Below, piece by piece: positions 1 through 64,000 of a stretch of 64,000 nucleotides of DNA. Source of the stretch: Candidatus Azambacteria bacterium (lineage in GTDB: Bacteria > Patescibacteriota > Minisyncoccia > UBA10092); the NCBI GenBank assembly GCA_016213445.1, contig JACRAJ010000002.1, positions 36,780 through 100,779 on the forward strand. Direction: 5' to 3'. How positions within the stretch are numbered: the first letter of the stretch is position 1; each line of letters starts with the position of its first letter. Below the pieces are notes generated by a model. It did not search any database and had not been told where the DNA came from. It saw only the letters and a program-made list of their open reading frames with translations. The position numbers were made by a program, and so were the translations under genes.

Positions 1-961
1 CGCCGATAGTCGCCGATATATTGGCGGGATTGAAAATATCGTTTGCGGCAACGTAAACAAAGCGAGCGCAAACTTTAAAGGCCAATTTTGACATTTTATT
101 GTCGATGGCCTCGACAATTAATTTGTCGCCCGGAGAAAGGCTTTGAGCCGCCGCTTTTTCTTCCTTTTTGGCCGCGCCCCACTCGGGATAAACCGCTATC
201 GCTTTAAGCAAATTAACAGTAAATTCGCCGAGACCTTCCAAAAAATTTCCAAGCCAGCCTTTTTTTGCTTCGGTTTTTTTTCCGATTAACTTATTAACCG
301 CCGCGATTCCTTCTTCTTTCCAATCTTTTTCGCCGGTGGGTTTTATCACATATTGAATAAAAATATTTTCATTCGGTCTTAATTTTGAAAGAATTTCAAG
401 AAAAGAAGCAACCGGATCTATCCGCCGTTCTGGTTCCTTTTCTTCAAAAAACTGATAAGTTCTAATCGGATAATGATTGGCTTTATCCAATACAAATTCC
501 ACGCCTCCGATATTGTAATTTTTGCCGGGAATTTCTTTTGACAAATTTCCGGTATAATCCAAAACTTCCGAAATTTCGGCATCGGGATACTGGGCGTGAA
601 TTTGTGCTTCTATGAGATTTCTGAATTCTTCCGGCGTCCTGATGAAAAAATAGACCCCGCCGCCGATTCCGGCAATTTCAAGACTGAACCATTTTTGAAC
701 TTTGCCGTATAAATATTTGTCCAAAAATTTGACGCTGGTCAAAACGCCATGCAGTCCGGCAAAAATTTGTTCCATCGCCTTCGGAGTTTTTTCTATGCCT
801 CTAGGAATTTTAACTTCCAAAAGAAGCCAATTTATCTTTTTTATGGCTTTAACTTGAAGATATTTCACCCAAAGTTCGACAAGGAGCGCAAACAAAAAAA
901 TGGGCAACCAAAGCCACCATAGGCTCAAAAATACCTTAAATATTGTATAAAAGACCGCCAT
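1..961 (-). CDS. hypothetical membrane-anchored protein, 5' part only (runs off window edge)
   Basis: Minus-strand ATG at 961 (MAVFYTIFKVFLSLWWLWLPIFLF..., N-terminal TM helix). The frame stays open to position 1. It directly abuts the stop of the upstream gene at 962. It is missing from the ORF track only because it is truncated by the window. Confidence 0.5.
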   Translation of the reverse strand, partial: MAVFYTIFKVFLSLWWLWLPIFLFALLVELWVKYLQVKAIKKINWLLLEVKIPRGIEKTPKAMEQIFAGLHGVLTSVKFLDKYLYGKVQKWFSLEIAGIGGGVYFFIRTPEEFRNLIEAQIHAQYPDAEISEVLDYTGNLSKEIPGKNYNIGGVEFVLDKANHYPIRTYQFFEEKEPERRIDPVASFLEILSKLRPNENIFIQYVIKPTGEKDWKEEGIAAVNKLIGKKTEAKKGWLGNFLEGLGEFTVNLLKAIAVYPEWGAAKKEEKAAAQSLSPGDKLIVEAIDNKMSKLAFKVCARFVYVAANDIFNPANISATIG

Positions 962-1993
962 TTAAAGCAGAGTAAAATGTTCGTTTCCTATTTTTTTAAA
1001 AACTTTCTTGTTTTGAAGATTGAGAAGAATCGTATTTTCTTTAACCAAGCGCTTGGTCTGCACCATTTTGATTATTTCATCTTTATGGATTCCTTGTCTG
1101 GCGTTTTTCAAAGCGGTAACCAAAATGTCGCGCACGGTTCCCGGCTCGTATCCCCAATCGGCTAAAGCATACATTCCCCGGCCCACCAAAACAAAACGCG
1201 GGTCTTTTATCAATTCGTTATGCACGGTTTGATGGTGGGCTTTTCGATTGTCAAAAGTCGCGCGATTGATAAGTTCGGCCACTTGCGTAAAATGGAGCGG
1301 CTGTTTTTCTTTTTTAAAAATGATGTACGCTTTGTCTTTTACGCCTCGGGGAGATATTTCCGGCGAATTATTGAAACCCCACTCGCCAAAAGGATTTTGG
1401 CTGATGTCGCGGCAAAGCTCTATGCAGGAAAATAGCGATTTTTCGTCGGCATTGCTTAACGAAGTTGTGATTTTCAAAATCGTTTCTTTCGGCGTCGGCA
1501 AATTTTGTTCGCTAAGTTTTTTTCTTAAAGCTTCAATTAAAGAAACGGCATTGCCGTACGAATCGCCGGCCAAAGCCCAAGCGGCGCGCCGCTGTGGAGT
1601 TTCTTTGAAATATGAAAATTTTCCTTCTCCCAGAGCCAAAACAAAACCGACTAAATTTTCGTTGTTTTTCTCTCTTAGAGAAAAAATGTCCGAAAGTTCT
1701 TTTAAGAAAAAATCTTCTCTTCTAACCCCGCCATAATCAATTAAATGTTTTTTGATAGTTTCAAACGCGCCTTGAAGCGATTCCAAAATATTTTTATTGG
1801 CGAGCTGTTTTAAGCCCAAGGCCTCGATTTGCCTCACCCGTTCTCTGGTAACGCCGAGATTCTGGCCGATGGCTTCGAGAGTTTGATTGGAAATGGAGCG
1901 CAAACCAAAGCGTTTCTCAATAACCTGGCGCACTCTCGGATTAAGATTCTTTATTAATTCGTCTATTATTATTTTTAGGTTTTGTTCCGGCAT
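962..1993 (-). CDS. sigma-70 region-4 (HTH) domain protein with large uncharacterised C-terminal domain
   Basis: The N-terminus LEAIGQNLGVTRERVRQIEALGLKQL matches the sigma-70 region 4 helix-turn-helix. The remaining ~270 aa have no recognisable motif. Confidence 0.6.
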   Translation of the reverse strand: MPEQNLKIIIDELIKNLNPRVRQVIEKRFGLRSISNQTLEAIGQNLGVTRERVRQIEALGLKQLANKNILESLQGAFETIKKHLIDYGGVRREDFFLKELSDIFSLREKNNENLVGFVLALGEGKFSYFKETPQRRAAWALAGDSYGNAVSLIEALRKKLSEQNLPTPKETILKITTSLSNADEKSLFSCIELCRDISQNPFGEWGFNNSPEISPRGVKDKAYIIFKKEKQPLHFTQVAELINRATFDNRKAHHQTVHNELIKDPRFVLVGRGMYALADWGYEPGTVRDILVTALKNARQGIHKDEIIKMVQTKRLVKENTILLNLQNKKVFKKIGNEHFTLL

Positions 1994-2066
1994 ATTCTTT
2001 TATGATAATCGCTCTTTATTGAGCTGTTTTATAATATAATATAAATATGCGGCTGTCAACAAATCA

Positions 2067-2969
2067 TCAACTTGATTTCTTGCTTAACATTTTAAACCAA
2101 CTCGCAAGAAGCGGCGAAGCGATGAATATCGACGAGTAAGTTCCGGAAAAAATACCGACCATTAAAGCTAAAATAAAGTATTTAAGGCTTTCCCCGCCAA
2201 ATATATACAAGGCCGATAATGTCAAAAGAACAGTCAGCGAAGTATTGATTGAACGCACCAAAGTTTCATTGACGCTTCGATTGACCAGAGAATCGAAATC
2301 CAAAGAAGCGTAGCGTTTCAAATTTTCGCGAATCCTGTCAAAAACGACAATGGTATCGTGCACCGAAAATCCCAAGATTACAAGCAATGCCACGATAAAA
2401 TCGCCGCCGATTTCAATGCCGTAAAAATGGCCGAGATAGGAAAACAATCCCAATGGAATTATCAAATCATGAAATAATGCTGCGAGCGTCGCCGCGCCGT
2501 ATCGCCATGAACTTAAAGGCCGGGAAACTTTTCTGAAAGCCCAAGCGATATAAAGCGAGATGCCCAAGAGAACAATAATAATAGCCTTAATCGCTTTTTG
2601 TTTCAGTTCATTGCCGATAGTGGGCCCGATTGAAGAAAATCTTTTTTCTTCAATGTTGCCGCCGCTTGAATTCAAACTGTTTATAATCGCCTGATGCGTC
2701 GCCTCGTCTGTTTCTCTAAAACGAAAATCTACGCTGTCATCGCCGACCGGCGAAACTTTCAAGTCGCTTAAATTCAAAGGCTTCAACAGGTCGGTAATTT
2801 TGTTTATTTCGGGCCGATTGCGATTCGGATAAACAATTTCCAATATCGAACCGCCTTTAAAATCAATGCCGAATTGCAAGCCCCATAAAGACAAAGCGGC
2901 GATGCTTGCGACAATAAAAATGCCGGAAATCGCGTAATAAATTTTACTTTTTCCAATGATATTCAACAT
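2067..2969 (-). CDS. secF: protein-export membrane protein SecF
   Basis: N-terminal IIGKSKIYYAISGIFIVASI...FGIDFKGGS is typical SecF. It lies downstream of secD. Confidence 0.9.
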   Translation of the reverse strand: MLNIIGKSKIYYAISGIFIVASIAALSLWGLQFGIDFKGGSILEIVYPNRNRPEINKITDLLKPLNLSDLKVSPVGDDSVDFRFRETDEATHQAIINSLNSSGGNIEEKRFSSIGPTIGNELKQKAIKAIIIVLLGISLYIAWAFRKVSRPLSSWRYGAATLAALFHDLIIPLGLFSYLGHFYGIEIGGDFIVALLVILGFSVHDTIVVFDRIRENLKRYASLDFDSLVNRSVNETLVRSINTSLTVLLTLSALYIFGGESLKYFILALMVGIFSGTYSSIFIASPLLASWFKMLSKKSS

Positions 2970-2994
2970 CAGTTTAAAAATTAAAGATTAGAAA

Positions 2995-4410
2995 TTAAAC
3001 ATTGCGCGACTTTACTCCCATCAGCCAAGAAAATTTTTCGAGAGCGCCGATTGGAAAAACTTTTAAAAACGAACGGGTAACGAAAATTGCCGAAAACATA
3101 CTCACAATAACGCCGATCCCGAGGGTAAGGGCAAAACCCCTTACAATGCTTGTGGTAAAAAAATACAAAACCGTGGTAGTTATAAGAGTGGAAACGTTTG
3201 AATCGCGAATCGATGTCCAGGCGCGGGCAAAACCGTCATCAATCGCCAAAGCGAGATTTTTCCCCGCTCTGTATTCTTCTTTCATTCGTTCAAAGATAAG
3301 AATATTGGCGTCAACGGCCATGCCGATTGAAAGAATAAAACCGGCGACGCCCGCCAAAGTCAACGTTACGGGTATCAGCTTGAAAATCGCCAAAACCAAA
3401 ACGGCATAAATCAACAAAGCCGCCACGGCCACGATGCCGGGAAAACGATAAAATAAAATCATAAACAGCGCCACCACCAAAAATCCAATAAGGCCGGCTT
3501 TAACGCTTTTATCGAGGGAATCCTGGCCCAAACTGGCGCCAACCGAATCCTGGGAAATTAATCTAATAGGCACAGGCAAAGCGCCGGCATTAAGGCGTTC
3601 GGCCAATTGTTTCGCTTCATTGATGTTGAATTTTCCGGAAATAACGGCCGAACCGCCGCTGATGGGTTCGCGAACGGTAGGCGCCGAAATCGGAAGGCCG
3701 TCCAAGTAAATTCCCAGTTTTTTGCCTACGTTGCGCTTCGTCAAATCTTCAAATATTTTAGCGCCCTCGCTGTCAAATTGAACGCTGACCTGCGGCTGAT
3801 AAGCGCTTTGGTCAAATTCCACTTTCGCGCCTTTTATGTATCTGCCGTTTAAATTAGTGGATTTAAAATACGGATCTTGCGCCAAATAATCTTTATTGCC
3901 GGCTTTTTGTTCATTTAAAATTTTTTGCGTCTCGGCATTATCGCGCTGTTCTTTAAATTCCAAAAATGGCGTTTCGCCGATTAAAGCGATTGCTTGGGGA
4001 ATATTTTTAATTCCGGCCAGTTCCACCATAAGGCGCCAATCCGAACCGGAATGATCAACTCCGACCACGGGTTCGCTAACGCCGAAAAGATTGACCCGGC
4101 GTTCAATCACATCGCGCAAACCCGACATGGCCGAAGCGGCGTCTCCGCCGCTTACTCCCGAAACGTCAGCCGAATAAATCAATCTGGTGCCGCCGGCTAA
4201 ATCAAGTCCGAGTTTAAAAGGCGTTTTAACAAAATTCGGCAGAGCTACCGGCGAAACAACGTTTATTTTGCCGACAGCTTTATCCCAAATTGACGGAAAA
4301 ATAAAAAACGCCGCGATAACGGCGATTACAAAAATCGCCAACACCGTAAAACGCGTCTTTTTTGCGGCATCCAATTTGAATAATTTGTCGGGTGAGTAAT
4401 TTTCAGCCAT
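2995..4410 (-). CDS. secD: protein-export membrane protein SecD
   Basis: GLDLAGGTRLIY motif and multi-TM C-terminal SSD domain. Forms a secD-secF pair. Confidence 0.9.
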   Translation of the reverse strand: MAENYSPDKLFKLDAAKKTRFTVLAIFVIAVIAAFFIFPSIWDKAVGKINVVSPVALPNFVKTPFKLGLDLAGGTRLIYSADVSGVSGGDAASAMSGLRDVIERRVNLFGVSEPVVGVDHSGSDWRLMVELAGIKNIPQAIALIGETPFLEFKEQRDNAETQKILNEQKAGNKDYLAQDPYFKSTNLNGRYIKGAKVEFDQSAYQPQVSVQFDSEGAKIFEDLTKRNVGKKLGIYLDGLPISAPTVREPISGGSAVISGKFNINEAKQLAERLNAGALPVPIRLISQDSVGASLGQDSLDKSVKAGLIGFLVVALFMILFYRFPGIVAVAALLIYAVLVLAIFKLIPVTLTLAGVAGFILSIGMAVDANILIFERMKEEYRAGKNLALAIDDGFARAWTSIRDSNVSTLITTTVLYFFTTSIVRGFALTLGIGVIVSMFSAIFVTRSFLKVFPIGALEKFSWLMGVKSRNV

Positions 4411-4452
4411 AAAACCAAACGATACCTGTAAATATTGCTTTAGATATTAAAA

Positions 4453-4995
4453 TTATTTCTCTCCCCCTGTCAAATTTTTAACCAATAAAAACCGCAAGGG
4501 TTTTTTAGACCATATCGGCTCCGCATAAGCCACGCCGATTCTCGGCAATTTTTTAACGCTGAATTTCGAACGTTTAAAACCGGGGTTTTCTTCTATCCAT
4601 AGCCCCATTTTCATCGATGCTTTATTGTTGTTGAACTTTTTATCGATTTTTAAAAATTTAGTCAGCCGCGCCGGCCCGTTAATTCCTTTAACGGCTCGGA
4701 TTAAAATTGCGGCCGGATAATTTTTGGGGCCGGTAACGATATTCAGCATCCAGTGCATTCCGTACGTGAAATAAACATACCAAACGCCGGCTTCGCCGAA
4801 CATTGGCGCGTTTCTTTTCGTTATCCCCCGCGAAGCGTGCGACGCTTTGTCTTTAAAGCCGTCATAAACCTCGACTTCGGTAATCATAAGGCGAATTATT
4901 TTCCCGCCGATGCGTCTTACCAAATATTTTCCCAACAGATTTTTTGCCGCAGTCGCCGCCGGTTTTTCAAAAAATTTCTTTTTTAAAATGCCCAT
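4453..4995 (-). CDS. mpg: DNA-3-methyladenine (methylpurine) glycosylase, Mpg/AAG family
   Basis: TEVEVYDG...ASHASRGITKRNAPMFGEAGVWYVYFTYGMHWMLNIV matches the MPG family core. Confidence 0.8.
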   Translation of the reverse strand: MGILKKKFFEKPAATAAKNLLGKYLVRRIGGKIIRLMITEVEVYDGFKDKASHASRGITKRNAPMFGEAGVWYVYFTYGMHWMLNIVTGPKNYPAAILIRAVKGINGPARLTKFLKIDKKFNNNKASMKMGLWIEENPGFKRSKFSVKKLPRIGVAYAEPIWSKKPLRFLLVKNLTGGEK

Positions 4996-5325
4996 TCAAA
5001 TTATTGATCTAATTTCTTCCAAAATTTCTTTCGGAATCGGATTACGCGCCGGGCTTTTTCCCGGATACTTCCAAGCCGTGATTATTTTTATTTGTTTTCT
5101 GCTTTTTATTGATTTATATATAGTCCAAATTTCGGAATAAGTTTTATTGCCCGCAGGTTGCATGGATGCGATCATGTTTGGCACTATCGCCTCTTCGGTT
5201 CGCGCCGGATGCCTGATTATTCTTTTGATTCTCTGCGCCGACAATCCGTAATGCCGCATTTTATACTGCGAATGTTTCGTCCAGATGTATTTTTCTGATT
5301 TGGCGGATTGATTTAAGAGCTTCAT
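4996..5325 (-). CDS. small hypothetical protein, DUF4258-like
   Basis: IWTKHSQYKMRHYGLSAQRIKRII resembles the W-T-x-H-A-x2-R-M-x-E-R-G-I signature recalled for DUF4258. It is translationally coupled to the flanking genes (ATGA overlap at 5325; adjacent to mpg at 4995/4996). Confidence 0.5.
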   Translation of the reverse strand: MKLLNQSAKSEKYIWTKHSQYKMRHYGLSAQRIKRIIRHPARTEEAIVPNMIASMQPAGNKTYSEIWTIYKSIKSRKQIKIITAWKYPGKSPARNPIPKEILEEIRSII

Positions 5326-6101
5326 TATCTTTCAATTCCGCCGGCCGCTTCGCGGTAGCGGCAAAAATCGCAATCGGCGGACATTTTCGGAATTTCATTT
5401 CCCATCAAGCATTTATGCGCGTCAAAAACGGTTTTTTCAACCCAGCTATCGTCGCCTTTGTATGGCAGCAGTTTGATGTCAAATTCCAATTTTCCGTCAA
5501 AAGCTTCTTTGTCGGCATTGCCGTTGCAGTAAACGAAATAGCCCGTGTCGGAAACTTTAAAATCGTTCTTTCTGAAAAGCCACTGGTAAATTTCCATTTG
5601 CCGCTTATAGCCGCCCTGCCACTCCGCATCCAAATTGATTTCGGAGCTTTTCGACGTTGCCTTGTAGTCGACGATAATAAGATTGCCCTGCGGATCAACC
5701 CAAATGTCGTCTATCGCGCCGGTAATTATCAAATTCGTCGGCTCATGGAAATACTGGATGCCTTCGCTCAAAGCATCGCGCCATTTTTCCATATTTTCAT
5801 GCTTAAACGGAATGGCGTCTATTTTGTAAGCTTTCATAAGCGGATGCGGATTTCCCGCCGCCCGGTGAATGTCGAATTCTTTTTTCAAAAGAGTGTCAAC
5901 GGCTTTGTTTAAGTTGAACGGAAAGCCCGGCGGCTGGCCGATGCCGAGACGCCGGTCGAGATAAAAACATTTCGGGCACGACAAAAAATTGTCGATTTTG
6001 GAACGGCTTAATTTAAACGGCGTTTTCGACACCGGATCAAAAATATTCCTGCTTCTTTTCGGATTGTAAAATTTCGACATGGTTTGTATTCTAACACGCA
6101 A
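5325..6101 (-). CDS. PD-(D/E)XK nuclease, Cas4/RecB-like with Fe-S cysteines
   Basis: GAIDDIWVDPQGNLIIVDYKATSK gives the D..D/ExK catalytic motif. It has an N-terminal CPKC and a C-terminal C-D-F-C, as in Cas4/AddB iron-sulfur nucleases. Confidence 0.75.
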   Translation of the reverse strand: MRVRIQTMSKFYNPKRSRNIFDPVSKTPFKLSRSKIDNFLSCPKCFYLDRRLGIGQPPGFPFNLNKAVDTLLKKEFDIHRAAGNPHPLMKAYKIDAIPFKHENMEKWRDALSEGIQYFHEPTNLIITGAIDDIWVDPQGNLIIVDYKATSKSSEINLDAEWQGGYKRQMEIYQWLFRKNDFKVSDTGYFVYCNGNADKEAFDGKLEFDIKLLPYKGDDSWVEKTVFDAHKCLMGNEIPKMSADCDFCRYREAAGGIER

Positions 6102-6118
6102 TCATTCAAACGCGCGAA

Positions 6119-6475
6119 TTATCGTTTAACGCGCGCGGCGAGGGCGAAATGGAAAAAATATCCGTCTAAATCTTTCAGCGACGTTTTATATTCTTTCCCG
6201 CCCGAAATGGCGCCGCATAATAATTCCCGAACTCTGGCAATTTCTTTCAACCGATTTTTCCAGCGCGAATCGTTGATTGTCAAATCCAAAAGCTCCAACG
6301 CTCTATCAATAGCATTGTTATACGATTCTTGGTTTTTATCGCGCCAATTAAGAGCGCGGCTTACTTCACTACCGATATTTCCCATTTGTTCCATTAAAGA
6401 AAGTTGTTGCCATTTTCCCGCCGCCAATTCTTTGTGTATATAATTTTTTGATTTTTCGACAATTTTTATTTCCAT
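6119..6475 (-). CDS. hypothetical all-alpha protein, possibly a degenerate MazG/HisE-like NTP pyrophosphatase
   Basis: The helical pattern LMEQMGNIGSEV...NAIDRALELLDLT resembles small MazG-like proteins, but the canonical EExxE glutamates are partly replaced. It is the first gene of the nuclease operon. Confidence 0.45.
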   Translation of the reverse strand: MEIKIVEKSKNYIHKELAAGKWQQLSLMEQMGNIGSEVSRALNWRDKNQESYNNAIDRALELLDLTINDSRWKNRLKEIARVRELLCGAISGGKEYKTSLKDLDGYFFHFALAARVKR

Positions 6476-6577
6476 AATATATTATTATAACATTTTTACT
6501 TCCCACAGCACTTCTTATTAATTCCTAGCGAGCCCACAGGCGAGAGTTTACTTTCATCTGGGACGAGCGACGGAATT

Positions 6578-9097
6578 TCAAGCGCCACAGCAGCGCTTAT
6601 ATTTTTTGCCGGAGCCGCAGGGGCAGGGATCATTTCTACCGGCAACATGTTGATTTGAAACATGAGACATTGAATCCGTCACTGTCGCTTGTCGCTTGTC
6701 GCTAATTGCTGATTGCGCCGGCGGCTGGATTTTCAAAATCAGCGACGCAATTTGCGCGTCAAAATTGAAAAGCAAATCCTTAAACAATCTTTTGCTTTCA
6801 TTTTTATACTCCACCAGCGGATCTCTTTGGCCGTACGCCCGAAGCCGCACGCTGTCGCGCAGGTATTCCATATCCTCCAAATGGTTCATCCATAAATTAT
6901 CAAGAATATTGAGCATCAGCATTTTTTCAACCTGCCGCATCAACTCCGGCCCGATTTCTTTTTCTTTTTTATCGTACAAATCTTCCGCGTTTTCCATGTT
7001 TTGATTTTTCAGCAATTCCAAAACTTCGTCGCGGGAAACGCCCGACAAAATTTCCCGTCTTTTTTTATAAATCAAAGAGCGGTGCTGGTTCATCACGTCG
7101 TCGTATTCCAAAATATGTTTTCTGGCGTCGAAATTAAAGCCTTCGATTTTGGTTTGCGCCGATTCAATGGCTTTGGATACCAATCCGGCTTCTATCGGCT
7201 GGTCTTCGGGAATGTTGAGCGTCGTCATTAAATTTTTAATGCGTTCGCCGCCGAATATTTTGAGCAAGCTGTCTTCTAAAGAGACAAAAAATTGCGACGA
7301 ACCTGGGTCGCCTTGCCGGCCGGCGCGGCCTCTAAGCTGGTCGTCGATTCTTCTGGCTTCGTGGCGTTCGGTGCCGATTACGCACAAACCGCCCAAATCC
7401 GCGACTTGTTTGGCCTCTTCGGGATTTTTCGGATTGCCTCCCAAAATAATATCAACGCCGCGGCCCGCCATATTGGTCGCCACCGTCACCGCCCCCAGCC
7501 TGCCGGCTTGCGCGTGAATCGCCGCTTCCCTTTCATGCTGTTTGGCGTTTAAAACTTCATGTTTAATTCCTTCGCGCGAAAGCATCCGCGACAGCATTTC
7601 GTTGTTTTCAATTGAAATTGTGCCGATCAAAACCGGCTGGCCTTTTGCGTTTCGTTCCTTTACTTCATCAACAACCGCTTTAAATTTCGCTTCTTTCGTT
7701 TTGTAAATTTTGTCGGCCAGATTTTTCCTAATCATCGGTTTGTGCGTCGGCGCGATTACGACGCCGAGATTATAAACTTTATGGAATTCCTCGGCTGAAG
7801 TGGCGGCGGTGCCGGTCATTCCGGCTAATTTGTCGTAAAGCCGGAAAAAATTCTGAAAAGTTATTGTCGCTAATGTTTTTGATTCCTGCTGAACTTTCAC
7901 GCCTTCTTTGGCTTCAATCGCCTGATGCAATCCTTCGGAATACCGCCTGCCCTGCAAAAGCCGGCCGGTAAATTCGTCAACGATGATTATTTCGCCATTC
8001 CTGACGACATAGTCTTTATCCTTATGAAAAAGAGCCTCGGCCCTCAGCGCCTGTTCCAAATGATGGACATATCTGATGCTTCTTTCTTCATAAATATTTT
8101 CCATTCCCAAGATTTTTTCCACTTTGTTTAAACCGGCATCGGTGATAATTGCCGTCCTCATTTTTAAATCGACATTATAATCCTCGTTTTCTTTAAGCTG
8201 TGGAACGATTTTGGAGAAAGTTTCGTAAAGTTTCGGCGACTGCGCATCCGGCATAGAAATAATGAGCGGAGTTCGCGCTTCATCGATTAAAATGCTGTCG
8301 ACTTCATCGACAATGGCGAAAGCGCGGCCGGGACTGATTATTTGCGACAAGTCGCCCACTAAATTATCTCTCAAATAATCAAACCCGAATTCGGTGTTGG
8401 TGCCGTAAACTATGTCGCAATTGTAAGCGTCTTTTTTCGACGCCGGCCGCAAAAATTCATGTACCACCCGAAAACTTCCTTGATTGTCTCTTAATTCATC
8501 AAGTTTTTGTTCATTATTTTTGAGATTTGAGATTTGAGATTTGAGATTTGATCCGTGCAGCGGATCATAGATATAACTGCCATCAGAATTTATACATCCC
8601 ACCGTAAGTCCGAGAAAATCATAAATTTGTCCCATCCAAACCGCGTCGCGTCGCGCCAGATAATCGTTGACGGTAATGATATGGACGGAAGCTTTATTGT
8701 CGCCGGCCGAATGCGGGATAGCATTTAAATATGCGGGCAAAGTGGCTGTTAAAGTTTTGCCTTCGCCCGTCGCCATCTGGGCGATTTTTCCTTGGTGAAG
8801 CGCAATCGCGCCCAAAATTTGCTCGTCAAAGTGGCGCTGGTTCAGCGTTCTTTTTGCCGCTTCCCGCGCGATCGCAAACGTTTCGGGCAAAATCTCATCA
8901 AGCGAAGCGCCTTTTAGAAAACGATTTTTAAATTCTTCGGTTTTATTTTTTAAATCACTGTCCGAAAGCTTTAAAAATTGGCCATCAAAAGAATTAACCT
9001 CCTTTAACAGAGGCTTGATTTTATTTAAATATCGTTCATTCGCGTCGCCGAAAATTTTGGATAAAATACTCATCTTGGTTAGAAAATTATATAACAA
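6578..9097 (-). CDS. secA: preprotein translocase ATPase SecA
   Basis: Full-length, 839 aa. DEAD-like motor motifs are present. The C-terminus has the zinc-binding CPCGSGKKYKRCCG. Confidence 0.95.
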   Translation of the reverse strand: MLYNFLTKMSILSKIFGDANERYLNKIKPLLKEVNSFDGQFLKLSDSDLKNKTEEFKNRFLKGASLDEILPETFAIAREAAKRTLNQRHFDEQILGAIALHQGKIAQMATGEGKTLTATLPAYLNAIPHSAGDNKASVHIITVNDYLARRDAVWMGQIYDFLGLTVGCINSDGSYIYDPLHGSNLKSQISNLKNNEQKLDELRDNQGSFRVVHEFLRPASKKDAYNCDIVYGTNTEFGFDYLRDNLVGDLSQIISPGRAFAIVDEVDSILIDEARTPLIISMPDAQSPKLYETFSKIVPQLKENEDYNVDLKMRTAIITDAGLNKVEKILGMENIYEERSIRYVHHLEQALRAEALFHKDKDYVVRNGEIIIVDEFTGRLLQGRRYSEGLHQAIEAKEGVKVQQESKTLATITFQNFFRLYDKLAGMTGTAATSAEEFHKVYNLGVVIAPTHKPMIRKNLADKIYKTKEAKFKAVVDEVKERNAKGQPVLIGTISIENNEMLSRMLSREGIKHEVLNAKQHEREAAIHAQAGRLGAVTVATNMAGRGVDIILGGNPKNPEEAKQVADLGGLCVIGTERHEARRIDDQLRGRAGRQGDPGSSQFFVSLEDSLLKIFGGERIKNLMTTLNIPEDQPIEAGLVSKAIESAQTKIEGFNFDARKHILEYDDVMNQHRSLIYKKRREILSGVSRDEVLELLKNQNMENAEDLYDKKEKEIGPELMRQVEKMLMLNILDNLWMNHLEDMEYLRDSVRLRAYGQRDPLVEYKNESKRLFKDLLFNFDAQIASLILKIQPPAQSAISDKRQATVTDSMSHVSNQHVAGRNDPCPCGSGKKYKRCCGA
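6684..6704. repeat. heptanucleotide microsatellite (TGTCGCT)x3 in the secA C-terminal tail
   Basis: tgtcgcttgtcgcttgtcgct. The same unit, cyclically permuted, occurs in the dnaK C-terminus. Confidence 0.85.
8521..8551. repeat. heptanucleotide microsatellite (TGAGATT)x4 inside secA
   Basis: tgagatttgagatttgagatttgagatttga is read directly in the sequence. It stays in frame and encodes SNLKSQISNLK. Confidence 0.9.
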
Positions 9098-9114
9098 AAC
9101 GTCTTTTTAGGCAA

Positions 9115-9146
9115 CAAAAAAGCCGCGGAAACGCGGCTTTTTTTAT
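9115..9146. terminator. bidirectional rho-independent terminator
   Basis: aaaaaagccgcggaaacgcggcttttttt: a GC stem flanked by an A-run and a T-run. Confidence 0.7.
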
Positions 9147-9154
9147 ATTTGGCT

Positions 9155-9556
9155 TTAATATTTCAATTTTACTCCGAGCTTATCGGCAATTTCTTGAAGC
9201 CATTTTTCATGGCGATCAACTTTGTGGGACAACATAACCATCTCCTGAAAATACGTATCAGCTTTTTGAGCGTAAGCGTCAACGGCCGTGAGAAGATTAT
9301 TAAAGTCAGACTTATCGGCTTTATTTTCTTTAAGATATTCAAGCTGTGAATCTATACTGGAAAATCTGTCATCTATTTTAGAAAACTGGTCATCTATTTT
9401 AGAAAACTGGTCATCTATTTTAGAAAACTGGTCATCTATTTTAGAAAACTGGTCATCTATTTTAGAAAACTGGTCATCTATTTTAGAAAACTGGTCATCT
9501 ACCTTGGAAAATTTATCATCCAAATATTGAATTAACTCTGAAAAATCATTATTCAT
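9155..9556 (-). CDS. hypothetical heptad-repeat protein (8x DDQFSKI)
   Basis: Encoded by perfect 21-bp tandem repeats. The C-terminal half is non-repetitive (EYLKENKADKSDFNNLLTAVDAYAQKAD...). Probably a coiled coil. Confidence 0.6.
   Translation of the reverse strand: MNNDFSELIQYLDDKFSKVDDQFSKIDDQFSKIDDQFSKIDDQFSKIDDQFSKIDDQFSKIDDRFSSIDSQLEYLKENKADKSDFNNLLTAVDAYAQKADTYFQEMVMLSHKVDRHEKWLQEIADKLGVKLKY
9360..9506. repeat. tandem 21-bp repeat array (~7-8 units of gaaaactggtcatctatttta)
   Basis: Units are perfectly identical at the DNA level. The first and last units are degenerate. The array lies inside CDS 9155..9556. Confidence 0.95.
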
Positions 9557-9604
9557 CTTTATATAATAAGTTTGTAAAAAATTAATGTCAAATTTAATTG
9601 ATTT

Positions 9605-9964
9605 TTAATATTTTCCCATAAAAATCCGTCTGAAAAGGCGGGCGCCGCGCCTGTATAGAGAAATATTTTTTTCCTTTTTGGTATTGATTTCTCTTTTGAG
9701 TTCGTCTTTCACGAGATCGATTGCCGCGTGTAAATCCTGCTCTTCAACGTTTGCCCGAATCAATCGCCCCGGCATTGTTAAGTTTACTTCGGCTTTAAAA
9801 ATATCGCCTTTTCTGTGGTGCCTTGTTGTTTTGGCCAGTTCAACATCGGCAAAAATACTTTCATCTTTAGGCAAAAATCTATCCAGGCTGTCTAATTTTT
9901 CTTGAAGATAGTCAAGAATGCCCGGAGTAATTTCAAAATTTTTTGTTTTCAAATCGATTTTCAT
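9605..9964 (-). CDS. hpf: ribosome hibernation promoting factor (HPF/RaiA family, short form)
   Basis: MKIDLKTKNFEITPGILDYLQEKLDSLDRF...HHRKGDIFKAEVNL matches the RaiA/HPF fold signature. Confidence 0.85.
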   Translation of the reverse strand: MKIDLKTKNFEITPGILDYLQEKLDSLDRFLPKDESIFADVELAKTTRHHRKGDIFKAEVNLTMPGRLIRANVEEQDLHAAIDLVKDELKREINTKKEKNISLYRRGARLFRRIFMGKY

Positions 9965-10369
9965 AATTCGATTTTAATTTATAAAATTTTATCCTGCCCT
10001 TAAAGGGACTCGGGTAAGACTAGCCCCAATTCAAATGTCTTTAAGTGGGTTGTCAGTATCACCGAGTCCCTTTAAAAGCCGGATGGCAAACCACCTGTAT
10101 TCATTTTAAAAGAAATAAAAAAATTTGGCAAACAACAAATTCCGCCATAAAGGCGGGATAAGGTTTCCTCAAAAATTCTGCTTTAAGCAGAATTTTTGAG
10201 GAAGCCCTTAAAAGCTCAAAGCCCCGTAAAACGGGGCTTTGCGCCGACATTGAATGGTTGCCGCCTTTCGGCGATCCAACCCACTTATCCGCAGTGTAGC
10301 ATATGTAAAAAATTTTGTAAAGCGCGCGCGGTACTTTTGATTCCTTGGCGCGATACCGCCGATAAATCA
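9965..10369 (-). ncRNA. ~400-bp non-coding structured region upstream of hpf (terminator plus long leader, or an unclassified sRNA)
   Basis: Several perfect hairpins are read directly: cctcaaaaattctgc-tttaa-gcagaatttttgagg (15-bp stem), aaagccccg-taaaa-cggggcttt, and gggactcgg...ccgagtccc. No credible ORF is present. Confidence 0.35.
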
Positions 10370-10852
10370 CTACATTGAAAGAATTTTCCACACGCCTTTT
10401 TCATTTTTTATCAATTCGATTTCAGCCGCAGCGCCGCCGGATTCGTCGGGCACTTCAAATATATAATGATTGTCGCTTGCCGCCTTGCCGTTTTTAAGAT
10501 TTTTCAAATCTTTTATCAAATCGCCCAAAAGATGAACGTTGTAAAGTTCTGCCAAATCCTGCGATTCCGCCTCCCTATTTTCCAAAGAAAAATATTCAAC
10601 CGCCAGCATTAAATTATTTTTTTCCAAAGCGCCAATGAGAAATTTGATCGTTTCCTGGGGCGTTTTTCCCCCAATGTCGGAAAATCGATCCGCTTCGCCG
10701 CCATCGCCAATTTGAGAATTTGAAGACGCGGCCGGATTTTGATTTTTAATTTTGTTTTGATCTCCATTTAAAAACCACAAGCCCAAAAGGCCGGCGCCGA
10801 GAATAATGCCCATTACGACAAAACTTCTTAAAATGTTTTTGAAGGCAGCCAT
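10370..10852 (-). CDS. hypothetical membrane-anchored protein
   Basis: N-terminal TM helix followed by a low-complexity region. Overlaps the upstream gene by 25 nt; an alternative start at 10813 is possible. Confidence 0.55.
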   Translation of the reverse strand: MAAFKNILRSFVVMGIILGAGLLGLWFLNGDQNKIKNQNPAASSNSQIGDGGEADRFSDIGGKTPQETIKFLIGALEKNNLMLAVEYFSLENREAESQDLAELYNVHLLGDLIKDLKNLKNGKAASDNHYIFEVPDESGGAAAEIELIKNEKGVWKILSM

Positions 10853-11325
10853 GGACTTAAAAAAATTAAAATTATAATTAAAACCGCGCCCAAAATGATA
10901 TTTTTCGCTAAAACTTTTTTAAAATCGTTTTCGTCCGAGCCGGCAAACAGATTCTGATCGCGGCGCAATTTAAACCATTCTCTAAAAATATTAAAAATAA
11001 TCGCAAAAATCACCGCCAGCACCCCCCCTAAGATAAAAAACGGAAACGGCAAAAAAGAAATAACCCAAACCAATTCGCTAAATCCCAAGGCGGCGCCCAA
11101 AGAAACGATAAAAATCTGTTTTCGGCTTTTTAAGCCGAACAGCTCGCCCGCCCGACGAATAATTAAAAGCCCTTTCCAAAAAGTAAAAAAAGAAATCAAA
11201 CTCAACATGGCAAATCCCGCGACGAAATTAACGGTTTGCGACAAAATTAAAAACCAAATAAAACTCGCCGTGAAAAATATCAAAAGGGGCGAAAAGAATG
11301 AGAATTTTTTCGGCGTAATTTTCAT
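10828..11325 (-). CDS. hypothetical polytopic membrane protein
   Basis: Four or five hydrophobic helices. Overlaps the upstream protease gene by 4 nt. Confidence 0.55.
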   Translation of the reverse strand: MKITPKKFSFFSPLLIFFTASFIWFLILSQTVNFVAGFAMLSLISFFTFWKGLLIIRRAGELFGLKSRKQIFIVSLGAALGFSELVWVISFLPFPFFILGGVLAVIFAIIFNIFREWFKLRRDQNLFAGSDENDFKKVLAKNIILGAVLIIILIFLSPWLPSKTF

Positions 11326-12287
11326 ATCTTCAAAACGTCGCTGACAATTTTTTTAACTTGGTTTACGGGAATGGCAAAACCTATACTTTGGGCGTTTTGC
11401 GCTATAGCCGTGTTGATGCCTATCACTTCCCCCTTCAAATTTAAAAGCGGTCCGCCAGAATTGCCGGGATTTATTGAAGCGTCGGTTTGAATTACGTTAT
11501 AGATTGTTTCCGTTAAGCCTCCGCCGCTGGCAGTGATATTTCTTGAAAGGCCCGACACCACGCCGACATTGACCGTATTCCTAAATTCACCCAAAGCATT
11601 GCCGATAGCGACCGCCGTTTGGCCAACTTGAATTGAATCGGAATTGCCAAGCTTAAGCGTCGGCAAATTCAAAGCGGCAATTTTTAAAACGGCGATATCG
11701 GTATTCGCATCGCGAACCAAAACCTTTGCGTCATATTTTTTTCCGTCATTGGTGAAAACCGTGTATTGCGCCGCCGCGTCCTGCACTACGTGTTTATTGG
11801 TTAAAATTAAACCGTCGCCGGAAATTATAAACCCGCTGCCGCCGCCAATCTCCTGGAACTTGGTTCCTTTTTGGCAAGGCTGATAAAACTTAAGATTTTG
11901 GCCGAAAAATTGCTGGACTTCCGGCGGCAGATTTGAAAACGGATTGTAAGGACACTGTTCGATGATCGGAACATTTTTGGAAATCGTAATCGCCACCACG
12001 GCCGGCGAAGCATTTTTGGCCGCGTTTATAATTTTTGATTCATAATCAACCGGAGCGTAAACTTCATTTGATGGAGCTAAATTTAAACTTTGGGGCGTGC
12101 TGGTGGCCTGTTGTTTCTCGCCAAATAATCGATTTAAAAACGGCGCTTTTCGGAAAAAATCCAAAACCGACGCGTTGGCAAATATCGCGCCGGAAAGCGG
12201 CCCGATGACAACGGCGGTTAAAACGCTCGCCGCCAAAGCCGCCAACAGCATTTCTTTAAATGAATATTTTTTGTTTTCTTCATTCAT
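11322..12287 (-). CDS. trypsin-like serine protease (S1C/HtrA-like, no PDZ domain)
   Basis: The His (TNKHVV), Asp (DIAVLKI) and Ser (GNSGGPLL) catalytic triad motifs are all present. Confidence 0.8.
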   Translation of the reverse strand: MNEENKKYSFKEMLLAALAASVLTAVVIGPLSGAIFANASVLDFFRKAPFLNRLFGEKQQATSTPQSLNLAPSNEVYAPVDYESKIINAAKNASPAVVAITISKNVPIIEQCPYNPFSNLPPEVQQFFGQNLKFYQPCQKGTKFQEIGGGSGFIISGDGLILTNKHVVQDAAAQYTVFTNDGKKYDAKVLVRDANTDIAVLKIAALNLPTLKLGNSDSIQVGQTAVAIGNALGEFRNTVNVGVVSGLSRNITASGGGLTETIYNVIQTDASINPGNSGGPLLNLKGEVIGINTAIAQNAQSIGFAIPVNQVKKIVSDVLKI

Positions 12288-12319
12288 ATTTTTAAATTAT
12301 TTATATTGGTTTGAAAGAT

Positions 12320-13561
12320 CTATTTTGATTGCAATGCGCTTAAAACCTTATTTATTATTTCCGCGGCTTTCTTTATTTCTTCCTTCGCGGTGTTTTTGCC
12401 GAGAGTAATCCGAATACTTTCTTTCGCTTCTTTTTCAGTCAAACCGATTGCGGTTAAAACATGGGAAGGCTCCATTGCCCTGCTGGAACAAGCGGAACCG
12501 GCCGAAACCGCCACACCGGCCTGATCCAAAGCCACTATAAGCGTTTCATTGCTTATTCCCGGAAACCTTATATTAATGTTATTCGGCAATCGGCCTTCAA
12601 AAGAGCCGTTTAATTCGGCCGACTTATTGTATTTAACGATATTTTCCCACAAGCCGTTTCGCAAATCAAGAACATGTTTGGAACGTTTCTCGCGATTTTT
12701 TCCGCCAGAGGCGGATCCGCCTCTGGCGGAAAAAATCAATTCAACCGCTTTCGCCAATCCGGCAACGGCGGCGACATTTTCCGTGCCCGAACGCAAACCG
12801 AATTCCTGCCCGCCGCCGGAAATAATCGGCGAAAGCGGCGTGTTTTTTCTTACATAAAGCCCGCCAATACCTTTGGGACCGTAAATTTTATGTCCGGAAA
12901 AAGTAAGCAAATCCGCTTTAAGCCAATCGGGGCGGCATTCCAAATAATTCATCGCCTGCACCGCGTCGGTGTGGAAATATATTTTTGAGAACCCATTTTC
13001 CCGCCTTGTTTTATTAATTTTTTCAATCAATTTCCCGATTTCTTTTATCGGCTGGATTGTTCCGATTTCATTATTGGCGTAAATAACGCTTACCAAAACC
13101 GTATTGTTTTTGATTGTTTTTTCAATGTCGGAAATTTTTACCAACCCGTTTTTATCAACCGGAAGATAATCAATTTCATGGTCGGCTTTTTTTAATTCTT
13201 TCAGCGGCTCGTGAACCGACTCGTGTTCTATCGGCGTGGAAATTATATGGTATTTAGTATTTGATATTTCTTGTTTTGTATTTTTTTTGAAAATTGAAAA
13301 TTGAAAATTCCTCGCAATTCCCAAAATTGCGAGGTTATTAGCTTCTGTCGCCGAGCCGGTGAAAATTATTTCGTTGAAATCGCAATTTAACAATTCGGCG
13401 ATTTTTCCCCGCGCGCCGTCTATTGCCGCTATCGCCTCCTGGCCGAATGAATGAATTGAAGAAGCGTTGCCGAATTTTTCGGAAAAATACGGCATCATCG
13501 CTTTTAAAACTTCGTCATCAACCGGTGTTGTCGCCGCGCAATCAAGATAGATTTTTTTCAT
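12320..13561 (-). CDS. cysteine desulfurase (class V aminotransferase, NifS/IscS family)
   Basis: PLP-lysine motif SGHKIYGPKGIGGLYVR and active-site SAGSACSS. It contains two in-frame repeat insertions (see repeat features). Confidence 0.85.
   Translation of the reverse strand: MKKIYLDCAATTPVDDEVLKAMMPYFSEKFGNASSIHSFGQEAIAAIDGARGKIAELLNCDFNEIIFTGSATEANNLAILGIARNFQFSIFKKNTKQEISNTKYHIISTPIEHESVHEPLKELKKADHEIDYLPVDKNGLVKISDIEKTIKNNTVLVSVIYANNEIGTIQPIKEIGKLIEKINKTRRENGFSKIYFHTDAVQAMNYLECRPDWLKADLLTFSGHKIYGPKGIGGLYVRKNTPLSPIISGGGQEFGLRSGTENVAAVAGLAKAVELIFSARGGSASGGKNREKRSKHVLDLRNGLWENIVKYNKSAELNGSFEGRLPNNINIRFPGISNETLIVALDQAGVAVSAGSACSSRAMEPSHVLTAIGLTEKEAKESIRITLGKNTAKEEIKKAAEIINKVLSALQSK
12696..12735. 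repeat. perfect 40-bp palindromic element, GGATCC-centred, inserted in-frame in the cysteine desulfurase
   Basis: ttttttccgccagaggcggatccgcctctggcggaaaaaa encodes SARGGSASGGKN. This stretch has no counterpart in E. coli IscS. A near-identical element sits in fba. Confidence 0.9.
13289..13334. repeat. (GAAAATT)x3 microsatellite plus 9-bp-stem hairpin inserted in-frame in the cysteine desulfurase
   Basis: gaaaattgaaaattgaaaatt is followed by cctcgcaattcccaaaattgcgagg. Together they encode an extra ~13 aa (FQFSIFKKNTKQE) relative to IscS. Confidence 0.85.
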
Positions 13562-14334
13562 AATTTTTCCAGCGCGGCGTTGAGTTCTTTAACTTGCTGT
13601 TCGGCGCGAGCGCGCCAGTCGCGGCCGGCGCAAAGCTCGTGATGCGAACAAAAATCGCAGACAAAATTCACCGTCCACTTTCCTTTATCTTCGTCAAAAA
13701 CAACCGGGTCGGGCAAAGGCGGCAATTCATCTTTACTCCAAGAACTGTTTAAAATTTCAAGCTGATCAACAATCGGTTTCACCGCTTCTTCGGAATAATT
13801 TACGGGAATAATCAGTCTGCCCAAATCGTCGCGGGAAACGTAAATTAGCCGGCCTTCGAGATTGGAAAAATCAACTTCCGGCAAATCCGCGTGGCCGTGA
13901 TTCCGGAGGCGCCACACGTAAAAAAGCATTTGGAGTTTATGCTGGGGCTGGGGCGCCTTGGTTTTTAATTTGTATTTGAAACTGAAAGAATTCGTCGATT
14001 TTATTTCGTAAAGCACCGGATGGCCGCCTTCGTCTATTATTAAATCAACCTTGCCCGACGCTTCATATTCCGGCGCCTCTATCCGCAATTGTTCCGCCAC
14101 CAATTTTCCCGAGTTTTTTACTTTATCGACAATCCAAGTCTCGACTATTTTGCCGACTTCCATAATTCCCATCCTGTCCGGTGGAATAACCGATGTCGGC
14201 GGCAAGCCTTTGCGGCGGTAAAAAGCGCCCCTCAAACAGGAATTCAAATCGGTCGCCCACCAGCTTTTTTTGGCATACGGCTCGCGGATGAAGCTTTCGT
14301 TTATTATTTTATCTAAAAAAGTGAGGGAGTCCAT
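13558..14334 (-). CDS. PD-(D/E)XK nuclease, Cas4-like (second copy)
   Basis: VDLIIDEGGHPVLYEIKST gives the D/ExK motif. The C-terminus has C-D-F-C-S-H-H-E-L-C plus an N-terminal Cys. There is a 4-nt overlap with both neighbouring genes. Confidence 0.75.
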   Translation of the reverse strand: MDSLTFLDKIINESFIREPYAKKSWWATDLNSCLRGAFYRRKGLPPTSVIPPDRMGIMEVGKIVETWIVDKVKNSGKLVAEQLRIEAPEYEASGKVDLIIDEGGHPVLYEIKSTNSFSFKYKLKTKAPQPQHKLQMLFYVWRLRNHGHADLPEVDFSNLEGRLIYVSRDDLGRLIIPVNYSEEAVKPIVDQLEILNSSWSKDELPPLPDPVVFDEDKGKWTVNFVCDFCSHHELCAGRDWRARAEQQVKELNAALEKL

Positions 14335-14903
14335 AATTTTTTTATTTCGAGTCCCGAATATTTCGCCAGGTTAATTTTTAAAGTTTTCACGTAAGGCAAA
14401 TTGGCATCGCGAGCCGTATATTTCAATTCGCCGTTTTTAAGGCAATGCTCGTACAAGTCTTTTGTAAGCCTTACGTCGTCGAGGCAATATTTTTTAAGCT
14501 CGTCCATTCTCCCCTGCCGCCAATAATCAACCGCCGCAAGACCGTTGCCGCTTTTTCTTTTCCCCAAAGTGTTGCCGACCAAATCATCCAAACTCACCCG
14601 ATGCCCCGCAACGCTTACGAATTCGGCCATAATATCAAGCGTTGGAATTTTGGCCAAATCGATGGACAAATATTTTTTCAAAACCGGCAAATCGAAATGA
14701 TCGATGTTAAAACCGATAATTAAATCGGTTCTTTTCAGCAAATTTTCAAACGCCGGCATTTCCTTTTCCGTAAAAGTTAAAAACTTATTATCGGAATAAG
14801 AATAAACGCCGGCGACGGAAAGCAAAAGTTTCGACAAATTTCCCTTGCCGCCGACGTCGGAAAATAAATTTTGAGTTTCAATGTCTAAAACAATGCGATT
14901 CAT
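14313..14903 (-). CDS. DnaQ-like DEDD 3'-5' exonuclease (RNase H-like fold, PolB-exo/YprB-type)
   Basis: Exo I VLDIETQN, Exo II GFNIDHFDLPVLKKY and Exo III YCLDDVRLTKDLY are all present. Confidence 0.7.
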   Translation of the reverse strand: MNRIVLDIETQNLFSDVGGKGNLSKLLLSVAGVYSYSDNKFLTFTEKEMPAFENLLKRTDLIIGFNIDHFDLPVLKKYLSIDLAKIPTLDIMAEFVSVAGHRVSLDDLVGNTLGKRKSGNGLAAVDYWRQGRMDELKKYCLDDVRLTKDLYEHCLKNGELKYTARDANLPYVKTLKINLAKYSGLEIKKLWTPSLF

Positions 14904-15955
14904 AACTCGTCTTCATCTCTGGGAGCTTCAATGGCCATCGGCTCGATTCCAACAGCTTCGCCCGTTATTTTTAAAACATCCTTATCGATTTTTTTCAATT
15001 CTTTGTAAGATTGGTTATACATATTAACGGAAGTGCCCAAGTGCGTGCCCAGTTTTTTCATATACGTTTCATAGCTTGAAAGATGCCGCCCCAATTCTTC
15101 AACTCTTTTTCTTATTTCCTTCGCCGATTCTTCGATTTGAAGCGCTTTCAACCCCTGAAGCACCGTTTGAAGATACGCGAAAAAAGAAGTCGGAGAAACA
15201 ATTATCACTTTTTTATCGACAATGGCATACTCAACAAGGTCCCTGGCGTTTATCGAACCGACTTTGTTTATCAACAAATCGTAATAAACGGCTTCGGCGG
15301 GAATAAACATAAAAGCAAAATCCATAGTGCCTTCGCCCGGCTTTACATATTTTGAGGTTTCGTCAATGCGGGTTTTCAAATCGTTCCTGAAAGCGTCTTC
15401 CAGTCTTTTTCTTTCAACTTCATCGCGAACTTCCAGCAAGCGATTGTAATTTTCCAAACTGAATTTGGAATCTATCGGAATGATTCTGTCTTTAATGAAT
15501 ATTGCCGCGTCAACGATTGTGCCGTCTTTGAAACCATATTGCAACTCATAAGTTCCCGGCGGCAAAACGTTTTTCAAAACCGTTTCCAGATAATATTCTC
15601 CCAAAATTCCGCGCTGTTTCGGATTTTTCAATATGTCCTGCAAATTTTTCAGCTGATCGGCGAAATTCACCACCTGTTTATTGGTATCGTCAAGCTTGGT
15701 GAGGCGCTCGGTGACATCGCGGATAATTTTCGCGCTTTGGGAAAACTGGTTTTGAATCTGGCTTTGCATCGTTTGCGCCGATTCTCCGAGTTTTTTATCA
15801 AGCGTCCGCGCGATTTCATTTATTTGATTTTGTATCAAAAGAAACGATTGCGACTGCGAGCCTTCACCGCCTTTCTTTTTAAAAATAAAAAAAGCGAATC
15901 CGCCCAGCGCGGCGCCCAAAACCAGAGAAAATAAAATTAAAATAAAATTATCCAT
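14900..15955 (-). CDS. rmuC: DNA recombination protein RmuC
   Basis: N-terminal TM helix, a long coiled coil, and the RmuC C-terminal domain (FAFMFIPAEAVYYDLL...IVSPTSFFAYLQTV). Confidence 0.85.
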   Translation of the reverse strand: MDNFILILFSLVLGAALGGFAFFIFKKKGGEGSQSQSFLLIQNQINEIARTLDKKLGESAQTMQSQIQNQFSQSAKIIRDVTERLTKLDDTNKQVVNFADQLKNLQDILKNPKQRGILGEYYLETVLKNVLPPGTYELQYGFKDGTIVDAAIFIKDRIIPIDSKFSLENYNRLLEVRDEVERKRLEDAFRNDLKTRIDETSKYVKPGEGTMDFAFMFIPAEAVYYDLLINKVGSINARDLVEYAIVDKKVIIVSPTSFFAYLQTVLQGLKALQIEESAKEIRKRVEELGRHLSSYETYMKKLGTHLGTSVNMYNQSYKELKKIDKDVLKITGEAVGIEPMAIEAPRDEDEL

Positions 15956-16007
15956 AGTGTTTAACGGACTTATCTAAGAATGGACTAAAATCAACAAAAA
16001 AACAAGT

Positions 16008-17156
16008 TTATTTTTCGGTTTTCGGTTCGCGAACAAAAAACAATGCGGCAAACGCGATTGCGGTTAAAATCAGTGAAAGCGCAAATGGCGCCCGAAAATT
16101 TACGGCATCCCATAAAATGCCGGCGATAAAAGAAGCCGGCAAAGCTATCAGGCCGATAAGCATTTGGAAACCGCCTATGATGCTTGCTCTCATATTGTAA
16201 GGAGCGAATTCCGCCACGATAGTTTTTATATTGCCTTCATAAGCGGCGCCGTGCAATCCGTAAACGGCGAACGCCAAAAGAATCATCCAGAGCGAATTAA
16301 AAAAAATAAACATCGCGTTAGTCGCCATAAATAAAATGAAAGCAAAACCGATTACCGGGCGCCGGCCGATTTTATCCGCCATCTTGCCGAAAGGAATCGC
16401 CATAAGAGATGAAAAAAGCATATATGTCAGATAAAATAACGGCAATAATTTTAAAGAAACGCCAAGTTTGTTTGCCGCCAGAATATAAAATGAATCGGAA
16501 AAGGCGCCCAAAGTGAAAATTGCCGAAAGAGCGGTGAAAACTTTAAAATCGCGGCTGGCAAATTTAAAAGAAAATTTCGGCGCGAGGCCATCGGACGTTA
16601 TTTTTTCTTTGACGAAAAATAAAATAATCAAGCTGCCGGCAAGCGAAGGAATGGCGGCTATTAAAAATAGCTCGCGATAAGCGAAATATCCCGCCAAAAA
16701 CAGCGATGCGGCAAGGCCCAAAACAGCGCCGCCCCGGTCGGCCGCTCTCAGCGCCCCAAAAGCCGAAGCTCTTTTTTCGCGAGGCGTGATGTCGGCCACG
16801 ATGGCATCCCGGGGCGCGTCGCGCATTTTCCCGGACCTGTCCAAAATTTTGCCGGGGATCAATTGCCAGCTTCTCGTTGAAAACGAGTAAATAATTCTTG
16901 AAAAAAAGGCGAAAAAATAACCGAGCCAGATAAAAATTTTCCGCTTTTTTATTTTATCCGACAATAATCCCGACGCGGCTTGCGACAGGGAAGCGAAAGC
17001 GTCGCCCAAACCGTCAACAAATCCTAAAAACATCGCCGAAGCTCCGATTACCGAGGTGACAAAAATCGGCCAAATCGTAAAAACAAAATAATGCCCGAAA
17101 TCGTTTAAAAACGCGCCGATTGAAAACAGCCAAACTGTTTTTTTGTTTTCATCCAT
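16008..17156 (-). CDS. MFS transporter
   Basis: Twelve TM helices. MFS loop motif GKMRD/ADKIGRRP between TM2 and TM3. Confidence 0.8.
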   Translation of the reverse strand: MDENKKTVWLFSIGAFLNDFGHYFVFTIWPIFVTSVIGASAMFLGFVDGLGDAFASLSQAASGLLSDKIKKRKIFIWLGYFFAFFSRIIYSFSTRSWQLIPGKILDRSGKMRDAPRDAIVADITPREKRASAFGALRAADRGGAVLGLAASLFLAGYFAYRELFLIAAIPSLAGSLIILFFVKEKITSDGLAPKFSFKFASRDFKVFTALSAIFTLGAFSDSFYILAANKLGVSLKLLPLFYLTYMLFSSLMAIPFGKMADKIGRRPVIGFAFILFMATNAMFIFFNSLWMILLAFAVYGLHGAAYEGNIKTIVAEFAPYNMRASIIGGFQMLIGLIALPASFIAGILWDAVNFRAPFALSLILTAIAFAALFFVREPKTEK

Positions 17157-17275
17157 GGTTTGATTATTTCACAGTTTAGTTTAAAATAAAAAGTATTAAC
17201 TTTTTTTAGCTGCCTCGGCTCGGAAATGTGAAAGAATACTTTCCCATTTCTCTCGCTCTACGTCGCTAATAAAAC

Positions 17276-17764
17276 ATGATGTTGCTTGATTCAAAAAGGC
17301 CTTTTTATTGGATTTCGGGATTGATTATTTTCGCTCTCGCGATTATGGTTGTTTATTTCCAGTACCAAAAAACGGCCGATAAAAATTCAACAACCGTTTT
17401 CACCGGCGCCGGGCCGGTGAAAATTAAAATTGAACTCGCGAAAACGCAGGAAGAATTGGAAAAAGGATTAATGAACCGGCCGTCGCTTCCGAAAAATTCC
17501 GGAATGTTTTTTATTTTTCCCGATGAAAAAACCCGAAGTTTTTGGATGAAAGATACGCTGATTCCCCTTGATATCATTTTTATTTCTTCAACGGGGCGCG
17601 TTAATGAAATTACAACTCTAAAGCCATGCCGAGAAAATGAAATTTGCCAACCATATAGTTCAAAAATGCCAGCGCGATATGTTTTGGAAATCAACGCCGG
17701 CGCCGCGGAAAAATGGAGAATAATGGAAGGCGATATTTTGGAGATTCCGAAATTTGAAAAATAA
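17276..17764 (+). CDS. DUF192 domain protein
   Basis: GLMNRPSLPKNSGMFFIF...TLIPLDIIFI is the DUF192 (COG1430) signature. Has an N-terminal signal anchor. Confidence 0.7.
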   Translation: MMLLDSKRPFYWISGLIIFALAIMVVYFQYQKTADKNSTTVFTGAGPVKIKIELAKTQEELEKGLMNRPSLPKNSGMFFIFPDEKTRSFWMKDTLIPLDIIFISSTGRVNEITTLKPCRENEICQPYSSKMPARYVLEINAGAAEKWRIMEGDILEIPKFEK

Positions 17765-17785
17765 ATTGACGGTCATTTCATAAAC

Positions 17786-17822
17786 AAAACCGCCCCGCAG
17801 CTGCGGGGCGGTTTTGTTTTTC
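17786..17822. terminator. bidirectional intrinsic terminator
   Basis: aaaaccgccccgcagctgcggggcggttttgttttt, between convergent genes. Confidence 0.8.
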
Positions 17823-17828
17823 AAAGAT

Positions 17829-18599
17829 TTATTTTATCAAATAGGTCAAAGTGATGTTTATGGTTATTTCTTGAGAGCCGGGTTCTATTTGAGGCGCGGC
17901 GGACGCGGCTATGCCGCCGCCTCTTCCCATCGCTTCATAAAATATCGGCGGTTCTCCCGAAGCGCTCTCGCTAAAACCAATCAAGCGGCCCAAGCGAAAG
18001 CTCGCAATCTTGCTTGCCGCCATGGCTTTTTCTTTCGCCTGCTTCACCGCTTCTTCGCGCGCTTTATTTTTTAATTCTTCCGGCTTGTCAACAAAAAGAG
18101 AAACCGAATTTATCTGGTTGGCGCCGCTACTGACCGCTCCGTCCAAAATTTTACCGACATTTTTTAAATCCCTTACCGTTACGTTTACGGTTTGATTCAA
18201 AATATATCCCGCCAGCGTTGATTTTCCTTTGTTATAATCGTACTTCGGCGACAGATTATAATTGCTCGTTTTTATATCTTCATTCGCGACGCCTTCTTTC
18301 TTTAAAAAATCAATAACCTTGTTCATTTTGCCGGTATTTTCATTTTGGACCGAAATGGAATCTTTCCCCTCGGTAACCAAACCGATATCGACTTTCGCGG
18401 TATCCGGCGCGGCTTTAATTTTGCCTTGTCCGGCAAAACTTACCGTTTGGGAAACATTTGCCGCTCCCCCGTTTCGGTAATTATTCCAAGCGTTAACCAT
18501 CTGGTTTAACCCGGAAAAAACCAAAAGCAAGCCAAATAAAATCAAAACAGCCAAGACAATTTTCCGTTCCAATTTTGGCAATTTATTGTAATCGAACAT
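17829..18599 (-). CDS. SIMPL (DUF541) domain protein
   Basis: Signal anchor followed by the SIMPL fold pattern (ISVQNENTGKMNKVIDFLKKEGV...AREEAVKQAKEKA). Confidence 0.75.
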   Translation of the reverse strand: MFDYNKLPKLERKIVLAVLILFGLLLVFSGLNQMVNAWNNYRNGGAANVSQTVSFAGQGKIKAAPDTAKVDIGLVTEGKDSISVQNENTGKMNKVIDFLKKEGVANEDIKTSNYNLSPKYDYNKGKSTLAGYILNQTVNVTVRDLKNVGKILDGAVSSGANQINSVSLFVDKPEELKNKAREEAVKQAKEKAMAASKIASFRLGRLIGFSESASGEPPIFYEAMGRGGGIAASAAPQIEPGSQEITINITLTYLIK

Positions 18600-18675
18600 G
18601 CTTATTAAAAATAACTAATATTAATAATGAAATTATATCATATCAACAAAATCGCGTTATCAACACGCCGCGATA

Positions 18676-19089
18676 TTATTTTACCGGCAAGGCGCAAGCG
18701 CTTTCTTGGGATAATTTTTCAAGCGACTGCTCCCCCATTAATTTTTTTCCATCCGGAAAAATCCACGTCGGATAGCCTTCAATTCCTTTGGAGACGCAAA
18801 CCGACGGATTATCGGGGCATTCGATATACGGCACATATTTAAATGAATCGCCGAATAATTTTTTTTGATTTTGGCAATGCGAGCACCAAACCGCGCCGTA
18901 CATCGTGATGTTTTTTGACGCCAAACATTTGGCAAATTCATCAAGCGCGCCTGCCGGCTTTTTCCCGCCAAACCGCCCGGAAATAAAAAACGCAAACGCG
19001 AAAACCAAAATAATAACGCAAAAAGCAAAAATAAGTTTTGATTTTAAATCGTAATTTTTCATTTTTATATTTATTTTTTTCAGCCGCAA
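18676..19089 (-). CDS. membrane-anchored thioredoxin-fold protein (CxxC)
   Basis: TM helix followed by YGAVWCSHCQNQKKLF, a WCxxC active site. Confidence 0.65.
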   Translation of the reverse strand: MRLKKINIKMKNYDLKSKLIFAFCVIILVFAFAFFISGRFGGKKPAGALDEFAKCLASKNITMYGAVWCSHCQNQKKLFGDSFKYVPYIECPDNPSVCVSKGIEGYPTWIFPDGKKLMGEQSLEKLSQESACALPVK

Positions 19090-19119
19090 GCTGATTCGCC
19101 TTTGGCGGACAATTTAATA

Positions 19120-19620
19120 TTATTCGTCGCAACAATCAACCAATTTATCCAGGATGTCGTTCAAAGTCCACGGCTTTTCATTTTTAGCTATTTCTTTAAC
19201 TGCCGGCATATCCAGCAGTTTCAAGCGCAAACCCCAAAAAATGGAATACAATTCTTTTGCTTTGCCGAATATTTCTTTAGCCTCCTCTTTTTTATTGTCG
19301 GAATAAAGTTTGGTGCCGACTTCAATTAAACGCATGGTTGTCGCCAATAAATGCTTTGAGGCGCACCAAGTTTCGCCCTCGTGTTCGCTTATTAATTTTC
19401 TTAACAGCGCCTTCCTCGCTTCTCTCGTTTCCAAAAGCCAATCCAAATATTCCGCTTTTCCGGTTTTGGCGCTGGTGAAGAAAAAATGCTCTTCAAGGGA
19501 AATAAGGTTCATCACGGCGATGCTCAAATCTTCTTCCATGGACAAATCAACTTCGCCGGATTTTTTCATCTGCTCGATTTTTTTTATCAGATCCTGAAAT
19601 TTTTTATTATTGTCATCCAT
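19120..19620 (-). CDS. hypothetical protein
   Basis: 166-aa helical protein ending in CCDE. It sits between the CcdA-like and thioredoxin-like genes in the same orientation. Confidence 0.5.
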   Translation of the reverse strand: MDDNNKKFQDLIKKIEQMKKSGEVDLSMEEDLSIAVMNLISLEEHFFFTSAKTGKAEYLDWLLETREARKALLRKLISEHEGETWCASKHLLATTMRLIEVGTKLYSDNKKEEAKEIFGKAKELYSIFWGLRLKLLDMPAVKEIAKNEKPWTLNDILDKLVDCCDE

Positions 19621-19626
19621 ATTTTT

Positions 19627-20307
19627 TTAAAGCATTAAAATTATAACGCCTAAAACAATCATTGCCAATCCGCTCAAAAACCTGATTTTGATTGTCTTGT
19701 TCTTTTGCCAGTTTTGGATTTTTTCAAGAAGCGTTTTGTTGCTCGCGGCGAATAACGCTATAAGAAGCGGAACTATAAAAATAAAATTATAAAACAAAAG
19801 ATAAAAAACACCCTTTAAATACACGGCGCCGCGATCGTGCAAAAATCCCAAAATCGTCAGATACGGGCCGCCGGTGCAGGGAAATTCGCTGATACCGACC
19901 AAAACGCCCAAAAGAAAGCCCGCGGGCGCCGAACCTTGTTCTATCAATTTTGCCATTCTTTGATGGGCGCCGGCGGGGATTTTTAGCTTTATCGGAAACG
20001 CGGGAAAAAATTCATTGATAATATTGACGGCGCCAAGGATAATTAAAATCAAAGCGCCGACTTTTGCCATAAAATGAGGCGCGCCGAAAAATTGGAGCGC
20101 CTGCATAATCCCGAAGCCTATCGAAACATAAACCAAATATATGCCGGCGATATACAAACCGCCTATTTTCAATATTTTCGGCCGCAAATCTCCCGCGCTG
20201 AATAAAAAAGCAACAGTAAGAAGCAATACCGAAAAGGCGCAAAAATTAACGCTGTCAATAATAGCCGCGGCCGCCACAAGCGGCAAAAATTCAACAAATG
20301 AAAACAT
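19627..20307 (-). CDS. CcdA/DsbD-family transmembrane thiol-disulfide protein (tentative)
   Basis: Six TM helices with intramembrane Cys residues (DSVNFCAFS and ISEFPCTGGPY). Adjacent to the thioredoxin-like gene. Confidence 0.5.
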   Translation of the reverse strand: MFSFVEFLPLVAAAAIIDSVNFCAFSVLLLTVAFLFSAGDLRPKILKIGGLYIAGIYLVYVSIGFGIMQALQFFGAPHFMAKVGALILIILGAVNIINEFFPAFPIKLKIPAGAHQRMAKLIEQGSAPAGFLLGVLVGISEFPCTGGPYLTILGFLHDRGAVYLKGVFYLLFYNFIFIVPLLIALFAASNKTLLEKIQNWQKNKTIKIRFLSGLAMIVLGVIILML

Positions 20308-20552
20308 TATTTCAGTCTCCCTCCTCTTCTTCGCCGTTTAATGGTTTGGGTAAAATTGAAAAATGCATACTTTGATTAAGTATAACCGATTATTTAAAAT
20401 TTTCCAAATTCCGGCCTGTTCTCATCGGTAAAACAAATTTATTAACAATTGCAAAAAACGCAATCCTAACACATATATTAAAAATATGCCAATTCACTGT
20501 CATGGTCACAAGCTGTTGAACCATTACGGCGAATTGCGTTTTTATTGTTTTA

Positions 20553-20562
20553 TGCTATAATA
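20553..20562 (+). promoter_or_regulatory. extended -10 promoter element (TGcTATAAT) upstream of the helicase gene
   Basis: ttgttttatgctataatag lies 8 bp before the ATG region. Confidence 0.4.
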
Positions 20563-20569
20563 GCAAAAC

Positions 20570-21760
20570 ATGAACCAATCTTCTGATTTTTATAATCTCG
20601 GTATCGCGCCTAATATTTTAGAAGCGCTAAAAAAGCTTAATTTCAAAATTCCCACGCCTATTCAGGAAAAATCCATCCCTCTGGCAATAGAGGGAAAAGA
20701 CATGATCGGCATTGCCCAAACAGGCACGGGAAAAACGCTGGCCTTTGGGGCGCCTATGATCCAGGCGGCTCTTCGCGGCAATAAAGGACTTGTTGTGTTG
20801 CCGACGCGAGAGCTCGCGTTTCAAGTTAATGAAGTCTTCCGCAAAATCGGATCCCCTCTCGGTGTTCGAACGGCGGTTTTAATCGGCGGCGAATCCGTTA
20901 ATCGCCAAATCCAGTCGCTTCGCGCAAACCCGCAAATTATAATCGGCACTCCGGGACGGATTATCGACCACTTGGAACAAAAAACTGTTTCGCTCGGATC
21001 AATCGCCGTTTTAGTGTTAGACGAGGCGGACCGAATGCTCGATATGGGTTTTGCGCCGCAATTAAAACGAATATTGCATGCATTGCCCCGCAATCGGCAA
21101 ACTATGCTTTTTTCGGCGACGATGCCAAAAGATATTCTTGATATAGCGCAGGCATATATGAAACTTCCCGTTCGCATTGAAGTTGCCCCGCCGGGCACTC
21201 CAGCCGCAAAAATCACTCAAGAACTTTTTTTCTTGGAGAAACAGGATAAGCCGCGGCTTCTTCCGAAAATTCTTGATGAATACCGCGGATCAATACTTAT
21301 ATTCTCGCGAACAAAACACGGCGCCAGAAAAATTGCGCAAGGCATCCGAACGCTTGGCCATACCGCGGCTGAAATTCATTCCAACAGATCATTAAACCAG
21401 CGCAGAGAGGCGCTCGACGGATTTAGAAACGGAAAATACAGAATTCTTGTCGCAACCGACATCGCCGCTCGCGGTATAGATGTGAAAGGGATTGAACTTG
21501 TTTTAAACTACGACCTTCCTCAACACCCGGAAGACTACGTTCATCGTATTGGACGGACCGGCCGGGTGGGCGGCATCGGCCATGCCATTTCTTTCGCCAC
21601 CCCCGATCAGAAAAGCGACGTGCGAGAAATCGAACGTCTTATCCGCGCAACATTGCCCCTGTCCGCATTGCCAAAAATACTGCCTGTCCGGATGTCTTTA
21701 ACCGCGCCAAAACCATCAGTTCCCGCCAATCACCGCCGCCATCGCAGACATTATTCGTAA
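20570..21760 (+). CDS. DEAD-box ATP-dependent RNA helicase
   Basis: Q motif, AQTGTGKT, DEAD (VLDEADRML), SAT and HRIGRTGR motifs. Confidence 0.9.
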   Translation: MNQSSDFYNLGIAPNILEALKKLNFKIPTPIQEKSIPLAIEGKDMIGIAQTGTGKTLAFGAPMIQAALRGNKGLVVLPTRELAFQVNEVFRKIGSPLGVRTAVLIGGESVNRQIQSLRANPQIIIGTPGRIIDHLEQKTVSLGSIAVLVLDEADRMLDMGFAPQLKRILHALPRNRQTMLFSATMPKDILDIAQAYMKLPVRIEVAPPGTPAAKITQELFFLEKQDKPRLLPKILDEYRGSILIFSRTKHGARKIAQGIRTLGHTAAEIHSNRSLNQRREALDGFRNGKYRILVATDIAARGIDVKGIELVLNYDLPQHPEDYVHRIGRTGRVGGIGHAISFATPDQKSDVREIERLIRATLPLSALPKILPVRMSLTAPKPSVPANHRRHRRHYS

Positions 21761-21771
21761 AAAACTTTTTG

Positions 21772-21842
21772 CTGCGGGACAGGGACTCGAACCCCAGTTT
21801 TCGCATTCAGAGTGCGACGTCCTACCACTAGACGATCCCGCA
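21772..21842 (-). tRNA. tRNA-Gln (anticodon CTG)
   Basis: Cloverleaf folded by eye. Acceptor tgcggga/tcccgca and anticodon loop ctCTGaa. Confidence 0.75.
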
Positions 21843-21927
21843 AATTAAAAAATAAAACAAAATAAAATCGCTGTATACACAGGGATTTTAACATTAAATT
21901 GCCGAAAAATCAATTGAAATCGCGAGG

Positions 21928-22836
21928 TTAAATCTTCAAATATTTTCTCATCGCGAACCAGCTGGAAAATACGCCCAGGGCGACGCCGCCCAATGTTTGG
22001 AAAAACAAAAGCGACCAAAAATTGCTGCCAACGTAATTCACCAAATTTATTTCCGGAATGAAACTAAGAAGCTTCGGCCCGATAAAGCCGATGCCGGATA
22101 CAACCACAGCAAAAGAAAAAGCGGAAGCAATCGCGCCGTGTAAAACGCCTTCAATAAGAAAAGGCCCCCTTACGAACCGATTGGAAGCGCCGACCAATTT
22201 CATCACCGTAATCTCCTCTCGCGAAGAATAAATCGCCAGCCGCACGGTGTTGAAAGCCACTAAAAAAGCGATAAAAGCCAAAATAACGCCGGCCAGAAAG
22301 CCGCTCTCTCTCAAAACCCTGATAATATTGTTCAACCGGTCAATAACGAGTTTATTTTCCGTATAATTGATCTTGCTAACAACATTTTTAAATTGGTCCT
22401 GATTTAAAAAAGAATTTATGGCGGTATATTGAGTCGAGTCTTTCGCCAAAATGTTCAAGCTGGCTTCGAGAGGGTTGTCGCCCAATTCGTCAACCGATTT
22501 AAGCAAAACTTCGTCGCCGGTATGGCGGCTTTTGAAAATTTTCAAAGCCTGGTCCCTGGAGATATATTCAACGTTCGCCACTTCGCCCAGTCCCTCAAGT
22601 TTTGATTTTAAAGTTAAAATGTCAGATTCTTTGGCGTTTAAATTGAAATAAACGCTGACATCGACTTTCTCCGACAAGACATTCAAAACCGAAGTTAAAA
22701 CCACGTTTGAAAGAAAAACGCTGGTCCAGGTGACAAGAGAGATGGTTATTATTAAAATTGTCGCCGCCGACAGCCAGCCGTTGCGCCAAAAATTAATCAA
22801 TCCCGATTTTATTATTCTTGATAATTTAACAAACAT
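21928..22836 (-). CDS. ftsX: cell division permease-like protein FtsX
   Basis: FtsX topology: TM1, a large extracytoplasmic domain, then three TM helices. Downstream of ftsE. Confidence 0.85.
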   Translation of the reverse strand: MFVKLSRIIKSGLINFWRNGWLSAATILIITISLVTWTSVFLSNVVLTSVLNVLSEKVDVSVYFNLNAKESDILTLKSKLEGLGEVANVEYISRDQALKIFKSRHTGDEVLLKSVDELGDNPLEASLNILAKDSTQYTAINSFLNQDQFKNVVSKINYTENKLVIDRLNNIIRVLRESGFLAGVILAFIAFLVAFNTVRLAIYSSREEITVMKLVGASNRFVRGPFLIEGVLHGAIASAFSFAVVVSGIGFIGPKLLSFIPEINLVNYVGSNFWSLLFFQTLGGVALGVFSSWFAMRKYLKI

Positions 22837-22840
22837 AAAA

Positions 22841-23560
22841 TTAGCTTAAAATATATCTTCCGGGATTTTCATCTCTTATCACCGAGCCATTTTCCAAACT
22901 GACAACCCTTTTTTCAAGGGCGTTGATAATTTCCTTGTCATGGGTGGCTAAAATAACCGTAGTCCCCAATTCGTTGATTTTCAAAAGTAAACGAATAATG
23001 TCCCAAGTGTTGATGGGATCCAAATTTCCGGTCGGCTCGTCGGCGACGATAACGCTGGGTCGGTGCACCAAAGCCCGGGCAATCGCCACTCTTTGTTTTT
23101 CCCCGCCGGAAAGTTGTTTCGGAAAATTATTCATCTTGTCTTTCAAGCCGACCAAATCCAAAACCTTGGGAACATCGCTTTTTATTTCCTCATCGCTTTT
23201 GCCGGCAACTTCCATCGCAAAAGCCACGTTTTCATAAGCGGTCTTTTTCGGCAACAATTTAAAATCCTGAAAAACGGCGCCGATTTGCCGCCGCAAAAAA
23301 GGCAGCTCATTGGGCCGCATTTTTAAAATATCCTGTGTGTCGAAAAAAATTTTGCCGTGAGTCGGTTTTTCTTCGGCGATCAAAAGTTTGAGCAAAGTCG
23401 ATTTGCCCGCCCCCGATCGTCCGACAAGCGACAAAAATTCCTGCGGCTTAACTTCAAAACTTACGCTTCGAAGCGCCACCGAATGGCTGTTGTAGATTTT
23501 GCTGATGTTTTCGAATCGAATCATGGTATGCAACCATTTTATCAAAAAAACTTTCCACAA
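22841..23560 (-). CDS. ftsE: cell division ATP-binding protein FtsE
   Basis: Walker A GRSGAGKST, ABC signature LSGGEKQR and Walker B VIVADEP. Confidence 0.9.
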   Translation of the reverse strand: MWKVFLIKWLHTMIRFENISKIYNSHSVALRSVSFEVKPQEFLSLVGRSGAGKSTLLKLLIAEEKPTHGKIFFDTQDILKMRPNELPFLRRQIGAVFQDFKLLPKKTAYENVAFAMEVAGKSDEEIKSDVPKVLDLVGLKDKMNNFPKQLSGGEKQRVAIARALVHRPSVIVADEPTGNLDPINTWDIIRLLLKINELGTTVILATHDKEIINALEKRVVSLENGSVIRDENPGRYILS

Positions 23561-23655
23561 GCAATTTTTGACTCCGCCGCGCTTTATGGCAAATATAATT
23601 TTTGCGTGTTATTGTTTATAAATTAGCACATTAAAAAATAAAGGAGGCGGTTGTT

Positions 23656-24759
23656 ATGCTGGAAATTAAAGAAAAAAAGATTGCCGCGCCGATTATTCAG
23701 GGCGGAATGGGTGTGGGAGTGTCTTTGGCGCCGCTGGCCGGCGCCGTCGCGAAAGAAGGCGGCGCGGGAATAATTTCCAGCGCCTGTTTGGATATAATCG
23801 CGTCAAAAAGAACCAAGCGCAAAGTTGGAATTTACGAGGCGATATGTATTGAAATCAGCAACGCTAAAAATATGAGCGGCGGCGGCATTATCGGAATCAA
23901 TATTATGTTTGCGCTTGCTAAAGATTTTGAAAATTCGGTGCGAGCGGCAATCGATGCCGGCGCGGATATGATTATTTCCGGCGCGGGATTGCCGTTGAAT
24001 TTGCCAAAAATCCAAAACCCGAAAAATACGGGATTGATTCCCATTGTTTCTTCGGCGCGCGCTTTGGATTTGATTTGTAAAAAATGGGAAAGGGCGGGCT
24101 ACCAGCCCGACGCGGTTGTTTTGGAAGGCCCGCTTGCCGGCGGCCATTTGGGATTTAAGATGGAAGCGATTGATCTTGAAGAAAACATTCTTGAAAATCT
24201 TTTGGGACCGGTTAAAGACATCGCTAAAAAATACGGAGATTTTCCCGTGATAGTCGCCGGAGGTGTTTTTGATTCCGGCGACATTAATAAGTTTCTGGAA
24301 ATGGGCGCCGACGGCGTCCAAATGGGAACAAGATTTTTGGCTACGGAAGAAAGCAGCGCCACGCCGGAATACAAACAAGCAGTTTTATCGGCAAAACAGG
24401 AAGATATTCTTGTGGCGGACGGCATACTGTATCCGGGTTCTCCCTGCGGATTGCCGTTTCGGGTTATAAGGCAATCCCCTATGTTCATTTCTTCTTTAAA
24501 ACAATCTCGTGCGCCAAAATGCAGTAGAGGATATGTTTTGCAAAGAGACGAAGCGGGAAATTTTACCCGCTGTTCCGCGAAAGAAAACAATAAAAATTTC
24601 TTTTGCGTATGCAACGGGTTGATAAGCTCGGCCGGATACGAGCCGAACGAAGAACCTCTCTACACCGTAGGCGCCAATGCTTACAGGATAAACAAAATTT
24701 TAAAAGTTAAGGATTTGATGAACGAGCTCAAATCCGGATTAAAACAACAAACTCGCTAA
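23656..24759 (+). CDS. nitronate monooxygenase family FMN oxidoreductase (NMO/FabK-like)
   Basis: IIQGGMGVGVS, GAGGHLG and TRFLATEES motifs. The SD sequence ggagg is 7 nt upstream. Confidence 0.8.
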   Translation: MLEIKEKKIAAPIIQGGMGVGVSLAPLAGAVAKEGGAGIISSACLDIIASKRTKRKVGIYEAICIEISNAKNMSGGGIIGINIMFALAKDFENSVRAAIDAGADMIISGAGLPLNLPKIQNPKNTGLIPIVSSARALDLICKKWERAGYQPDAVVLEGPLAGGHLGFKMEAIDLEENILENLLGPVKDIAKKYGDFPVIVAGGVFDSGDINKFLEMGADGVQMGTRFLATEESSATPEYKQAVLSAKQEDILVADGILYPGSPCGLPFRVIRQSPMFISSLKQSRAPKCSRGYVLQRDEAGNFTRCSAKENNKNFFCVCNGLISSAGYEPNEEPLYTVGANAYRINKILKVKDLMNELKSGLKQQTR

Positions 24760-24784
24760 ATCAAACATTTAGCGAGTTTTTTTA
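24752..24784 (+). terminator. intrinsic terminator
   Basis: ctcgctaaatcaaacatttagcgag plus a T8 run. Overlaps the stop codon. Confidence 0.65.
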
Positions 24785-24803
24785 TTTCCACGGCGCGGAT
24801 TTT

Positions 24804-25775
24804 TTATATTTTACGGGACTCAAACCATTCAATTGTTCGTCTCAACCCCTCGTCAAAATTTACCGCCGGATTGTAACCCAACAATTTTTTAGCTTTGGAA
24901 ATATCGGCGCGAGTGTGCACCACATCCCCCAATCTCGGCGGACGTTTTTCCAAATCAAGTTTTTTGTTTGTGTATTTCTCTATTGAATTTTTTATCTCGT
25001 TGATTTTTACCCGGTTTCCAAGCGCGATATTAAATGCCTCTCCATTAAAATTCTTCTTTGATTCCATGGCCGAAATATTTGCCGAAACCACATTATCTAT
25101 ATGGCAGAAATCTCTTGATTGATTGCCATTGCCCTCAATAAAGGCTTTTTCCTTTCTCGGAAAATACAATGATTCCAGCCAAGCGGATATAACCGTGGAG
25201 TAAGGAGAATCTCCATATTGGCCGGGTCCGAAAACGTTAAAGTATCGAAGACATACGGTATCCAGTCCGAATAATTCGCTGAATATTCTGCAGAAATGCT
25301 CGCCTGCGTATTTTTGAACGGCGTAAGGAGATTTCGGGTTGGAATTTTCGGATTCTCTCGTCGGCAATTTCTTTGTGGCGCCATAAACAGCGGAAGAAGA
25401 GGAATAGATAAATCTTTTCACGCCATGATTTTTTGAAGACTCCAAAAGCGCGACTGTTCCGACAATATTAACTTCGCTGGTATGGCGCGGATGCTCAACC
25501 GAATAAGAAACTCTCGGCAACGCGGCGAAATGAAAAACATATTCGGGTTTATGTTCGGAAAAAATTTTTTCCAAAAGATTTTCGTTCAAAATTGATCCTT
25601 TGTAAAAAACAATTGACGGTTCAACCGCGTCCTTTCTTCCGGTTGAAAAATCATCAATGCCTACAATTTTAGTTTTTGGAAATTTTTTCCTAAACTGATG
25701 CGCAAAATTACTTCCAATAAAGCCGGCGCAACCGGTTACTAAAATTGTTTTTGGAATTGTTTTCGGATTAGCCAT
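24804..25775 (-). CDS. NAD-dependent epimerase/dehydratase (SDR, GalE-like)
   Basis: TGCAGFIGSNF Rossmann motif and the YxxxK catalytic pair. The start is set at MANPK (25775). The open frame upstream of it only runs through tRNA sequence. Confidence 0.8.
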   Translation of the reverse strand: MANPKTIPKTILVTGCAGFIGSNFAHQFRKKFPKTKIVGIDDFSTGRKDAVEPSIVFYKGSILNENLLEKIFSEHKPEYVFHFAALPRVSYSVEHPRHTSEVNIVGTVALLESSKNHGVKRFIYSSSSAVYGATKKLPTRESENSNPKSPYAVQKYAGEHFCRIFSELFGLDTVCLRYFNVFGPGQYGDSPYSTVISAWLESLYFPRKEKAFIEGNGNQSRDFCHIDNVVSANISAMESKKNFNGEAFNIALGNRVKINEIKNSIEKYTNKKLDLEKRPPRLGDVVHTRADISKAKKLLGYNPAVNFDEGLRRTIEWFESRKI

Positions 25776-25791
25776 AAATTTTATGAATTGG

Positions 25792-25817
25792 TGCGCCCTG
25801 AAGGATTCGAACCTTCG
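25792..25817 (-). repeat. duplicated 3' fragment (nt 49-74) of tRNA-Lys
   Basis: A 26-nt exact copy of the T-arm and acceptor 3' strand, 32 bp downstream of the intact tRNA. Confidence 0.85.
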
Positions 25818-25849
25818 TCCGGGGTTGTTTATCTCACATAATTTCAAAC

Positions 25850-25923
25850 TGCGCCCTGAAGGATTCGAACCTTCGACCATCTCCTTAAAAGGGAGTTGCT
25901 CTACCGGGCTGAGCTAAGGGCGC
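25850..25923 (-). tRNA. tRNA-Lys (anticodon TTT)
   Basis: GCGCCCTTAGCTCAGCCCGGTAGAGCAACTCCCTTTTAAGGAGATGGTCGAAGGTTCGAATCCTTCAGGGCGCA folds into a canonical cloverleaf. Confidence 0.85.
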
Positions 25924-25983
25924 AGTTTGAAATTATATTTTTTATGGAACAACCCGTTGAAAGTAATACTATTACTTTCAACC

Positions 25984-26030
25984 CATCTCCTTAAAAGGGA
26001 GTTGCTCTACCGGGCTGAGCTAAGGGCGCG
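25984..26030 (-). repeat. duplicated 5' fragment (nt 1-47) of tRNA-Lys
   Basis: A 47-nt exact copy including the D arm and anticodon arm, 60 bp upstream of the intact tRNA. The spacer contains the hairpin gttgaaagtaatactattactttcaac. Confidence 0.85.
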
Positions 26031-26032
26031 CG

Positions 26033-26551
26033 TTAATTTTTTTCAAACCAGTAAAGCGCCAATATGGGTAAAATAAGCCAGACAAAATGAGAGATAACCG
26101 AGCCGAACAACAATTTCGTCAATGGAGCCAGTTTAAACGCTTCTTCGTTTAATTTCAAGGCATAACCGAATATTATATTAGCCCAAAAACCCACATTCAA
26201 AAAACTCAAGAATATCACTTGGCCGGTTTTTTTGTTGATTTCTTTCCTTGAAAAACCGGCTTTGCTAAAAATCCAAAAAACAAAAAAAACCAAAACAAAA
26301 AAGCCGAATGAGTTGAGAAATAAAGTCTGGGATGCGTTGAGACTCTCAAAAAATCGCCGGGGATAAGGCAGGTATTCGCCTATCAATGCCGCCGGATAAG
26401 AAGCCGCCAGAAGAATTATCATTCGATTGCGCCCGACCACAAGACCGTAAACAAAAACCGCAAAAAAGAAAAAAAGCAGAAGCAATATATCCCAAGCGGG
26501 ATTGCTTAAAAATGAATTGCCCGTTGCTTTCAATATACTTAAATAATCCAC
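26033..26551 (-). CDS. hypothetical membrane protein
   Basis: Five predicted TM helices. No recognised motif. Confidence 0.5.
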   Translation of the reverse strand: MDYLSILKATGNSFLSNPAWDILLLLFFFFAVFVYGLVVGRNRMIILLAASYPAALIGEYLPYPRRFFESLNASQTLFLNSFGFFVLVFFVFWIFSKAGFSRKEINKKTGQVIFLSFLNVGFWANIIFGYALKLNEEAFKLAPLTKLLFGSVISHFVWLILPILALYWFEKN

Positions 26552-26559
26552 GATTTATT

Positions 26560-27189
26560 TTAATTTTTAATTTCTTTTTTCAACTCTTCAAGCAATTCTC
26601 TCGCTTTCCTGGAAATATTTTTTGGCGTTTTTACGCTCATTACAAAAATTATATCACCATTCTTGCCGTGGTGCACCAAAGCTTCGCCGTTTTGAATGCC
26701 GGCCGGAATTTTTAATTTCAATCTTTCTCCCCTTACCGAAACTTCAACGTCGCCGCCCAAAGCCGCGGTCGCGAAATCCACGCTTAGCGTAGTTTGAATC
26801 GTTGGCCAGGCGCGGCCGAAGCCGCCGCCAAAAAAGTCTCCAAATCCCCCTCGACCGGAACCGCCGCCGCGGCTTTGGCGGCCAAAACCGAAAAGCTCTT
26901 CCAAAATATCCGACAAACCGCCCATATCCCCGCCAAAACCACCGTATGAATATCCTCCTCCGCCCGCGCCCGGAGCGCCATCAAAAGTCTGTCCGAACCT
27001 GTCGTATTGTTCTTTTTTTTGCTTGTTGCCCAGAACCTGATAGGCTTCATTTATTTCTTTGAATTTCGCGTCGCCGCCGCCATTTTTGTCGGGATGATAC
27101 TGGTGCGCCAATTTTCTGTAAGCGCGCTTTATTTCTTCTTCGCTCGCGCTTTCAGTCACTCCCAAAATTTCATAGTAATTTTTAGGCAT
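26560..27189 (-). CDS. dnaJ: J-domain chaperone (DnaJ-like, no Zn-finger domain)
   Basis: J domain YYEILGV...HPDKN, a G/F-rich linker and a C-terminal substrate-binding fragment. The CxxCxGxG repeats are absent. Confidence 0.8.
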
Positions 27190-27224
27190 TGTTTAATGAT
27201 ATGCGACATACAATATGTAACATA

Positions 27225-36932: not shown

Positions 36933-37658
36933 ATGGCATTATTCAACATAATGGACTCCAAAAAAACAATAATTTTCCTTCACGGCTGGGGGGTTTCTTC
37001 AAAAATATTCGGGCCGCTTTTTTATTATTTTAAAAATGATTTTACCGTTTATTCCCCGGACTTGCCCGGCTTCGGTGAAACCCCGATTAAAAACATAATG
37101 ACTTTAAAAGATTATGCCGATTTTGTTTATAAGTTCGTTAAAGATGAAAACATCGAAAAGCCGATAATTATCGGACATTCTTTCGGCGGGGCGGTGGCGG
37201 CCAAATTCGCGATAAATTATCCCGACACTGCCTCGCTATTAGTTTTAGTCGGCGCCAGCTCCATTCGCGAACCGAATTTAAAAACCAAACTACTGGGAAA
37301 AGCCGCCGGAATTTTAAAATATTTTATACCGAAAAAAATGCGAAAAACCATTTTAAAAATTTTTAAACTCGACGCGTCCGATTACGCTTTAATAGAGAGT
37401 CCCCTTTTGAAAGAAACATTCAAAAATCTGATAAAAGAAAATCTGGCGGCGGAATTGCCGATGATAAAAATTCCTGCGCTTATCATCTGGGGCGAAAAAG
37501 ACGCGGAAACGCCGCTTAAAGAAGGGCAAAAAATCGCCGAACTTATTCCCAGCGCTAAATTTGCGATTATAAAAAACGCCGGCCATTTTGTGTTTTTGCA
37601 AAAGCCCGATGAATTTACCAAATTAATTAGAGAATTTTGTTTAGAAATTAAAAATTAG
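36933..37658 (+). CDS. alpha/beta hydrolase
   Basis: Nucleophile elbow GHSFGG and a downstream His (NAGHFVF). Confidence 0.8.
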   Translation: MALFNIMDSKKTIIFLHGWGVSSKIFGPLFYYFKNDFTVYSPDLPGFGETPIKNIMTLKDYADFVYKFVKDENIEKPIIIGHSFGGAVAAKFAINYPDTASLLVLVGASSIREPNLKTKLLGKAAGILKYFIPKKMRKTILKIFKLDASDYALIESPLLKETFKNLIKENLAAELPMIKIPALIIWGEKDAETPLKEGQKIAELIPSAKFAIIKNAGHFVFLQKPDEFTKLIREFCLEIKN

Positions 37659-37675
37659 AAAATAGAAATTTTTAC

Positions 37676-38878
37676 ATGATGCCTCTTAAAAATCTTTTAT
37701 ATCTTCTCCAGCTCGAAGAATACGATTTAAAACGTTTTAACGATTGGCTGAAGCGCAATCCGAACCGCGTCGTTTCGGAAAAAAAGGGAGTTATAAATTG
37801 GACTCCCAAAGCCCGCGCGCTTTTCGCGCTGGCCGAAATCATTAATATTTTAACTTTAAAAAAACGGCCTGATTCGGCGCTCGCAACCGCGCTTCGCATC
37901 TTAACGCCGCTCGACCGAATTATGAAAAATATTTCGATTTATCGGGCAAAATCGAAAATCGGAAAATTCAAAAATCTCACTGTCATTGGCATCACCGGCT
38001 CTTACGGAAAAACTACCGTGAAGGATGCCGTCGCCCATCTTTTAATTTCCAAATATCAGGTTTTGAAAACCGAAGGAAATTACAACACTCCGCTCGGAAT
38101 CTCTAAAACGATAATCGATAATTTGCAACCGGAACACGAAATATTCGTCTGCGAAATGGCCGCTTACAAGCCGGGCGACATTAAAGCCATCGCCGAAATT
38201 GTTAAGCCGAAAATCGGAATTATCACCGCCATCGGGCCGATGCATTTTGAAAGATTCGGCTCCATGGAAAATATTTTAAAAACAAAAATGGAACTTATAG
38301 AATCATTGCCCGAAGACGGCATCGGATTTTTGCCAAAAGAAATGGAAAATCAAAACAAAAATTCAATCAAGTTTTTTTCATCAAAAGAAGATTTGCTGGT
38401 GAAAATCGGAAAAATTTTCGGCATATCCGAAGAAGAAACTCTCGATTGGTTAAAAACAACGCCGCCGACTCCGCACCGGCAGGAAATTATCAAAGCTTCC
38501 GGCAATATTACCATAATCGACGACACTTACAATTCCAATCCGGCCGGTTTCGTTTCGGCTTTGGAAGCTTTAAAAAATATCGCCGCCGAAAGAAAAATTT
38601 TGGTTACTCCGGGAATGGTTGAACTTGGCGCAAAACAGTTTGAATTGAATAAAGAAGCGGCGCGGAGCGCCGCTCTAATCGCCGATTACATAATCATAAC
38701 GGGCGAAACAAATAAAAAATCCTTCGAAGAGGGTTTGAAAGAAGAATTAAAAGAAAATTTTGATAAAAAAGTTTTTTGGGCGGCGGATTTGGATTCGGCC
38801 AAATCAAAACTTTCCGAATTAACAACTCCAAATTCCGCTATTCTCTTAGAAAACGACCTTCCGGACAATTATTTTTGA
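37676..38878 (+). CDS. murF: UDP-N-acetylmuramoyl-tripeptide--D-alanyl-D-alanine ligase MurF
   Basis: Mur ligase P-loop GITGSYGKTTVK and DDTYNSNPAG. Confidence 0.85.
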   Translation: MMPLKNLLYLLQLEEYDLKRFNDWLKRNPNRVVSEKKGVINWTPKARALFALAEIINILTLKKRPDSALATALRILTPLDRIMKNISIYRAKSKIGKFKNLTVIGITGSYGKTTVKDAVAHLLISKYQVLKTEGNYNTPLGISKTIIDNLQPEHEIFVCEMAAYKPGDIKAIAEIVKPKIGIITAIGPMHFERFGSMENILKTKMELIESLPEDGIGFLPKEMENQNKNSIKFFSSKEDLLVKIGKIFGISEEETLDWLKTTPPTPHRQEIIKASGNITIIDDTYNSNPAGFVSALEALKNIAAERKILVTPGMVELGAKQFELNKEAARSAALIADYIIITGETNKKSFEEGLKEELKENFDKKVFWAADLDSAKSKLSELTTPNSAILLENDLPDNYF

Positions 38879-40035
38879 ATTCCGCCGGCGGTTTTGGAAA
38901 TCAATTCCGAATCGTAGCTAAACATCAGCGCCTGGCGATTTTTATGGCGCTCAAATCCAAGCTCTATCAATTTGTCCAATAAGTCCGGAAAATCCAATCC
39001 GCTTTTTTCCCAAAGATAAAAAGACAAGGAGCCCGGCAAAGTATTTATTTCCGTTATCCAAAATTCTCCGCTTTCCGGCCTCGCCATAAAATCAATGCGG
39101 GAAATGCCCGAGGCGTCAATGGCTTTAAAAGCTTTAAGCGACATTTCCTGAATCCGCTTGGTCAATTCTTCGTTTATCGGCGCCGGCACCAAACGCGAAA
39201 GGCCAGCCATTCCCTTGGTTTTTCCGCCTTTGAGATATTTGTCTTCGTAAGTCAAAACGTCCCGAACTTTTATCGGCTGTTCGCAAACCGAAACTTTTAA
39301 AGCTTCATTGCCCAGAACCGAACAGTTTATTTCAACGATATTTTCTTTCCCCTCTTCAACCACAATCCGCCTGTCAAAATTAACCGCAATGTCGATCGCA
39401 TTTTCCAATTCTTTAATATTTCCGGCCTTGCTGATGCCGACACTGCTTCCCAAATTCGCCGGCTTTACAAAAACCGGATAACCCAAGGTTTGTTCTACAT
39501 TTTTCAAAATTCCTCCCCTGTCATTTTCCCATTCGCTTTTTAAAAATCCCGAATATTTCACAACCGGAATGCCGGCGTCTTTAAAAACAGCTTTTTGGAT
39601 AATTTTGTCCATTCCGATTGCCGAAGCCGCAACGCCGCAGCCGGTGTATGGAATGCCGGCCATTTCAAAAAGGCCTTGCAGTGTGCCGTCTTCGCCGAAA
39701 GTGCCATGGATTAACGGCATATAAATATCGGCGCGAATTTTATTGAAAAAAGATTTTAAAAAACCCTGCGGCGCAAGCACTTTAACGCTCGGCGACGCCT
39801 GAAAAATGTATTCCGGCGCTTTAACGCCGCTCAATTTTAAATTCTTGAAGTTTTCTATTTTTTCAAGCCGCTTATCAACCAGCCAGCGGCCGGATTTGTC
39901 GATATAAACCGGAATGATTTCGTATTTATCGCGATCGATACTTTCAAAAGCCTGCATGGCGGTTACAATAGAAACTTCGTGTTCAACCGACCGCCCGCCG
40001 AAAACCGCCGCAACTTTTATTTTGGAATTTTCCAT
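38869..40035 (-). CDS. ddl: D-alanine--D-alanine ligase
   Basis: N-terminal KVAAVFGGRSVEHEVSI and an ATP-grasp core. Confidence 0.9.
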   Translation of the reverse strand: MENSKIKVAAVFGGRSVEHEVSIVTAMQAFESIDRDKYEIIPVYIDKSGRWLVDKRLEKIENFKNLKLSGVKAPEYIFQASPSVKVLAPQGFLKSFFNKIRADIYMPLIHGTFGEDGTLQGLFEMAGIPYTGCGVAASAIGMDKIIQKAVFKDAGIPVVKYSGFLKSEWENDRGGILKNVEQTLGYPVFVKPANLGSSVGISKAGNIKELENAIDIAVNFDRRIVVEEGKENIVEINCSVLGNEALKVSVCEQPIKVRDVLTYEDKYLKGGKTKGMAGLSRLVPAPINEELTKRIQEMSLKAFKAIDASGISRIDFMARPESGEFWITEINTLPGSLSFYLWEKSGLDFPDLLDKLIELGFERHKNRQALMFSYDSELISKTAGGIQK

Positions 40036-40064
40036 ACGCGAAAATTATACACTATTTATTATTA

Positions 40065-41702
40065 TTATTCTACCGGTTTGTCGGGAGGAATGCCCCAATA
40101 GCTGAATATGAATTGAGCCAAATCGTGAAAAACCGGCACAACCGTGCTTTCAGCGAAACGAACCCCTTTGGGATTGTCGATTTTAATCACGGTGATAAAT
40201 TTCGGATCGTATGCCGGCGCGAAACCGACGAATGTGTGGATATTTTCGTTTGCTTTGTAAGTGTGTGTTTTTAAATCTGGAATTTGAGCCGTTCCGGTTT
40301 TTCCGGCGATGGAATATCCGGCAATTTGAGCCCGCCGGCCGCTTCCGTTTTCAACCACTTTCACCATCATTGCTATTATTTTAGCTGAAGTTTCGGGAGA
40401 AATAACTTGGGTTCCCGGCTCGCTTTTCACTTCACGGCTTTCTCCGTTTCGGAAAATGATTTTAGCCGCCAAATGGGGCCTGACCAATTTGCCGCCGTTG
40501 GCAATTACCGATAGTGCCCGAATAAGCTCGACGGGCGTCAAAGCAACGCCCTGCCCAAAAGAAGCGGTGGCAAAATTAATGTCTCTCATATTCGATAGAA
40601 TTGAAAGATCTCCGGAAATTTCTTTGACATCGATTCCGGTTTTGCTGTCGATGCCAAAATTTTTCAGATATTTAAGAAATACGTCTTTCGGCACTTGCTG
40701 TTCAACAAAAACGGCGCCGGTATTTAAAGATTGTTCCAAAACCATTGGCATTGCCTGCCAACCCAAAACTTCGTTCGGCATAGCGTTGGAAATAATTCTG
40801 CCGTCAATTTTCACGCTGCCGGTGTTGTAGTACTTTGTCTCCGTCGTAACCGCGCCGGTATCAATGCCAATCGCCATAGTGATCGGTTTGAAAACTGAAC
40901 CGGGCTCATAACGTTTTAAAGTGGCCGGATTCATAAAAAAATCTTTATCGGAAACGGCGGAATAATTGTTGGCGTCGAAATCGGGAAAAGACGCCATGGC
41001 GGCGATATCGCCGTTTTTAGGATTCATCACAATAATAGAGCCGCTGTCGGCCTGCCACTTTTGAACCGCCGCGGAAATCAACGATCCGGCTTGAGCTTGA
41101 ATCGTCGAATCAATCGTTAAAACCAAATCGGCGCTGGAAACCGGCCCGGAAAGATCGTTATTGTAATATTCTTCAAGGCCGTACTGGCCAGCTTGACCAT
41201 TTTTGCCGAATCCCAAAAAACCGATAACCTGCGAAAGGCGCAAACCTTCGGGATAATATCTCAAAGTTTCGCTGTCGACGCCGAGAGCCGGGTCGCCCAA
41301 AGCTTTAACGGCGTTTACAACATCATCGGAAACTTTTTTCTTTAGAACTTCATAAGGATCATTGGTTTTTGACAACTTCTGCAATAAAAATTGTTCTTCG
41401 ACCTGCAAAATCGGAGCTAATTTTTTCGCCAATCCCGCCGGATCCGCCGCTTTTGACGGCGCGGCGTAAATCAAAGAAAATTCTTTATTCAAAACCGCGG
41501 CGTACGGAATATTGTCTTTATCGGTTAAAAAAATGCTGCCGCGGGAAATAACGCCGCTATTGGTACCCAAACTTTTGGCTTTGGCCATATAATAATCATG
41601 GCGGATGACAGTTAAATAAAAAAACCGCCCCCAAATAAGCAGGCTAAAAAAAATAAACCCGAGAATTAAAACCAAAATTCTTTTTTCCGGATTATGTTTC
41701 AT
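40065..41702 (-). CDS. ftsI: penicillin-binding protein 2 / FtsI transpeptidase
   Basis: SxxK (GSVFKP), SxN and KTGT motifs. Has an N-terminal anchor. Confidence 0.9.
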   Translation of the reverse strand: MKHNPEKRILVLILGFIFFSLLIWGRFFYLTVIRHDYYMAKAKSLGTNSGVISRGSIFLTDKDNIPYAAVLNKEFSLIYAAPSKAADPAGLAKKLAPILQVEEQFLLQKLSKTNDPYEVLKKKVSDDVVNAVKALGDPALGVDSETLRYYPEGLRLSQVIGFLGFGKNGQAGQYGLEEYYNNDLSGPVSSADLVLTIDSTIQAQAGSLISAAVQKWQADSGSIIVMNPKNGDIAAMASFPDFDANNYSAVSDKDFFMNPATLKRYEPGSVFKPITMAIGIDTGAVTTETKYYNTGSVKIDGRIISNAMPNEVLGWQAMPMVLEQSLNTGAVFVEQQVPKDVFLKYLKNFGIDSKTGIDVKEISGDLSILSNMRDINFATASFGQGVALTPVELIRALSVIANGGKLVRPHLAAKIIFRNGESREVKSEPGTQVISPETSAKIIAMMVKVVENGSGRRAQIAGYSIAGKTGTAQIPDLKTHTYKANENIHTFVGFAPAYDPKFITVIKIDNPKGVRFAESTVVPVFHDLAQFIFSYWGIPPDKPVE

Positions 41703-41716
41703 ACATAACTGCTATA

Positions 41717-42037
41717 TCATTGGCTTTTCGCCACCGAGCCGGAAACTTGGACATACTGGATTTTATCATTGGCAACAAGATTCATATTTTTAGCCGCTTT
41801 TTCAAGAAAACCGATACTTCGCTTTTCGGAAAGATTAAGGTTGAGAGACCTTATTTCTATTTTCAAATTATCAACGGTTTTTTGCAATACGGTTTTTTGA
41901 TAATTGGCCACAACCACGCTGTTTATCGCAAACAGATAAAACACGGCCAAGCCGATAACGCTTAAACCGAAAATTGTGTTAAGCGATTCTAATTTTAAAT
42001 TTTCAAATGCCTGTATTTTTAATGCGGCTCTGTTCAT
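41717..42037 (-). CDS. ftsL: FtsL-like cell division protein
   Basis: Small bitopic protein with a coiled coil. Its position between rsmH and ftsI matches the dcw cluster. Confidence 0.55.
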   Translation of the reverse strand: MNRAALKIQAFENLKLESLNTIFGLSVIGLAVFYLFAINSVVVANYQKTVLQKTVDNLKIEIRSLNLNLSEKRSIGFLEKAAKNMNLVANDKIQYVQVSGSVAKSQ

Positions 42038-42918
42038 AATTTTTCAATTACTCTCAATTTCGCGCTGCGGCTTTTAGGATTAATTTTTATTTCTTCAGCC
42101 GAAGCGACAACGGGTTTTTTATTCAAAATTTTAATTATGTTTTCCTTGCTTAAATCTTTAGACCAATTTTTCACCAATCGATCTTCCAAAGAATGAAATG
42201 AAATGAATGCCGCCCTCCCGCCTCCCGATAAAATTTTCGGAATATCGGCCAAGGCTTTTTCTATTTCCGCCAATTCCCCGTTAACCTCGATTCTTAGCGC
42301 CTGGAAAATTTTTGTTGCCGGATGGATTTTCCCCCGCCGCCTTATAACTTTTTCGATAATCGCAACCAGTTCTTTCGTCGTTTTTATTCTTCCGCGATCT
42401 CTGGCTTGCGCCACAGCCCTTGCAACCATCCTCGCTTTCGGCTCTTCTCCGAATTCTTTGAAAATTCTGAAAAGTTCCGCTTCTCCGTAATCATTTAAAA
42501 TATCCTCGGCCGTAAGCGGCGTCCGGATGTCGTAGCGCATATCGAGAATTTCATCTTTTTGGAATGAAAATCCTTTTCCCGAATTTTCCAGCTGGCCGGT
42601 CGACATTCCAAAATCAATCACAACGCCCTTAATTTCGCCGATGCCGCTTTCTTCGACAATTTTCAAAATGTTCCCGAAAGAATCGTTTGCAAAAACAACC
42701 CTGTTTCCGAATTCTTCCAAATTAATCTTGGCGCGGCTTATCGAATCAATATCGCGATCGATGGCAATCAATTTTCCATTCGGCGCGGTTTTTTCGAGTA
42801 TCGCTTTAGCATGGCCGCCGTCGCCCACCGTGGCATCGATAAAATTCTGATTCGCCTGCGGATCCAGATATTTCAAAACTTCGTTTAAAAGAACGGGAAC
42901 GTGCATATCAGATTCCAA
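42034..42918 (-). CDS. rsmH: 16S rRNA (cytosine1402-N4)-methyltransferase RsmH
   Basis: SAM-binding DATVGDGGH and the MraW family pattern. Confidence 0.9.
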   Translation of the reverse strand: MESDMHVPVLLNEVLKYLDPQANQNFIDATVGDGGHAKAILEKTAPNGKLIAIDRDIDSISRAKINLEEFGNRVVFANDSFGNILKIVEESGIGEIKGVVIDFGMSTGQLENSGKGFSFQKDEILDMRYDIRTPLTAEDILNDYGEAELFRIFKEFGEEPKARMVARAVAQARDRGRIKTTKELVAIIEKVIRRRGKIHPATKIFQALRIEVNGELAEIEKALADIPKILSGGGRAAFISFHSLEDRLVKNWSKDLSKENIIKILNKKPVVASAEEIKINPKSRSAKLRVIEKL

Positions 42919-43339
42919 ACTCGCTTAATCCTTCCGCAATATCGCCGGACATTTTTTCCGCTTCGCCGATATATTCGTTCCAAATGTTTTCGCTCCAAAG
43001 CTCAACGCGGTCGGAAACGCCGATCACTACAATCGATTTTTCCAATCCGGCGTAATTTTTAAGCGAATCGGGAATTAAAACGCGGCCCATTTCATCAATC
43101 TCAACTTCGGAAGCGCCCGAAAGCATAAATCTTTTAAAATCCCGGGCTTTTTTCTGGCCAAGCGGCAAATTATTCATTTTTTCCATAAAGATCTGCCAAT
43201 CGCGATGAGGATAAATAAACAAACAGTTGTCCAAGCCTCTCGTTAAAACCGGCTTCTCCCCCAATTCCATTCGCAATTTTGCCGGAATCGTGAGGCGGTT
43301 CTTGGAATCCAAATTGTGCTTAAATTCGCCTAACAACAT
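42908..43339 (-). CDS. mraZ: transcriptional regulator MraZ
   Basis: MLLGEFKHNLDSKNRLTIPAKLR, a tandem MraZ/SpoVT-AbrB repeat. Confidence 0.9.
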   Translation of the reverse strand: MLLGEFKHNLDSKNRLTIPAKLRMELGEKPVLTRGLDNCLFIYPHRDWQIFMEKMNNLPLGQKKARDFKRFMLSGASEVEIDEMGRVLIPDSLKNYAGLEKSIVVIGVSDRVELWSENIWNEYIGEAEKMSGDIAEGLSEFGI

Positions 43340-43340
43340 G

Positions 43341-43454
43341 TATTGTTATCCCCAGTTTTATATACTTATCCACAAACTTACCCACAATCTCCCACCAAGC
43401 AAATTAATCTTAATATAAAAAAATCAGGCCCGCAATAGGCCTGATTGTGGATAA
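43341..43454. promoter_or_regulatory. cluster of DnaA-box motifs upstream of mraZ (two perfect TTATCCACA/TGTGGATAA plus two 1-mismatch boxes) with an AT-rich stretch
   Basis: ttatcccca at 43345, ttatccaca at 43366-43374, ttacccaca at 43378-43386 and tgtggataa at 43446-43454. The stretch aaattaatcttaatataaaaaaa lies between them. Confidence 0.45.
43414..43446 (-). terminator. intrinsic terminator downstream of tRNA-Val
   Basis: The minus strand reads aatcaggcctattgcgggcctgatt plus a T-run. Confidence 0.6.
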
Positions 43455-43471
43455 GTTTTTAAGAATTTATG

Positions 43472-43543
43472 TGGGCGCAATAAGAATCGAACTTATACTC
43501 TCTCCGATGTGAACGGAGCGTTTTGCCATTAAACTATGCGCCC
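43472..43543 (-). tRNA. tRNA-Val (anticodon CAC)
   Basis: GGGCGCATAGTTTAATGGCAAAACGCTCCGTTCACATCGGAGAG... Anticodon loop ttCACat. Confidence 0.75.
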
Positions 43544-44130
43544 TAAATTTTAAGTTTATTTATCAGTTTTTCGTGCTTGAAATCCAAAAGATCGCGAATA
43601 AAGCGGTCATACATTCCGTATCGATAATAAAATTCTTTCGTTGTCATCAGGCTGTAATTGATTTCTTTGCCGATTTCCGCTTCCAGCGCGCCGATGAAAT
43701 TATTGAATTTTGCCAACTTTACATTGTCGCCGACCACCAAAAGATCCGCTCCCGAATTGTCGCAATTTACGAATACGCCGCTAAGAATCGCCAATTTTAT
43801 TTTTCCCAAAGTTTTTAAGCGCTTCAGCATTTTTTCTTTTGAAGCCGGACTGGCTTTGACAAGCAGTTCCCTTAATTCGTTATAAAACGCAAAACCGCGA
43901 TTAACCCCGAAAGTCTGTTCGCTTTTTACATTTTTCCGAATCAAAAAATTGATCCCGACCAAATCTTCGATATTTTTTCTCACCGGAGCCGGTTTCAAAT
44001 TAAGTTTTTTTGACACCGCGTTCAATTTAAAATTTTCTTCCGGACTGCGCAAAAACAGCTTTAAAAGCCTCACCTTAACCGGAGAATCGAACAAAGCGTC
44101 AAATGTGGGTTCTAAAAATTTTTTCGCCAT
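43543..44130 (-). CDS. hypothetical protein with possible winged-helix domain
   Basis: The start is set at MAKKFLEP (44130). No catalytic motif is visible. Confidence 0.5.
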   Translation of the reverse strand: MAKKFLEPTFDALFDSPVKVRLLKLFLRSPEENFKLNAVSKKLNLKPAPVRKNIEDLVGINFLIRKNVKSEQTFGVNRGFAFYNELRELLVKASPASKEKMLKRLKTLGKIKLAILSGVFVNCDNSGADLLVVGDNVKLAKFNNFIGALEAEIGKEINYSLMTTKEFYYRYGMYDRFIRDLLDFKHEKLINKLKI

Positions 44131-44218
44131 ATCGCAACCTATGATAAAACAAAACGCCCGATTTTTCAATCGCGCGTTTTGTTTTTATGCTAATCTTATA
44201 TTATTTCGTTAATACCCT

Positions 44219-44599
44219 TTATTTCAATTCAACCGTTGCTCCGGCCGCTTCCAGTTTTTTCTTCAATTCTTCGGCTTCGGCTTTTCCGACGCCGCTTTTT
44301 ACAACTTGAGGAGCGGTATCAACCAACTGCTTCGCTTCTTGAAGGCCTTTGTCGGTCGCTTCGCGAACCGCTTTGATGACGGCAATTTTCTGATCGCCCG
44401 CCTTGGCCAATACCACGTCAAAAGCGCTCTTTTCTTCCACGGCCGCCGCTTCTCCGGCTCCGCCGGCCATCGGCATAGCCATCATGGGCGCCGCCGCCGA
44501 CACGCCGAATTTTTCTTCCAGCGCTTTAACGAGCTCGGAAAGTTCCAATGCGGTAAGTTTTTCTATTTCTTCGATTATTTTGTTGTATTTATCCGACAT
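44219..44599 (-). CDS. rplL: 50S ribosomal protein L7/L12
   Basis: N-terminal dimerisation helix, an Ala-rich hinge and a C-terminal domain ([13 protein letters not shown]). Confidence 0.9.
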
Positions 44600-44642
44600 A
44601 TTATTAAATTAATTTTAAATTTATAATTTTCAATTTTTTTGT

Positions 44643-45167
44643 TTACGACCTTTTACCTTTTAAATTATTTAACACTCCGACCAAATCGCGCATATTGCCT
44701 TGCAACACATTCGCCAATCCTGAAAGCGGAGAAGCAACCGTTCTGACAAATTGCCCCAAAAGAATTTCCCGAGAAGGCAGTTTCGCCAAAGCGATTATCT
44801 TTTCTTTTCCCTGCCAATTGATTCCCAAAAATCCTCCCAAAATTTTAAGAGCGTCATTAGCTTTGGAAAATTTCCAAACCGAGCTCGCCGCCGGCACCGG
44901 ATCGGCATAACTGAAAACCACGCCCACCTGATTCTTAAAGCTATCAAGATCCACGTTTTCAAAATGTTCGGATTTCAAAGCCCTGTCAATCAAAGTTTTT
45001 TTGGCAACCTTGTATTCGGCGTCGGCCGCTTTCAAATTGCGCCGCAATTCCATGGTTTTGCTTACGGGCAATTTATTAAAATCAACAAAAACCGCTGCCT
45101 TGGCTCGTTTAAATTTATCAACCAAATCTTTCAAAATATTCTGTTTTTGTTCTTTTGTTAACGGCAT
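44643..45167 (-). CDS. rplJ: 50S ribosomal protein L10
   Basis: L10 family. Upstream of rplL. Confidence 0.85.
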   Translation of the reverse strand: MPLTKEQKQNILKDLVDKFKRAKAAVFVDFNKLPVSKTMELRRNLKAADAEYKVAKKTLIDRALKSEHFENVDLDSFKNQVGVVFSYADPVPAASSVWKFSKANDALKILGGFLGINWQGKEKIIALAKLPSREILLGQFVRTVASPLSGLANVLQGNMRDLVGVLNNLKGKRS

Positions 45168-45345
45168 ATATTTAAAATTTTCAATATTTCAAGCATTAAA
45201 AAATGCGGATTATAATCCGCAAATAATAAAAGCATCTGCTTTTATCCTCGGAGAGGCTCACATCTTTCGAAAGCTCTCTGTCTGCGGACTGCGTCCTCCG
45301 AAGCTTTATGCGAAGGAGGATATTACCAATATATTATGTGCGCAA
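45168..45345 (-). promoter_or_regulatory. candidate rplJ (L10) leader / autoregulatory structured 5' UTR
   Basis: A 175-nt untranslated region with the hairpins gcggattataatccgc and ctccgaggataaa...tcctcggag directly upstream of rplJ. Calling it the L10 leader is inference. Confidence 0.35.
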
Positions 45346-45352
45346 AATCTTG

Positions 45353-46027
45353 TCAACCTTGGTATCGCTTCCTCCACTCCTCGATTTTTTTATGGTTGCC
45401 GGAAAGCAAAACTTCGGGAACGGCGTATTTTTTACCGCGATAAATAAAAACATCCGGACGAGTGTATGTTGGAACGCCAATTCCGTATCTCTTTTCTTCG
45501 AGCGATTCCTCTTTGCCCAAAACACCCGGAATATGCCGCGAAACCGCGTCAATAACAACCATTGCCGGAAGTTCCCCTCCGGTTAAAACATACGGCCCTG
45601 CTGATAATTCCGAAATCCGAAATTCGAAATTCGAAATTACTTTTTTAATCCGCGCGTCAACGCCTTCATAACGGCCGGCAATCATCACGATGCGATCATA
45701 TTTTTTGGCGAAATCGCTTGCCATCTTGGAATTAAATTGTTTTCCGGAAGCGGAAAATAATATTATCTTGACTTTTGATTTTTGATTTTTGATTTTTGAT
45801 TTTAAAATCGAATCGAGAGCTCTAACAATCGGTTCAGCTTTAAACACCATTCCCGCTCCCCCGCCATACGGCTTTCCGTCAACCGTTTTATGCTTGTCGG
45901 TCGTAAAATCGCGCAAATTAATCGCGTTGATTTTAATTTTCTTGTTTTTTAAGGCGCGCTTAATGATACTCTCGTTTAAATAAGAATCGAAAATTTTCGG
46001 AAAAATTGTTATTATGTCAAATTGCAT
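45353..46027 (-). CDS. trmD: tRNA (guanine37-N1)-methyltransferase TrmD
   Basis: HKTVDGKPYGGGAGMV and the SPOUT knot region YVLTGGELPAMVVIDAVSR. Confidence 0.9.
   Translation of the reverse strand: MQFDIITIFPKIFDSYLNESIIKRALKNKKIKINAINLRDFTTDKHKTVDGKPYGGGAGMVFKAEPIVRALDSILKSKIKNQKSKVKIILFSASGKQFNSKMASDFAKKYDRIVMIAGRYEGVDARIKKVISNFEFRISELSAGPYVLTGGELPAMVVIDAVSRHIPGVLGKEESLEEKRYGIGVPTYTRPDVFIYRGKKYAVPEVLLSGNHKKIEEWRKRYQG
45611..45638. repeat. heptanucleotide microsatellite (CGAAATT)x4 in trmD
   Basis: cgaaatccgaaattcgaaattcgaaatt encodes ISNFEFRIS in a variable loop. Confidence 0.85.
45773..45808. repeat. heptanucleotide microsatellite (TTTTGAT)x4-5 in trmD
   Basis: cttttgatttttgatttttgatttttgattttaaaatc encodes LKSKIKNQKSKVK. 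Confidence 0.85.
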
Positions 46028-46048
46028 ATAGCTAATATAATATCTTTA

Positions 46049-46172
46049 AATAATAATTTTTCTCGCGCACTCGGCCGCCCAGCGGCGACCTTATTGTCCG
46101 ATGAAAGCGTTTTGCTCCGCTACGCGGAGACCATGCCAAAACGCTTTCATAAGCTTCGTAAAATTATTATTT
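46049..46172. repeat. MITE-like dispersed repeat, copy A, with terminal inverted repeats
   Basis: Core: ctcgcgcactcg...ttgtccgatgaaagcgttttgctccgctacgcggagaccatgccaaaacgctttcataagcttcg. It is flanked by the TIRs aaataataatttttc / gtaaaattattattt. The same core recurs at 61139-61267. Confidence 0.8.
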
Positions 46173-46230
46173 AAAGATATTATTATCAATCTTAGCCAAA
46201 ACCCCCGCAACGCGGGGGTTTTGGTTTAGA

Positions 46231-46557
46231 TTAAAGTTGTTTCAAATCTTCAACAACTTGATCCATGTCTCTTGCCGGTCTTTCTCTCATCGGACGAGTT
46301 GAACCCTCCGGTTCCTCTATCTTCAAATTGACGCGCGCGTTGTGGCGAGCGCCGATTATTCGAAGCAAAGTGCGGATGGCTTTTGCGGTTGAACCCTGTC
46401 GACCTATAAGCATACCCATATCTTCTTTATTCACTTTGAGGTCTAAAAGGACACCCATTTCGTCAACCTTGCGATCAATTTTGACATCATCGGGATGATC
46501 AACGATTGATTTTACAAGGTACTCAAGAAATTCCTGATCAACTGGTTTGTTAGCCAT
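46231..46557 (-). CDS. KH-domain RNA-binding protein (KhpA/YlqC-like)
   Basis: GMLIGRQGSTAKAIRTLL is a GXXG KH loop. It lies downstream of trmD, as in rpsP-khpA-rimM-trmD operons. Confidence 0.75.
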   Translation of the reverse strand: MANKPVDQEFLEYLVKSIVDHPDDVKIDRKVDEMGVLLDLKVNKEDMGMLIGRQGSTAKAIRTLLRIIGARHNARVNLKIEEPEGSTRPMRERPARDMDQVVEDLKQL

Positions 46558-46692
46558 TTCTTTGAAGAAATTATTTTAAAAGTATTTATTCAGTAGGTCG
46601 ACCTGGCTCCATTATCGCGGAGTAGCTACTAAATTAGTAGCAGTTTACCAAAAAACAGCACATTCGTCAACATCAATGATAATTGTCGGAAT

Positions 46693-48315
46693 TTATCTCC
46701 CTAAAAAGAAATTGAGAATAACGCCAAATGGAGAATATTTGAGCAATGATTGGGGAGCGCTTGGCTCGGGCGCGGGTACGGGAGCGGGCGCGGCGGCGCC
46801 GGACGGAGAAGGCGGAGCTGTTTCTCCTGATGGCGGCGGAGAAATTGTTCCCGGTGGCGGCTGAAAGCCTTCCTGGGGCATTTGACCGACAGGAGGCATT
46901 TGGCCGGCGGGCGGCATACCTTGCGAAGGCGCGCCGGGCGGATATTGAAAACCCTCTCGCGGCATTTGATATTGCGGATACACACCTTCCCGAGGCATTT
47001 GGCCTTGAGGCGGCATTTGGCCGGCGGGCGGCATGTATTGCGAAGGCATGCCAGCCGGAGGCTGGAAGCCTTCCCGAGGCATTCGGCCTTGAGGCGGCAT
47101 TTGTCCGGCGGGCGGCATCATTGGAATAAAACCGGGAATTTCCTGGATATTTTGCTGAAATTGCTGGAGGCTCCGTTGGGCTTCATCTGGTTTCATCAAT
47201 CCGGCGTCTTTGGCAAAATTAATGCAAGTTTGGACATTATTCGGATCATTGCAATAATTATTGCATTCCTCGTCGCTTTTACAGCCGCCCGGTCCTCCTG
47301 ATTCTTCCAGATTCCGGCCGACTGCCTGCATTTTTTCAATCTTTTGGATTTCCTCCGGCGGTATTAAGTTATTTTCTTTGGCGAATTTAAAACATTCTTC
47401 CCTATGCGACTGGTCATCGCAATATGTCTTGCATTCTTCGCCGCGGCAGCCGCCGGGGCCCGTCATGTTCTCAAATTTTTCAATACGCTCCAATTCCTCC
47501 GGCGGTATTAAGTTATTTTCTTTGGCAAATTTAAAACATTCTTCCCTATGCGACTGGTCATCGCAATATGTCTTGCATTCTTCGCCGCGGCAGCCGCCGG
47601 GGCCTATTTTACTGCCTATTTTTCTTGCGTTTTCGGCATCTTCGGCGCTTATAAGCCCGTTATCTTCGGCGAATTTCAGACATTCGTCTCGGTGCGACTC
47701 GTCATCGCAATAAGTTTTGCAAGCCGGACCGCGACAGCCGCCGGGACCGGGTTTGTTTCCCATTTTTTTCGCCCGCGCCAATTCCTCCGGAGGAATTAAA
47801 TTATTATCCTCGGCAAATTTAATGCAAACATCAAAATTTTGGTCTTGAGAACAGAAAGAATCGCATTCCGTTTTGGAACGGCAGCCGCCTGGGCCACCGC
47901 TTTGCTGGACTTTTTTGGCTATTTTCAATTCTTCCGGCGGAATCAGATTATATTTTTCCGCAAACGCGAGGCATTCATCAATATTTTTGCCGCTATCGCA
48001 ATAGGCCTTGCACTCGGCTTCCGATTTACAGCCGCCGGGACCGCCCTTTTCCAAAACTTGGCGCGCGATCTTTGTTTCGTTCTTGCTCATCAGATTATTC
48101 TTTTCGGCGAAAGCCAGGCAAGCGCCAGCATTCTCCGATTTATCGCAATATGCTTTGCATTCATCGTAAGAGCCGCAATTGCCGAGTTCGGAAATGGGAA
48201 AGTTCAAACTAAAAGGATTTTGGGCGCGAACGCTGTTAAACGAAAAAAACAATCCGGCGGCAAAAAACAGAAAAACAAAAATGATTTTTGCCGATTTAAA
48301 TTTTATGTATTTCAT
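46693..48315 (-). CDS. secreted tandem 4-Cys-domain repeat protein with Pro/Gln/Met-rich C-terminal tail
   Basis: Signal peptide, then about 8 units of ~45 aa (GPGGC-x5-C-x3-C-x8-C...NNLIPPEEL...), two of them identical at DNA level. The tail has PPAGQMPPQGQMPREG repeats. Confidence 0.7.
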   Translation of the reverse strand: MKYIKFKSAKIIFVFLFFAAGLFFSFNSVRAQNPFSLNFPISELGNCGSYDECKAYCDKSENAGACLAFAEKNNLMSKNETKIARQVLEKGGPGGCKSEAECKAYCDSGKNIDECLAFAEKYNLIPPEELKIAKKVQQSGGPGGCRSKTECDSFCSQDQNFDVCIKFAEDNNLIPPEELARAKKMGNKPGPGGCRGPACKTYCDDESHRDECLKFAEDNGLISAEDAENARKIGSKIGPGGCRGEECKTYCDDQSHREECFKFAKENNLIPPEELERIEKFENMTGPGGCRGEECKTYCDDQSHREECFKFAKENNLIPPEEIQKIEKMQAVGRNLEESGGPGGCKSDEECNNYCNDPNNVQTCINFAKDAGLMKPDEAQRSLQQFQQNIQEIPGFIPMMPPAGQMPPQGRMPREGFQPPAGMPSQYMPPAGQMPPQGQMPREGVYPQYQMPREGFQYPPGAPSQGMPPAGQMPPVGQMPQEGFQPPPGTISPPPSGETAPPSPSGAAAPAPVPAPEPSAPQSLLKYSPFGVILNFFLGR

Positions 48316-48325
48316 ATCGCGAAAA

Positions 48326-48577
48326 TTATTTAAACGGATTAAGTTTTACTTTTTCAAGCGGATTGGCGGTAACATTTTCAAGCGGATTGGTGGCGGCGGA
48401 CTTAAAAGGATTCGCCGCCTCGGCCGCTTTTTTGGCTTCGGCTTCGGCTATAGCTTTGGCGTCGGCTTGCGCTTTTTTGTAGCCGATTTTATCGCCATAA
48501 TAATACCCTCCTCCAAGTCCCAAAAGAAGGGCTGCAATAACGGCAAAAATCCAAAGCAACGGTGATTTTTCTTCCAT
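48326..48577 (-). CDS. small membrane-anchored protein with NPL/NPF repeats
   Basis: TM helix followed by an Ala/Lys-rich helix and NPFK/NPLE repeats. It lies 10 bp upstream of the Cys-repeat protein gene. Confidence 0.5.
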   Translation of the reverse strand: MEEKSPLLWIFAVIAALLLGLGGGYYYGDKIGYKKAQADAKAIAEAEAKKAAEAANPFKSAATNPLENVTANPLEKVKLNPFK

Positions 48578-48649
48578 GATTTTTATTTATTTTAAATTAA
48601 TAATGATTATACGCATTTTACAATTTTTCCGCAATAATGCGAAATAAAA

Positions 48650-48658
48650 TGTGGATAA
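48650..48658. promoter_or_regulatory. isolated perfect DnaA box (TGTGGATAA) upstream of uppS
   Basis: Exact 9-mer match. Confidence 0.3.
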
Positions 48659-48825
48659 CTTTTCTTAAATTGCCTAAATCGCGGCTTTGGGATAATATGG
48701 ATAAATATTCCGATGGCAAACATTCTCATTATTTTTGGAAGTTTTACGATCGCGATCGCGATTGTTTTTTTTGGTGAAACGTTTCGTGATGCCCGGCGTT
48801 TTAAAACTTAAAGTTTCCAACCGAT

Positions 48826-49518
48826 TTGCAAATGGCTGACCAAACAAAAATACAACATCTCGGCATTATTATGGACGGCAACCGGCGCTGGGCGCGGTCG
48901 CGCGGCTTGTCGCCTTCCGAAGGCCATCGCGCCGGCTGTGAAAAAGCCAAAGAAGTTTTAAAATGGTGCCGCGAAGCGGAAATAAAAATTTTAACGCTTT
49001 ACGCTTTTTCAACCGAAAACTGGCGCCGCGCCAAAAGCGAAGTGAATTTTTTGATGAATATTTTTTATCGCATTCTCACCAAAGATATAAAAGAATTGCA
49101 TAAAAATAATGTCCGCGTGCGGATTGTCGGCCGCAAAGAAGACTTCTCCGAAAAACTTCAAAAAGCCATCGAGGAATCGGAAAAACTCACTGAAAACAAC
49201 ACCGGCATAATTTTAAATCTGGCGATCAATTACGGCGGCCGGCAGGAAATTGTCGACGCTTTCAATAAAATAATGGAAAATCCGCCGAAAAAAATCACCG
49301 AAAATATAATTTCTCAAAATATTTACACCGCGGGGCTTCCCGACCCGAATTTAATAATCAGAACTTCCGGCGAAATGCGGCTCTCCGGATTTTTAATGTG
49401 GCAAAGCGTTTATTCCGAACTGCGTTTCGTCAAGCGCCATTGGCCGGATTTTTCCAAAAAAGATTTCAACGACGCCTTAGCCGACTTTGCCAACAGGCAA
49501 AGAAGGTTTGGGAAATAA
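48826..49518 (+). CDS. uppS: isoprenyl transferase (undecaprenyl diphosphate synthase)
   Basis: GIIMDGNRRWA and the RTSGE...RLS motifs. Confidence 0.9.
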   Translation: MQMADQTKIQHLGIIMDGNRRWARSRGLSPSEGHRAGCEKAKEVLKWCREAEIKILTLYAFSTENWRRAKSEVNFLMNIFYRILTKDIKELHKNNVRVRIVGRKEDFSEKLQKAIEESEKLTENNTGIILNLAINYGGRQEIVDAFNKIMENPPKKITENIISQNIYTAGLPDPNLIIRTSGEMRLSGFLMWQSVYSELRFVKRHWPDFSKKDFNDALADFANRQRRFGK

Positions 49519-49531
49519 GATTTTAAATTTG

Positions 49532-49602
49532 CACGGGATGGAGGAATCGAACCTCCGCCAACGGTTTTGGAGACCGTAGTACTACCACTATACTAATCCC
49601 GC
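49532..49602 (-). tRNA. tRNA-Trp (anticodon CCA)
   Basis: GCGGGATTAGTATAGTGGTAGTACTACGGTCTCCAAAACCGT... Anticodon loop ctCCAaa. Confidence 0.7.
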
Positions 49603-49613
49603 CTGCTGAAAAA

Positions 49614-49775
49614 TTATTTCTTCGTTTCTTTGTGAACCGTGTGCTTGCGGCACCATTTGCAAAATCTGTTGAATTCCAGTTTTCTCGTAACCGTTTTCTT
49701 GTTTTTCTGCGTATGGTAATTAACCCGCTTGCACGCGGAGCATTGAAGTTTTATCGCTTTTTCCTGGGCTTTCAT
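49614..49775 (-). CDS. rpmG: 50S ribosomal protein L33
   Basis: 53 aa (MKAQEKAIKLQCSACKRVNYHTQKNKKTVTRKLEFNRFCKWCRKHTVHKETKK), with the C4 zinc-ribbon pattern of L33. It is below the ORF-track cutoff. Confidence 0.8.
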   Translation of the reverse strand: MKAQEKAIKLQCSACKRVNYHTQKNKKTVTRKLEFNRFCKWCRKHTVHKETKK

Positions 49776-49813
49776 AAGTTTTTTTGAAATTAAATTATTA
49801 TTACGTATGCCAG

Positions 49814-49885
49814 AGCCAGCAGAGGGATTTGAACCCCCGACCTTCGCTTTACAAAAGCGTTGCTCTGCCGCTGAGCTATGCTGGC
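49814..49885 (-). tRNA. tRNA-Thr (anticodon TGT)
   Basis: GCCAGCATAGCTCAGCGGCAGAGCAACGCTTTTGTAAAGCG... Anticodon loop ttTGTaa. Confidence 0.75.
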
Positions 49886-49986
49886 ATAGGCTGTCATTTC
49901 AAACTTAATCCATGATACTTAATTAAAATGAATTTTTCAAGAAAAAACAAGGCCAGCTGTCGATACCGTTCCAGCTGGCCGAAATA

Positions 49987-50196
49987 CTATGCATTAATAG
50001 GGATCGTTCTGCGCCTGTTTTCTTCTATCTGTTCTAGCAAAATTTTTTTCACCGCCTTTTTATGAAAAAGGCAATACGGCAATTTGTAATGAAAATTACC
50101 GCTTTCTCCTTCCACTACCCCCACGGAAGGCTCCCTGCAAAAAAAACAACATCTCGAAACCACATCTTCCGAAAATTTTAATTCCTTTTTTTCCAT
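49987..50196 (-). CDS. small hypothetical Cys-rich protein (69 aa)
   Basis: Sits in an otherwise empty gap between two tRNAs. Has a CC-x2-C...YC-x2-H pattern. Weak call. Confidence 0.3.
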   Translation of the reverse strand: MEKKELKFSEDVVSRCCFFCREPSVGVVEGESGNFHYKLPYCLFHKKAVKKILLEQIEENRRRTIPINA

Positions 50197-50251
50197 TTCA
50201 TTTCACCTCCTTCCATTTTTTATTTTTTTAACGAACATCAAACACTACCGG

Positions 50252-50334
50252 TGCGCAGGGAGGGATTCGAACCCCCGTAGCCCGAAGGCGTCAGATTTAC
50301 AGTCTGATGTAATTGACCGCTCTACCACCTGCGC
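50252..50334 (-). tRNA. tRNA-Tyr (anticodon GTA, long variable arm)
   Basis: Anticodon loop ctGTAaa and a variable arm cgccttcgggctacg. Confidence 0.75.
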
Positions 50335-50350
50335 GCGCTAAATAAGCGAG

Positions 50351-50423
50351 AGCCAACGCGCGGAATCGAACCGCGGACCTACTCCTTACCATGGAGTTGC
50401 TCTACCGACTGAGCTACGTTGGC
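50351..50423 (-). tRNA. tRNA-Thr (anticodon GGT)
   Basis: GCCAACGTAGCTCAGTCGGTAGAGCAACTCCATGGTAAGGAGT... Anticodon loop atGGTaa. Confidence 0.75.
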
Positions 50424-50930
50424 ATTAGCTGATTTTTTTCTGGTTCTTCCGACAACTTTATTAACTTTAACAGCCGGCTTAATATCGAGAAAACTCTCCA
50501 TTTCCGGATTCGATTTTAAAGCCAAGTTTATTTTTACTTCCTGCGCCGATTCCGGCAACCCGCTTGGCGCAGATTCTTTTTTTTCGCTTGCGAAATCCTT
50601 CCAAAAATCAACATTATTGCCCGAACCGCTCGCGCCGTTCATCGCTTTGTCTTTTTCCGATATTTTTCCGATAAGCTTCATTAAATGATTATCGGTTTTC
50701 AAAAGAACAAGCCTCGCCTTATGCAGAAATTTCTGGCTGGAAGAAAGCGACCGGGCCTTCGCGGCATCCAAAGGCAACTGGTTTATCCAATCGGCCAATT
50801 TCGCCTTCAAACTGAATTCCGAAACATCCGCTTCTCCATTTTCTTCGAAAGCGGACAGATGATTCGAAATGACATAGAGCGCGCCTCCCAGCCCCATTAT
50901 CAACAGTGAAATTGGAAACAAATTAAACAT
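50379..50930 (-). CDS. hypothetical membrane-anchored low-complexity protein (3' end overlaps tRNA-Thr)
   Basis: N-terminal TM helix. The last ~15 codons run into the tRNA. The true extent is uncertain. Confidence 0.35.
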   Translation of the reverse strand: MFNLFPISLLIMGLGGALYVISNHLSAFEENGEADVSEFSLKAKLADWINQLPLDAAKARSLSSSQKFLHKARLVLLKTDNHLMKLIGKISEKDKAMNGASGSGNNVDFWKDFASEKKESAPSGLPESAQEVKINLALKSNPEMESFLDIKPAVKVNKVVGRTRKKSANANVAQSVEQLHGKE

Positions 50931-50948
50931 GGTTTTTGCTGTTTAACA

Positions 50949-51398
50949 TTAAATTTCAAATCGGCAAAATTCGCCGACTTTGATATTTTCTCCCAGTTTG
51001 GCGATATAATCTTTAATGAGAGCGTCAATCGTCATATCCTGGTCGCGAACATACGGTTGCGCCAAAAAATCTTCAACGCTTGCCGGATTCATGGCGGCGA
51101 TGTGCATTGCCAATTCATGACCGAGTTTTTTAAACTGTTCGGTTCGCGCCACGAAATCGGTTTCGCATAAAATTTTCACCATCACGCCGACTTTATTGTT
51201 GGCATGAATATAAGAACAAATAATCCCCTCGCCCGTTTCCCGGCCGGCTTTTTTTGCCGCCACCGTCGCTCCCCTGTCTTGGAGCAATTTCAAAGCCCGC
51301 TCAATTTCGCCGCCGGCTTCTTCGAGAGCTTTGCGAATGGCGTCAACCGAAACTCCGGTCATACTGCGAATTTTTTTCAAATCCTCGATTTTCACCAT
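50949..51398 (-). CDS. tsf: elongation factor Ts (short form)
   Basis: UBA-like N-terminus IRSMTGVSVDAIRKALEE and a single dimerisation core (ICSYIHANNKVGVMVKI). Confidence 0.85.
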   Translation of the reverse strand: MVKIEDLKKIRSMTGVSVDAIRKALEEAGGEIERALKLLQDRGATVAAKKAGRETGEGIICSYIHANNKVGVMVKILCETDFVARTEQFKKLGHELAMHIAAMNPASVEDFLAQPYVRDQDMTIDALIKDYIAKLGENIKVGEFCRFEI

Positions 51399-52132
51399 TA
51401 TTTTTTAATTTCTTCTTTAACTTCCGCCGGTTCCGATATTTTAACGCCGATCAACGCGTCTCGCACGAAGTTTAAAATAAAACTTACGGCGTTAAGGGAA
51501 TTATCGGCGGCCGGGATCGGATAATTAAAAAGAGTCGGATCGGCGTTGGTGTTAACGATGCCGACCACCGGCACATTTTTCTTTACGGCTTCATTCACGG
51601 CAATTTTATCATAATGAGCGGAGCTCACCCAAATAGCATCCGGCAATCGATTTAAATTAACCAAGCCGCCCAAATCTTTTCTTAATTTTTTAATCTTTTC
51701 TTCCAGCTTCGAAACTTCGTATTTGGTATATTTGGCGAATTCGCCGGCCGCTTTCTGGCTTTCAATATTTTTAAGATAATCGATGCGGCGGCTGATAGTT
51801 GGAAAATTGGTGAAAATTCCGCCAAGCCAACGCTCGGTAACATACGGCATATTCAGATCCTCGGCCGTTTTTTTAGTAACATCCTTGGCGGCAAAACCCG
51901 TGCCGACAAACAAAATAACGCCGCTCTTTTTCTTAATGCTCGCGAGAAAATCAACCGCGCGCTCCAGATTTTCTTTCGACTTTTCCAAATCGATAATCTG
52001 AAATACGTTCTTATTCGACCAAACATACGGTTTCATTTTCGGATGGCCATGCGATCTTAAAGCGCCCAAATGGAGCCCGCGCAAAGCGAGAGATTCCAAA
52101 TCCGATTTCAAAGCATTGTCTTTTGTTTCCAT
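51398..52132 (-). CDS. rpsB: 30S ribosomal protein S2
   Basis: S2 family motifs (HLGALRSHGHPKMKPYVW...ILFVGT). Forms an rpsB-tsf pair. Confidence 0.9.
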   Translation of the reverse strand: METKDNALKSDLESLALRGLHLGALRSHGHPKMKPYVWSNKNVFQIIDLEKSKENLERAVDFLASIKKKSGVILFVGTGFAAKDVTKKTAEDLNMPYVTERWLGGIFTNFPTISRRIDYLKNIESQKAAGEFAKYTKYEVSKLEEKIKKLRKDLGGLVNLNRLPDAIWVSSAHYDKIAVNEAVKKNVPVVGIVNTNADPTLFNYPIPAADNSLNAVSFILNFVRDALIGVKISEPAEVKEEIKK

Positions 52133-52170
52133 AATTTCATGATGATAACAAAGTTAACTAAACTTGACAA

Positions 52171-52218
52171 GCCCCGTTAGAAATTTTTAGCCGCTTCGCG
52201 GCTTATTTCTAACGGGGC
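52171..52218 (-). promoter_or_regulatory. structured element in the rpsB 5' UTR (candidate S2 leader)
   Basis: gccccgttagaaatttttagccgcttcgcggcttatttctaacggggc: a 12-bp perfect stem enclosing a second hairpin. It lies 40-85 nt upstream of the rpsB ATG. Confidence 0.4.
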
Positions 52219-52236
52219 AAGAGGTTTTTAGGATTG

Positions 52237-52265
52237 ACAGAAATTAATTATTATTCTAAAATTAG
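52237..52265 (+). promoter_or_regulatory. near-consensus sigma-70 promoter for rpmE (TTGACA-17-TAAAAT)
   Basis: ttgacagaaattaattattattctaaaat, 14 bp before the rpmE ATG region. Confidence 0.5.
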
Positions 52266-52278
52266 AAAATCAAAATAT

Positions 52279-52506
52279 ATGAAAAAAGAAATTCATCCAA
52301 AATATCACGCCGATGCCAAGGTTAAATGCGCCTGCGGCAATTCTTTCACGGTCGGCTCCACCGCGCCGGAAATTAACGTTGAAATCTGTTCAAAGTGCCA
52401 CCCTTTTTACACCGGAAAAGATAAAATTATAGATACCGCCGGACGCGTTGAGCGCTTCAAGAAACGCGCCGAAAAAACCACGGCCAAAAAACGAAAGTTA
52501 AAGTGA
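52279..52506 (+). CDS. rpmE: 50S ribosomal protein L31
   Basis: [10 protein letters not shown]...CACGNSF...[10 protein letters not shown] with the C4 zinc motif. The start is set at the internal ATG. The stop is TGA. Confidence 0.85.
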
Positions 52507-53249
52507 TAAGCGTGAGCGACAATCAAAAATTAATTATAGAAATAAGAGCCGGCGTCGGCGGTGATGAGGCCGGTCTTTTTGCATTTGAACTTTGGCGAAT
52601 GTACAGCCGATTCGCCCAGCGCCGGGGCTTTAAAACGGAGACGGTTGATTCTTCGCAATCAAGCGCAGGCGGCATAAAAAATCTCGTCGCTCAAATTGAC
52701 GGGCCGGACGCTTACGCGTTGTTTAAATACGAATCCGGAGTTCACCGAGTCCAAAGAATTCCTAAAACTGAAAAAAGCGGCCGCATCCATACCTCAACCG
52801 TTTCGGTGGCAATTTTAAAAGAGGTACCGGAAAAAGAAGTTATTATCAATTCGCAAGACATTAGAATTGACACTTTCAGGGCTTCCGGGCCGGGCGGCCA
52901 GAACGTGAACAAAGTTGAAACCGCCATAAGAATCACCCACTTGCCCACCGGCATTGTCGTCGCCTCCCAAACCCAGCGCTCCCAACAGCAAAATCGCGAA
53001 AGGGCCTTGGCGATTTTAAGGGCAAAACTCGCGGAAATTGAAAAAGAAAAGATTGCGGGGCAAATCAGTTTGGAAAGAAAAGCGCAAATCGGCTCGGGCG
53101 AAAGAGTTGAAAAAATCAGGACCTATAATTTCCCTCAAGACAGAATCACCGACCATCGCGTCGGAAAATCCTGGCATCACATGGAAAAAATACTGGATGG
53201 CAACATGGAACCGATAATTGAAGCGCTAACAAAAAAAATCGATAAATAA
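52503..53249 (+). CDS. prfA: peptide chain release factor 1-like, lacking N-terminal domain 1
   Basis: PKT (PxT-type tripeptide), GGQ ([12 protein letters not shown]) and [12 protein letters not shown] are present. The protein aligns to RF1 from residue ~110 onward. A GTG start overlaps the rpmE stop. Confidence 0.75.
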
Positions 53250-53337
53250 ACAAACTAAAAACAACCCGCGAGAAAATGATGCGGGGTTGTTTTTAACAAG
53301 CGAGAAAAATTATATTCGGTTTTTATTTAAAGTAAAT

Positions 53338-54606
53338 TTATTTCCCCTGCAAAGCGTCGATGTCTTTTTGAATTTTAGTAGCGGCGGCCATAACGTTATT
53401 TGAGTAAATTCTGGCCGTAAGAGAAGTATTCCACCGGCTGCCGGCGATATACATTTTTGCGGCTTTGCTTTCCGCCGCGTATGTTTGCTTGTTGGCGTCG
53501 GACTGCGCGAGCATCAAACCGCAAGCTGTAAACGCGTCCCTGATATTCCAGGGCGACGCCGGACGCCGGCCCGTTAAATTAGCCACCGCATCGGCGTACA
53601 AAAGCCATGTTGTCGGTATGAATTGCGCCGGTCCCATAGCTCCGCCCCATCCGTAAGACGGCTTTTTGGAAACCGGGGTCGAATCGGGATTAAGCCCCAA
53701 TAAACTTGTTATTTGCTGGAAAGCGTTGAAATCCCTCGGTGCCATATCTTGTTTCCAATTCCCCTTGCCAACGTTCCCTCCCCAGTCGGATTCGATTTTT
53801 AAAATTGCCATAAGAAAAGCCGCTCTCACCCCGGTTAATTGCGATGCCATCGTGGCGTTTTTCAATGCTTCTTCAAAAGTCATTTTGAAGCCCATCGCCA
53901 AGTCATAAGGCTGGTTTCTGATTTTATCCAAATCTTCCCGCGCCTTGCTTAAAAGTTGCTGGTAAGATTTTTCTTGTCCTTTGGTTTGATCAAGAAGCTT
54001 TTGCTTTTGTTTTTTTGAATTTTGCAATCCGGCTTTCTGCCGGTTTTGCATATTTTTAAGCTGTTGCTGTTCAGCCCTGTCGGATTCCAAATCTTCTTTT
54101 TCCTGAACAAGTTTCGCTTTCAAATCTTTAATGGTCGCCAGCGTATCCTGAATTTGGCTTTGGATATTGCTTGAATAATTCAGATCGCCGAAAAAGTCGG
54201 AAAATTTATCGTTTTTAAGTAAAAATTCCAAAAGAGAGCCGGCGTCATTTCTGGCTGCTTGCCTTAAATATTGGGCTAAAATTCCGTTTTGCCTGTTAAT
54301 TTCATTTTCTTGCAAAACGATATCGTTTTCTTTTTCGCGAATAGCCGAAGTGAGCCGGCCAATAACTAAGTTCGTGGCGTCAATTTCCGCCTGCGCTTGT
54401 TTTATTTGCAAGTCAAAAATGGCAATTTGATTGGCCAAACTTTGCGCTTCCTGTTCTTTTTCTTGAATTTGCTGGGAATACCGATCAATTGAAGCTTCGA
54501 GTTGCTTTATTTTATCGTCGCGCGAATCGGCGAAAACCGCTTTGGCGGCGAAAATCGAAAAAAACAATAAACAAAATAAAAACAACAAACGTGCGGATTT
54601 TTTCAT
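53338..54606 (-). CDS. secreted coiled-coil protein with C-terminal lytic transglycosylase (MltB/SLT_2-like) domain
   Basis: Signal peptide and a ~220-aa coiled coil, followed by ILKIESDWG...GAMGPAQFIPTTW, the transglycosylase signature. Confidence 0.7.
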   Translation of the reverse strand: MKKSARLLFLFCLLFFSIFAAKAVFADSRDDKIKQLEASIDRYSQQIQEKEQEAQSLANQIAIFDLQIKQAQAEIDATNLVIGRLTSAIREKENDIVLQENEINRQNGILAQYLRQAARNDAGSLLEFLLKNDKFSDFFGDLNYSSNIQSQIQDTLATIKDLKAKLVQEKEDLESDRAEQQQLKNMQNRQKAGLQNSKKQKQKLLDQTKGQEKSYQQLLSKAREDLDKIRNQPYDLAMGFKMTFEEALKNATMASQLTGVRAAFLMAILKIESDWGGNVGKGNWKQDMAPRDFNAFQQITSLLGLNPDSTPVSKKPSYGWGGAMGPAQFIPTTWLLYADAVANLTGRRPASPWNIRDAFTACGLMLAQSDANKQTYAAESKAAKMYIAGSRWNTSLTARIYSNNVMAAATKIQKDIDALQGK

Positions 54607-54629
54607 TAAAATAACGGCTTAATTTTAAA

Positions 54630-64000: not shown

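Follow-up and report, generated by a model that had tools for sequence, protein, structure and literature searches.

Four small genes lie close together on the minus strand between secA and secD/secF in a genome of Candidatus Azambacteria. They raise the question of whether a DNA glycosylase, a Cas4-like nuclease and two small proteins form one system, possibly an anti-phage module, or are separate units that happen to be neighbors. We analyzed the genes, their homologs and their gene neighborhoods, starting from a window (the whole stretch of DNA that was analyzed, 64,000 nucleotides). We consider it likely, with a probability of roughly 70%, that the cluster consists of three evolutionarily independent units placed side by side in a variable, lineage-specific interval between secA and secDF. 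These units would be p118, an orphaned gene; a conserved stand-alone nuclease together with p109; and mpg, an ordinary repair gene. The features of the region are as follows.

2067..4410, minus strand: secD (2995-4410) and secF (2067-2969), the downstream edge of the variable interval.
4453..4995, minus strand: mpg, DNA-3-methyladenine (alkylpurine) glycosylase, 180 aa (PF02245, TIGR00567).
4996..5325, minus strand: p109, basic 109-aa protein of a divergent DUF4258-like (BECR-fold RNase-like) family (weak match to PF14076).
5325..6080, minus strand: type A nuclease, RecB/Cas4-like PD-(D/E)XK protein, 251 aa from the ATG at 6080 (PF12705).
6119..6475, minus strand: p118, 118-aa protein without a Pfam model, predicted to be a five-helix bundle (homolog family, AF2 model).
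6443..6475, minus strand: remnant of DUF5674, about the first ten codons (MEIKIVEKSK), fused in frame with p118; the junction is approximate (DNA alignment).
6476..6577, minus strand: spacer between secA and p118, 102 nt, and a TATAAT-like box right before the p118 ATG (sequence reading).
6578..9097, minus strand: secA, the upstream edge of the variable interval (open reading frame; SecA Pfam domains in syntenic loci).

Reading of the open reading frames bore out the original prediction of four tightly packed minus-strand genes between secA and secD/secF. The TGA stop codon of p109 is followed directly by the ATG of mpg, leaving no gap between them, as had been described. The nuclease gene and p109 had been thought to share an ATGA overlap; the junction actually reads ...AGA TAA TG AAG..., an overlap of 1 nt within TAATG. 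The longest open reading frame for the nuclease (5325-6101, TTG start) would encode 258 aa. Because all of the nuclease homologs and the NCBI gene model (251 aa) begin with MSK(F/Y)YNP, the ATG at 6080 is most likely the true start, and with this start there is a 38-nt gap between p118 and the nuclease gene. The minus-strand intergenic spacers contain no terminator-like hairpin, and the four genes are probably co-transcribed. There is a promoter-like sequence (TTGACA-18-TAATAT) at 4473-4444.

The four genes had been treated as one unit, and a lack of conserved gene order had been named as an observation that would count against this. That observation was made: the exact four-gene order was found in none of the 89 other loci that carry the p109 family; loci were sampled by contig and many came from one clade, so this and the other locus counts given here are not phylogenetically independent. 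The secA-secD interval had at least 12 architectures, with inserts including HicAB, NUDIX, DUF1653 and EamA genes. This gathering of toxin-antitoxin genes such as HicAB is reminiscent of accessory or defense hot spots. Co-occurrence of mpg with a Cas4-like gene had been proposed as a check, and among 80 species-level loci with the nuclease, mpg was within 6 kb in none, p109 was nearby in four and p118 in two. No neighbor family was common to more than five of these 80 loci. We looked in them for a hidden conserved partner of the nuclease and did not find one; the tightly linked downstream open reading frames were heterogeneous. A broadened HMM for p109 recovered no additional members, and 76 of the 80 loci were without p109.

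The prediction of a PD-(D/E)XK nuclease with Cas4-like motifs held. The protein matched PF12705 at 50.2 bits (cut-off 22; E = 4.3e-13) and has the D...D/E-x-K and Q-x-x-x-Y motifs of the PD-(D/E)XK signature. The CPKC, CDFC and IVDYK motifs that had been noticed are present and are invariant in 23 orthologs, in which the invariant residues are C35, C38, D124, D125, D138-Y-K140, Q161-M-E-I-Y165, C224, C237 and C240. More than 8000 homologs were found, with identities of 68% or more throughout the best 120, and the nuclease is carried by at least 598 species-level genomes from many Patescibacteria lineages. Its identity across this phylum-level diversity is 63-89%, a sign of strong purifying selection and not of arms-race turnover, and it is among the most conserved PD-(D/E)XK nucleases of Patescibacteria. 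A published survey described solo Cas4-like genes in many Candidate Phyla Radiation (CPR) genomes, with mainly vertical inheritance (PMC5704561). The window nuclease is probably a vertically inherited, stand-alone RecB/Cas4-like enzyme of this kind, with a CX2C...CX2C cysteine cluster, found across Patescibacteria. We infer a role in repair or recombination, in which it would process DNA ends or flaps. Patescibacteria genomes are reduced.

The nuclease had also been called a paralog of another Cas4-like gene in the window (13558-14334). The two are related at the superfamily level; closer kinship found no support, with no phmmer match at E ≤ 1 and an hhalign probability of 1%. The score against the Cas4 model TIGR00372 was 28 bits, below the cut-off of 65, and no match to the Cas4 family PF01930 was reported. 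The neighbors in the window (secA, secDF, mpg and small genes) are not those of a CRISPR-cas adaptation setting. An association with CRISPR was rejected, since CRISPR-like repeats are absent from the window and the only Rfam matches were tRNAs. Sequence searches for relatives with solved structures found none for the nuclease, p109, p118 or DUF5674.

The assignment of p109 to DUF4258 held in part. DUF4258 (PF14076) was the top Pfam match for nine of ten tested family members, but the curated cut-off was passed by only one, the relative P0240 (26.9 bits). p109 itself aligned to positions 1-70 of the 71-position model and scored 13.5 bits against a cut-off of 25 (E = 0.089). The family has 202 matches, at 61-86% identity. 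The AF2 model of p109, with a secondary structure that would run helix-helix-strand-strand-strand-helix, was too unreliable (pLDDT 50) for annotation by fold. DUF4258 has been placed among the RelE/ParE-BECR toxins (PMC11980606; bioRxiv 10.64898/2026.08.28.747851).

No gene other than p109 is consistently coupled to the nuclease. The coupling is seen mostly in the Azambacteria-like clade, where p109 directly follows a nuclease gene in 45 of the 62 loci with sufficient sequence upstream. The preceding nuclease is either type A, as in the window, or type B, a 26%-identical paralog, and p109 is about 80% identical in both cases. That p109 is constant while the nuclease is of type A or B suggests that the slot beside p109 needs a nuclease of this subfamily. 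The 1-nt overlap recurs in a different genomic context (locus L065), and the trio of nuclease, p109 and mpg, spaced by 0-3 nt, was found in 16 loci, some of them duplicates. More distant homologs of p109 (about 50% identity) are located between ruvA and rpsT or downstream of htpX, and no nuclease gene is close to them. The nuclease and p109 may interact. In the Azambacteria-like clade, p109 is translationally coupled to the nuclease and might serve as an accessory nucleic-acid-binding or RNase-like partner, or might merely be co-expressed. This coupling in one clade provides a handle for biochemistry.

The other small protein, p118, had been described as MazG-like. It had no Pfam match at E ≤ 1, and there was no MazG (PF03819) match at E ≤ 0.01 in 43 diverse members of its family, in which the sole Pfam match was one fusion with DUF5674. 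Searches of NCBIfam and PADLOC with p118 likewise gave no match. The AF2 model (pLDDT 91) predicts a five-helix bundle. Foldseek searches of PDB and BFVD with this model gave no match at E ≤ 0.001; the best match was FliS (E = 0.45), and MazG was absent from the best 50. PDB sequence searches, single or profile, returned chance matches only. Comparison with genuine MazG by hhalign gave a probability of 0.1%, and the MazG identity was rejected. The p118 family is large and has no Pfam model, with 1497 matches and 1678 clusters at 50% identity.

p118 had been counted with the nuclease, but elsewhere it pairs with DUF5674. An intact DUF5674 gene is immediately upstream of p118 in 13 of 17 distinct cases, with a spacing of -4 to 20 nt, and the pair is found next to AbiEii/DUF6922 or HicAB. 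The window p118 has no intact DUF5674 upstream; only about 10 N-terminal codons are left, fused to p118. This remnant was revealed by DNA alignment with two other loci, L006, in which DUF5674 is intact and starts with MTIKII, and L009, in which the fused open reading frame matches DUF5674 model positions 2-33. In L006, secA is followed by DUF5674 and p118, and some 3 kb of other genes separate these from a nuclease-p109-mpg-secD run. Other fusions of DUF5674 and p118 have different junctions, and the repeated in-frame deletions show at least five distinct ones. The window p118 appears to be the orphaned downstream partner of a DUF5674/p118 pair, in which DUF5674 would have been lost by an in-frame deletion that kept its own start codon. 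In the literature searched, we found no mention of DUF5674 and no description of its recurrent in-frame loss beside p118. Such recurrent loss of a partner is typical of conflict modules.

The identification of Mpg as a bona fide 3-methyladenine glycosylase was confirmed by full-length family matches above curated cut-offs, at 163.4 bits to PF02245 (cut-off 27; E = 4.6e-48) and 145.4 bits to TIGR00567 (cut-off 116.35). Judging from its family, it is expected to act in base excision of alkylated or deaminated purines. The gene 3' of p109 is secD in 29 loci, mpg in 19 and another gene in 9. mpg thus occupies this place in 19 of the 58 related loci whose downstream sequence was long enough. mpg is optional even among close relatives, being present in about a third of the related loci.

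We weighed several other readings against that of three independent units. It is possible, and we hold this only tentatively, that the nuclease and p109 work as a true two-protein machine, in which the nuclease processes ends and p109 is a small subunit that binds nucleic acids or is RNase-like; in some strains mpg would join them as a clade-specific repair operon. The overlap shared with L065, the frequent position of p109 after the nuclease within the clade, the constancy of p109 beside either nuclease type and the recurring trio all favor this. However, most species-level nuclease loci are without p109 even with the broadened HMM, the more distant p109 homologs have no nuclease nearby, adjacency in one clade may be inherited synteny, and confidence in the p109 monomer model is low. 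We think it unlikely that the small genes are instead conflict elements, with p109 an active BECR-type RNase toxin, DUF5674 and p118 a toxin-antitoxin-like pair that has lost its toxin-like gene, and the cluster a hot spot for selfish modules, or their graveyard, beside housekeeping genes. The classification of DUF4258 with toxins, the tight spacing and the AbiEii/DUF6922 or HicAB neighbors of the DUF5674/p118 pair, and the repeated in-frame deletion of DUF5674 with p118 kept are in keeping with such elements. On the other hand, p109 has no consistent small antitoxin candidate: its loci do not have a two-gene toxin-antitoxin layout but place p109 between the 251-aa nuclease gene on the upstream side and mpg or secD on the downstream side, and its distant homologs stand alone in housekeeping contexts. 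Moreover, the 60-85% identity of p109 and p118 across many genomes is unusually high for selfish modules. Also doubtful is a broader version in which the secA-secDF interval is a conflict or accessory hot spot with two unrecognized systems, one a swappable type A or B nuclease with a constant DUF4258-like partner, the other a toxin-antitoxin-like pair of DUF5674 and p118, widespread (about 1,700 clusters at 50% identity), with DUF5674 repeatedly lost by in-frame deletion and p118 left as an orphan, as in the window. We see grounds for follow-up only in the pairing of the nuclease with the DUF4258-like protein and in the repeated deletion of DUF5674.

Restriction of phages by DNA glycosylases exists elsewhere (e.g., Brig1-type enzymes), and the cluster had been suggested to act similarly: Mpg would excise modified phage bases, the Cas4-like nuclease would cut the abasic DNA, and a MazG-like hydrolase and a toxin-like protein would help. 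The glycosylase and nuclease genes are close together and probably co-transcribed, and the interval is variable, with toxin-antitoxin genes in relatives. Despite this, we regard an anti-phage module as highly improbable. Mpg scores as an ordinary member of a housekeeping family, mpg is optional and is not linked to the nuclease in the species-level loci, the conservation of the nuclease indicates purifying selection, and p118 has no MazG signal. In PADLOC-DB v2, only generic Cas4 models matched, to the nuclease alone (E = 4e-8 to 3e-4); Mpg, p109 and p118 had no match. Viral contigs carry hardly any of these genes: among 2.9 million contigs there were 14 loci for the nuclease, one for p118 and none for p109, and on these numbers a phage origin was rejected. 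In PHROGs, only the nuclease was matched, by phrog_31195 (a family of unknown function) and generic exonuclease families. As one operon, for defense or for repair, the cluster is not borne out. It should be left off any list of anti-phage candidates, and we return to the reading of three independent units in comparing its members with known systems.

Like MazG and other all-alpha NTP pyrophosphohydrolases (PF03819), p118 would be small (about 110 aa) and form an all-helical bundle, and it has conserved acidic residues, E61-x-x-D64 among them; it differs in having no MazG-type signal in profile, hhalign or Foldseek comparisons. Mpg resembles the Mpg/AAG family (PF02245, TIGR00567), with nothing distinctive found, and the window mpg is unusual only in its position right after a DUF4258-like gene, a position that is variable (19 of 58 loci). 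The cluster is similar to Brig1-type anti-phage restriction in having a glycosylase near a nuclease. In contrast to those systems, its Mpg is canonical and without a PADLOC match, conserved linkage of mpg to the nuclease is lacking, and there is no defense-island context.

p109 resembles the DUF4258/Ntox49 BECR-fold RNase toxins in an N-terminal W-T-x-H-S...R-x-I-K-R motif, which aligns from model position 1 in nearly all members, and its predicted helix-helix-strand-strand-strand order would be compatible with that fold, at low confidence. It differs from these toxins in scoring below the Pfam cut-off, in following a nuclease gene with no antitoxin-like gene adjacent, and in having a strongly conserved C-terminal motif (AWRYPGKSP...NPIP...EIL) and housekeeping-like conservation. 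In canonical Cas4, one cysteine is N-terminal and three are C-terminal. The window nuclease differs from canonical Cas4 in the arrangement C35-x2-C38 ... C224 ... C237-x2-C240, and the type B paralog has CX2C...CX2C only. The nuclease is most readily compared with the solo Cas4-like nucleases of CPR bacteria (Hudaiberdiev et al. 2017, PMC5704561), being a stand-alone RecB/Cas4-type PD-(D/E)XK protein outside CRISPR-cas in bacteria with small genomes. It appears to share with them mainly vertical inheritance, and also purifying selection, and their role has been given as "defence or repair". It differs from them in its match to PF12705 in place of the Cas4 models and, within one clade, in its coupling to a gene of the DUF4258-like kind.

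Four tightly packed minus-strand ORFs lie between secA and secDF, as originally predicted, and only minor corrections to their models were needed. Two NCBI proteins, HY838_01715 and HY838_01725, are matched exactly and assign the window to a Candidatus Azambacteria (Patescibacteria/CPR) genome.

Features of the secA-secDF interval
6578-9097, minus strand: secA, upstream flank
6119-6475, minus strand: p118, encoding a 118-aa protein
6443-6475, minus strand: DUF5674 remnant fused to p118
5325-6101, minus strand: nuclease ORF, 258 aa counted from TTG
4996-5325, minus strand: p109, encoding a 109-aa protein
4453-4995, minus strand: mpg, encoding a 180-aa protein
2995-4410, minus strand: secD, downstream flank
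2067-2969, minus strand: secF, downstream flank

Because all homologues and the NCBI model begin with MSK(F/Y)YNP, we take the nuclease to be 251 aa long, starting at ATG 6080, 38 nt after the p118 stop. Read off the sequence, the junction between the nuclease and p109 is a one-base overlap (TAATG) rather than the ATGA described earlier, and p109 does abut mpg, its TGA being followed directly by the mpg ATG. The outer spacers are 102 nt (secA to p118) and 42 nt (mpg to secD). Co-transcription of the four genes is plausible, since no terminator-like hairpin was found in the minus-strand intergenic spacers scanned and a promoter-like site precedes secD. Rfam matches in the window were limited to tRNAs located outside the cluster, and the window contains no CRISPR-like repeats.

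The original prediction read these genes as one operon built around a nuclease and serving repair or defence, and set a lack of conserved gene order against that idea. None of the 89 other p109-containing loci had the exact order p118-nuclease-p109-mpg, and the one-operon reading is therefore not supported. The loci compared throughout are contigs, not whole genomes, and many belong to one clade. There were at least 12 architectures among the loci containing both secA and secD. The commonest core of the interval was the nuclease-p109 pair; DUF5674-p118, mpg, NUDIX, HicAB, DUF1653/EamA and assorted small ORFs were optional. The cluster genes were almost absent from viral contigs. We think it likely (probability about 0.7) that three separate units lie side by side here, within an interval of variable content. 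These would be p118 as an orphan, a solo Cas4-like nuclease that is core-like and has a DUF4258-like partner specific to the clade, and an ordinary, optional mpg.

The label MazG-like for p118 found no support. The protein had no match in Pfam, NCBIfam or PADLOC, or by PDB sequence search. Its AlphaFold model is a confident five-helix bundle (pLDDT 91) for which Foldseek returned nothing at E≤0.001 from PDB and BFVD; the top match was FliS (E 0.45), and MazG was absent among the 50 best matches listed. Comparison of the family profile with a genuine MazG protein by hhalign gave a probability of 0.1%. The family is large (1497 word-indexed matches; 1678 clusters at 50% identity) and has no Pfam model. 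An intact DUF5674 gene lies directly upstream of p118 in 13 of 17 distinct cases in other genomes, at a spacing of -4 to 20 nt. By DNA alignment, the first ~10 codons of the window p118 (MEIKIVEKSK) are the start of DUF5674 fused in frame, and a fused ORF in a relative (L009:835-1254) still aligns with DUF5674 model positions 2-33. In-frame deletions of this kind occur in the window, L009, P0002, P0063, P0076, P0102, P0114, P0438 and P0464, with at least five different junctions across the family. The distinct junctions show that DUF5674 was lost by repeated deletion with p118 expression preserved, a pattern that resembles the shedding of a costly partner. Elsewhere, in contexts unrelated to the nuclease, p118 adjoins AbiEii/DUF6922, HicAB, or ligase and hisS genes; a HicB/HicA toxin-antitoxin module (L175/L176, 3133-3592) and an AbiEii/DUF6922 toxin-antitoxin module (L001, 4728-5646) each directly adjoin DUF5674/p118.

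A metagenome scan for p109 yielded 80 loci. In the Azambacteria-like clade, 62 loci extended far enough upstream, and in 45 of them the gene directly before p109 encodes a PD-(D/E)XK nuclease: the window's type A in 12 and a second type, B, in 33. The two types are 26% identical over their full length, share CX2C, D-x-K, Q-x3-Y and CxFC motifs, and match the same PHROG. SecD is 84-86% identical to the window's in type B genomes and 78-79% identical in genomes whose type A nuclease is 85% identical. Nuclease type thus does not follow SecD identity, which indicates replacement in situ. The slot is seen in loci L006-L008 and L090-L174 (Azambacteria-like secA-secD interval), and one genome (L073) carries A and B-like genes in tandem. 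In 29 loci p109 is followed by secD, in 19 by mpg and in 9 by some other gene.

The description of p109 as DUF4258-like held in part. DUF4258 was its top Pfam match, spanning model positions 1-70 of 71, but it scored low, at 13.5 bits (E 0.089) where the cut-off is 25; it was also the top match for nine of ten relatives, one of them above the cut-off. With a pLDDT of 50, the AlphaFold model of p109 is too unreliable to define its fold. Homologues ~50% identical to p109 were located after htpX or in the space from ruvA to rpsT, and beside them there was neither a nuclease nor an antitoxin-like partner. Those in L159, L161, L165 and L167 are divergently oriented beside ruvA, upstream of rpsT, a second, recombination-related neighbourhood of the family. 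A gene of PEBP/YbhB-like appearance recurs beside distant members in other Patescibacteria lineages (L044, 7322-7771; L065, 7097-7621; L162, 3855-4436).

Further window features
Within 13558-15955, minus strand: 258-aa Cas4-like nuclease (PF12705, 4e-7; PF01930, 24.8 bits, cut-off 22.7)
14313-14903, minus strand: 3'-5' exonuclease (RNase_H_2/DNA_pol_A_exo1), overlapped by the 258-aa nuclease
14900-15955, minus strand: RmuC
9155-9556, minus strand: 133-aa protein in which the heptad DDQFSKI occurs seven times in tandem, between secA and a ribosome hibernation factor-like gene; only coiled-coil-type chance matches in Pfam
962-1993, minus strand, just downstream of secF: 343-aa protein with sigma-70 region 4 and a HARE-HTH domain

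The 13558-15955 cluster is probably the "first nuclease operon" of the original prediction. The relatedness of its Cas4-like nuclease to the 251-aa protein, described as paralogy, is confined to motifs.

To compare nuclease neighbourhoods, ORFs were called in the 80 best nuclease loci and searched with the window proteins. Within 6 kb, the p109 family was present in four loci, the p118 family in two and mpg in none. We regard joint action of the nuclease and p109 as a tentative proposal of fairly low probability. Outside the clade, type A and p109 overlap by 1 nt in a different context in one locus (L065) and lie near each other in two more (L044, L076). The 180-aa protein is a canonical 3-methyladenine DNA glycosylase, as predicted (PF02245, E 4.6e-48; TIGR00567, 145 bits, cut-off 116). 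Co-occurrence of mpg with a Cas4-like gene, proposed as a check, did not emerge within 6 kb in the 80 loci. We consider glycosylase-driven restriction very improbable. DUF4258 has been grouped with BECR-fold RNase toxins (PMC11980606; bioRxiv 10.64898/2026.08.28.747851); that DUF5674/p118, and possibly also p109, are conflict-type modules seems unlikely to us. We favor the juxtaposition of three units.

Assignment of the nuclease to the Cas4-like PD-(D/E)XK proteins stood at the level of fold family and motifs (PF12705 [PDDEXK_1], E 4e-13), but its score for the Cas4 equivalog TIGR00372 was just 28 bits (cut-off 65), and PADLOC matched generic Cas4 models only. In an alignment of 23 orthologues (mean column identity 72%), C35-x2-C38, D124/D125, D138-Y-K140, Q161-x3-Y165, C224 and C237-x2-C240 were invariant; these are RecB/Cas4-type catalytic motifs. 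The cysteine pattern of canonical Cas4 is different from C35-x2-C38/C224/C237-x2-C240. The family is strongly conserved, with more than 8000 matches and identities of 68% or higher throughout the top 120, and occurs in at least 598 species-level genomes, including Paceibacteria and Levy-, Roizman-, Woyke-, Morani-, Falkow-, Kerfeld-, Nomura- and Wolfebacteria. When three genes per side were clustered, no family was shared by more than five of the 80 loci, and tightly linked downstream ORFs were heterogeneous. The large conserved family, the lack of a constant neighbor and the fit to published descriptions argue that the nuclease is a stand-alone, core-like gene. Its distribution and context match those of the solo Cas4-like genes of CPR genomes, which were described as mainly vertically inherited, with a putative "defence or repair" function (PMC5704561).

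Follow-up and report, generated by a model that had tools for sequence, protein, structure and literature searches.

The heptanucleotide tracts in a 64,000-nt stretch of Candidatus Azambacteria DNA (the window) are probably genuine simple sequence repeats (SSRs) produced by a 7-nt-specific, DNA-level process that operates across the Patescibacteria (Azambacteria/Paceibacteria-like) lineage and whose products are then filtered by selection. We assign this reading a probability of roughly 0.7. A preliminary description of the window had offered two interpretations of its heptamer tracts, as contingency sites in essential genes or as a mutational signature of the lineage; the evidence below favors the second.

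Using TRF and a separate scan for perfect runs, we found all the tracts of the preliminary description where it had placed them, and Pfam confirmed the gene identities of the tract-bearing ORFs. Among the genes concerned, secA, dnaK, trmD and cysS are single-copy essential genes. On the minus strand, secA carries two perfect tracts: AAATCTC (4.7 copies; 8519-8551), encoding residues 183-193 (SNLKSQISNLK), and AAGCGAC (3.0 copies; 6683-6703), encoding SDKRQAT in the linker that precedes the SEC-C zinc motif. A class V aminotransferase gene (NifS-like by Pfam; minus strand) contains 3.3 copies of AATTTTC at residues 85-92 (NFQFSIF; 13287-13309). An imperfect AAGCGAC array (4.3 copies, 82% matches; 27267-27296, minus strand) lies in the C-terminal tail of dnaK (residues 601-610), and a short AATAATA-type tract of 2.1 copies crosses its stop codon (27223-27237, minus strand). 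Two sites occur in trmD on the minus strand, AAAATCA at site 1 (5.1 copies, 31 nt perfect; KSKIKNQKSK; 45768-45803) and AATTTCG at site 2 (4.6 copies in a 4-unit array; SNFEFRISE; 45606-45638). The final residues of the ORF at 16008-17156 are encoded by 2.3 copies of AACCGAA (16012-16027, minus strand).

The remaining tracts, all detected by TRF, lie wholly or partly in spacers. Two degenerate arrays fill most of the grpE-dnaK spacer (29150-29211, 8.9 copies; 29235-29265, 4.4 copies; minus strand), with units AATTTTC/ATTGAAA on the plus strand, which are TTGAAAA-type in the dnaK sense. Six copies (6.0) of TTGAAAA/TTGATAA (31590-31631, plus strand) stand directly 5' of the likely cysS ATG at 31633. 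This array had been described as abutting the cysS start and as embedded in the gene; the first point holds, but the array lies outside the gene and is non-coding, since its unit contains stops in the plus sense. TTAGAAA (4.3 copies; 37641-37670, plus strand) spans the last codons of an alpha/beta-hydrolase gene and the spacer 5' of a Mur-ligase gene, both assigned by Pfam. The tract at 44611-44662 (minus strand) combines 3.9 copies of AATTTTA in the spacer 44600-44642 with 2.1 copies of AAAAGGT at the C-terminus of the ORF at 44643-45167. Two further spacer arrays, with no strand assigned, consist of TTAAAAA (4.3 copies; 2974-3003), separating the ORFs at 2067-2969 and 2995-4410, and a period-7/8 unit (TTTTATAA; 57331-57365), separating those at 56367-57293 and 57362-58357.

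These tracts reflect an excess specific to period 7. The window has 27 perfect runs at this period with two or more copies, where Markov models of order 1, 3 and 5 give expectations of 7.5, 7.9 and 9.2 (100 simulations per order; simulated maximum 18). Shuffling codons within genes (n = 200) yields 8.1 ± 1.9 runs with a maximum of 13. In the same perfect-run scan, periods 4, 5, 6 and 8 show no excess over expectation, and runs of three or more copies number five for period 7 and none for periods 6 and 8. The self-match profile of the window, which allows near-perfect matches, has values of 10.9, 7.8 and 4.7 per 100 kb at lags 7, 14 and 21, compared with 3.1 at lag 24 and at most 1.6 at every other lag.

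The window derives from a tiny-genome groundwater bacterium of the Candidate Phyla Radiation (CPR). We compared it with 111 CPR loci, 31 anchored on secA and 80 on trmD, and with 45 non-CPR loci. The period-7 excess extends beyond the window to these related Patescibacteria: the secA-anchored loci contain 99 runs versus 47.6 expected (2.08x) and the trmD-anchored loci 208 versus 86.9 (2.39x), whereas the non-CPR loci show no period-7 excess (60 versus 59.8; 1.00x). Within AT-rich non-CPR loci, period 7 reaches 1.28 times expectation, equal to period 8. The trmD-anchored loci were picked by similarity to a tract-bearing protein, and anchor genes were excluded as a correction; on that basis, perfect tracts 17 nt or longer occur at 4.9 per 100 kb in the window, 5.0 and 4.5 in the CPR sets and 1.1 in the non-CPR set. 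No non-CPR tract of this kind lies inside a CDS. An excess present in the CPR loci and absent from the others supports the suggestion of a lineage signature.

The tracts are built from at least 40 distinct heptamers, mostly A/T-rich and without a shared consensus, and are 2.3 times denser in non-coding than in coding DNA (26.2 versus 11.2 per 100 kb). Within genes the units are of many kinds and stop-free, and all 64 CDS tracts sit in intact frames. In a few cases one unit is found in several unrelated genes: secA, dnaK and the TrmD gene of locus L084 all carry AAGCGAC, and AAATCTC is present in secA and the TrmD gene of L086. Alignments to CPR homologs, as well as to solved structures of TrmD and SecA, agree with the earlier placement of the tracts in variable regions and support a predicted location in loops, linkers and tails. 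When secA is set against solved SecA structures, its AAATCTC tract falls in a variable stretch of NBD1 that aligns poorly. The tract belongs to a 15-aa insertion missing from its nearest relatives, namely from L001 (77% identical), L004 and L026, while the alignment with L002 has a gap of 11 aa at this point. The SEC-C linker, which shares its AAGCGAC unit with the dnaK tail, carries other heptamers in relatives (AAAATTG in L001, GTCGTGG in L011, CCCTAAA in L032), and the NifS-like tract region is variable and gapped against the L001 ortholog. The preliminary description had also proposed that partial flanking units keep each tract in frame. That statement is equivalent to saying that the ORFs are intact. 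Net length differences from homologs are not whole units: 15 aa in secA versus L001 and L004, and 6 and 5 aa at trmD sites 1 and 2, whose loops are longer by these amounts than those of solved TrmD.

Orthologous TrmD arrays evolve in concert. At site 2, orthologous 4-unit arrays are homogenized, each lineage having its own unit; units differ at 1.31 of 7 positions within an array and at 2.66 of 7 between same-position units across lineages (permutation p < 1e-4). In the window the site 2 units read ATTTCGA, ATTTCGA, ATTTCGG and ATTTCGG. Across the orthologous arrays, patched codons (TGG, TGC, TTG) occupy precisely those positions that would read TGA, TAG or TAA if the unit were perfect. Loops of homologs measure 11, 13 and 15 aa, changing in 2-aa rather than 7-aa steps. 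At site 1, the window, L096 and L144 (54-58% amino acid identity) share an identical 30-nt tract amid diverged flanking codons; were the peptide conserved, the chance of identical codons would be about 8e-4 per lineage. Other perfect units fill the same loop in L084, L086, L100, L108, L114 and L121. The nearest TrmD that we encountered in sequence collections is 80% identical to that of the window, and no conspecific genome was found there.

The most likely source of these repeats would be slippage during replication, or template switching, with a 7-nt register; new arrays would emerge and be rehomogenized throughout the genome. Selection would then eliminate all arrays but those in spacers between genes, those in frame with units stop-free in all three frames, and those in permissive loops, linkers and protein termini. 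Consistent with such a filter, tracts coincide with gaps relative to solved TrmD, with the secA insertion missing from relatives, and with the secA and dnaK tails. Because the genome is approximately 90% coding, many surviving arrays lie in essential genes. Gap lengths in the few close CPR pairs (nine of 7 nt, 23 of 6 nt, six of 8 nt) are sparse and give no clear excess of 7-nt indels.

The window excess resembles a bias credited by later papers (PMC4692102, PMC4679880) to Mrázek, Guo and Shah (2007, PNAS 104:8472), who are cited for long SSRs with 5-11-nt units, for heptanucleotides as the most abundant class in SSR-rich bacteria, and for an origin in polymerase slippage. They are also credited with the sole published idea that we found for the unit length, that 7 nt matches the DNA stretch held by the polymerase, and something of this kind may account for period 7 here. 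As these papers describe them, those SSRs share with ours a 7-nt-specific excess, many units, a presumed slippage origin and a sporadic phylogeny; they are reported in, for example, Burkholderia, cyanobacteria, actinobacteria and Xanthomonas, with coding units that are mostly multiples of 3. Unlike them, the repeats studied here occupy a small-genome CPR host, lie in absolute number mostly in CDS, including essential genes, and evolve in concert as orthologous in-frame arrays. Other heptamer families, STRR in Calothrix, GGGAATC in Xanthomonas and GGGGA(T/C)T in Nostoc (PMC4692102) and TAACTGA in marine Beggiatoaceae (PMC4679880), are likewise tandem, lineage-enriched and often found in spacers near gene starts or ends. 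However, each comprises one or few defined units per genome and is essentially intergenic, whereas here no consensus exists and many units are translated.

Several observations run against slippage. A single-unit slip is a frameshift, which is hard to square with the growth of arrays in essential genes or with their staying perfect at constant length; certain units recur in unrelated genes; and the site 1 tract has the same unit and the same length in the window, L096 and L144. The last two could instead reflect nucleotide-level functional selection, with the arrays serving for example as promoters or UP-like elements, as sites bound by a protein, as mRNA structures or as translation-pausing signals. 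The sense orientation of the TTGAAAA arrays 5' of cysS and dnaK fits such a role, and any TTGAAAA array automatically contains TTGAAA-N17-GAAAAT. We nevertheless consider it unlikely. Promoter-like matches upstream of cysS (TTGAAA-N17-GAGAAT, TTGATA-N17-GAAAAT) and in the grpE-dnaK spacer (the sigma-70-like TTGAAA-N17-GAAAAT) are weak (9 of 12 positions). Upstream tracts show no unit or orientation preference across CPR loci, there are no Rfam family matches, and the diversity of units and lineage-specific homogenization fit turnover better than conservation.

Phase variation, in which one-unit slippage would reversibly switch secA, dnaK, trmD and nifS, or upstream arrays would tune cysS and dnaK, is highly improbable. 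A single-unit change does shift the frame, since 7 is not a multiple of 3; upstream arrays could alter promoter geometry; and precedents exist in the coding array of neuO (E. coli K1) and the promoter 7-bp repeats of hmw1A/hmw2A (Haemophilus influenzae), reported in the sources consulted as phase-variable (PMC13001214, PMC8262952). In those systems, as here, 7-nt arrays lie inside or just 5' of genes, and the frame is kept only if copy number changes in threes; there, however, the genes are accessory surface or virulence loci in which repeat copy number differs both among strains and inside a single strain, giving rise to switching alleles. The arrays analyzed here have 3-6 copies in housekeeping genes. 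Across the window and the 111 CPR loci we examined 92 perfect tracts 17 nt or longer; adding or removing one or two units never restored a longer frame (0/92), and therefore no OFF-phase allele was seen. Full-length sizes are constant in species-level TrmD clusters (≥90% protein identity) on up to 63 contigs, and truncated variants go back to the loss of 1 nt, to a more extensive deletion or to the end of a contig rather than to heptamer slippage. The same excess occurs in C-terminal tails and spacers 3' of genes, where switching is impossible. The proposal of contingency sites thus lacks support.

Protein-level selection for K/S/N-rich flexible linkers with a 7-residue period, making the DNA periodicity a by-product, has very little probability and is largely refuted by the higher tract density in non-coding DNA and by codon identity far above codon-usage prediction. 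Hydrophilic products in loops and tails (KSKIKNQKSK, SNLKSQISNLK, SDKRQATSDK) and K-rich loops in homologs without perfect tracts would suit it, but NFQFSIF and SNFEFRISE are hydrophobic, and in stop patching the DNA repeat is seen to work against the protein sequence instead of following it. Although all sequences are metagenome-assembled genomes or metagenome contigs, an assembly or sequencing artifact is scarcely credible: tracts are in frame within intact essential genes, recur across many independent projects and assemblers, appear in identical tract-bearing TrmD proteins on up to 63 contigs (NCBI, JGI, ENA, Logan), and show no excess in non-CPR contigs of the same assembly kinds.

We encountered no prior description in the literature of concerted evolution within TrmD heptamer arrays, with its homogenization, the patching of stop codons, and the 30-nt tract common to diverged lineages. 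Under a lineage-wide 7-nt mutational bias, the arrays that survive in essential genes of these bacteria would be short, low-complexity loop and linker insertions rather than switches.

Tandem Repeats Finder returned 71 rows for the window, 19 of them with period 7, and recovered each of the tracts listed in the preliminary description, displaced by 1-5 nt or less. By Pfam assignment, the host genes encode SecA, a class-V aminotransferase (NifS-like, cysteine-desulfurase-like), DnaK, GrpE, CysRS and TrmD. Two tracts lie in secA, one in a linker (6683-6703; unit TGTCGCT, 3.0 copies) and a perfect one at 8519-8551 (TTTGAGA, 4.7 copies). The NifS-like gene carries TTGAAAA (13287-13309, 3.3 copies), and dnaK carries CTTGTCG (27267-27296, 4.3 copies, 82% matches), a rotation of the unit found at 6683. 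Further arrays stand upstream of dnaK (29150-29211 and 29235-29265) and of cysS (31590-31631, 6.0 copies), and trmD holds two on the minus strand, site 1 at 45768-45803 (5.1 copies) and site 2 at 45606-45638 (4.6 copies). On translation the frame is intact at every tract, and among the resulting peptides are SNLKSQISNLK, SDKRQAT, NFQFSIF, KSKIKNQKSK and SNFEFRISE. Other tracts fall on stop codons or final codons of genes (16012, 26558, 27223, 44648, 56364), and 7 of the 19 period-7 arrays occupy short spacers, which make up approximately 9% of the window. The tracts span positions 2974 to 57365 of the 64 kb of source genome that were scanned.

These tracts exceed what chance would supply. The window contains 27 perfect period-7 runs with two or more copies. 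Expectations from Markov models (order 1, 3 and 5) are 7.5, 7.9 and 9.2, and codon shuffling inside each ORF gives 8.1 +/- 1.9. Counts for periods 4, 5, 6 and 8 match expectation or come close to it, and runs reaching three copies number five for period 7 and zero for periods 6 or 8. A self-match profile at a near-perfect threshold (at least 13 of 14) gave 10.9, 7.8 and 4.7 matches per 100 kb at lags 7, 14 and 21 in the window, 3.1 at lag 24 and no more than 1.6 elsewhere. In loci from relatives in the Candidate Phyla Radiation (CPR; Patescibacteria), lag 7 reached 5.5 per 100 kb; lags 4-6 and 8-13 stay at or below 1.8, against this value and that of the window alike.

The window contains other repeats and features of note. 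The product of ORF 9155-9556 (minus strand), small, coiled-coil-like and without a firm Pfam assignment, includes the peptide series (DDQFSKI)n, encoded by 6.8 copies of a near-perfect 21-nt tandem repeat (9360-9501; 98% matches). Because the orthologue in an Azambacteria MAG (locus L001) has a single copy, this repeat is a recent 126-nt in-frame expansion; its unit is three times 7 nt, without internal 7-nt periodicity. The 540-aa product of ORF 46693-48315 (minus strand) has no Pfam match. Tandem repeats with units of 117 nt (1.8 copies) and 144 nt (3.3 copies) occur in this ORF, at 46868-47083 and 47350-47822, as do GC-rich hexamer repeats (GGCGCG, GGCTTC), and its composition is unlike that of the remaining window. 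A tRNA cluster (Trp, Thr-TGT, Tyr, Thr-GGT) occupies 49531-50423 on the minus strand, and tRNAs were the only Rfam families found. GC skew is negative throughout and most genes are on the minus strand, suggesting that one replichore was sampled.

The preliminary description had proposed that the tracts are either contingency sites or a mutational signature of the lineage, and had named, as one outcome that would refute it, a lack of enrichment of period 7 over period 6 or 8. We counted runs around secA in 80 genomic loci (31 CPR and 45 clearly non-CPR, with 4 ambiguous left out) and around trmD in 80 metagenomic loci, all CPR-like, taking expectations from an order-3 Markov model. Among GTDB species representatives, the SecA of the Azambacteria MAG at L001 matches best (77%). 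Period-7 runs numbered 99 in CPR secA loci, where 47.6 were expected (2.08x), and 208 in CPR trmD loci, where 86.9 were expected (2.39x), as opposed to 60 observed and 59.8 expected in non-CPR loci (1.00x). Periods 6 and 9 were raised alike in secA-anchored CPR loci and in non-CPR loci, as expected from amino-acid repeats. Because the anchor genes themselves bear tracts, the count was repeated with these genes removed: perfect tracts of 17 nt or more then occur at 4.9 per 100 kb in the window, 5.0 and 4.5 in the two CPR sets and 1.1 in non-CPR loci. Tracts fully within a coding sequence accounted for 64 of 92 in CPR and 0 of 7 in non-CPR loci. The excess is thus seen in the 64 kb of the window and across 111 loci from relatives. 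By the CPR and non-CPR counts, therefore, the refuting outcome did not occur: period 7 is enriched over its neighbors, and the excess is a property of the lineage. This supports the second of the two readings, the mutational signature. AT-richness fails as its cause, since AT-rich non-CPR loci have 23 runs where 18.0 are expected (1.28x), equal to period 8 and without a period-7-specific excess.

At least 8 different units occur among the longer tracts of the window and at least 40 in CPR loci, mostly A-rich on the sense strand. Spread of a single repeat family is rejected on this diverse vocabulary; AAGCGAC turns up in secA, dnaK and the TrmD of one relative (L084) and nowhere else in the 160 loci. 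Of 162 CPR tracts that reach 15 nt, 118 fall within coding sequence, yet their density over all CPR loci is 2.3x greater outside it (26.2 per 100 kb in non-coding and 11.2 in coding DNA). Several CPR loci have different heptamer arrays back to back in one spacer (L117, 7781-7849; L145, ~998-1050; L114, ~2297-2340), as where (AATTATG)x4 is followed 12 nt on by (CTTGATT)x4 in L117; some spacers are therefore largely made of heptamer arrays.

Within proteins, the tracts sit in variable loops and tails, as had been suggested. The secA tract at 8519 lies inside a 15-aa insertion that L001 and two other relatives (L004, L026) do not have, and the tract at 6683 lies in the variable linker before the SEC-C motif, where relatives carry other heptamers (AAAATTG in L001, GTCGTGG in L011, CCCTAAA in L032). 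Both trmD tracts coincide with gaps, of 6 aa and 5 aa, relative to the solved Staphylococcus aureus TrmD (3ky7). The L032 linker tract, 19 nt perfect plus degenerate copies, encodes ALNPKPYTLNP; its unit complements the plant-type telomere repeat TTTAGGG, almost certainly by coincidence.

Evidence from TrmD favors an active process at the level of DNA. Site 1 lies in the loop preceding the KIILFS strand, and perfect tracts occur there with units that differ by lineage: AAAATCA in the window, L096 and L144; AAGCGAC in L084; AAATCTC in L086; AAAATGC in L100; AAAAGTC in L108; AAATCCA in L114; and AAATTCC in L121. Although identity among the three TrmD proteins with AAAATCA (window, L096, L144) is no more than 54-58%, their genes have in common an identical 30-nt stretch, AAATCAAAAATCAAAAATCAAAAATCAAAA, whose flanks differ in codons at synonymous and non-synonymous sites. 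If a conserved peptide is assumed, identical codons would arise with a probability of approximately 8e-4 per lineage, given the codon usage of the window.

At site 2, all Azambacteria-like homologues have an orthologous four-unit array in the phase ATTxxxx, again with lineage-specific units (ATTTCGA/G in the window, ATTTCGG in L081, ATTGAAA in L084 and L091, ATTAGAA in L085, ATTTAAA in L088). The codon at which a perfect unit gives an in-frame TGA, TAG or TAA is one base off, reading TGG (W), TGC/TGT (C) or TTG (L), and such patching of stop codons explains the W/C/L/S variation in 120 TrmD homologues. Units differ at 1.31 of 7 positions within an array and at 2.66 of 7 for the same position between lineages (permutation p < 1e-4). 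Judged from these alignments, the pattern bears the mark of concerted evolution, or else of repeated re-expansion. The DNA is under a homogenizing force, which selection counters only where a stop would arise. Active slippage, with copy number varying between strains, would find indirect support in these site-2 arrays. Loop lengths among TrmD homologues step by 2 aa, not 7 aa, which hints at compound events, for example a +7 change with a -1 change in an A-run.

Two further features of trmD were observed. After the LRDF motif, the trmD of other Azambacteria (L161, ~2925-2965; L162) has an insert of a different type, a GC-rich, hairpin-forming segment, GCCCGCCCGACCGAATGGTCATTCGGGCGGG, that encodes ARPTEWSFGR. 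An insertion at this site is also present in the homologous proteins P0037, P0039, P0041, P0052, P0061 and P0066, and other homologues have related inserts there (ALRQ...QGK...YQRQ); it looks like a small palindromic element tolerated in frame. In an Adlerbacteria-like population (protein P0129; L163-L166), at least 12 independent contigs stop 21 nt upstream of trmD Met71, which suggests that assembly repeatedly breaks in the 5' part of the gene, owing to strain heterogeneity or to a repeat. TrmD makes the m1G37 tRNA modification, which suppresses +1 ribosomal frameshifting; the gene is a hot spot for tracts, and slippage by +7 displaces the frame by +1. Nothing beyond coincidence was seen to link this role of TrmD to its tracts.

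The other possibility raised was that these are contingency sites in essential genes. In their location the tracts are suited to this: 7-nt units lie inside ORFs (secA, trmD, the nifS-like gene, dnaK) and immediately upstream of cysS and dnaK, where a change of unit number alters frame or expression. A one-unit slip is a frameshift and, as in neuO, the frame is open only with every third unit. At genuine contingency loci, OFF alleles are typically present, and the genes involved are dispensable and niche-adaptive, such as those for surface structures or restriction-modification systems. The host genes here encode SecA, DnaK, TrmD, the NifS-like aminotransferase and CysRS, all essential. When changes of one or two units in either direction were simulated for 92 CPR tracts, none regained a substantially longer open frame; thus no tract (0/92) is in a copy number that leaves the frame broken (OFF phase). 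Full-length sizes were constant within ten TrmD clusters of at least 90% identity, barring start-site and homopolymer artifacts; the clusters comprise up to 63 contigs each, some of them 30-63 from independent sources. Shorter members (149-167 aa) are not frameshifted OFF alleles: L161 has lost 1 nt, L162 carries a larger deletion, and other contigs stop inside the gene. Three of the four marks of a contingency locus were thus absent, and for the coding tracts we reject phase variation on the lack of OFF alleles, the constant TrmD lengths and the essential hosts.

The arrays upstream of cysS and dnaK could possibly affect expression quantitatively. A TTGAAAA array automatically generates TTGAAA-N17-GAAAAT; a promoter role was nevertheless rejected, as matches are weak (9/12) and CPR loci show no preference for unit or orientation. 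The search for conspecific strains returned no match to the exact protein of ORF 44219-44599, and the TrmD search gave, beyond the source contig at 100%, a next match 80% identical. All-against-all megablast of the 160 loci produced few close CPR pairs, and their spectrum of gap lengths was too thin to reveal an excess at 7 nt.

A bias toward 7 nt is in itself a known kind of phenomenon. Accounts of Mrázek et al. 2007 in PMC4692102 and PMC4679880 describe heptanucleotide repeats as the most abundant class of long SSRs (tandem repeats of 5-11-nt units, longer or commoner than genome composition predicts) in SSR-rich bacteria, and credit that survey with the proposal, the sole published one found on the choice of period, that 7 nt matches the DNA segment touched by the polymerase active site. 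As so described, this class is the closest known match to our tracts, with which it has in common an excess beyond what genome composition predicts and the dominance of 7-nt units. The present case differs from those accounts in its host, a small-genome CPR bacterium, in that the tracts are mostly translated, essential genes included, and in the concerted evolution of its orthologous coding arrays. Sequence-specific heptamer families (STRR, GGGAATC, TAACTGA) each use one or few units and are essentially intergenic, and a family of this type is rejected here on the number of units and on the mostly coding location (118 of the 162 CPR tracts). A limited literature search, not proof of novelty, found nothing linking CPR/Patescibacteria to SSRs and nothing usable on CPR mismatch repair.

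We tentatively suggest, with a probability of approximately one in three, that the clade may have an unusually active mechanism for making and homogenizing repeats in a 7-nt register, perhaps a property of the replicase or of a reduced set of repair functions, that continuously writes and rewrites short arrays where loops and linkers permit, highly conserved proteins included. Such a mechanism would produce three patterns observed here: in-frame microsatellites evolving in concert at constant length, stop codons patched by point mutation, and convergent identical tracts in distant lineages.

For annotation, frame-breaking microsatellites in essential genes should not be called phase-variation switches without OFF alleles. 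The tracts could serve for strain typing of uncultured CPR populations. The strength of the bias in essential CPR genes and the concerted evolution with stop-codon patching merit focused follow-up. If the bias is general in Patescibacteria, these organisms would be a natural system in which to study what favors 7 nt, a question that dates, according to the later papers citing it, from the 2007 survey; the system is compact, since both mutation and the filter of selection are exposed in genomes that are ~90% coding. The 7-nt mechanism, if real, would be a direct handle on the bacterial preference for 7-nt units in long SSRs. A general bias would also account for some small lineage-specific insertions in conserved CPR proteins, and the mechanism would be this lineage's own source of the small insertions that proteins of CPR genomes typically have.

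Follow-up and report, generated by a model that had tools for sequence, protein, structure and literature searches.

Intragenic REP dimers are known from Opitutus terrae and Rickettsia conorii (Di Nocera et al., 2013, PMC3733652), and REPINs have been described by Bertels and Rainey (2011, PMC3116915). Rickettsia palindromic elements (RPEs; Ogata et al., 2000) are, as summarised in PMC10969869, about 100–150 bp long and restricted to Rickettsia with its relatives, and no partner enzyme is known for them. A further group comprises the mitochondrial double-hairpin elements of Allomyces and fission-yeast mtDNA, the GC clusters of yeast and the hairpin-forming repeats of sponges (PMC10085805, PMC2800124). 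Among nucleases, phage T4 SegB is encoded by a free-standing GIY-YIG homing endonuclease gene next to tRNA genes (PMC2330249). For the UPF0213 proteins, which are stand-alone Slx1-like GIY-YIG proteins, no function, repeat or tRNA association was reported by Dunin-Horkawicz et al. (2006, PMC1564403).

We analysed a stretch of 64 kb from an Azambacteria (CPR) genome, referred to here as the window. A sequence-only reading had placed two near-identical GGATCC-centred palindromes in it, CCGCCAGAGGCGGATCCGCCTCTGGCGG at 12702-12729 and CCGCCAAAGGCGGATCCGCCTTTGGCGG at 57022-57049, and both lie at these positions. What underlies both palindromes is a 30-nt double hairpin (DH) rather than a palindrome centred on GGATCC. 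It consists of two inverted 15-nt units that abut with a spacer of 0, and each unit has a GC-rich stem of 6 bp with a loop of 3 nt. The window holds five copies of DH. Four are intragenic, in the genes for NifS, Fba, ribosomal protein L25 and CysRS, and the fifth lies between genes. A covariance model trained on copies from other genomes and then run on the window recovered exactly these five (E 2.5e-17 to 6e-8), with the next match at chance level. The copies and their host genes are as follows.

DH copy 1, 12701..12730, TCCGCC-AGA-GGCGGA / TCCGCC-TCT-GGCGGA, perfect palindrome, 60.9 bits; peptide SARGGSASGG, minus-strand reading, inside NifS
DH copy 2, 57021..57050, TCCGCC-AAA-GGCGGA / TCCGCC-TTT-GGCGGA, perfect palindrome, 55.9 bits; peptide SAKGGSAFGG, minus-strand reading, inside class II fructose-bisphosphate aldolase
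DH copy 3, 55098..55127, CCAGCC-AAA-AGCTGG (one stem mismatch) / TCCGCC-TTT-GGCGGA, unlike halves, 44.2 bits; peptide SAKGGPAFGW, minus-strand reading, inside ribosomal protein L25/Ctc
DH copy 4, 32119..32148, TCCGCC-GAA-GGCGGA / CCAGCC-ACA-GGCTGG, unlike halves, 45.7 bits; peptide SAEGGPATGW, plus-strand reading, inside cysteinyl-tRNA synthetase
DH copy 5, 19080..19109, TCAGCC-GCA-AGCTGA / TTCGCC-TTT-GGCGGA, decayed, intergenic, 31.9 bits
Host gene 1, 12320..13561, minus strand, cysteine desulfurase (NifS/IscS-like), PF00266
Host gene 2, 56367..57293, minus strand, class II fructose-bisphosphate aldolase (Fba), PF01116
Host gene 3, 54630..55346, minus strand, ribosomal protein bL25/Ctc, PF01386 and PF14693
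Host gene 4, 31618..33018, plus strand, cysteinyl-tRNA synthetase (CysRS), PF01406

The expectation that further copies would exist was thus borne out by copies 3, 4 and 5 and by copies in many genomes. The first palindrome, which had been given as 40 bp, is perfect over 44 bp (12694-12737, 22-nt arms), and it is stretched to this length by the T-run and A-run of the target itself. The second is perfect over 30 bp (57021-57050). Background GC content is about 43%, and 100 dinucleotide-preserving shuffles never reproduced the palindromes, even with three mismatches allowed. The product of host gene 1 is 100% identical to database protein P0001, named 'cysteine desulfurase [Candidatus Azambacteria bacterium]'. 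The likely true start of Fba is the ATG at 57260, because database protein P0121 has 297 aa. Copy 5 is bordered on one side by the stop codon of ORF 19120..19620(-) and on the other by what is probably the ATG of the thioredoxin-like ORF 18676..19062(-). Its TCAGCC/GGCTGA stem type has a TGA in the phase used within genes. At gathering thresholds, an Rfam scan of the window matched only eight tRNAs and left DH unmatched. A single hairpin at 47051 in a Pro/Gln-rich ORF was taken as chance since it is in another frame and in a low-complexity repeat.

The DH consensus with its flanks is T-N-[YCMGCC-NNA-GGCKGR][YCMGCC-TNN-GGCKGR]-N-A, with T at -2, A at +2 and a total length fixed at 30 nt; the flank consensus has no GTAG or CGTC tetranucleotide tag beside the hairpin. 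Among the matches listed, the two stem positions left free by the search pattern are complementary in 228 of 242 half-units, against 25% expected. Changes on both sides were counted in 98 pair cells compared with 23 ± 4 in shuffles, and none of 500 shuffles reached 98. Compensated stems are also found in copies outside the pattern selection (CCCGCT/AGCGGG, TGCGCC/GGCGCA, TCCCCC/GGGGGA). The stems of DH therefore covary and the hairpins are constrained. The two halves assort independently; among the matches listed, the same stem type occurs in both halves of 50 copies (55.8 expected) and the loops of the two halves are complementary in 17 (14.1 expected). Only 6 of the 121 copies outside the window are perfect palindromes among the matches listed, and folding as one long hairpin is limited to the two perfect window copies. 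Because perfect palindromes are rare and the halves are random, the unit is a pair of independent hairpins. One long palindrome or cruciform as the conserved structure was rejected on the same independence of the halves. The centre is not conserved as GGATCC, since in relatives it is also TGATCC, GGACCA, GGGTCC and others.

We compared filled sites with orthologous empty sites. The insertions had been counted as 11-12 codons, whereas alignments and empty-site DNA give exactly 10 codons (30 nt) each. Ortholog alignments have an exact 10-residue gap in about 110 of 120 NifS orthologs and in 117 of 120 Fba orthologs; the great majority are without the residues, so the ortholog check that had been proposed for these two proteins comes out against an ancestral loop. 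At the DNA level, empty and filled sites of NifS, Fba and L25 differ by an exact 30-nt block with unambiguous ends and zero duplication. The empty sites read GTT TTT|GAA AAC in NifS and GAA TTC|GGC ATT in Fba, and the L25 site is empty in three related genomes. In alignments with solved structures there are gaps of 8-11 residues at all four genic copies, including 11 residues at the insert in L25 against PDB L25 and exactly 10 in CysRS against 8qhp. The loop location proposed earlier agrees with the AF2 model of Fba, where the insert is a low-confidence coil (pLDDT <50) between helix 56-72 and strand 84-91.

Presence of DH is patchy among close relatives. The closest relatives of each NifS and Fba carrier, at most 91% identical, are without the insert, and a genome locus (L226) has it in Fba and is empty in L25. 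Two NifS orthologs (P0003, P0010) hold a DH variant at a second site, and three others (P0059, P0088, P0097) have a partial DH with adjacent deletions. Carriers are not mutual nearest relatives and, judged from these sequence comparisons, DH is repeatedly gained or lost. A patchy pattern at one site could instead have arisen without repeated gain, through precise losses on several occasions or through recombination between lineages. The ortholog alignments bear out the view that a repeated and apparently selfish element has inserted, in a lineage-specific way and with the frame preserved, into unrelated housekeeping enzymes. A hairpin loop as a required target was set aside; reconstructed empty sites have flanking stems of ≥4 bp in 19% versus 11% (p = 3e-4), which is only a weak excess, and complementarity of DH flanks at equal distances equals expectation.

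Among the matches listed, approximately 36% of the copies outside the window sit in long ORFs in phase 0. Thirty-eight copies are bordered on each side by 70 or more open codons; 37 of them are stop-free and 25 are in the S-A-x-G-G phase (among the matches listed). Reading of the ORFs indicates that genic copies are translated as ten extra residues, mostly in this one phase. Splicing or bypass of DH was rejected, since 37 of the 38 copies deep within ORFs are open. A 30-nt insert keeps the frame automatically, so selection appears to act on codon phase and on the absence of stop codons. The selfish-palindrome reading was thus largely right about insertion, with the corrections that the unit is the 30-nt DH and that it needs nothing further to keep the frame.

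A search of a genome collection with a degenerate pattern returned at least 119 stretches (124 copies), from which shares and abundances are not quantitative. The pattern is common to many CPR classes and other bacterial phyla. About half of the listed stretches come from CPR classes, and the other hosts among the matches listed are Kiritimatiellae, Planctomycetes, Omnitrophota, Gammaproteobacteria, Ignavibacteria, Bacteroidota and Chlorobi, so the element is not specific to CPR bacteria. Loci of other genomes hold further DH copies, and the family spans contigs of different studies and assemblers, including the cultured isolate Marivirga aurantiaca. One specific sequence family at hundreds of unrelated sites also argues against the recombination hot-spot that had been offered as an alternative. 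Viral contigs gave 19 stretches with no adjoining GIY-YIG gene, and a phage vector is unsupported. Searches by sequence, topic and protein name, non-exhaustive for the literature, found no Rfam family or paper on DH.

In 6 of 119 DH-seeded loci among the matches listed, DH is adjoined by a stand-alone Slx1-like GIY-YIG gene of 80-95 aa. Seven GIY-YIG ORFs occur in DH-seeded loci, six of them within approximately 130 nt of DH (among the matches listed). When ORFs from 138 DH-seeded loci were clustered, the 25 largest clusters contained a single small family that recurred next to DH, namely GIY-YIG. We also examined 80 loci seeded with relatives of the GIY-YIG genes first spotted beside DH. A canonical DH lies within 200 nt in 45 of these 80, a covariance-model match is present in 56 (tally of the table), and in 37 DH is 8-82 nt upstream of the GIY-YIG start codon. 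Because the seeds were relatives of DH-adjacent genes, this linkage of 56-70% is valid for one subfamily only. In Azambacteria, the gene for protein P0274 (81 aa) is 31 nt downstream of a DH; within the window itself, tblastn found no GIY-YIG gene of the DH-linked family.

The GIY-YIG protein belongs to PF01541. Its nearest solved relatives are the UPF0213 proteins 1zg2 and 1ywl, followed by the SLX1 structure-specific endonuclease, and NCBIfam gave only sub-threshold matches to group I intron endonuclease. The family is very large, with E ≤ 1e-10 reached by at least 7,349 proteins in the database. The loci have a constant layout, in either orientation, of an intact tRNA gene, the GIY-YIG gene and a truncated duplicate of the same tRNA gene with DH. 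Beside GIY-YIG genes, DH is 3-18 nt from the break inside the truncated duplicate, and at one locus (L171) the upstream flank is duplicated. This position within truncated tRNA duplicates is as compatible with DH serving the nuclease as a landing pad or cleavage signal as it is with a nuclease that moves DH. With Rfam (E ≤ 0.1), 11 GIY-YIG/DH loci had no match over DH. No IS-like partner with DH ends was found, and the GIY-YIG ORF has no transposase domain. Literature on GIY-YIG, UPF0213, YhbQ or COG2827 together with repeats or tRNA, searched non-exhaustively, yielded no association with DH.

The analogy with RPEs that had been drawn is apt, and intragenic REP dimers are a closer bacterial precedent (PMC3733652). 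Like DH, REP dimers, REPINs and BIMEs are GC-rich stem-loop inverted dimers, sometimes 1-2 bp apart and with like and unlike halves, and DH is likewise an inverted dimer with like or unlike halves. REP dimers also reach tens of copies per genome, and some lie in ORFs and add residues, including in tRNA synthetases. By contrast, DH has 15-nt units, no spacer, no GTAG/CGTC tag and a fixed 30 nt, its copies in the window are mostly intragenic where REP is predominantly extragenic, and it is one family over many phyla whose linked gene, judged from the 25 largest ORF clusters, encodes a GIY-YIG nuclease and not a Y1 (RAYT) transposase. RPEs share with DH the character of selfish palindromic repeats that lie in frame in unrelated housekeeping genes and are translated, apparently at tolerated places (PMC10969869); DH differs in its 30 nt, in its occurrence in Patescibacteria and other phyla and in its linkage to a nuclease gene. 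As in MITEs, terminal inverted repeats are present, the element consisting solely of two inverted 15-nt units, but DH lacks target-site duplication and a transposase-encoding IS parent (none found).

Mitochondrial double-hairpin elements were reportedly treated by Paquin et al. in 2000. These elements and GC clusters resemble DH in architecture: short GC-rich hairpins stand side by side in pairs within an AT-rich genome, both intergenic and in coding or RNA genes. Their mobility, too, is inferred from presence and absence, and their host genomes are rich in GIY-YIG and LAGLIDADG endonuclease genes. Unlike DH, they are organellar and of variable length. For them, too, a specific nuclease linkage is not established. 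SegB-type cassettes have in common with the DH-linked gene a small GIY-YIG gene beside tRNA genes with flank duplication or co-conversion. The DH-linked protein is of the minimal Slx1-like branch, as is UPF0213. Seg enzymes differ in having DNA-binding domains and no hairpin repeat. Of the allele cleavage and co-conversion that a homing cassette would bring about, the partial tRNA duplications are the visible footprint.

These data make it likely that both palindromes represent a small mobile element without coding function, the 30-nt DH, which inserts cleanly, is tolerated in genes and probably relies on a trans-acting enzyme. DH inserts as an exact 30-nt block, and the junctions it enters are T-rich|A-rich (TTT|AAA, for example) and show no target-site duplication. 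The ten codons of each copy always preserve the downstream frame, and in one phase, on either strand, they give S/P-A-x-G-G/W twice, so that the added residues are small and the stretch is flexible. A copy that falls into a surface loop where an essential protein tolerates it would therefore persist and be translated, and copies with stop codons or at harmful positions would be purged. Mobility most likely depends on an enzyme that acts in trans and recognises the hairpins when they are extruded. The strongest candidate is the minimal 80-95 aa stand-alone Slx1-like GIY-YIG nuclease, the gene for which is flanked by DH copies in tRNA-linked cassettes in many lineages including Azambacteria. We infer that DH spreads because this enzyme cuts the DNA there or close by, the substrate being single-stranded or cruciform DNA. 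The nuclease alone does not explain strand transfer or the origin of the copied template. We tentatively suggest, as something that may well be so while falling short of probable, that DH and the minimal Slx1-like nuclease form an undescribed hairpin-recognising two-part mobile system that is widespread in Patescibacteria and other phyla, parallel to REP/RAYT with another enzyme class. If this is true, it would provide the first function for stand-alone UPF0213 GIY-YIG proteins and would explain why in-frame inserts of 10 residues are scattered over essential proteins and why tRNA genes are duplicated or disrupted at the D, anticodon and T loops.

The constant layout of tRNA, GIY-YIG gene and truncated tRNA with DH would also be expected if DH were the recognition or cleavage signal of a GIY-YIG homing cassette beside an intact tRNA, where DH-bearing alleles are cut, the cassette is copied by one-ended repair and genic DHs spread otherwise. 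The flank duplication at L171 is in keeping with synthesis-dependent repair that draws on a donor locus, nucleases of the Slx1-like type are structure-specific (PMC1564403) and the partial DHs with deletions in P0059, P0088 and P0097 resemble imprecise break repair. We regard this as rather unlikely, since it does not account for clean 30-nt insertions at sites that share no homology and the ORF clusters around the 138 DH-seeded loci are without a second enzyme candidate. It is also improbable that DH is an ordinary REP/REPIN moved by a RAYT (an IS200/IS605-type Y1 HUH transposase) encoded elsewhere in the genome. Y1 (IS200/IS605) transposition is seamless and leaves no target duplication. The absence of a duplication at NifS matches this chemistry, and short GC-rich stem-loops as inverted dimers, like- and unlike-halved, and genic copies that add residues are both known for REP families (PMC3733652). 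Yet the tag is lacking, REP families are normally genus-specific while DH crosses phyla, four of the five window copies are within genes, and GIY-YIG is the one small family that recurs beside DH in the 25 largest clusters, although a Y1 gene may be among these.

Strong stem covariation could point instead to a host-beneficial structured motif, such as a signal for the processing or stability of RNA, or a site bound by a protein of the nucleoid or of DNA topology, with genic copies incidental, and the position of DH 8-82 nt upstream of GIY-YIG starts could be regulatory. The same covariation is also expected if only intact hairpins get copied. A host function is very improbable given presence and absence at the same site among close relatives, location in unrelated housekeeping genes, decay and deletion of copies, the lack of a matched Rfam family and a symmetry that leaves no strand preference. 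Ancestral loops, chance palindromes, local recombination or slippage and assembly artefacts are hardly credible. Fold-back artefacts can yield perfect palindromes, and otherwise only the initial ambiguity spoke for this group of explanations; the shuffles (0 of 100), the orthologs without the residues, the recurrence of the family in hundreds of contigs, which stem from separate studies and various assemblers and include the M. aurantiaca isolate, the point mutations in copies and the fact that stop-containing variants are missing from genes all stand against it.

With a length of 30 nt, no spacer and insertion that duplicates no target bases, a mobile DH would to our knowledge be one of the smallest mobile DNA elements on record. 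A selfish element may then colonise essential genes of very small genomes as ten harmless codons. The link to Slx1-like GIY-YIG proteins gives a concrete functional hypothesis for a very large protein family without known function and bears on tRNA gene rearrangements in DH-bearing bacteria, and DH ties bacterial repeats to the long-unexplained mitochondrial double-hairpin and GC-cluster elements. Presence or absence of DH could be a fine-scale strain marker in metagenomes. For annotation, DH accounts for Gly/Ser/Ala-rich insertions in CPR proteins that would otherwise be taken as lineage-specific loops and for spurious ORFs reading PP-x-ADPP-x-AE. The sequence-only reading gave the peptide PKADPPLAE for three such ORFs; the two at the Fba site do read it, whereas ORF 12549.. 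reads PPEADPPLAE.

The window contains exactly five copies of the double hairpin (DH), a 30-nt element made of two abutting inverted 15-nt units, each with a 6-bp stem and a 3-nt loop. The same five were recovered with a relaxed consensus and with a covariance model whose training copies came solely from other genomes (E-values from 2.5e-17 to 6e-8). These scans found no sixth copy in the window, and the next covariance-model match was at chance level. Four copies lie in genes whose identities are backed by Pfam.

DH copies in the window
12701, in the gene for the cysteine desulfurase NifS (minus strand), read SARGGSASGG
19080, intergenic
32119, in the gene for cysteinyl-tRNA synthetase, CysRS (plus strand), read SAEGGPATGW
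55098, in the gene for ribosomal protein L25/Ctc, read SAKGGPAFGW
57021, in the gene for the class II fructose-bisphosphate aldolase Fba (minus strand), read SAKGGSAFGG

The sequence-only reading described the NifS and Fba copies as GGATCC-centred selfish palindromes inserted in frame. The observation is confirmed, and the interpretation is partly supported and much extended here. Both palindromes lie at the positions originally given. A perfect 44-bp palindrome (12694-12737) contains the NifS copy and a perfect 30-bp palindrome (57021-57050) is the Fba copy. They share one reading phase, and a chance origin is not supported because dinucleotide-preserving shuffles reproduce neither. Each half, TCCGCC-NNN-GGCGGA, self-pairs as a hairpin. 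GGATCC is under-represented in the window (6 sites versus 12.5 expected) and is not conserved among other DH copies.

Compared with solved structures, NifS (4r5f), Fba (3q94), CysRS (8qhp) and L25 show gaps of 8-11 residues right at DH, and in CysRS the gap is exactly 10 residues. Among 120 NifS orthologs (58-76% identity), approximately 110 are empty and read ...ELVF/KNREK... with a clean 10-residue gap, five are filled at this site, and in three a deletion follows a partial element. Exactly the ten residues are missing from 117 of 120 Fba orthologs. The extra residues are lineage-specific and number 10, not the 11-12 codons originally assigned. The host is a Candidatus Azambacteria bacterium, since its NifS (P0001) and Fba (P0121), from a 145,987-bp contig, match the window proteins at 100% identity. 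At the filled NifS, Fba and L25 sites, an exact 30-nt block with unambiguous boundaries lies between the same codons. Empty and filled DNA at these three sites revealed no target duplication or base loss.

Empty-site DNA (slash, position of the block)
NifS, GTT TTT/GAA AAC
Fba, GAA TTC/GGC ATT
L25, AAA GCC/AAA AAT

A search of the genome collection with the degenerate pattern YCMGCC N3 GGCKGR, twice, matched at least 119 stretches (at least 124 copies). About half of the matches listed belong to many CPR classes; the others include Kiritimatiellae, Verrucomicrobia, Planctomycetes, Omnitrophota, Gammaproteobacteria, Ignavibacteria, Bacteroidota (with the isolate Marivirga aurantiaca), Chlorobi and others. 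Among these matches, the two stem positions left free by the pattern were complementary in 228 of 242 half-units versus 25% expected. In their alignment, 98 pair cells were doubly changed compared with 23 +/- 4 in shuffles (0 of 500 as high), and sliding the 3' partners by 1-3 columns lowered paired cells from 99.4% to 22-47%. Copies from outside the pattern selection added more compensated stems, together with ordinary decay. Among the matches listed, neither the stem type nor the loop of one half depends statistically on the other half, and perfect palindromes account for only 6 of 121 copies. At least 90% of copies have A as the last base of loop 1 and T as the first base of loop 2, and the flanking base is mostly T at -2 (95 of 121) and mostly A at +2 (93 of 121). 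The covarying stems, independent halves and loop and flank bases show the unit to be T-N-stem-NNA-stem' and the element to be this unit plus an inverted partner. The two perfect palindromes of the window are special cases of DH. When folded as single-stranded DNA, both form one long hairpin, whereas copies with unlike halves form two. Longer repeats headed by DH also occur. In a Kiritimatiellae MAG (L003 4400-4760; L012 4500-4800 and 6321-6621), DH starts a repeat of approximately 200 nt with GTCATTCCGAGCGTAGCGAGGAATCTC and further GC-rich hairpins, and a Verrucomicrobia MAG (L071) has a related flank, CATAGGAATTT[DH]CAATCCGT. These may be composite elements built on DH.

Because DH is 30 nt long, the reading frame is kept automatically. 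We counted a copy as genic if 70 or more open codons lay on each side of it in one frame (n = 38 among the matches listed). Stops were absent from 37 of these 38; 25 are read as S/P-A-x-G-G/W, eight as PP-x-ADPP-x-AE and four in the third phase. The TCAGCC/GGCTGA stem type puts TGA into the main phase; it accounts for 16% of half-units among the matches listed and does not occur in the genic set. These data indicate that DH is translated, with selection filtering the copies, and that it is not spliced out. In an AlphaFold2 model, the Fba insert (residues 71-80 of P0121) is coil with pLDDT below 50, between a helix (56-72) and a strand (84-91). In TIM barrels, loops leading from helix to strand face away from the active site, and the insert would therefore lie on the opposite face. 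The common feature of DH targets is a T-rich/A-rich junction. A flanking stem of at least 4 bp was present at 19% of sites versus 11% (p = 3e-4), making the test for insertion into hairpin loops only weakly positive; the NifS site, GCGATTTTT/AAAAATCGC, has such a stem.

The closest relatives of every insert-bearing NifS or Fba ortholog lack the insert, and filled and empty proteins can be 91% identical (P0002 versus P0021; P0122 versus P0201). One MAG (GCA_043812515.1) has DH in Fba and MurB, a truncated insert in NifS and none in L25. Two NifS orthologs (P0003 and P0010) have a variant with TCCCCC/GGGGGA stems, read SPYGGSPKGG, at a different NifS site, near residue 86 (L120 1612-1641 for P0003). 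This patchy presence among relatives points to a few permissive sites at which DH has repeatedly been gained, or precisely lost. In the three orthologs with a partial element (P0059, at L125 156-1328; P0088; P0097), the first hairpin and TCCGC are followed by loss of approximately 12 NifS codons, which suggests deletions associated with DH. Near residue 86 the window NifS has an unrelated extra segment, approximately 13 residues within FQFSIFKKNTKQEISNTKY, relative to 4r5f.

Clustering of all ORFs around loci gathered by DH yielded a single small recurrent family of 80-95 aa consisting of a GIY-YIG domain alone (PF01541), located within approximately 130 nt of DH in 6 of 7 occurrences and flanked by DH on both sides at one locus (L095). 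An Azambacteria member (P0274) is encoded 31 nt downstream of DH; no gene of the family was found in the 64-kb window. In the reciprocal test, 80 metagenome loci (220 kb) were gathered by the GIY-YIG protein alone. At 45 of them a canonical DH lay within 200 nt of the gene: upstream in 37 cases, at a distance of 8-82 nt, and downstream in 14, with 6 loci having DH on both sides. By our tally the covariance model matched at 56. Of the 57 DH copies in these 220 kb, nearly all adjoin the GIY-YIG gene. Members of the family are very numerous and are common among Patescibacteria. Its closest solved structures are the UPF0213 proteins 1zg2 and 1ywl, followed by the structure-specific endonuclease SLX1; its minimal prokaryotic Slx1-like branch was described by Dunin-Horkawicz et al. 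(2006, PMC1564403), who report for it no function established by experiment.

A tRNA gene is present in 71 of the 80 protein-seeded loci. The recurring cassette, in either orientation, is an intact tRNA, the GIY-YIG gene and a truncated duplicate of the same tRNA (for example, L076 7200-7700, L095 6420-6900 and L146-L224, all in other genomes), with tRNA-Ser, Asn and Gln the commonest hosts. DH is always 3-18 nt from the break point of the duplicate, in the D-arm (after 8, 12, 17 or 21), anticodon loop (36/37) or T-loop (54), and some duplicates have two elements (L156, L205). This fixed geometry connects DH with the event by which the nuclease gene arrived, and either could be the cause of the other. 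RAYT is thought to move REPs, and the GIY-YIG nuclease would, in parallel, move DH; we consider this reading evenly balanced. It is rather unlikely, but possible, that the nuclease instead cuts beside DH and that one-ended repair copies its gene in from a locus where the neighbouring tRNA is intact. The nuclease is a candidate for the enzyme acting on DH, at middling confidence.

DH has no Rfam match, and the literature searched, which was not exhaustive, yielded no description of DH or of its association with GIY-YIG genes. The closest described kind is the REP dimer. REP dimers occur head-to-head and tail-to-tail, their halves may be alike or unlike, and some are separated by just 1-2 bp; intragenic ones add 20-30 residues to proteins including tRNA synthetases, and reach a peak in Opitutus terrae, a verrucomicrobium, and in Rickettsia (RPE-4, RPE-6) (Di Nocera et al., 2013, PMC3733652). 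Unlike REPs, DH has no GTAG or CGTC tag, is fixed at 30 nt, is mostly intragenic in the window, and is spread across phyla, and the gene linked to it in the loci clustered encodes a GIY-YIG protein, not a Y1 transposase. It differs from MITEs in lacking target duplication, and functionally resembles mitochondrial double-hairpin elements and GC clusters. Given the features shared with and differing from REP/RPE, we class DH as a variant of selfish hairpin repeats of that kind. DH is very probably a mobile, selfish, translated insertion element; there is a substantial, though less than even, chance that DH and the candidate nuclease make up a separate mobile system with two parts. DH stands out for its minimal size, for colonising essential genes in different phyla and for the testable function that it suggests for a large orphan nuclease family.

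Other repeats and neighbours were seen in the window. Near-perfect intergenic palindromes at 17776-17825, 33014-33050 and 63764-63797, with A-run/T-run arms and GC-rich cores (e.g. AAAACCGCCCCGCAG/CTGCGGGGCGGTTTT), had no match to the DH covariance model and look like ordinary bidirectional intrinsic terminators unrelated to DH. A single CCAGCC...GGCTGG hairpin in the tail of the protein encoded at 46693-48315 (minus strand) was rejected as a chance match in another frame; this 540-aa predicted secreted protein has about seven Cys-rich repeats of approximately 50 residues (...GGPGGC.SE.EC..YC...) and a Pro/Gln/Met-rich tail. A second repeat of approximately 105 nt, at 46060-46160 and 61152-61252, lies upstream, on the minus strand, of unrelated genes (45353..46027, with a TrmD-like motif, and 60337..61002). 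Its core of approximately 70 nt (...TTGTCCGATGAAAGCGTTTTGCTCCGCTACGCGGAGACCATGCCAAAACGCTTTCATAAGCTTCG) differs at one position between copies, and the preceding hairpin has compensatory differences (GCCGCC-CAGC-GGCGAC versus CCTCGC-CAGC-GCGAGG). It has no Rfam match and could represent either a structured leader or a further family of small repeats. Directly upstream of NifS (13558-15955, minus strand) are genes for a PD-(D/E)XK Cas4-like nuclease (PF12705), an RNase H-like/3'-5' exonuclease protein and RmuC. This gene order is syntenic in a related genome (L122), indicating a conserved DNA-processing cluster.

Follow-up and report, generated by a model that had tools for sequence, protein, structure and literature searches.

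RmuC/YigN proteins (PF02646), which occur in E. coli and other bacteria, have a hydrophobic anchor at the N-terminus, then a coiled-coil region and finally the nuclease domain. In the Shield system such an RmuC domain is combined with a transmembrane segment in ShdA, and accessory genes lie downstream (PMC10270631). Here we describe a locus of Candidatus Azambacteria (Patescibacteria) in which rmuC is followed by genes for two further nucleases and for a cysteine desulfurase. The four are consecutive minus-strand ORFs in the window, i.e. the whole stretch of 64,000 nucleotides that was analyzed (Table 1). The original prediction treated them as one four-gene operon that belongs to no named repair or defence system. 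The second part of this view stands, since a literature search found no named system with such a gene combination and PADLOC produced only generic domain matches and no system-level match for the locus. With moderate confidence we regard the locus as an Azambacteria-specific three-nuclease operon, rmuC-exo-cas4l, that probably processes DNA ends or structures, with the adjoining NifS/IscS-type gene outside the unit. It is a modest lineage-specific repair-type operon and no demonstrated new system.

Gene layout and protein families

Tight packing of the four genes, as originally noted, was confirmed. A 4-nt overlap had been proposed for all junctions; this is correct for rmuC/exo and cas4l/nifS, while exo and cas4l share 22 nt. 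Overlaps are unremarkable in so compact a genome: 14 of the 54 same-strand junctions in the window (about a quarter) overlap, six of them by exactly 4 nt. The boundaries of a four-gene unit are also arbitrary, as the same-strand run continues in both directions. Upstream of rmuC it includes an MFS transporter gene, which is missing from this position in most relatives, and downstream of nifS an HtrA-like protease gene after a gap of 32 nt, followed by two more overlapping ORFs. A weak sigma-70-like match (9 of 12 positions) is present at 15976-15947. Promoter-like matches in the region did not exceed background (18 versus 13.8 ± 3.7 in shuffled sequences), and the region scan gave no promoter or terminator signals above background that would delimit a transcription unit of the trio. 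The locus belongs to the core chromosome and not to an island, with SIMPL, DUF192, MurB, SecA and DnaK among its neighbours.

Table 1. Features of the rmuC-exo-cas4l-nifS locus (positions in the window).
Feature	Position	Strand	Remarks
MFS/rmuC spacer	15956-16007	-	52 nt; possible promoter region; sole non-coding gap upstream of trio
rmuC	14900-15955	-	351 aa; gene 1 of conserved nuclease trio
RmuC N-terminal hydrophobic segment (codons)	15881-15946	-	presumed membrane anchor; residues about 4-25, FILILFSLVLGAALGGFAFFIF; read from translation
rmuC/exo overlap	14900-14903	-	4 nt, ATGA stop/start; sequence read
exo	14313-14903	-	196 aa; stand-alone DEDDy (proofreading-type) 3'-5' exonuclease
Exonuclease C-terminal pentapeptide TPSLF (codons)	14316-14330	-	resembles sliding-clamp-binding motif; orthologue comparison
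exo/cas4l overlap	14313-14334	-	22 nt; ATG at 14334; exo stop 14313-14315
cas4l	13558-14334	-	258 aa; gene 3 of trio; Cas4-like/lambda-Exo-like PD-(D/E)XK nuclease with Cys cluster
Cas4-like C33 (codon)	14236-14238	-	presumed Fe-S ligand; family alignment
Cas4-like C226-x2-C229-x5-C235 (codons), with H232	13630-13659	-	presumed Fe-S ligands; family alignment
cas4l/nifS overlap	13558-13561	-	4 nt, ATGA stop/start; sequence read
nifS	12320-13561	-	413 aa; NifS/IscS-type class-V cysteine desulfurase; adjoining housekeeping gene
Perfect palindrome in nifS CDS	12694-12737	.	44 nt (22+22, no spacer); encodes part of lineage-specific insert (…SARGGSASGGKN…)

Pfam matches bore out all four gene identities, and the HMM searches that had been suggested (PF02646, PF13482, PDDEXK_1/Cas_Cas4) were all positive. 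Alignments showed that the catalytic residues of the three nucleases are intact. RmuC is a full-length member of PF02646 (E 2.6e-54, 184.7 bits, cut-off 26), with a score of 40.7 bits against the E. coli RmuC equivalog model, far below its 810-bit cut-off. RmuC types A and B share, without exception, the PD-(D/E)XK residues D149 and D162-S-K164, and a similar hydrophobic N-terminus, presumably a membrane anchor, is found in 10 of 10 aligned RmuC sequences.

The second protein matched RNase_H_2 (PF13482, 6e-9) and DNA_pol_A_exo1 (PF01612, 9e-7), and its DEDDy residues D7, E9, D71, Y139 and D143 are invariant. In fold, its AF2 model (pLDDT 88) came closest to the proofreading domains of T7 DNA polymerase and of family-B polymerases. 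In each of the 10 orthologues compared, a non-conserved linker leads to a terminal TPSLF, QSSLGF, QRSLI, QESLI, QGSLI, QLSIF, PLTLPF or NLSLPF. The model shows the tail of the window protein as disordered (pLDDT < 50 for residues 186-196). The terminal peptides resemble the sliding-clamp-binding motif (CBM), with its consensus QL[S/D]LF, QxxLF or QLSLPL (PMC12309361), and suggest that the exonuclease may bind the clamp.

The Cas4-like nuclease matched PDDEXK_1 (4e-7) and Cas_Cas4 (2.6e-5) and scored 34 bits against the Cas4 equivalog TIGR00372, below the cut-off of 65. Its family profile matched Cas4 SSO0001 (4ic1) at 8.9e-14, and the AF2 model (pLDDT 93.7) gave fold matches to Cas4, LHK-Exo, RecE, Exo5, Dna2 and AdnAB. 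The catalytic residues are D97, E110-x-K112 and Q135-x3-Y139. In a 37-sequence family alignment C33, C229 and C235 are invariant and H232 nearly so; C226 occurs in the Azambacteria sequences and is missing from most members of the family. The four cysteines are presumed Fe-S ligands. It is a small family; at 50% identity it comprises 438 clusters, and for 10 of these E is below 1e-30.

The desulfurase is a full Aminotran_5 protein (PF00266, 3e-68) with the PLP-lysine motif SGHK and the catalytic loop GSACSS in its translation. Its scores, which reach none of the equivalog cut-offs (NifS, 401.8 bits with a cut-off of 530.75; IscS, 349 and 643; DndA, 349 and 480), mark it as a generic enzyme of the NifS/IscS type. 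The insert encoded by the palindrome in nifS is missing from NifS of relatives. A related palindrome copy, for which the chance expectation is none, lies in another ORF at 57021-57050.

Conservation of the gene linkage

In 9 of 9 recovered Azambacteria species genomes and in the window, rmuC, exo and cas4l follow one another directly, their junctions overlapping or abutting; the three genes are also contiguous in contigs L001-L004. In relatives rmuC and exo overlap by 4 nt or by 1 nt or lie 6-9 nt apart, and the 22-nt exo/cas4l overlap was found again in L016-L020. The flanks of the trio vary: the MFS gene has been gained or lost, the HtrA-like gene lost, and other genes inserted ahead of nifS.

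The position of nifS is not conserved to the same extent. Among the eight Azambacteria genomes that include this gene, it directly adjoins cas4l in four (L015, L018, L020, L022) and is separated from it by 1.2-2.2 kb of inserted genes in the others (L016, L017, L019, L021), where the ATGA junction is broken. Furthermore, outside Azambacteria no nifS was found beside the Cas4-like relatives, exonuclease orthologues or RmuC homologues examined. The proposed four-gene unit thus does not hold, and nifS looks like an ordinary adjoining housekeeping gene that does not belong to the conserved nuclease unit.

The neighbourhood conservation that the original prediction proposed to check is also lacking outside Azambacteria, where the genes are scattered, the outcome that the prediction itself had named as speaking against it. 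RmuC, Cas4-like and NifS genes were present at 0 of 7 exonuclease orthologue loci, and exo, Cas4-like and NifS genes at 0 of 80 RmuC loci of other Parcubacteria. No pairwise linkage of trio genes recurring outside Azambacteria and no domain fusions of exonuclease, RmuC or Cas4 were found. Both rmuC and exo are widely conserved Parcubacteria housekeeping genes that occur in other contexts elsewhere. Type-A RmuC ranks with the most conserved Parcubacteria proteins, and in all 80 loci its gene sits amid housekeeping genes of mixed type (L21, RecR, GroES/EL, a nucleotidyltransferase-like gene).

Within Azambacteria, rmuC was replaced at exactly the same slot by homologues of only about 30% identity, whereas exo and cas4l remain 65-93% identical. 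The breakpoints of the nucleotide alignments coincide with the rmuC gene borders; rmuC has been exchanged like a cassette between lineages. Because the replacement falls at the same position, an RmuC-family gene is kept in front of exo despite this turnover.

The most conserved gene of the block is cas4l (75-93% identity). Its nearest relatives outside Azambacteria were in a phage-like context in 6 of 6 informative cases, with genes for a Rad52-type annealing protein, Rep_O, NinB, DnaB and terminase as neighbours, and one of the contigs is an IMG/VR viral genome. These relatives are exonucleases of phage replication/recombination modules, and cas4l appears to be a phage-type exonuclease that was domesticated and fixed in the Azambacteria ancestor.

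Possible role of the nuclease trio

In the three-nuclease reading rmuC, exo and cas4l would be co-transcribed and translationally coupled. RmuC could cut aberrant DNA structures or ends; resection in the 5'-3' direction would fall to the Cas4-like enzyme and trimming in the 3'-5' direction to the DEDDy enzyme, tethered to the clamp. We infer that the three nucleases may thereby act as a compact module that processes ends or structures during recombinational repair in a reduced genome.

Since the trio is conserved in a single lineage only, and the whole region of roughly 15 kb is syntenic there, its persistence could also be phylogenetic inertia. The genes would then form no functional unit, their order being frozen in a compact lineage while the nucleases and NifS serve independent, unrelated housekeeping processes. 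We regard this as possible but doubtful. The missing linkage everywhere examined outside Azambacteria agrees with it, as do the heterogeneous RmuC neighbours in other Parcubacteria, the frequent overlaps in the window and a same-strand run that reaches well past four genes. Against it, the three nuclease genes were never parted while their flanks were repeatedly remodelled, and an rmuC of about 30% identity was placed at precisely the same slot. A row of three DNA nucleases is moreover functionally coherent.

An anti-phage or anti-plasmid defence role, raised earlier together with hairpin processing, is a possibility of another kind. The trio might be a Shield-like system on a membrane-anchored RmuC, with the exonuclease and the Cas4-like nuclease as accessory or effector proteins. 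The arrangement of a presumed transmembrane segment and RmuC domain with partner genes downstream recalls the ShdA-based operons (PMC10270631), RmuC matched an RT-associated RmuC model in PADLOC (65 bits for type B), and the phage ancestry of the Cas4-like gene would fit. Cassette-like rmuC turnover, a frequent pattern in defence genes, would also be expected of a defence gene. We nevertheless consider defence unlikely. The locus is fixed, occupying one and the same core position in all Azambacteria genomes examined. Its surroundings contain no integrase, RM or other defence genes, and PADLOC recognized no system. Strong conservation of cas4l, the housekeeping setting of the highly conserved type-A RmuC and the conserved, core nature of an exonuclease whose tail resembles a clamp-binding motif argue in the same direction. 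Highly improbable, in our view, is a four-gene machine in which the desulfurase is a sulfur donor dedicated to the Fe-S cluster of the Cas4-like protein, as originally suggested. This protein does bear the canonical C…CxxCx5C ligand set, the two genes overlap in the window and they are adjacent in half of the relatives, but the model is largely refuted because cas4l-nifS synteny is interrupted by genes that are partly on the opposite strand (a DHO_dh-like gene; also an ArsR-type regulator). NifS was seen beside no examined Cas4-like relative, and the enzyme is of generic type. It is indeed the only cysteine desulfurase in the window, yet the window's other Cas4-like nuclease bearing a Cys cluster (5325-6101) does not adjoin it, and a search of the window with an approximate E. 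coli IscU sequence turned up no IscU/NifU scaffold gene.

Comparison with known systems

The Azambacteria RmuC shares the conserved PD-(D/E)XK residues and the layout of anchor, coiled coil and nuclease domain with the RmuC/YigN family and is shorter than the E. coli protein (351 versus about 475 aa). Its gene is followed by two further nuclease genes, an arrangement missing from the 80 other Parcubacteria RmuC loci. The exonuclease has the DEDDy active site in common with stand-alone RNase_H_2 (PF13482) proteins and both active site and fold with the proofreading domains of T7 and family-B polymerases. Unlike the polymerase editing domains it is a stand-alone protein of 196 aa without polymerase, helicase or TPR domain, and unlike these domains and the PF13482 proteins it ends in a conserved peptide that resembles a clamp-binding motif. 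It is weakly similar (30 bits) to the NrnC/diDNase dinucleases, whose two ExoII-motif histidines it lacks.

Among solved structures, Cas4, LHK-Exo and RecE come closest in sequence and fold to the Cas4-like nuclease, which has the RecB-type motifs and the C…CxxCx5C set in common with Cas4 (SSO0001, PDB 4ic1). Most of its family lacks the first Cys of CxxC and has a conserved His between the remaining two. In contrast to Cas4, it scores below the equivalog cut-off and the window contains no cas1, cas2 or CRISPR array. Its relatives, like lambda-Exo/RecE/Cas4-like exonucleases of phages, occur in recombination modules beside a Rad52-type annealing protein, whereas no such protein adjoins cas4l. 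Unlike both groups, cas4l is a fixed chromosomal gene of one CPR lineage and is highly conserved there.

The desulfurase shares the full-length class-V aminotransferase fold and the PLP-Lys and catalytic-Cys motifs with NifS/IscS group-I enzymes, including DndA/SspA, and matched the NifS, IscS, DndA and SspA models strongly. It differs from the group-I enzymes by lineage-specific inserts, one of them from the perfect palindrome, and from the respective systems in that dndBCDE, sspBCD, nifU or iscU do not adjoin it.

With Shield the locus shares a presumably membrane-anchored RmuC-domain protein as first gene product and partners encoded downstream. Shield occurs patchily, in defence islands of Pseudomonas (PMC10270631), whereas the Azambacteria locus is core and fixed, and the RmuC type found here is a conserved housekeeping protein across Parcubacteria. 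The Shield partners are the peptidase-like ShdB or the unknown proteins ShdC-E and no nucleases, while the partners of RmuC in Azambacteria are nucleases.

Gene order at the rmuC locus and in related genomes

The four gene annotations of the original prediction, an RmuC protein, a stand-alone DEDDy 3'-5' exonuclease (exo), a Cas4-like PD-(D/E)XK nuclease (cas4l) and a cysteine desulfurase (nifS), were borne out by Pfam, NCBIfam and PADLOC. The window belongs to the Patescibacteria lineage Candidatus Azambacteria, under which name a protein identical to its Cas4-like nuclease has been deposited. The claim that all of them overlap by 4 nt held for rmuC/exo and cas4l/nifS, both joined by ATGA, but not for exo/cas4l, which share 22 nt (ATG at 14334, TAG at 14315-14313). 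Gene overlap is common in the window, since 14 of the 54 same-strand junctions in a greedy gene set overlap, six of them by exactly 4 nt. The same-strand run extends upstream of rmuC to an MFS transporter gene (52-nt gap) and downstream of nifS to an HtrA-like protease gene (32-nt gap), beyond which come two small membrane ORFs that overlap. Promoter- and terminator-like matches around the locus showed no enrichment over shuffled controls, and the scan therefore could not delimit the transcription unit.

Coordinates of the features discussed, as window positions or, where a locus handle precedes them, as positions in the locus of a related genome
Feature	Position	Strand	Remarks
rmuC	14900-15955	minus	351 aa
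exo	14313-14903	minus	196 aa
cas4l	13558-14334	minus	258 aa
nifS	12320-13561	minus	413 aa
Second Cas4-like PD-(D/E)XK nuclease gene	5325-6101	minus	PDDEXK_1 4e-13; CxxC near N-terminus and CxxC near C-terminus
Short ORF	4996-5325		between glycosylase and second Cas4-like gene
Methylpurine-DNA glycosylase gene	4453-4995	minus	
Palindrome in nifS	12694-12737		perfect, 44 nt (22+22, no spacer); inside coding sequence, in-frame
Related palindrome	57021-57050		core CCGCCAAAGGCGGATCCGCCTTTGGCGG; within coordinates of long ORF 56367-57293
GC-cored hairpin	17776-17825		between convergent DUF192 and SIMPL genes
GC-cored hairpin	33014-33050		
GC-cored hairpin	46188-46232		
GC-cored hairpin	63764-63797		
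21-nt tandem repeat	9320-9529		about nine copies; inside ORF 9155-9556 (minus, 133 aa)
tRNA-like repeats	25792-26029		exact 47-nt direct-repeat pair, 106 nt apart; 29-nt pair, 58 nt apart (…GGATTCGAACC…)
rmuC at the slot equivalent to that in the window	L022:4719-5789		
rmuC at the slot equivalent to that in the window	L018:6970-8004		
PF04308 RNaseH-like (DUF458) gene	L027:8560-9087		
Apparent homologue of the PF04308 gene	L028:8560-9084		
Apparent homologue of the PF04308 gene	L030:8557-9057		
ExoX-like exonuclease gene	L099:4537-5298		RmuC-anchored locus of other Parcubacteria

A relative with an 82%-identical Cas4-like protein carries the entire block in the same order (SIMPL, DUF192, RmuC, exo, Cas4-like, NifS, HtrA-like protease, two unknowns, MurB, S30AE, SecA). 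Scanning one genome per GTDB species by exonuclease alignment gave 16 loci, nine of them of the Azambacteria type with exonucleases 69-83% identical. The four-gene operon of the original prediction survived in part: the trio rmuC-exo-cas4l was contiguous in 9/9 Azambacteria loci, with junctions that overlap or abut, but nifS directly followed cas4l in only four of the eight loci extending far enough. In the other four nifS lay 1.2-2.2 kb away with other genes between. In loci L016 and L017 these were a DHO_dh-like gene and one further ORF, both on the opposite strand, and in L019 and L021 an ArsR-type HTH gene and another ORF. The flanks of the trio were remodelled repeatedly while the trio stayed unsplit, with an MFS gene and an HtrA-like gene present or absent and insertions before nifS.

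Outside Azambacteria, phmmer and family HMMs found RmuC, Cas4-like or NifS genes within 8 kb of the exonuclease in none of seven loci at 46-49% identity. The exonuclease neighbours in these loci looked, by eye, like housekeeping genes (RuvA-, Mur-ligase-, SpoU- and ValRS-like), and a SIMPL gene was detected by phmmer near the exonuclease in five, ca. 1-2 kb upstream in four. In three loci a PF04308 RNaseH-like gene, in two of them assigned by apparent homology, overlaps the exonuclease gene from the downstream side. The overlap is ca. 23-40 nt, the hosts are Ryanbacteria-like and other Paceibacterota, and the slot is that of the Cas4-like gene in Azambacteria.

A metagenome scan anchored on RmuC yielded more than 561 relatives, of which the best 80 loci were examined (RmuC 59-75% identical to that of the window). 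These loci were assigned to other Parcubacteria because the flanking genes, compared with the window for twelve loci, were just 24-67% identical. Close RmuC homologues occurred in housekeeping contexts in all 80 of these best loci, and the exonuclease, the Cas4-like nuclease and NifS were found near RmuC in none of them, at least 1.5 kb of downstream sequence being present in 55. The RmuC neighbours were heterogeneous and included a nucleotidyltransferase-like gene, L21, RecR, GroES/EL and occasionally an ExoX-like exonuclease. The conserved unit comprises three genes, not four, and is confined to Azambacteria, and two of its members, RmuC and the exonuclease, are conserved Parcubacteria housekeeping genes that have other contexts elsewhere.

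The ExoX-like gene encodes a DEDDh exonuclease (RNase_T plus ExoX-like_C) and lies at most three genes upstream of rmuC in 6 of the 80 loci, immediately upstream in four, so that in a minority of lineages a different exonuclease family is paired with RmuC.

Properties of the three nucleases

RmuC proteins are widespread and their mechanism is poorly understood. The window RmuC matched PF02646 with 184.7 bits (cut-off 26, E 2.6e-54) over model positions 6-272 of 291, and the type-B allele of relatives gave 190.8 bits. It is not an equivalog of the E. coli protein, scoring 40.7 bits against NF007686 with a cut-off of 810. A hydrophobic N-terminal segment is followed by a coiled-coil region, and residues D149, D162-S163-K164 and E221 are invariant in an alignment of the three RmuC types, so that the PD-(D/E)XK catalytic residues are kept. 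No solved structure related to RmuC was found by sequence search.

The three types, A1 (window and Azambacteria locus L015), A2 and B, occupy the same rmuC slot in Azambacteria. Identity between A1 and A2 is ca. 63% and between A1 and B only ca. 30%, compared to 65-93% for the flanking genes. The Azambacteria locus L022 clusters with type-B genomes for DUF192, exo, NifS and one downstream ORF, but its rmuC is of type A2 and 91% identical to the rmuC of another clade. The breakpoints in nucleotide alignments fall exactly on the rmuC gene borders. Judged from these alignments, rmuC turnover is a cassette-like replacement at one chromosomal slot.

The exonuclease matched PF13482 (RNase_H_2; 36.4 bits, cut-off 22, 6e-9) and PF01612 (DNA_pol_A_exo1; 29.3 bits, cut-off 23.6, 9e-7), and more weakly also PolB-exonuclease models. 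The DEDDy residues D7 and E9 (ExoI, DxE), D71 (ExoII, D) and Y139 and D143 (ExoIII, Yx3D) are invariant in 14 sequences and also conserved in the orthologues at 46-49% identity. Foldseek ranked the editing domains of T7 DNA polymerase and family-B polymerases highest for the AF2 model (probability 1.00, TM ca. 0.5-0.63); the model has a pLDDT of 88 and a disordered tail at residues 186-196. Sequence matches in the PDB were only weak, to a reconstructed diDNase ancestor and NrnC (30 bits). In the diDNase/NrnC dinucleases two ExoII-motif histidines touch the 5' nucleotide of the substrate (PMC11706625); a leucine wedge and a His/Tyr near the C-terminus of the second protomer also help to cap the active site for dinucleotides. 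These positions (H80, H81) are occupied by N66 and I67 in the window exonuclease, which is why the protein was not filed with the dinucleases; L13 stands at the leucine-wedge position and T10 at the 3'-nucleotide position. NrnC was absent from the top 50 fold matches, and a dinuclease of this type was rejected from the active-site residues together with the fold ranking. An MrfB/YprB-type repair exonuclease was also considered; MrfB is described as DEDDh with extra domains and was missing from the PDB profile search. The 'DEAD/DEAH helicase' mis-annotations of exonuclease homologues in databases arise because MrfB/YprB share PF13482. The top 120 homologues have exonuclease domains only, with no fusions joining the three nuclease families.

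The exonuclease ends with the peptide TPSLF, encoded at 14316-14330. In ten orthologues from Azambacteria, Ryanbacteria, Buchananbacteria and other Paceibacterota (including loci L023-L030) a non-conserved linker is followed by termini such as TPSLF, QSSLGF, QRSLI, QESLI, QGSLI, QLSIF, PLTLPF and NLSLPF. The pattern x-x-S/T-L/I-(x)-F/I/L was found in all ten, and a leading Q, which the window copy lacks, in six. The bacterial sliding-clamp-binding motif is QL[S/D]LF, QxxLF or QLSLPL (PMC12309361). From this resemblance we infer that the protein is a putative clamp-tethered proofreading or repair exonuclease, and the distribution of the tail suggests that a putative clamp-tethered stand-alone exonuclease of the proofreading type is conserved across Parcubacteria.

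The cas4l product matched PDDEXK_1 (4e-7) and Cas_Cas4 (2.6e-5) and belongs to a small family, of which an exhaustive search of 1.84 billion representatives returned 438 clusters at E<=1e-3 and 10 at E<=1e-30. A word-indexed homologue search with the family profile added four members only, all distant. In an alignment of 37 sequences C33, D97, K112, Q135, C229 and C235 are invariant and Y139 and H232 near-invariant. The Azambacteria proteins also carry C226, which completes the canonical Cas4/AddB C…CxxCx5C set and is missing in most of the family. Most members of this mainly phage-borne family have C-x2-H-x2-C without the first cysteine of CxxCx5C (residues 226-235), a pattern that may point to a cluster that is 3Cys-1His or altered in another way. 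The AF2 model (pLDDT 93.7) matched Cas4, LHK-Exo, Cas4-Cas1 complexes, Exo5, RecE, Dna2 and the AdnAB nuclease domains, and the family profile matched Cas4 SSO0001 (4ic1) at 8.9e-14. RmuC and DEDD domains were not found in the longer family members, two of which carry an SH3-like domain.

Genomic contexts were obtained through the exhaustive representative search and exact-match contig look-ups. Eight nearest relatives outside Azambacteria were examined, and the phage link of the protein rests on these relatives, which are 25-41% identical. Three were on uninformative contigs of ca. 1 kb, and all informative contexts were phage-like, with genes for terminase, GP3_package, Phage_rep_O, RusA, NinB, DnaB, UDG, 7-deazaguanine functions and a Rad52-type annealing protein; among the contigs is a viral genome of IMG/VR. 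RmuC, the exonuclease and NifS were not found beside these relatives. No close copy of the window protein was found in the viral contigs searched, which gives no support to a very recent transfer from phage to host. With identities of 75-93%, cas4l is better conserved than any other gene of the block, and from its relatives it looks like a captured and fixed phage recombination exonuclease.

The cysteine desulfurase and repeats of the window

NifS matched PF00266 (Aminotran_5) with 230.9 bits (3e-68), and its translation contains both the PLP-lysine motif SGHK and the catalytic-cysteine motif GSACSS. The NifS, IscS and DndA models gave ca. 350-400 bits, each below its equivalog cut-off. PADLOC reported DndA (435 bits) and SspA (433 bits), matches that reflect the generic desulfurase fold; TIGR03235 gave 348.8 bits against a cut-off of 480. 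Dnd/Ssp phosphorothioation was rejected, since dndBCDE and sspBCD partners are lacking (the flanks encode nucleases and an HtrA-like protease) and the equivalog scores are sub-threshold. No significant match to an IscU/NifU scaffold was obtained in the window with an E. coli IscU sequence as the query, which is a weak test.

The original prediction cast NifS as a plausible dedicated sulfur donor for the Fe-S cluster of the Cas4-like nuclease. This model is largely refuted, because the synteny of cas4l and nifS is interrupted, the desulfurase is generic and a second Cas4-like nuclease with a cysteine cluster is encoded ca. 6 kb from nifS. Relatives retain this second gene at the corresponding position (252 aa in contig L001 of one relative).

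The palindrome within nifS encodes part of an insert (…SARGGSASGGKN…) that the NifS proteins of relatives lack, and a related palindrome is present at a second site where zero would be expected by chance. Palindromic elements of Rickettsia also insert in-frame into genes, and by analogy the nifS palindrome looks like a small element of this kind. The description of the genome as full of palindromic repeats has to be tempered: the four GC-cored hairpins are long and near-perfect, have A/T runs on both sides, and resemble intrinsic terminators of the bidirectional kind rather than unusual repeats. The 21-nt units encode a heptad-repeat protein with weak, scattered Pfam matches, mostly below cut-off, and their copy number could be variable. 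The direct repeats at 25792-26029 are probably tandem tRNA genes.

Possible roles of the trio and comparison with known systems

From the known functions of the families, the mechanism we prefer is that the trio would be co-expressed as a module for processing DNA ends or structures, in which an RmuC endonuclease would act with a Cas4-like 5'-3' exonuclease and a clamp-tethered 3'-5' exonuclease. A bolder version is a three-nuclease machine unique to Azambacteria, with a phage recombination exonuclease recruited beside a clamp-tethered proofreading-type exonuclease and rmuC as an exchangeable cassette. It would serve either in minimal DNA-end or hairpin resection, taking the place of RecBCD/AddAB-type complexes in a CPR bacterium with a reduced genome, or as an RmuC-centred immunity module; we consider this rather unlikely. 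If rmuC is tied to the genes of two exonucleases that presumably degrade in opposite directions, the arrangement would be a natural experiment pointing to DNA ends or structures as the substrates of RmuC. The repair toolkits of CPR bacteria are pared down; a phage exonuclease domesticated by them, and a stand-alone proofreader tethered to the clamp, would extend what is known of how these bacteria maintain their DNA. The practical outcome is mostly corrective: a four-gene 'system' is cut down to an operon of three genes in a single lineage, and the idea of NifS as Fe-S donor does not stand. Of modest interest to specialists are the apparent domestication of a phage exonuclease, the tail that resembles a clamp-binding motif, the exchange of rmuC cassettes and the palindrome within nifS.

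Each of the proteins adds a member to a known family, and the trio is not among the described systems; the case for regarding it as a putative system is one of lineage-restricted synteny only. The Cas4-like protein matches the RecB-type motifs and four cysteines of Cas4 (D97, E110, K112, Q135, Y139; C33, C226, C229, C235) but remains below the Cas4 equivalog TIGR00372 (34.3 bits against a cut-off of 65). No cas genes occur among the neighbours of cas4l, all of which were identified, and no spaced direct-repeat array of the CRISPR type was detected in the 64-kb window. In the contig L011 of a Cas4-like relative a Rad52_Rad22 gene lies ca. 1 kb upstream of the Cas4-like gene, as in phage two-component recombinases, whereas the window gene has no adjacent gene for a single-strand annealing protein (SSAP), its neighbours being exo and nifS in a chromosomal block.

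Pure gene-order inertia, by which the trio would be adjacent and nothing else, is a plausible explanation, given that the genes are linked in one syntenic lineage and never outside it, and that overlapping genes are common in the genome. The trio nevertheless appears to be more than a frozen gene order, because its flanks were remodelled without splitting it and three rmuC types occupy one slot; the retention of an RmuC gene before exo through these replacements suggests selection for the arrangement. A defence role resembling Shield is suggested by the layout of the locus, the cassette-like rmuC turnover and the apparent phage ancestry of cas4l. Shield is built on ShdA, a TM plus RmuC protein with downstream partners (PMC10270631), and a similar layout is present in the window, where a predicted membrane-anchored RmuC-domain protein is followed by two coupled genes. 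Such a role is disfavoured by the fixed core location and strong conservation of the locus and by the occurrence of both type-A RmuC and the exonuclease in housekeeping contexts. Shield is patchy and found in defence islands or mobile elements, whereas the window locus occupies a fixed core position among housekeeping genes in 9/9 Azambacteria genomes.
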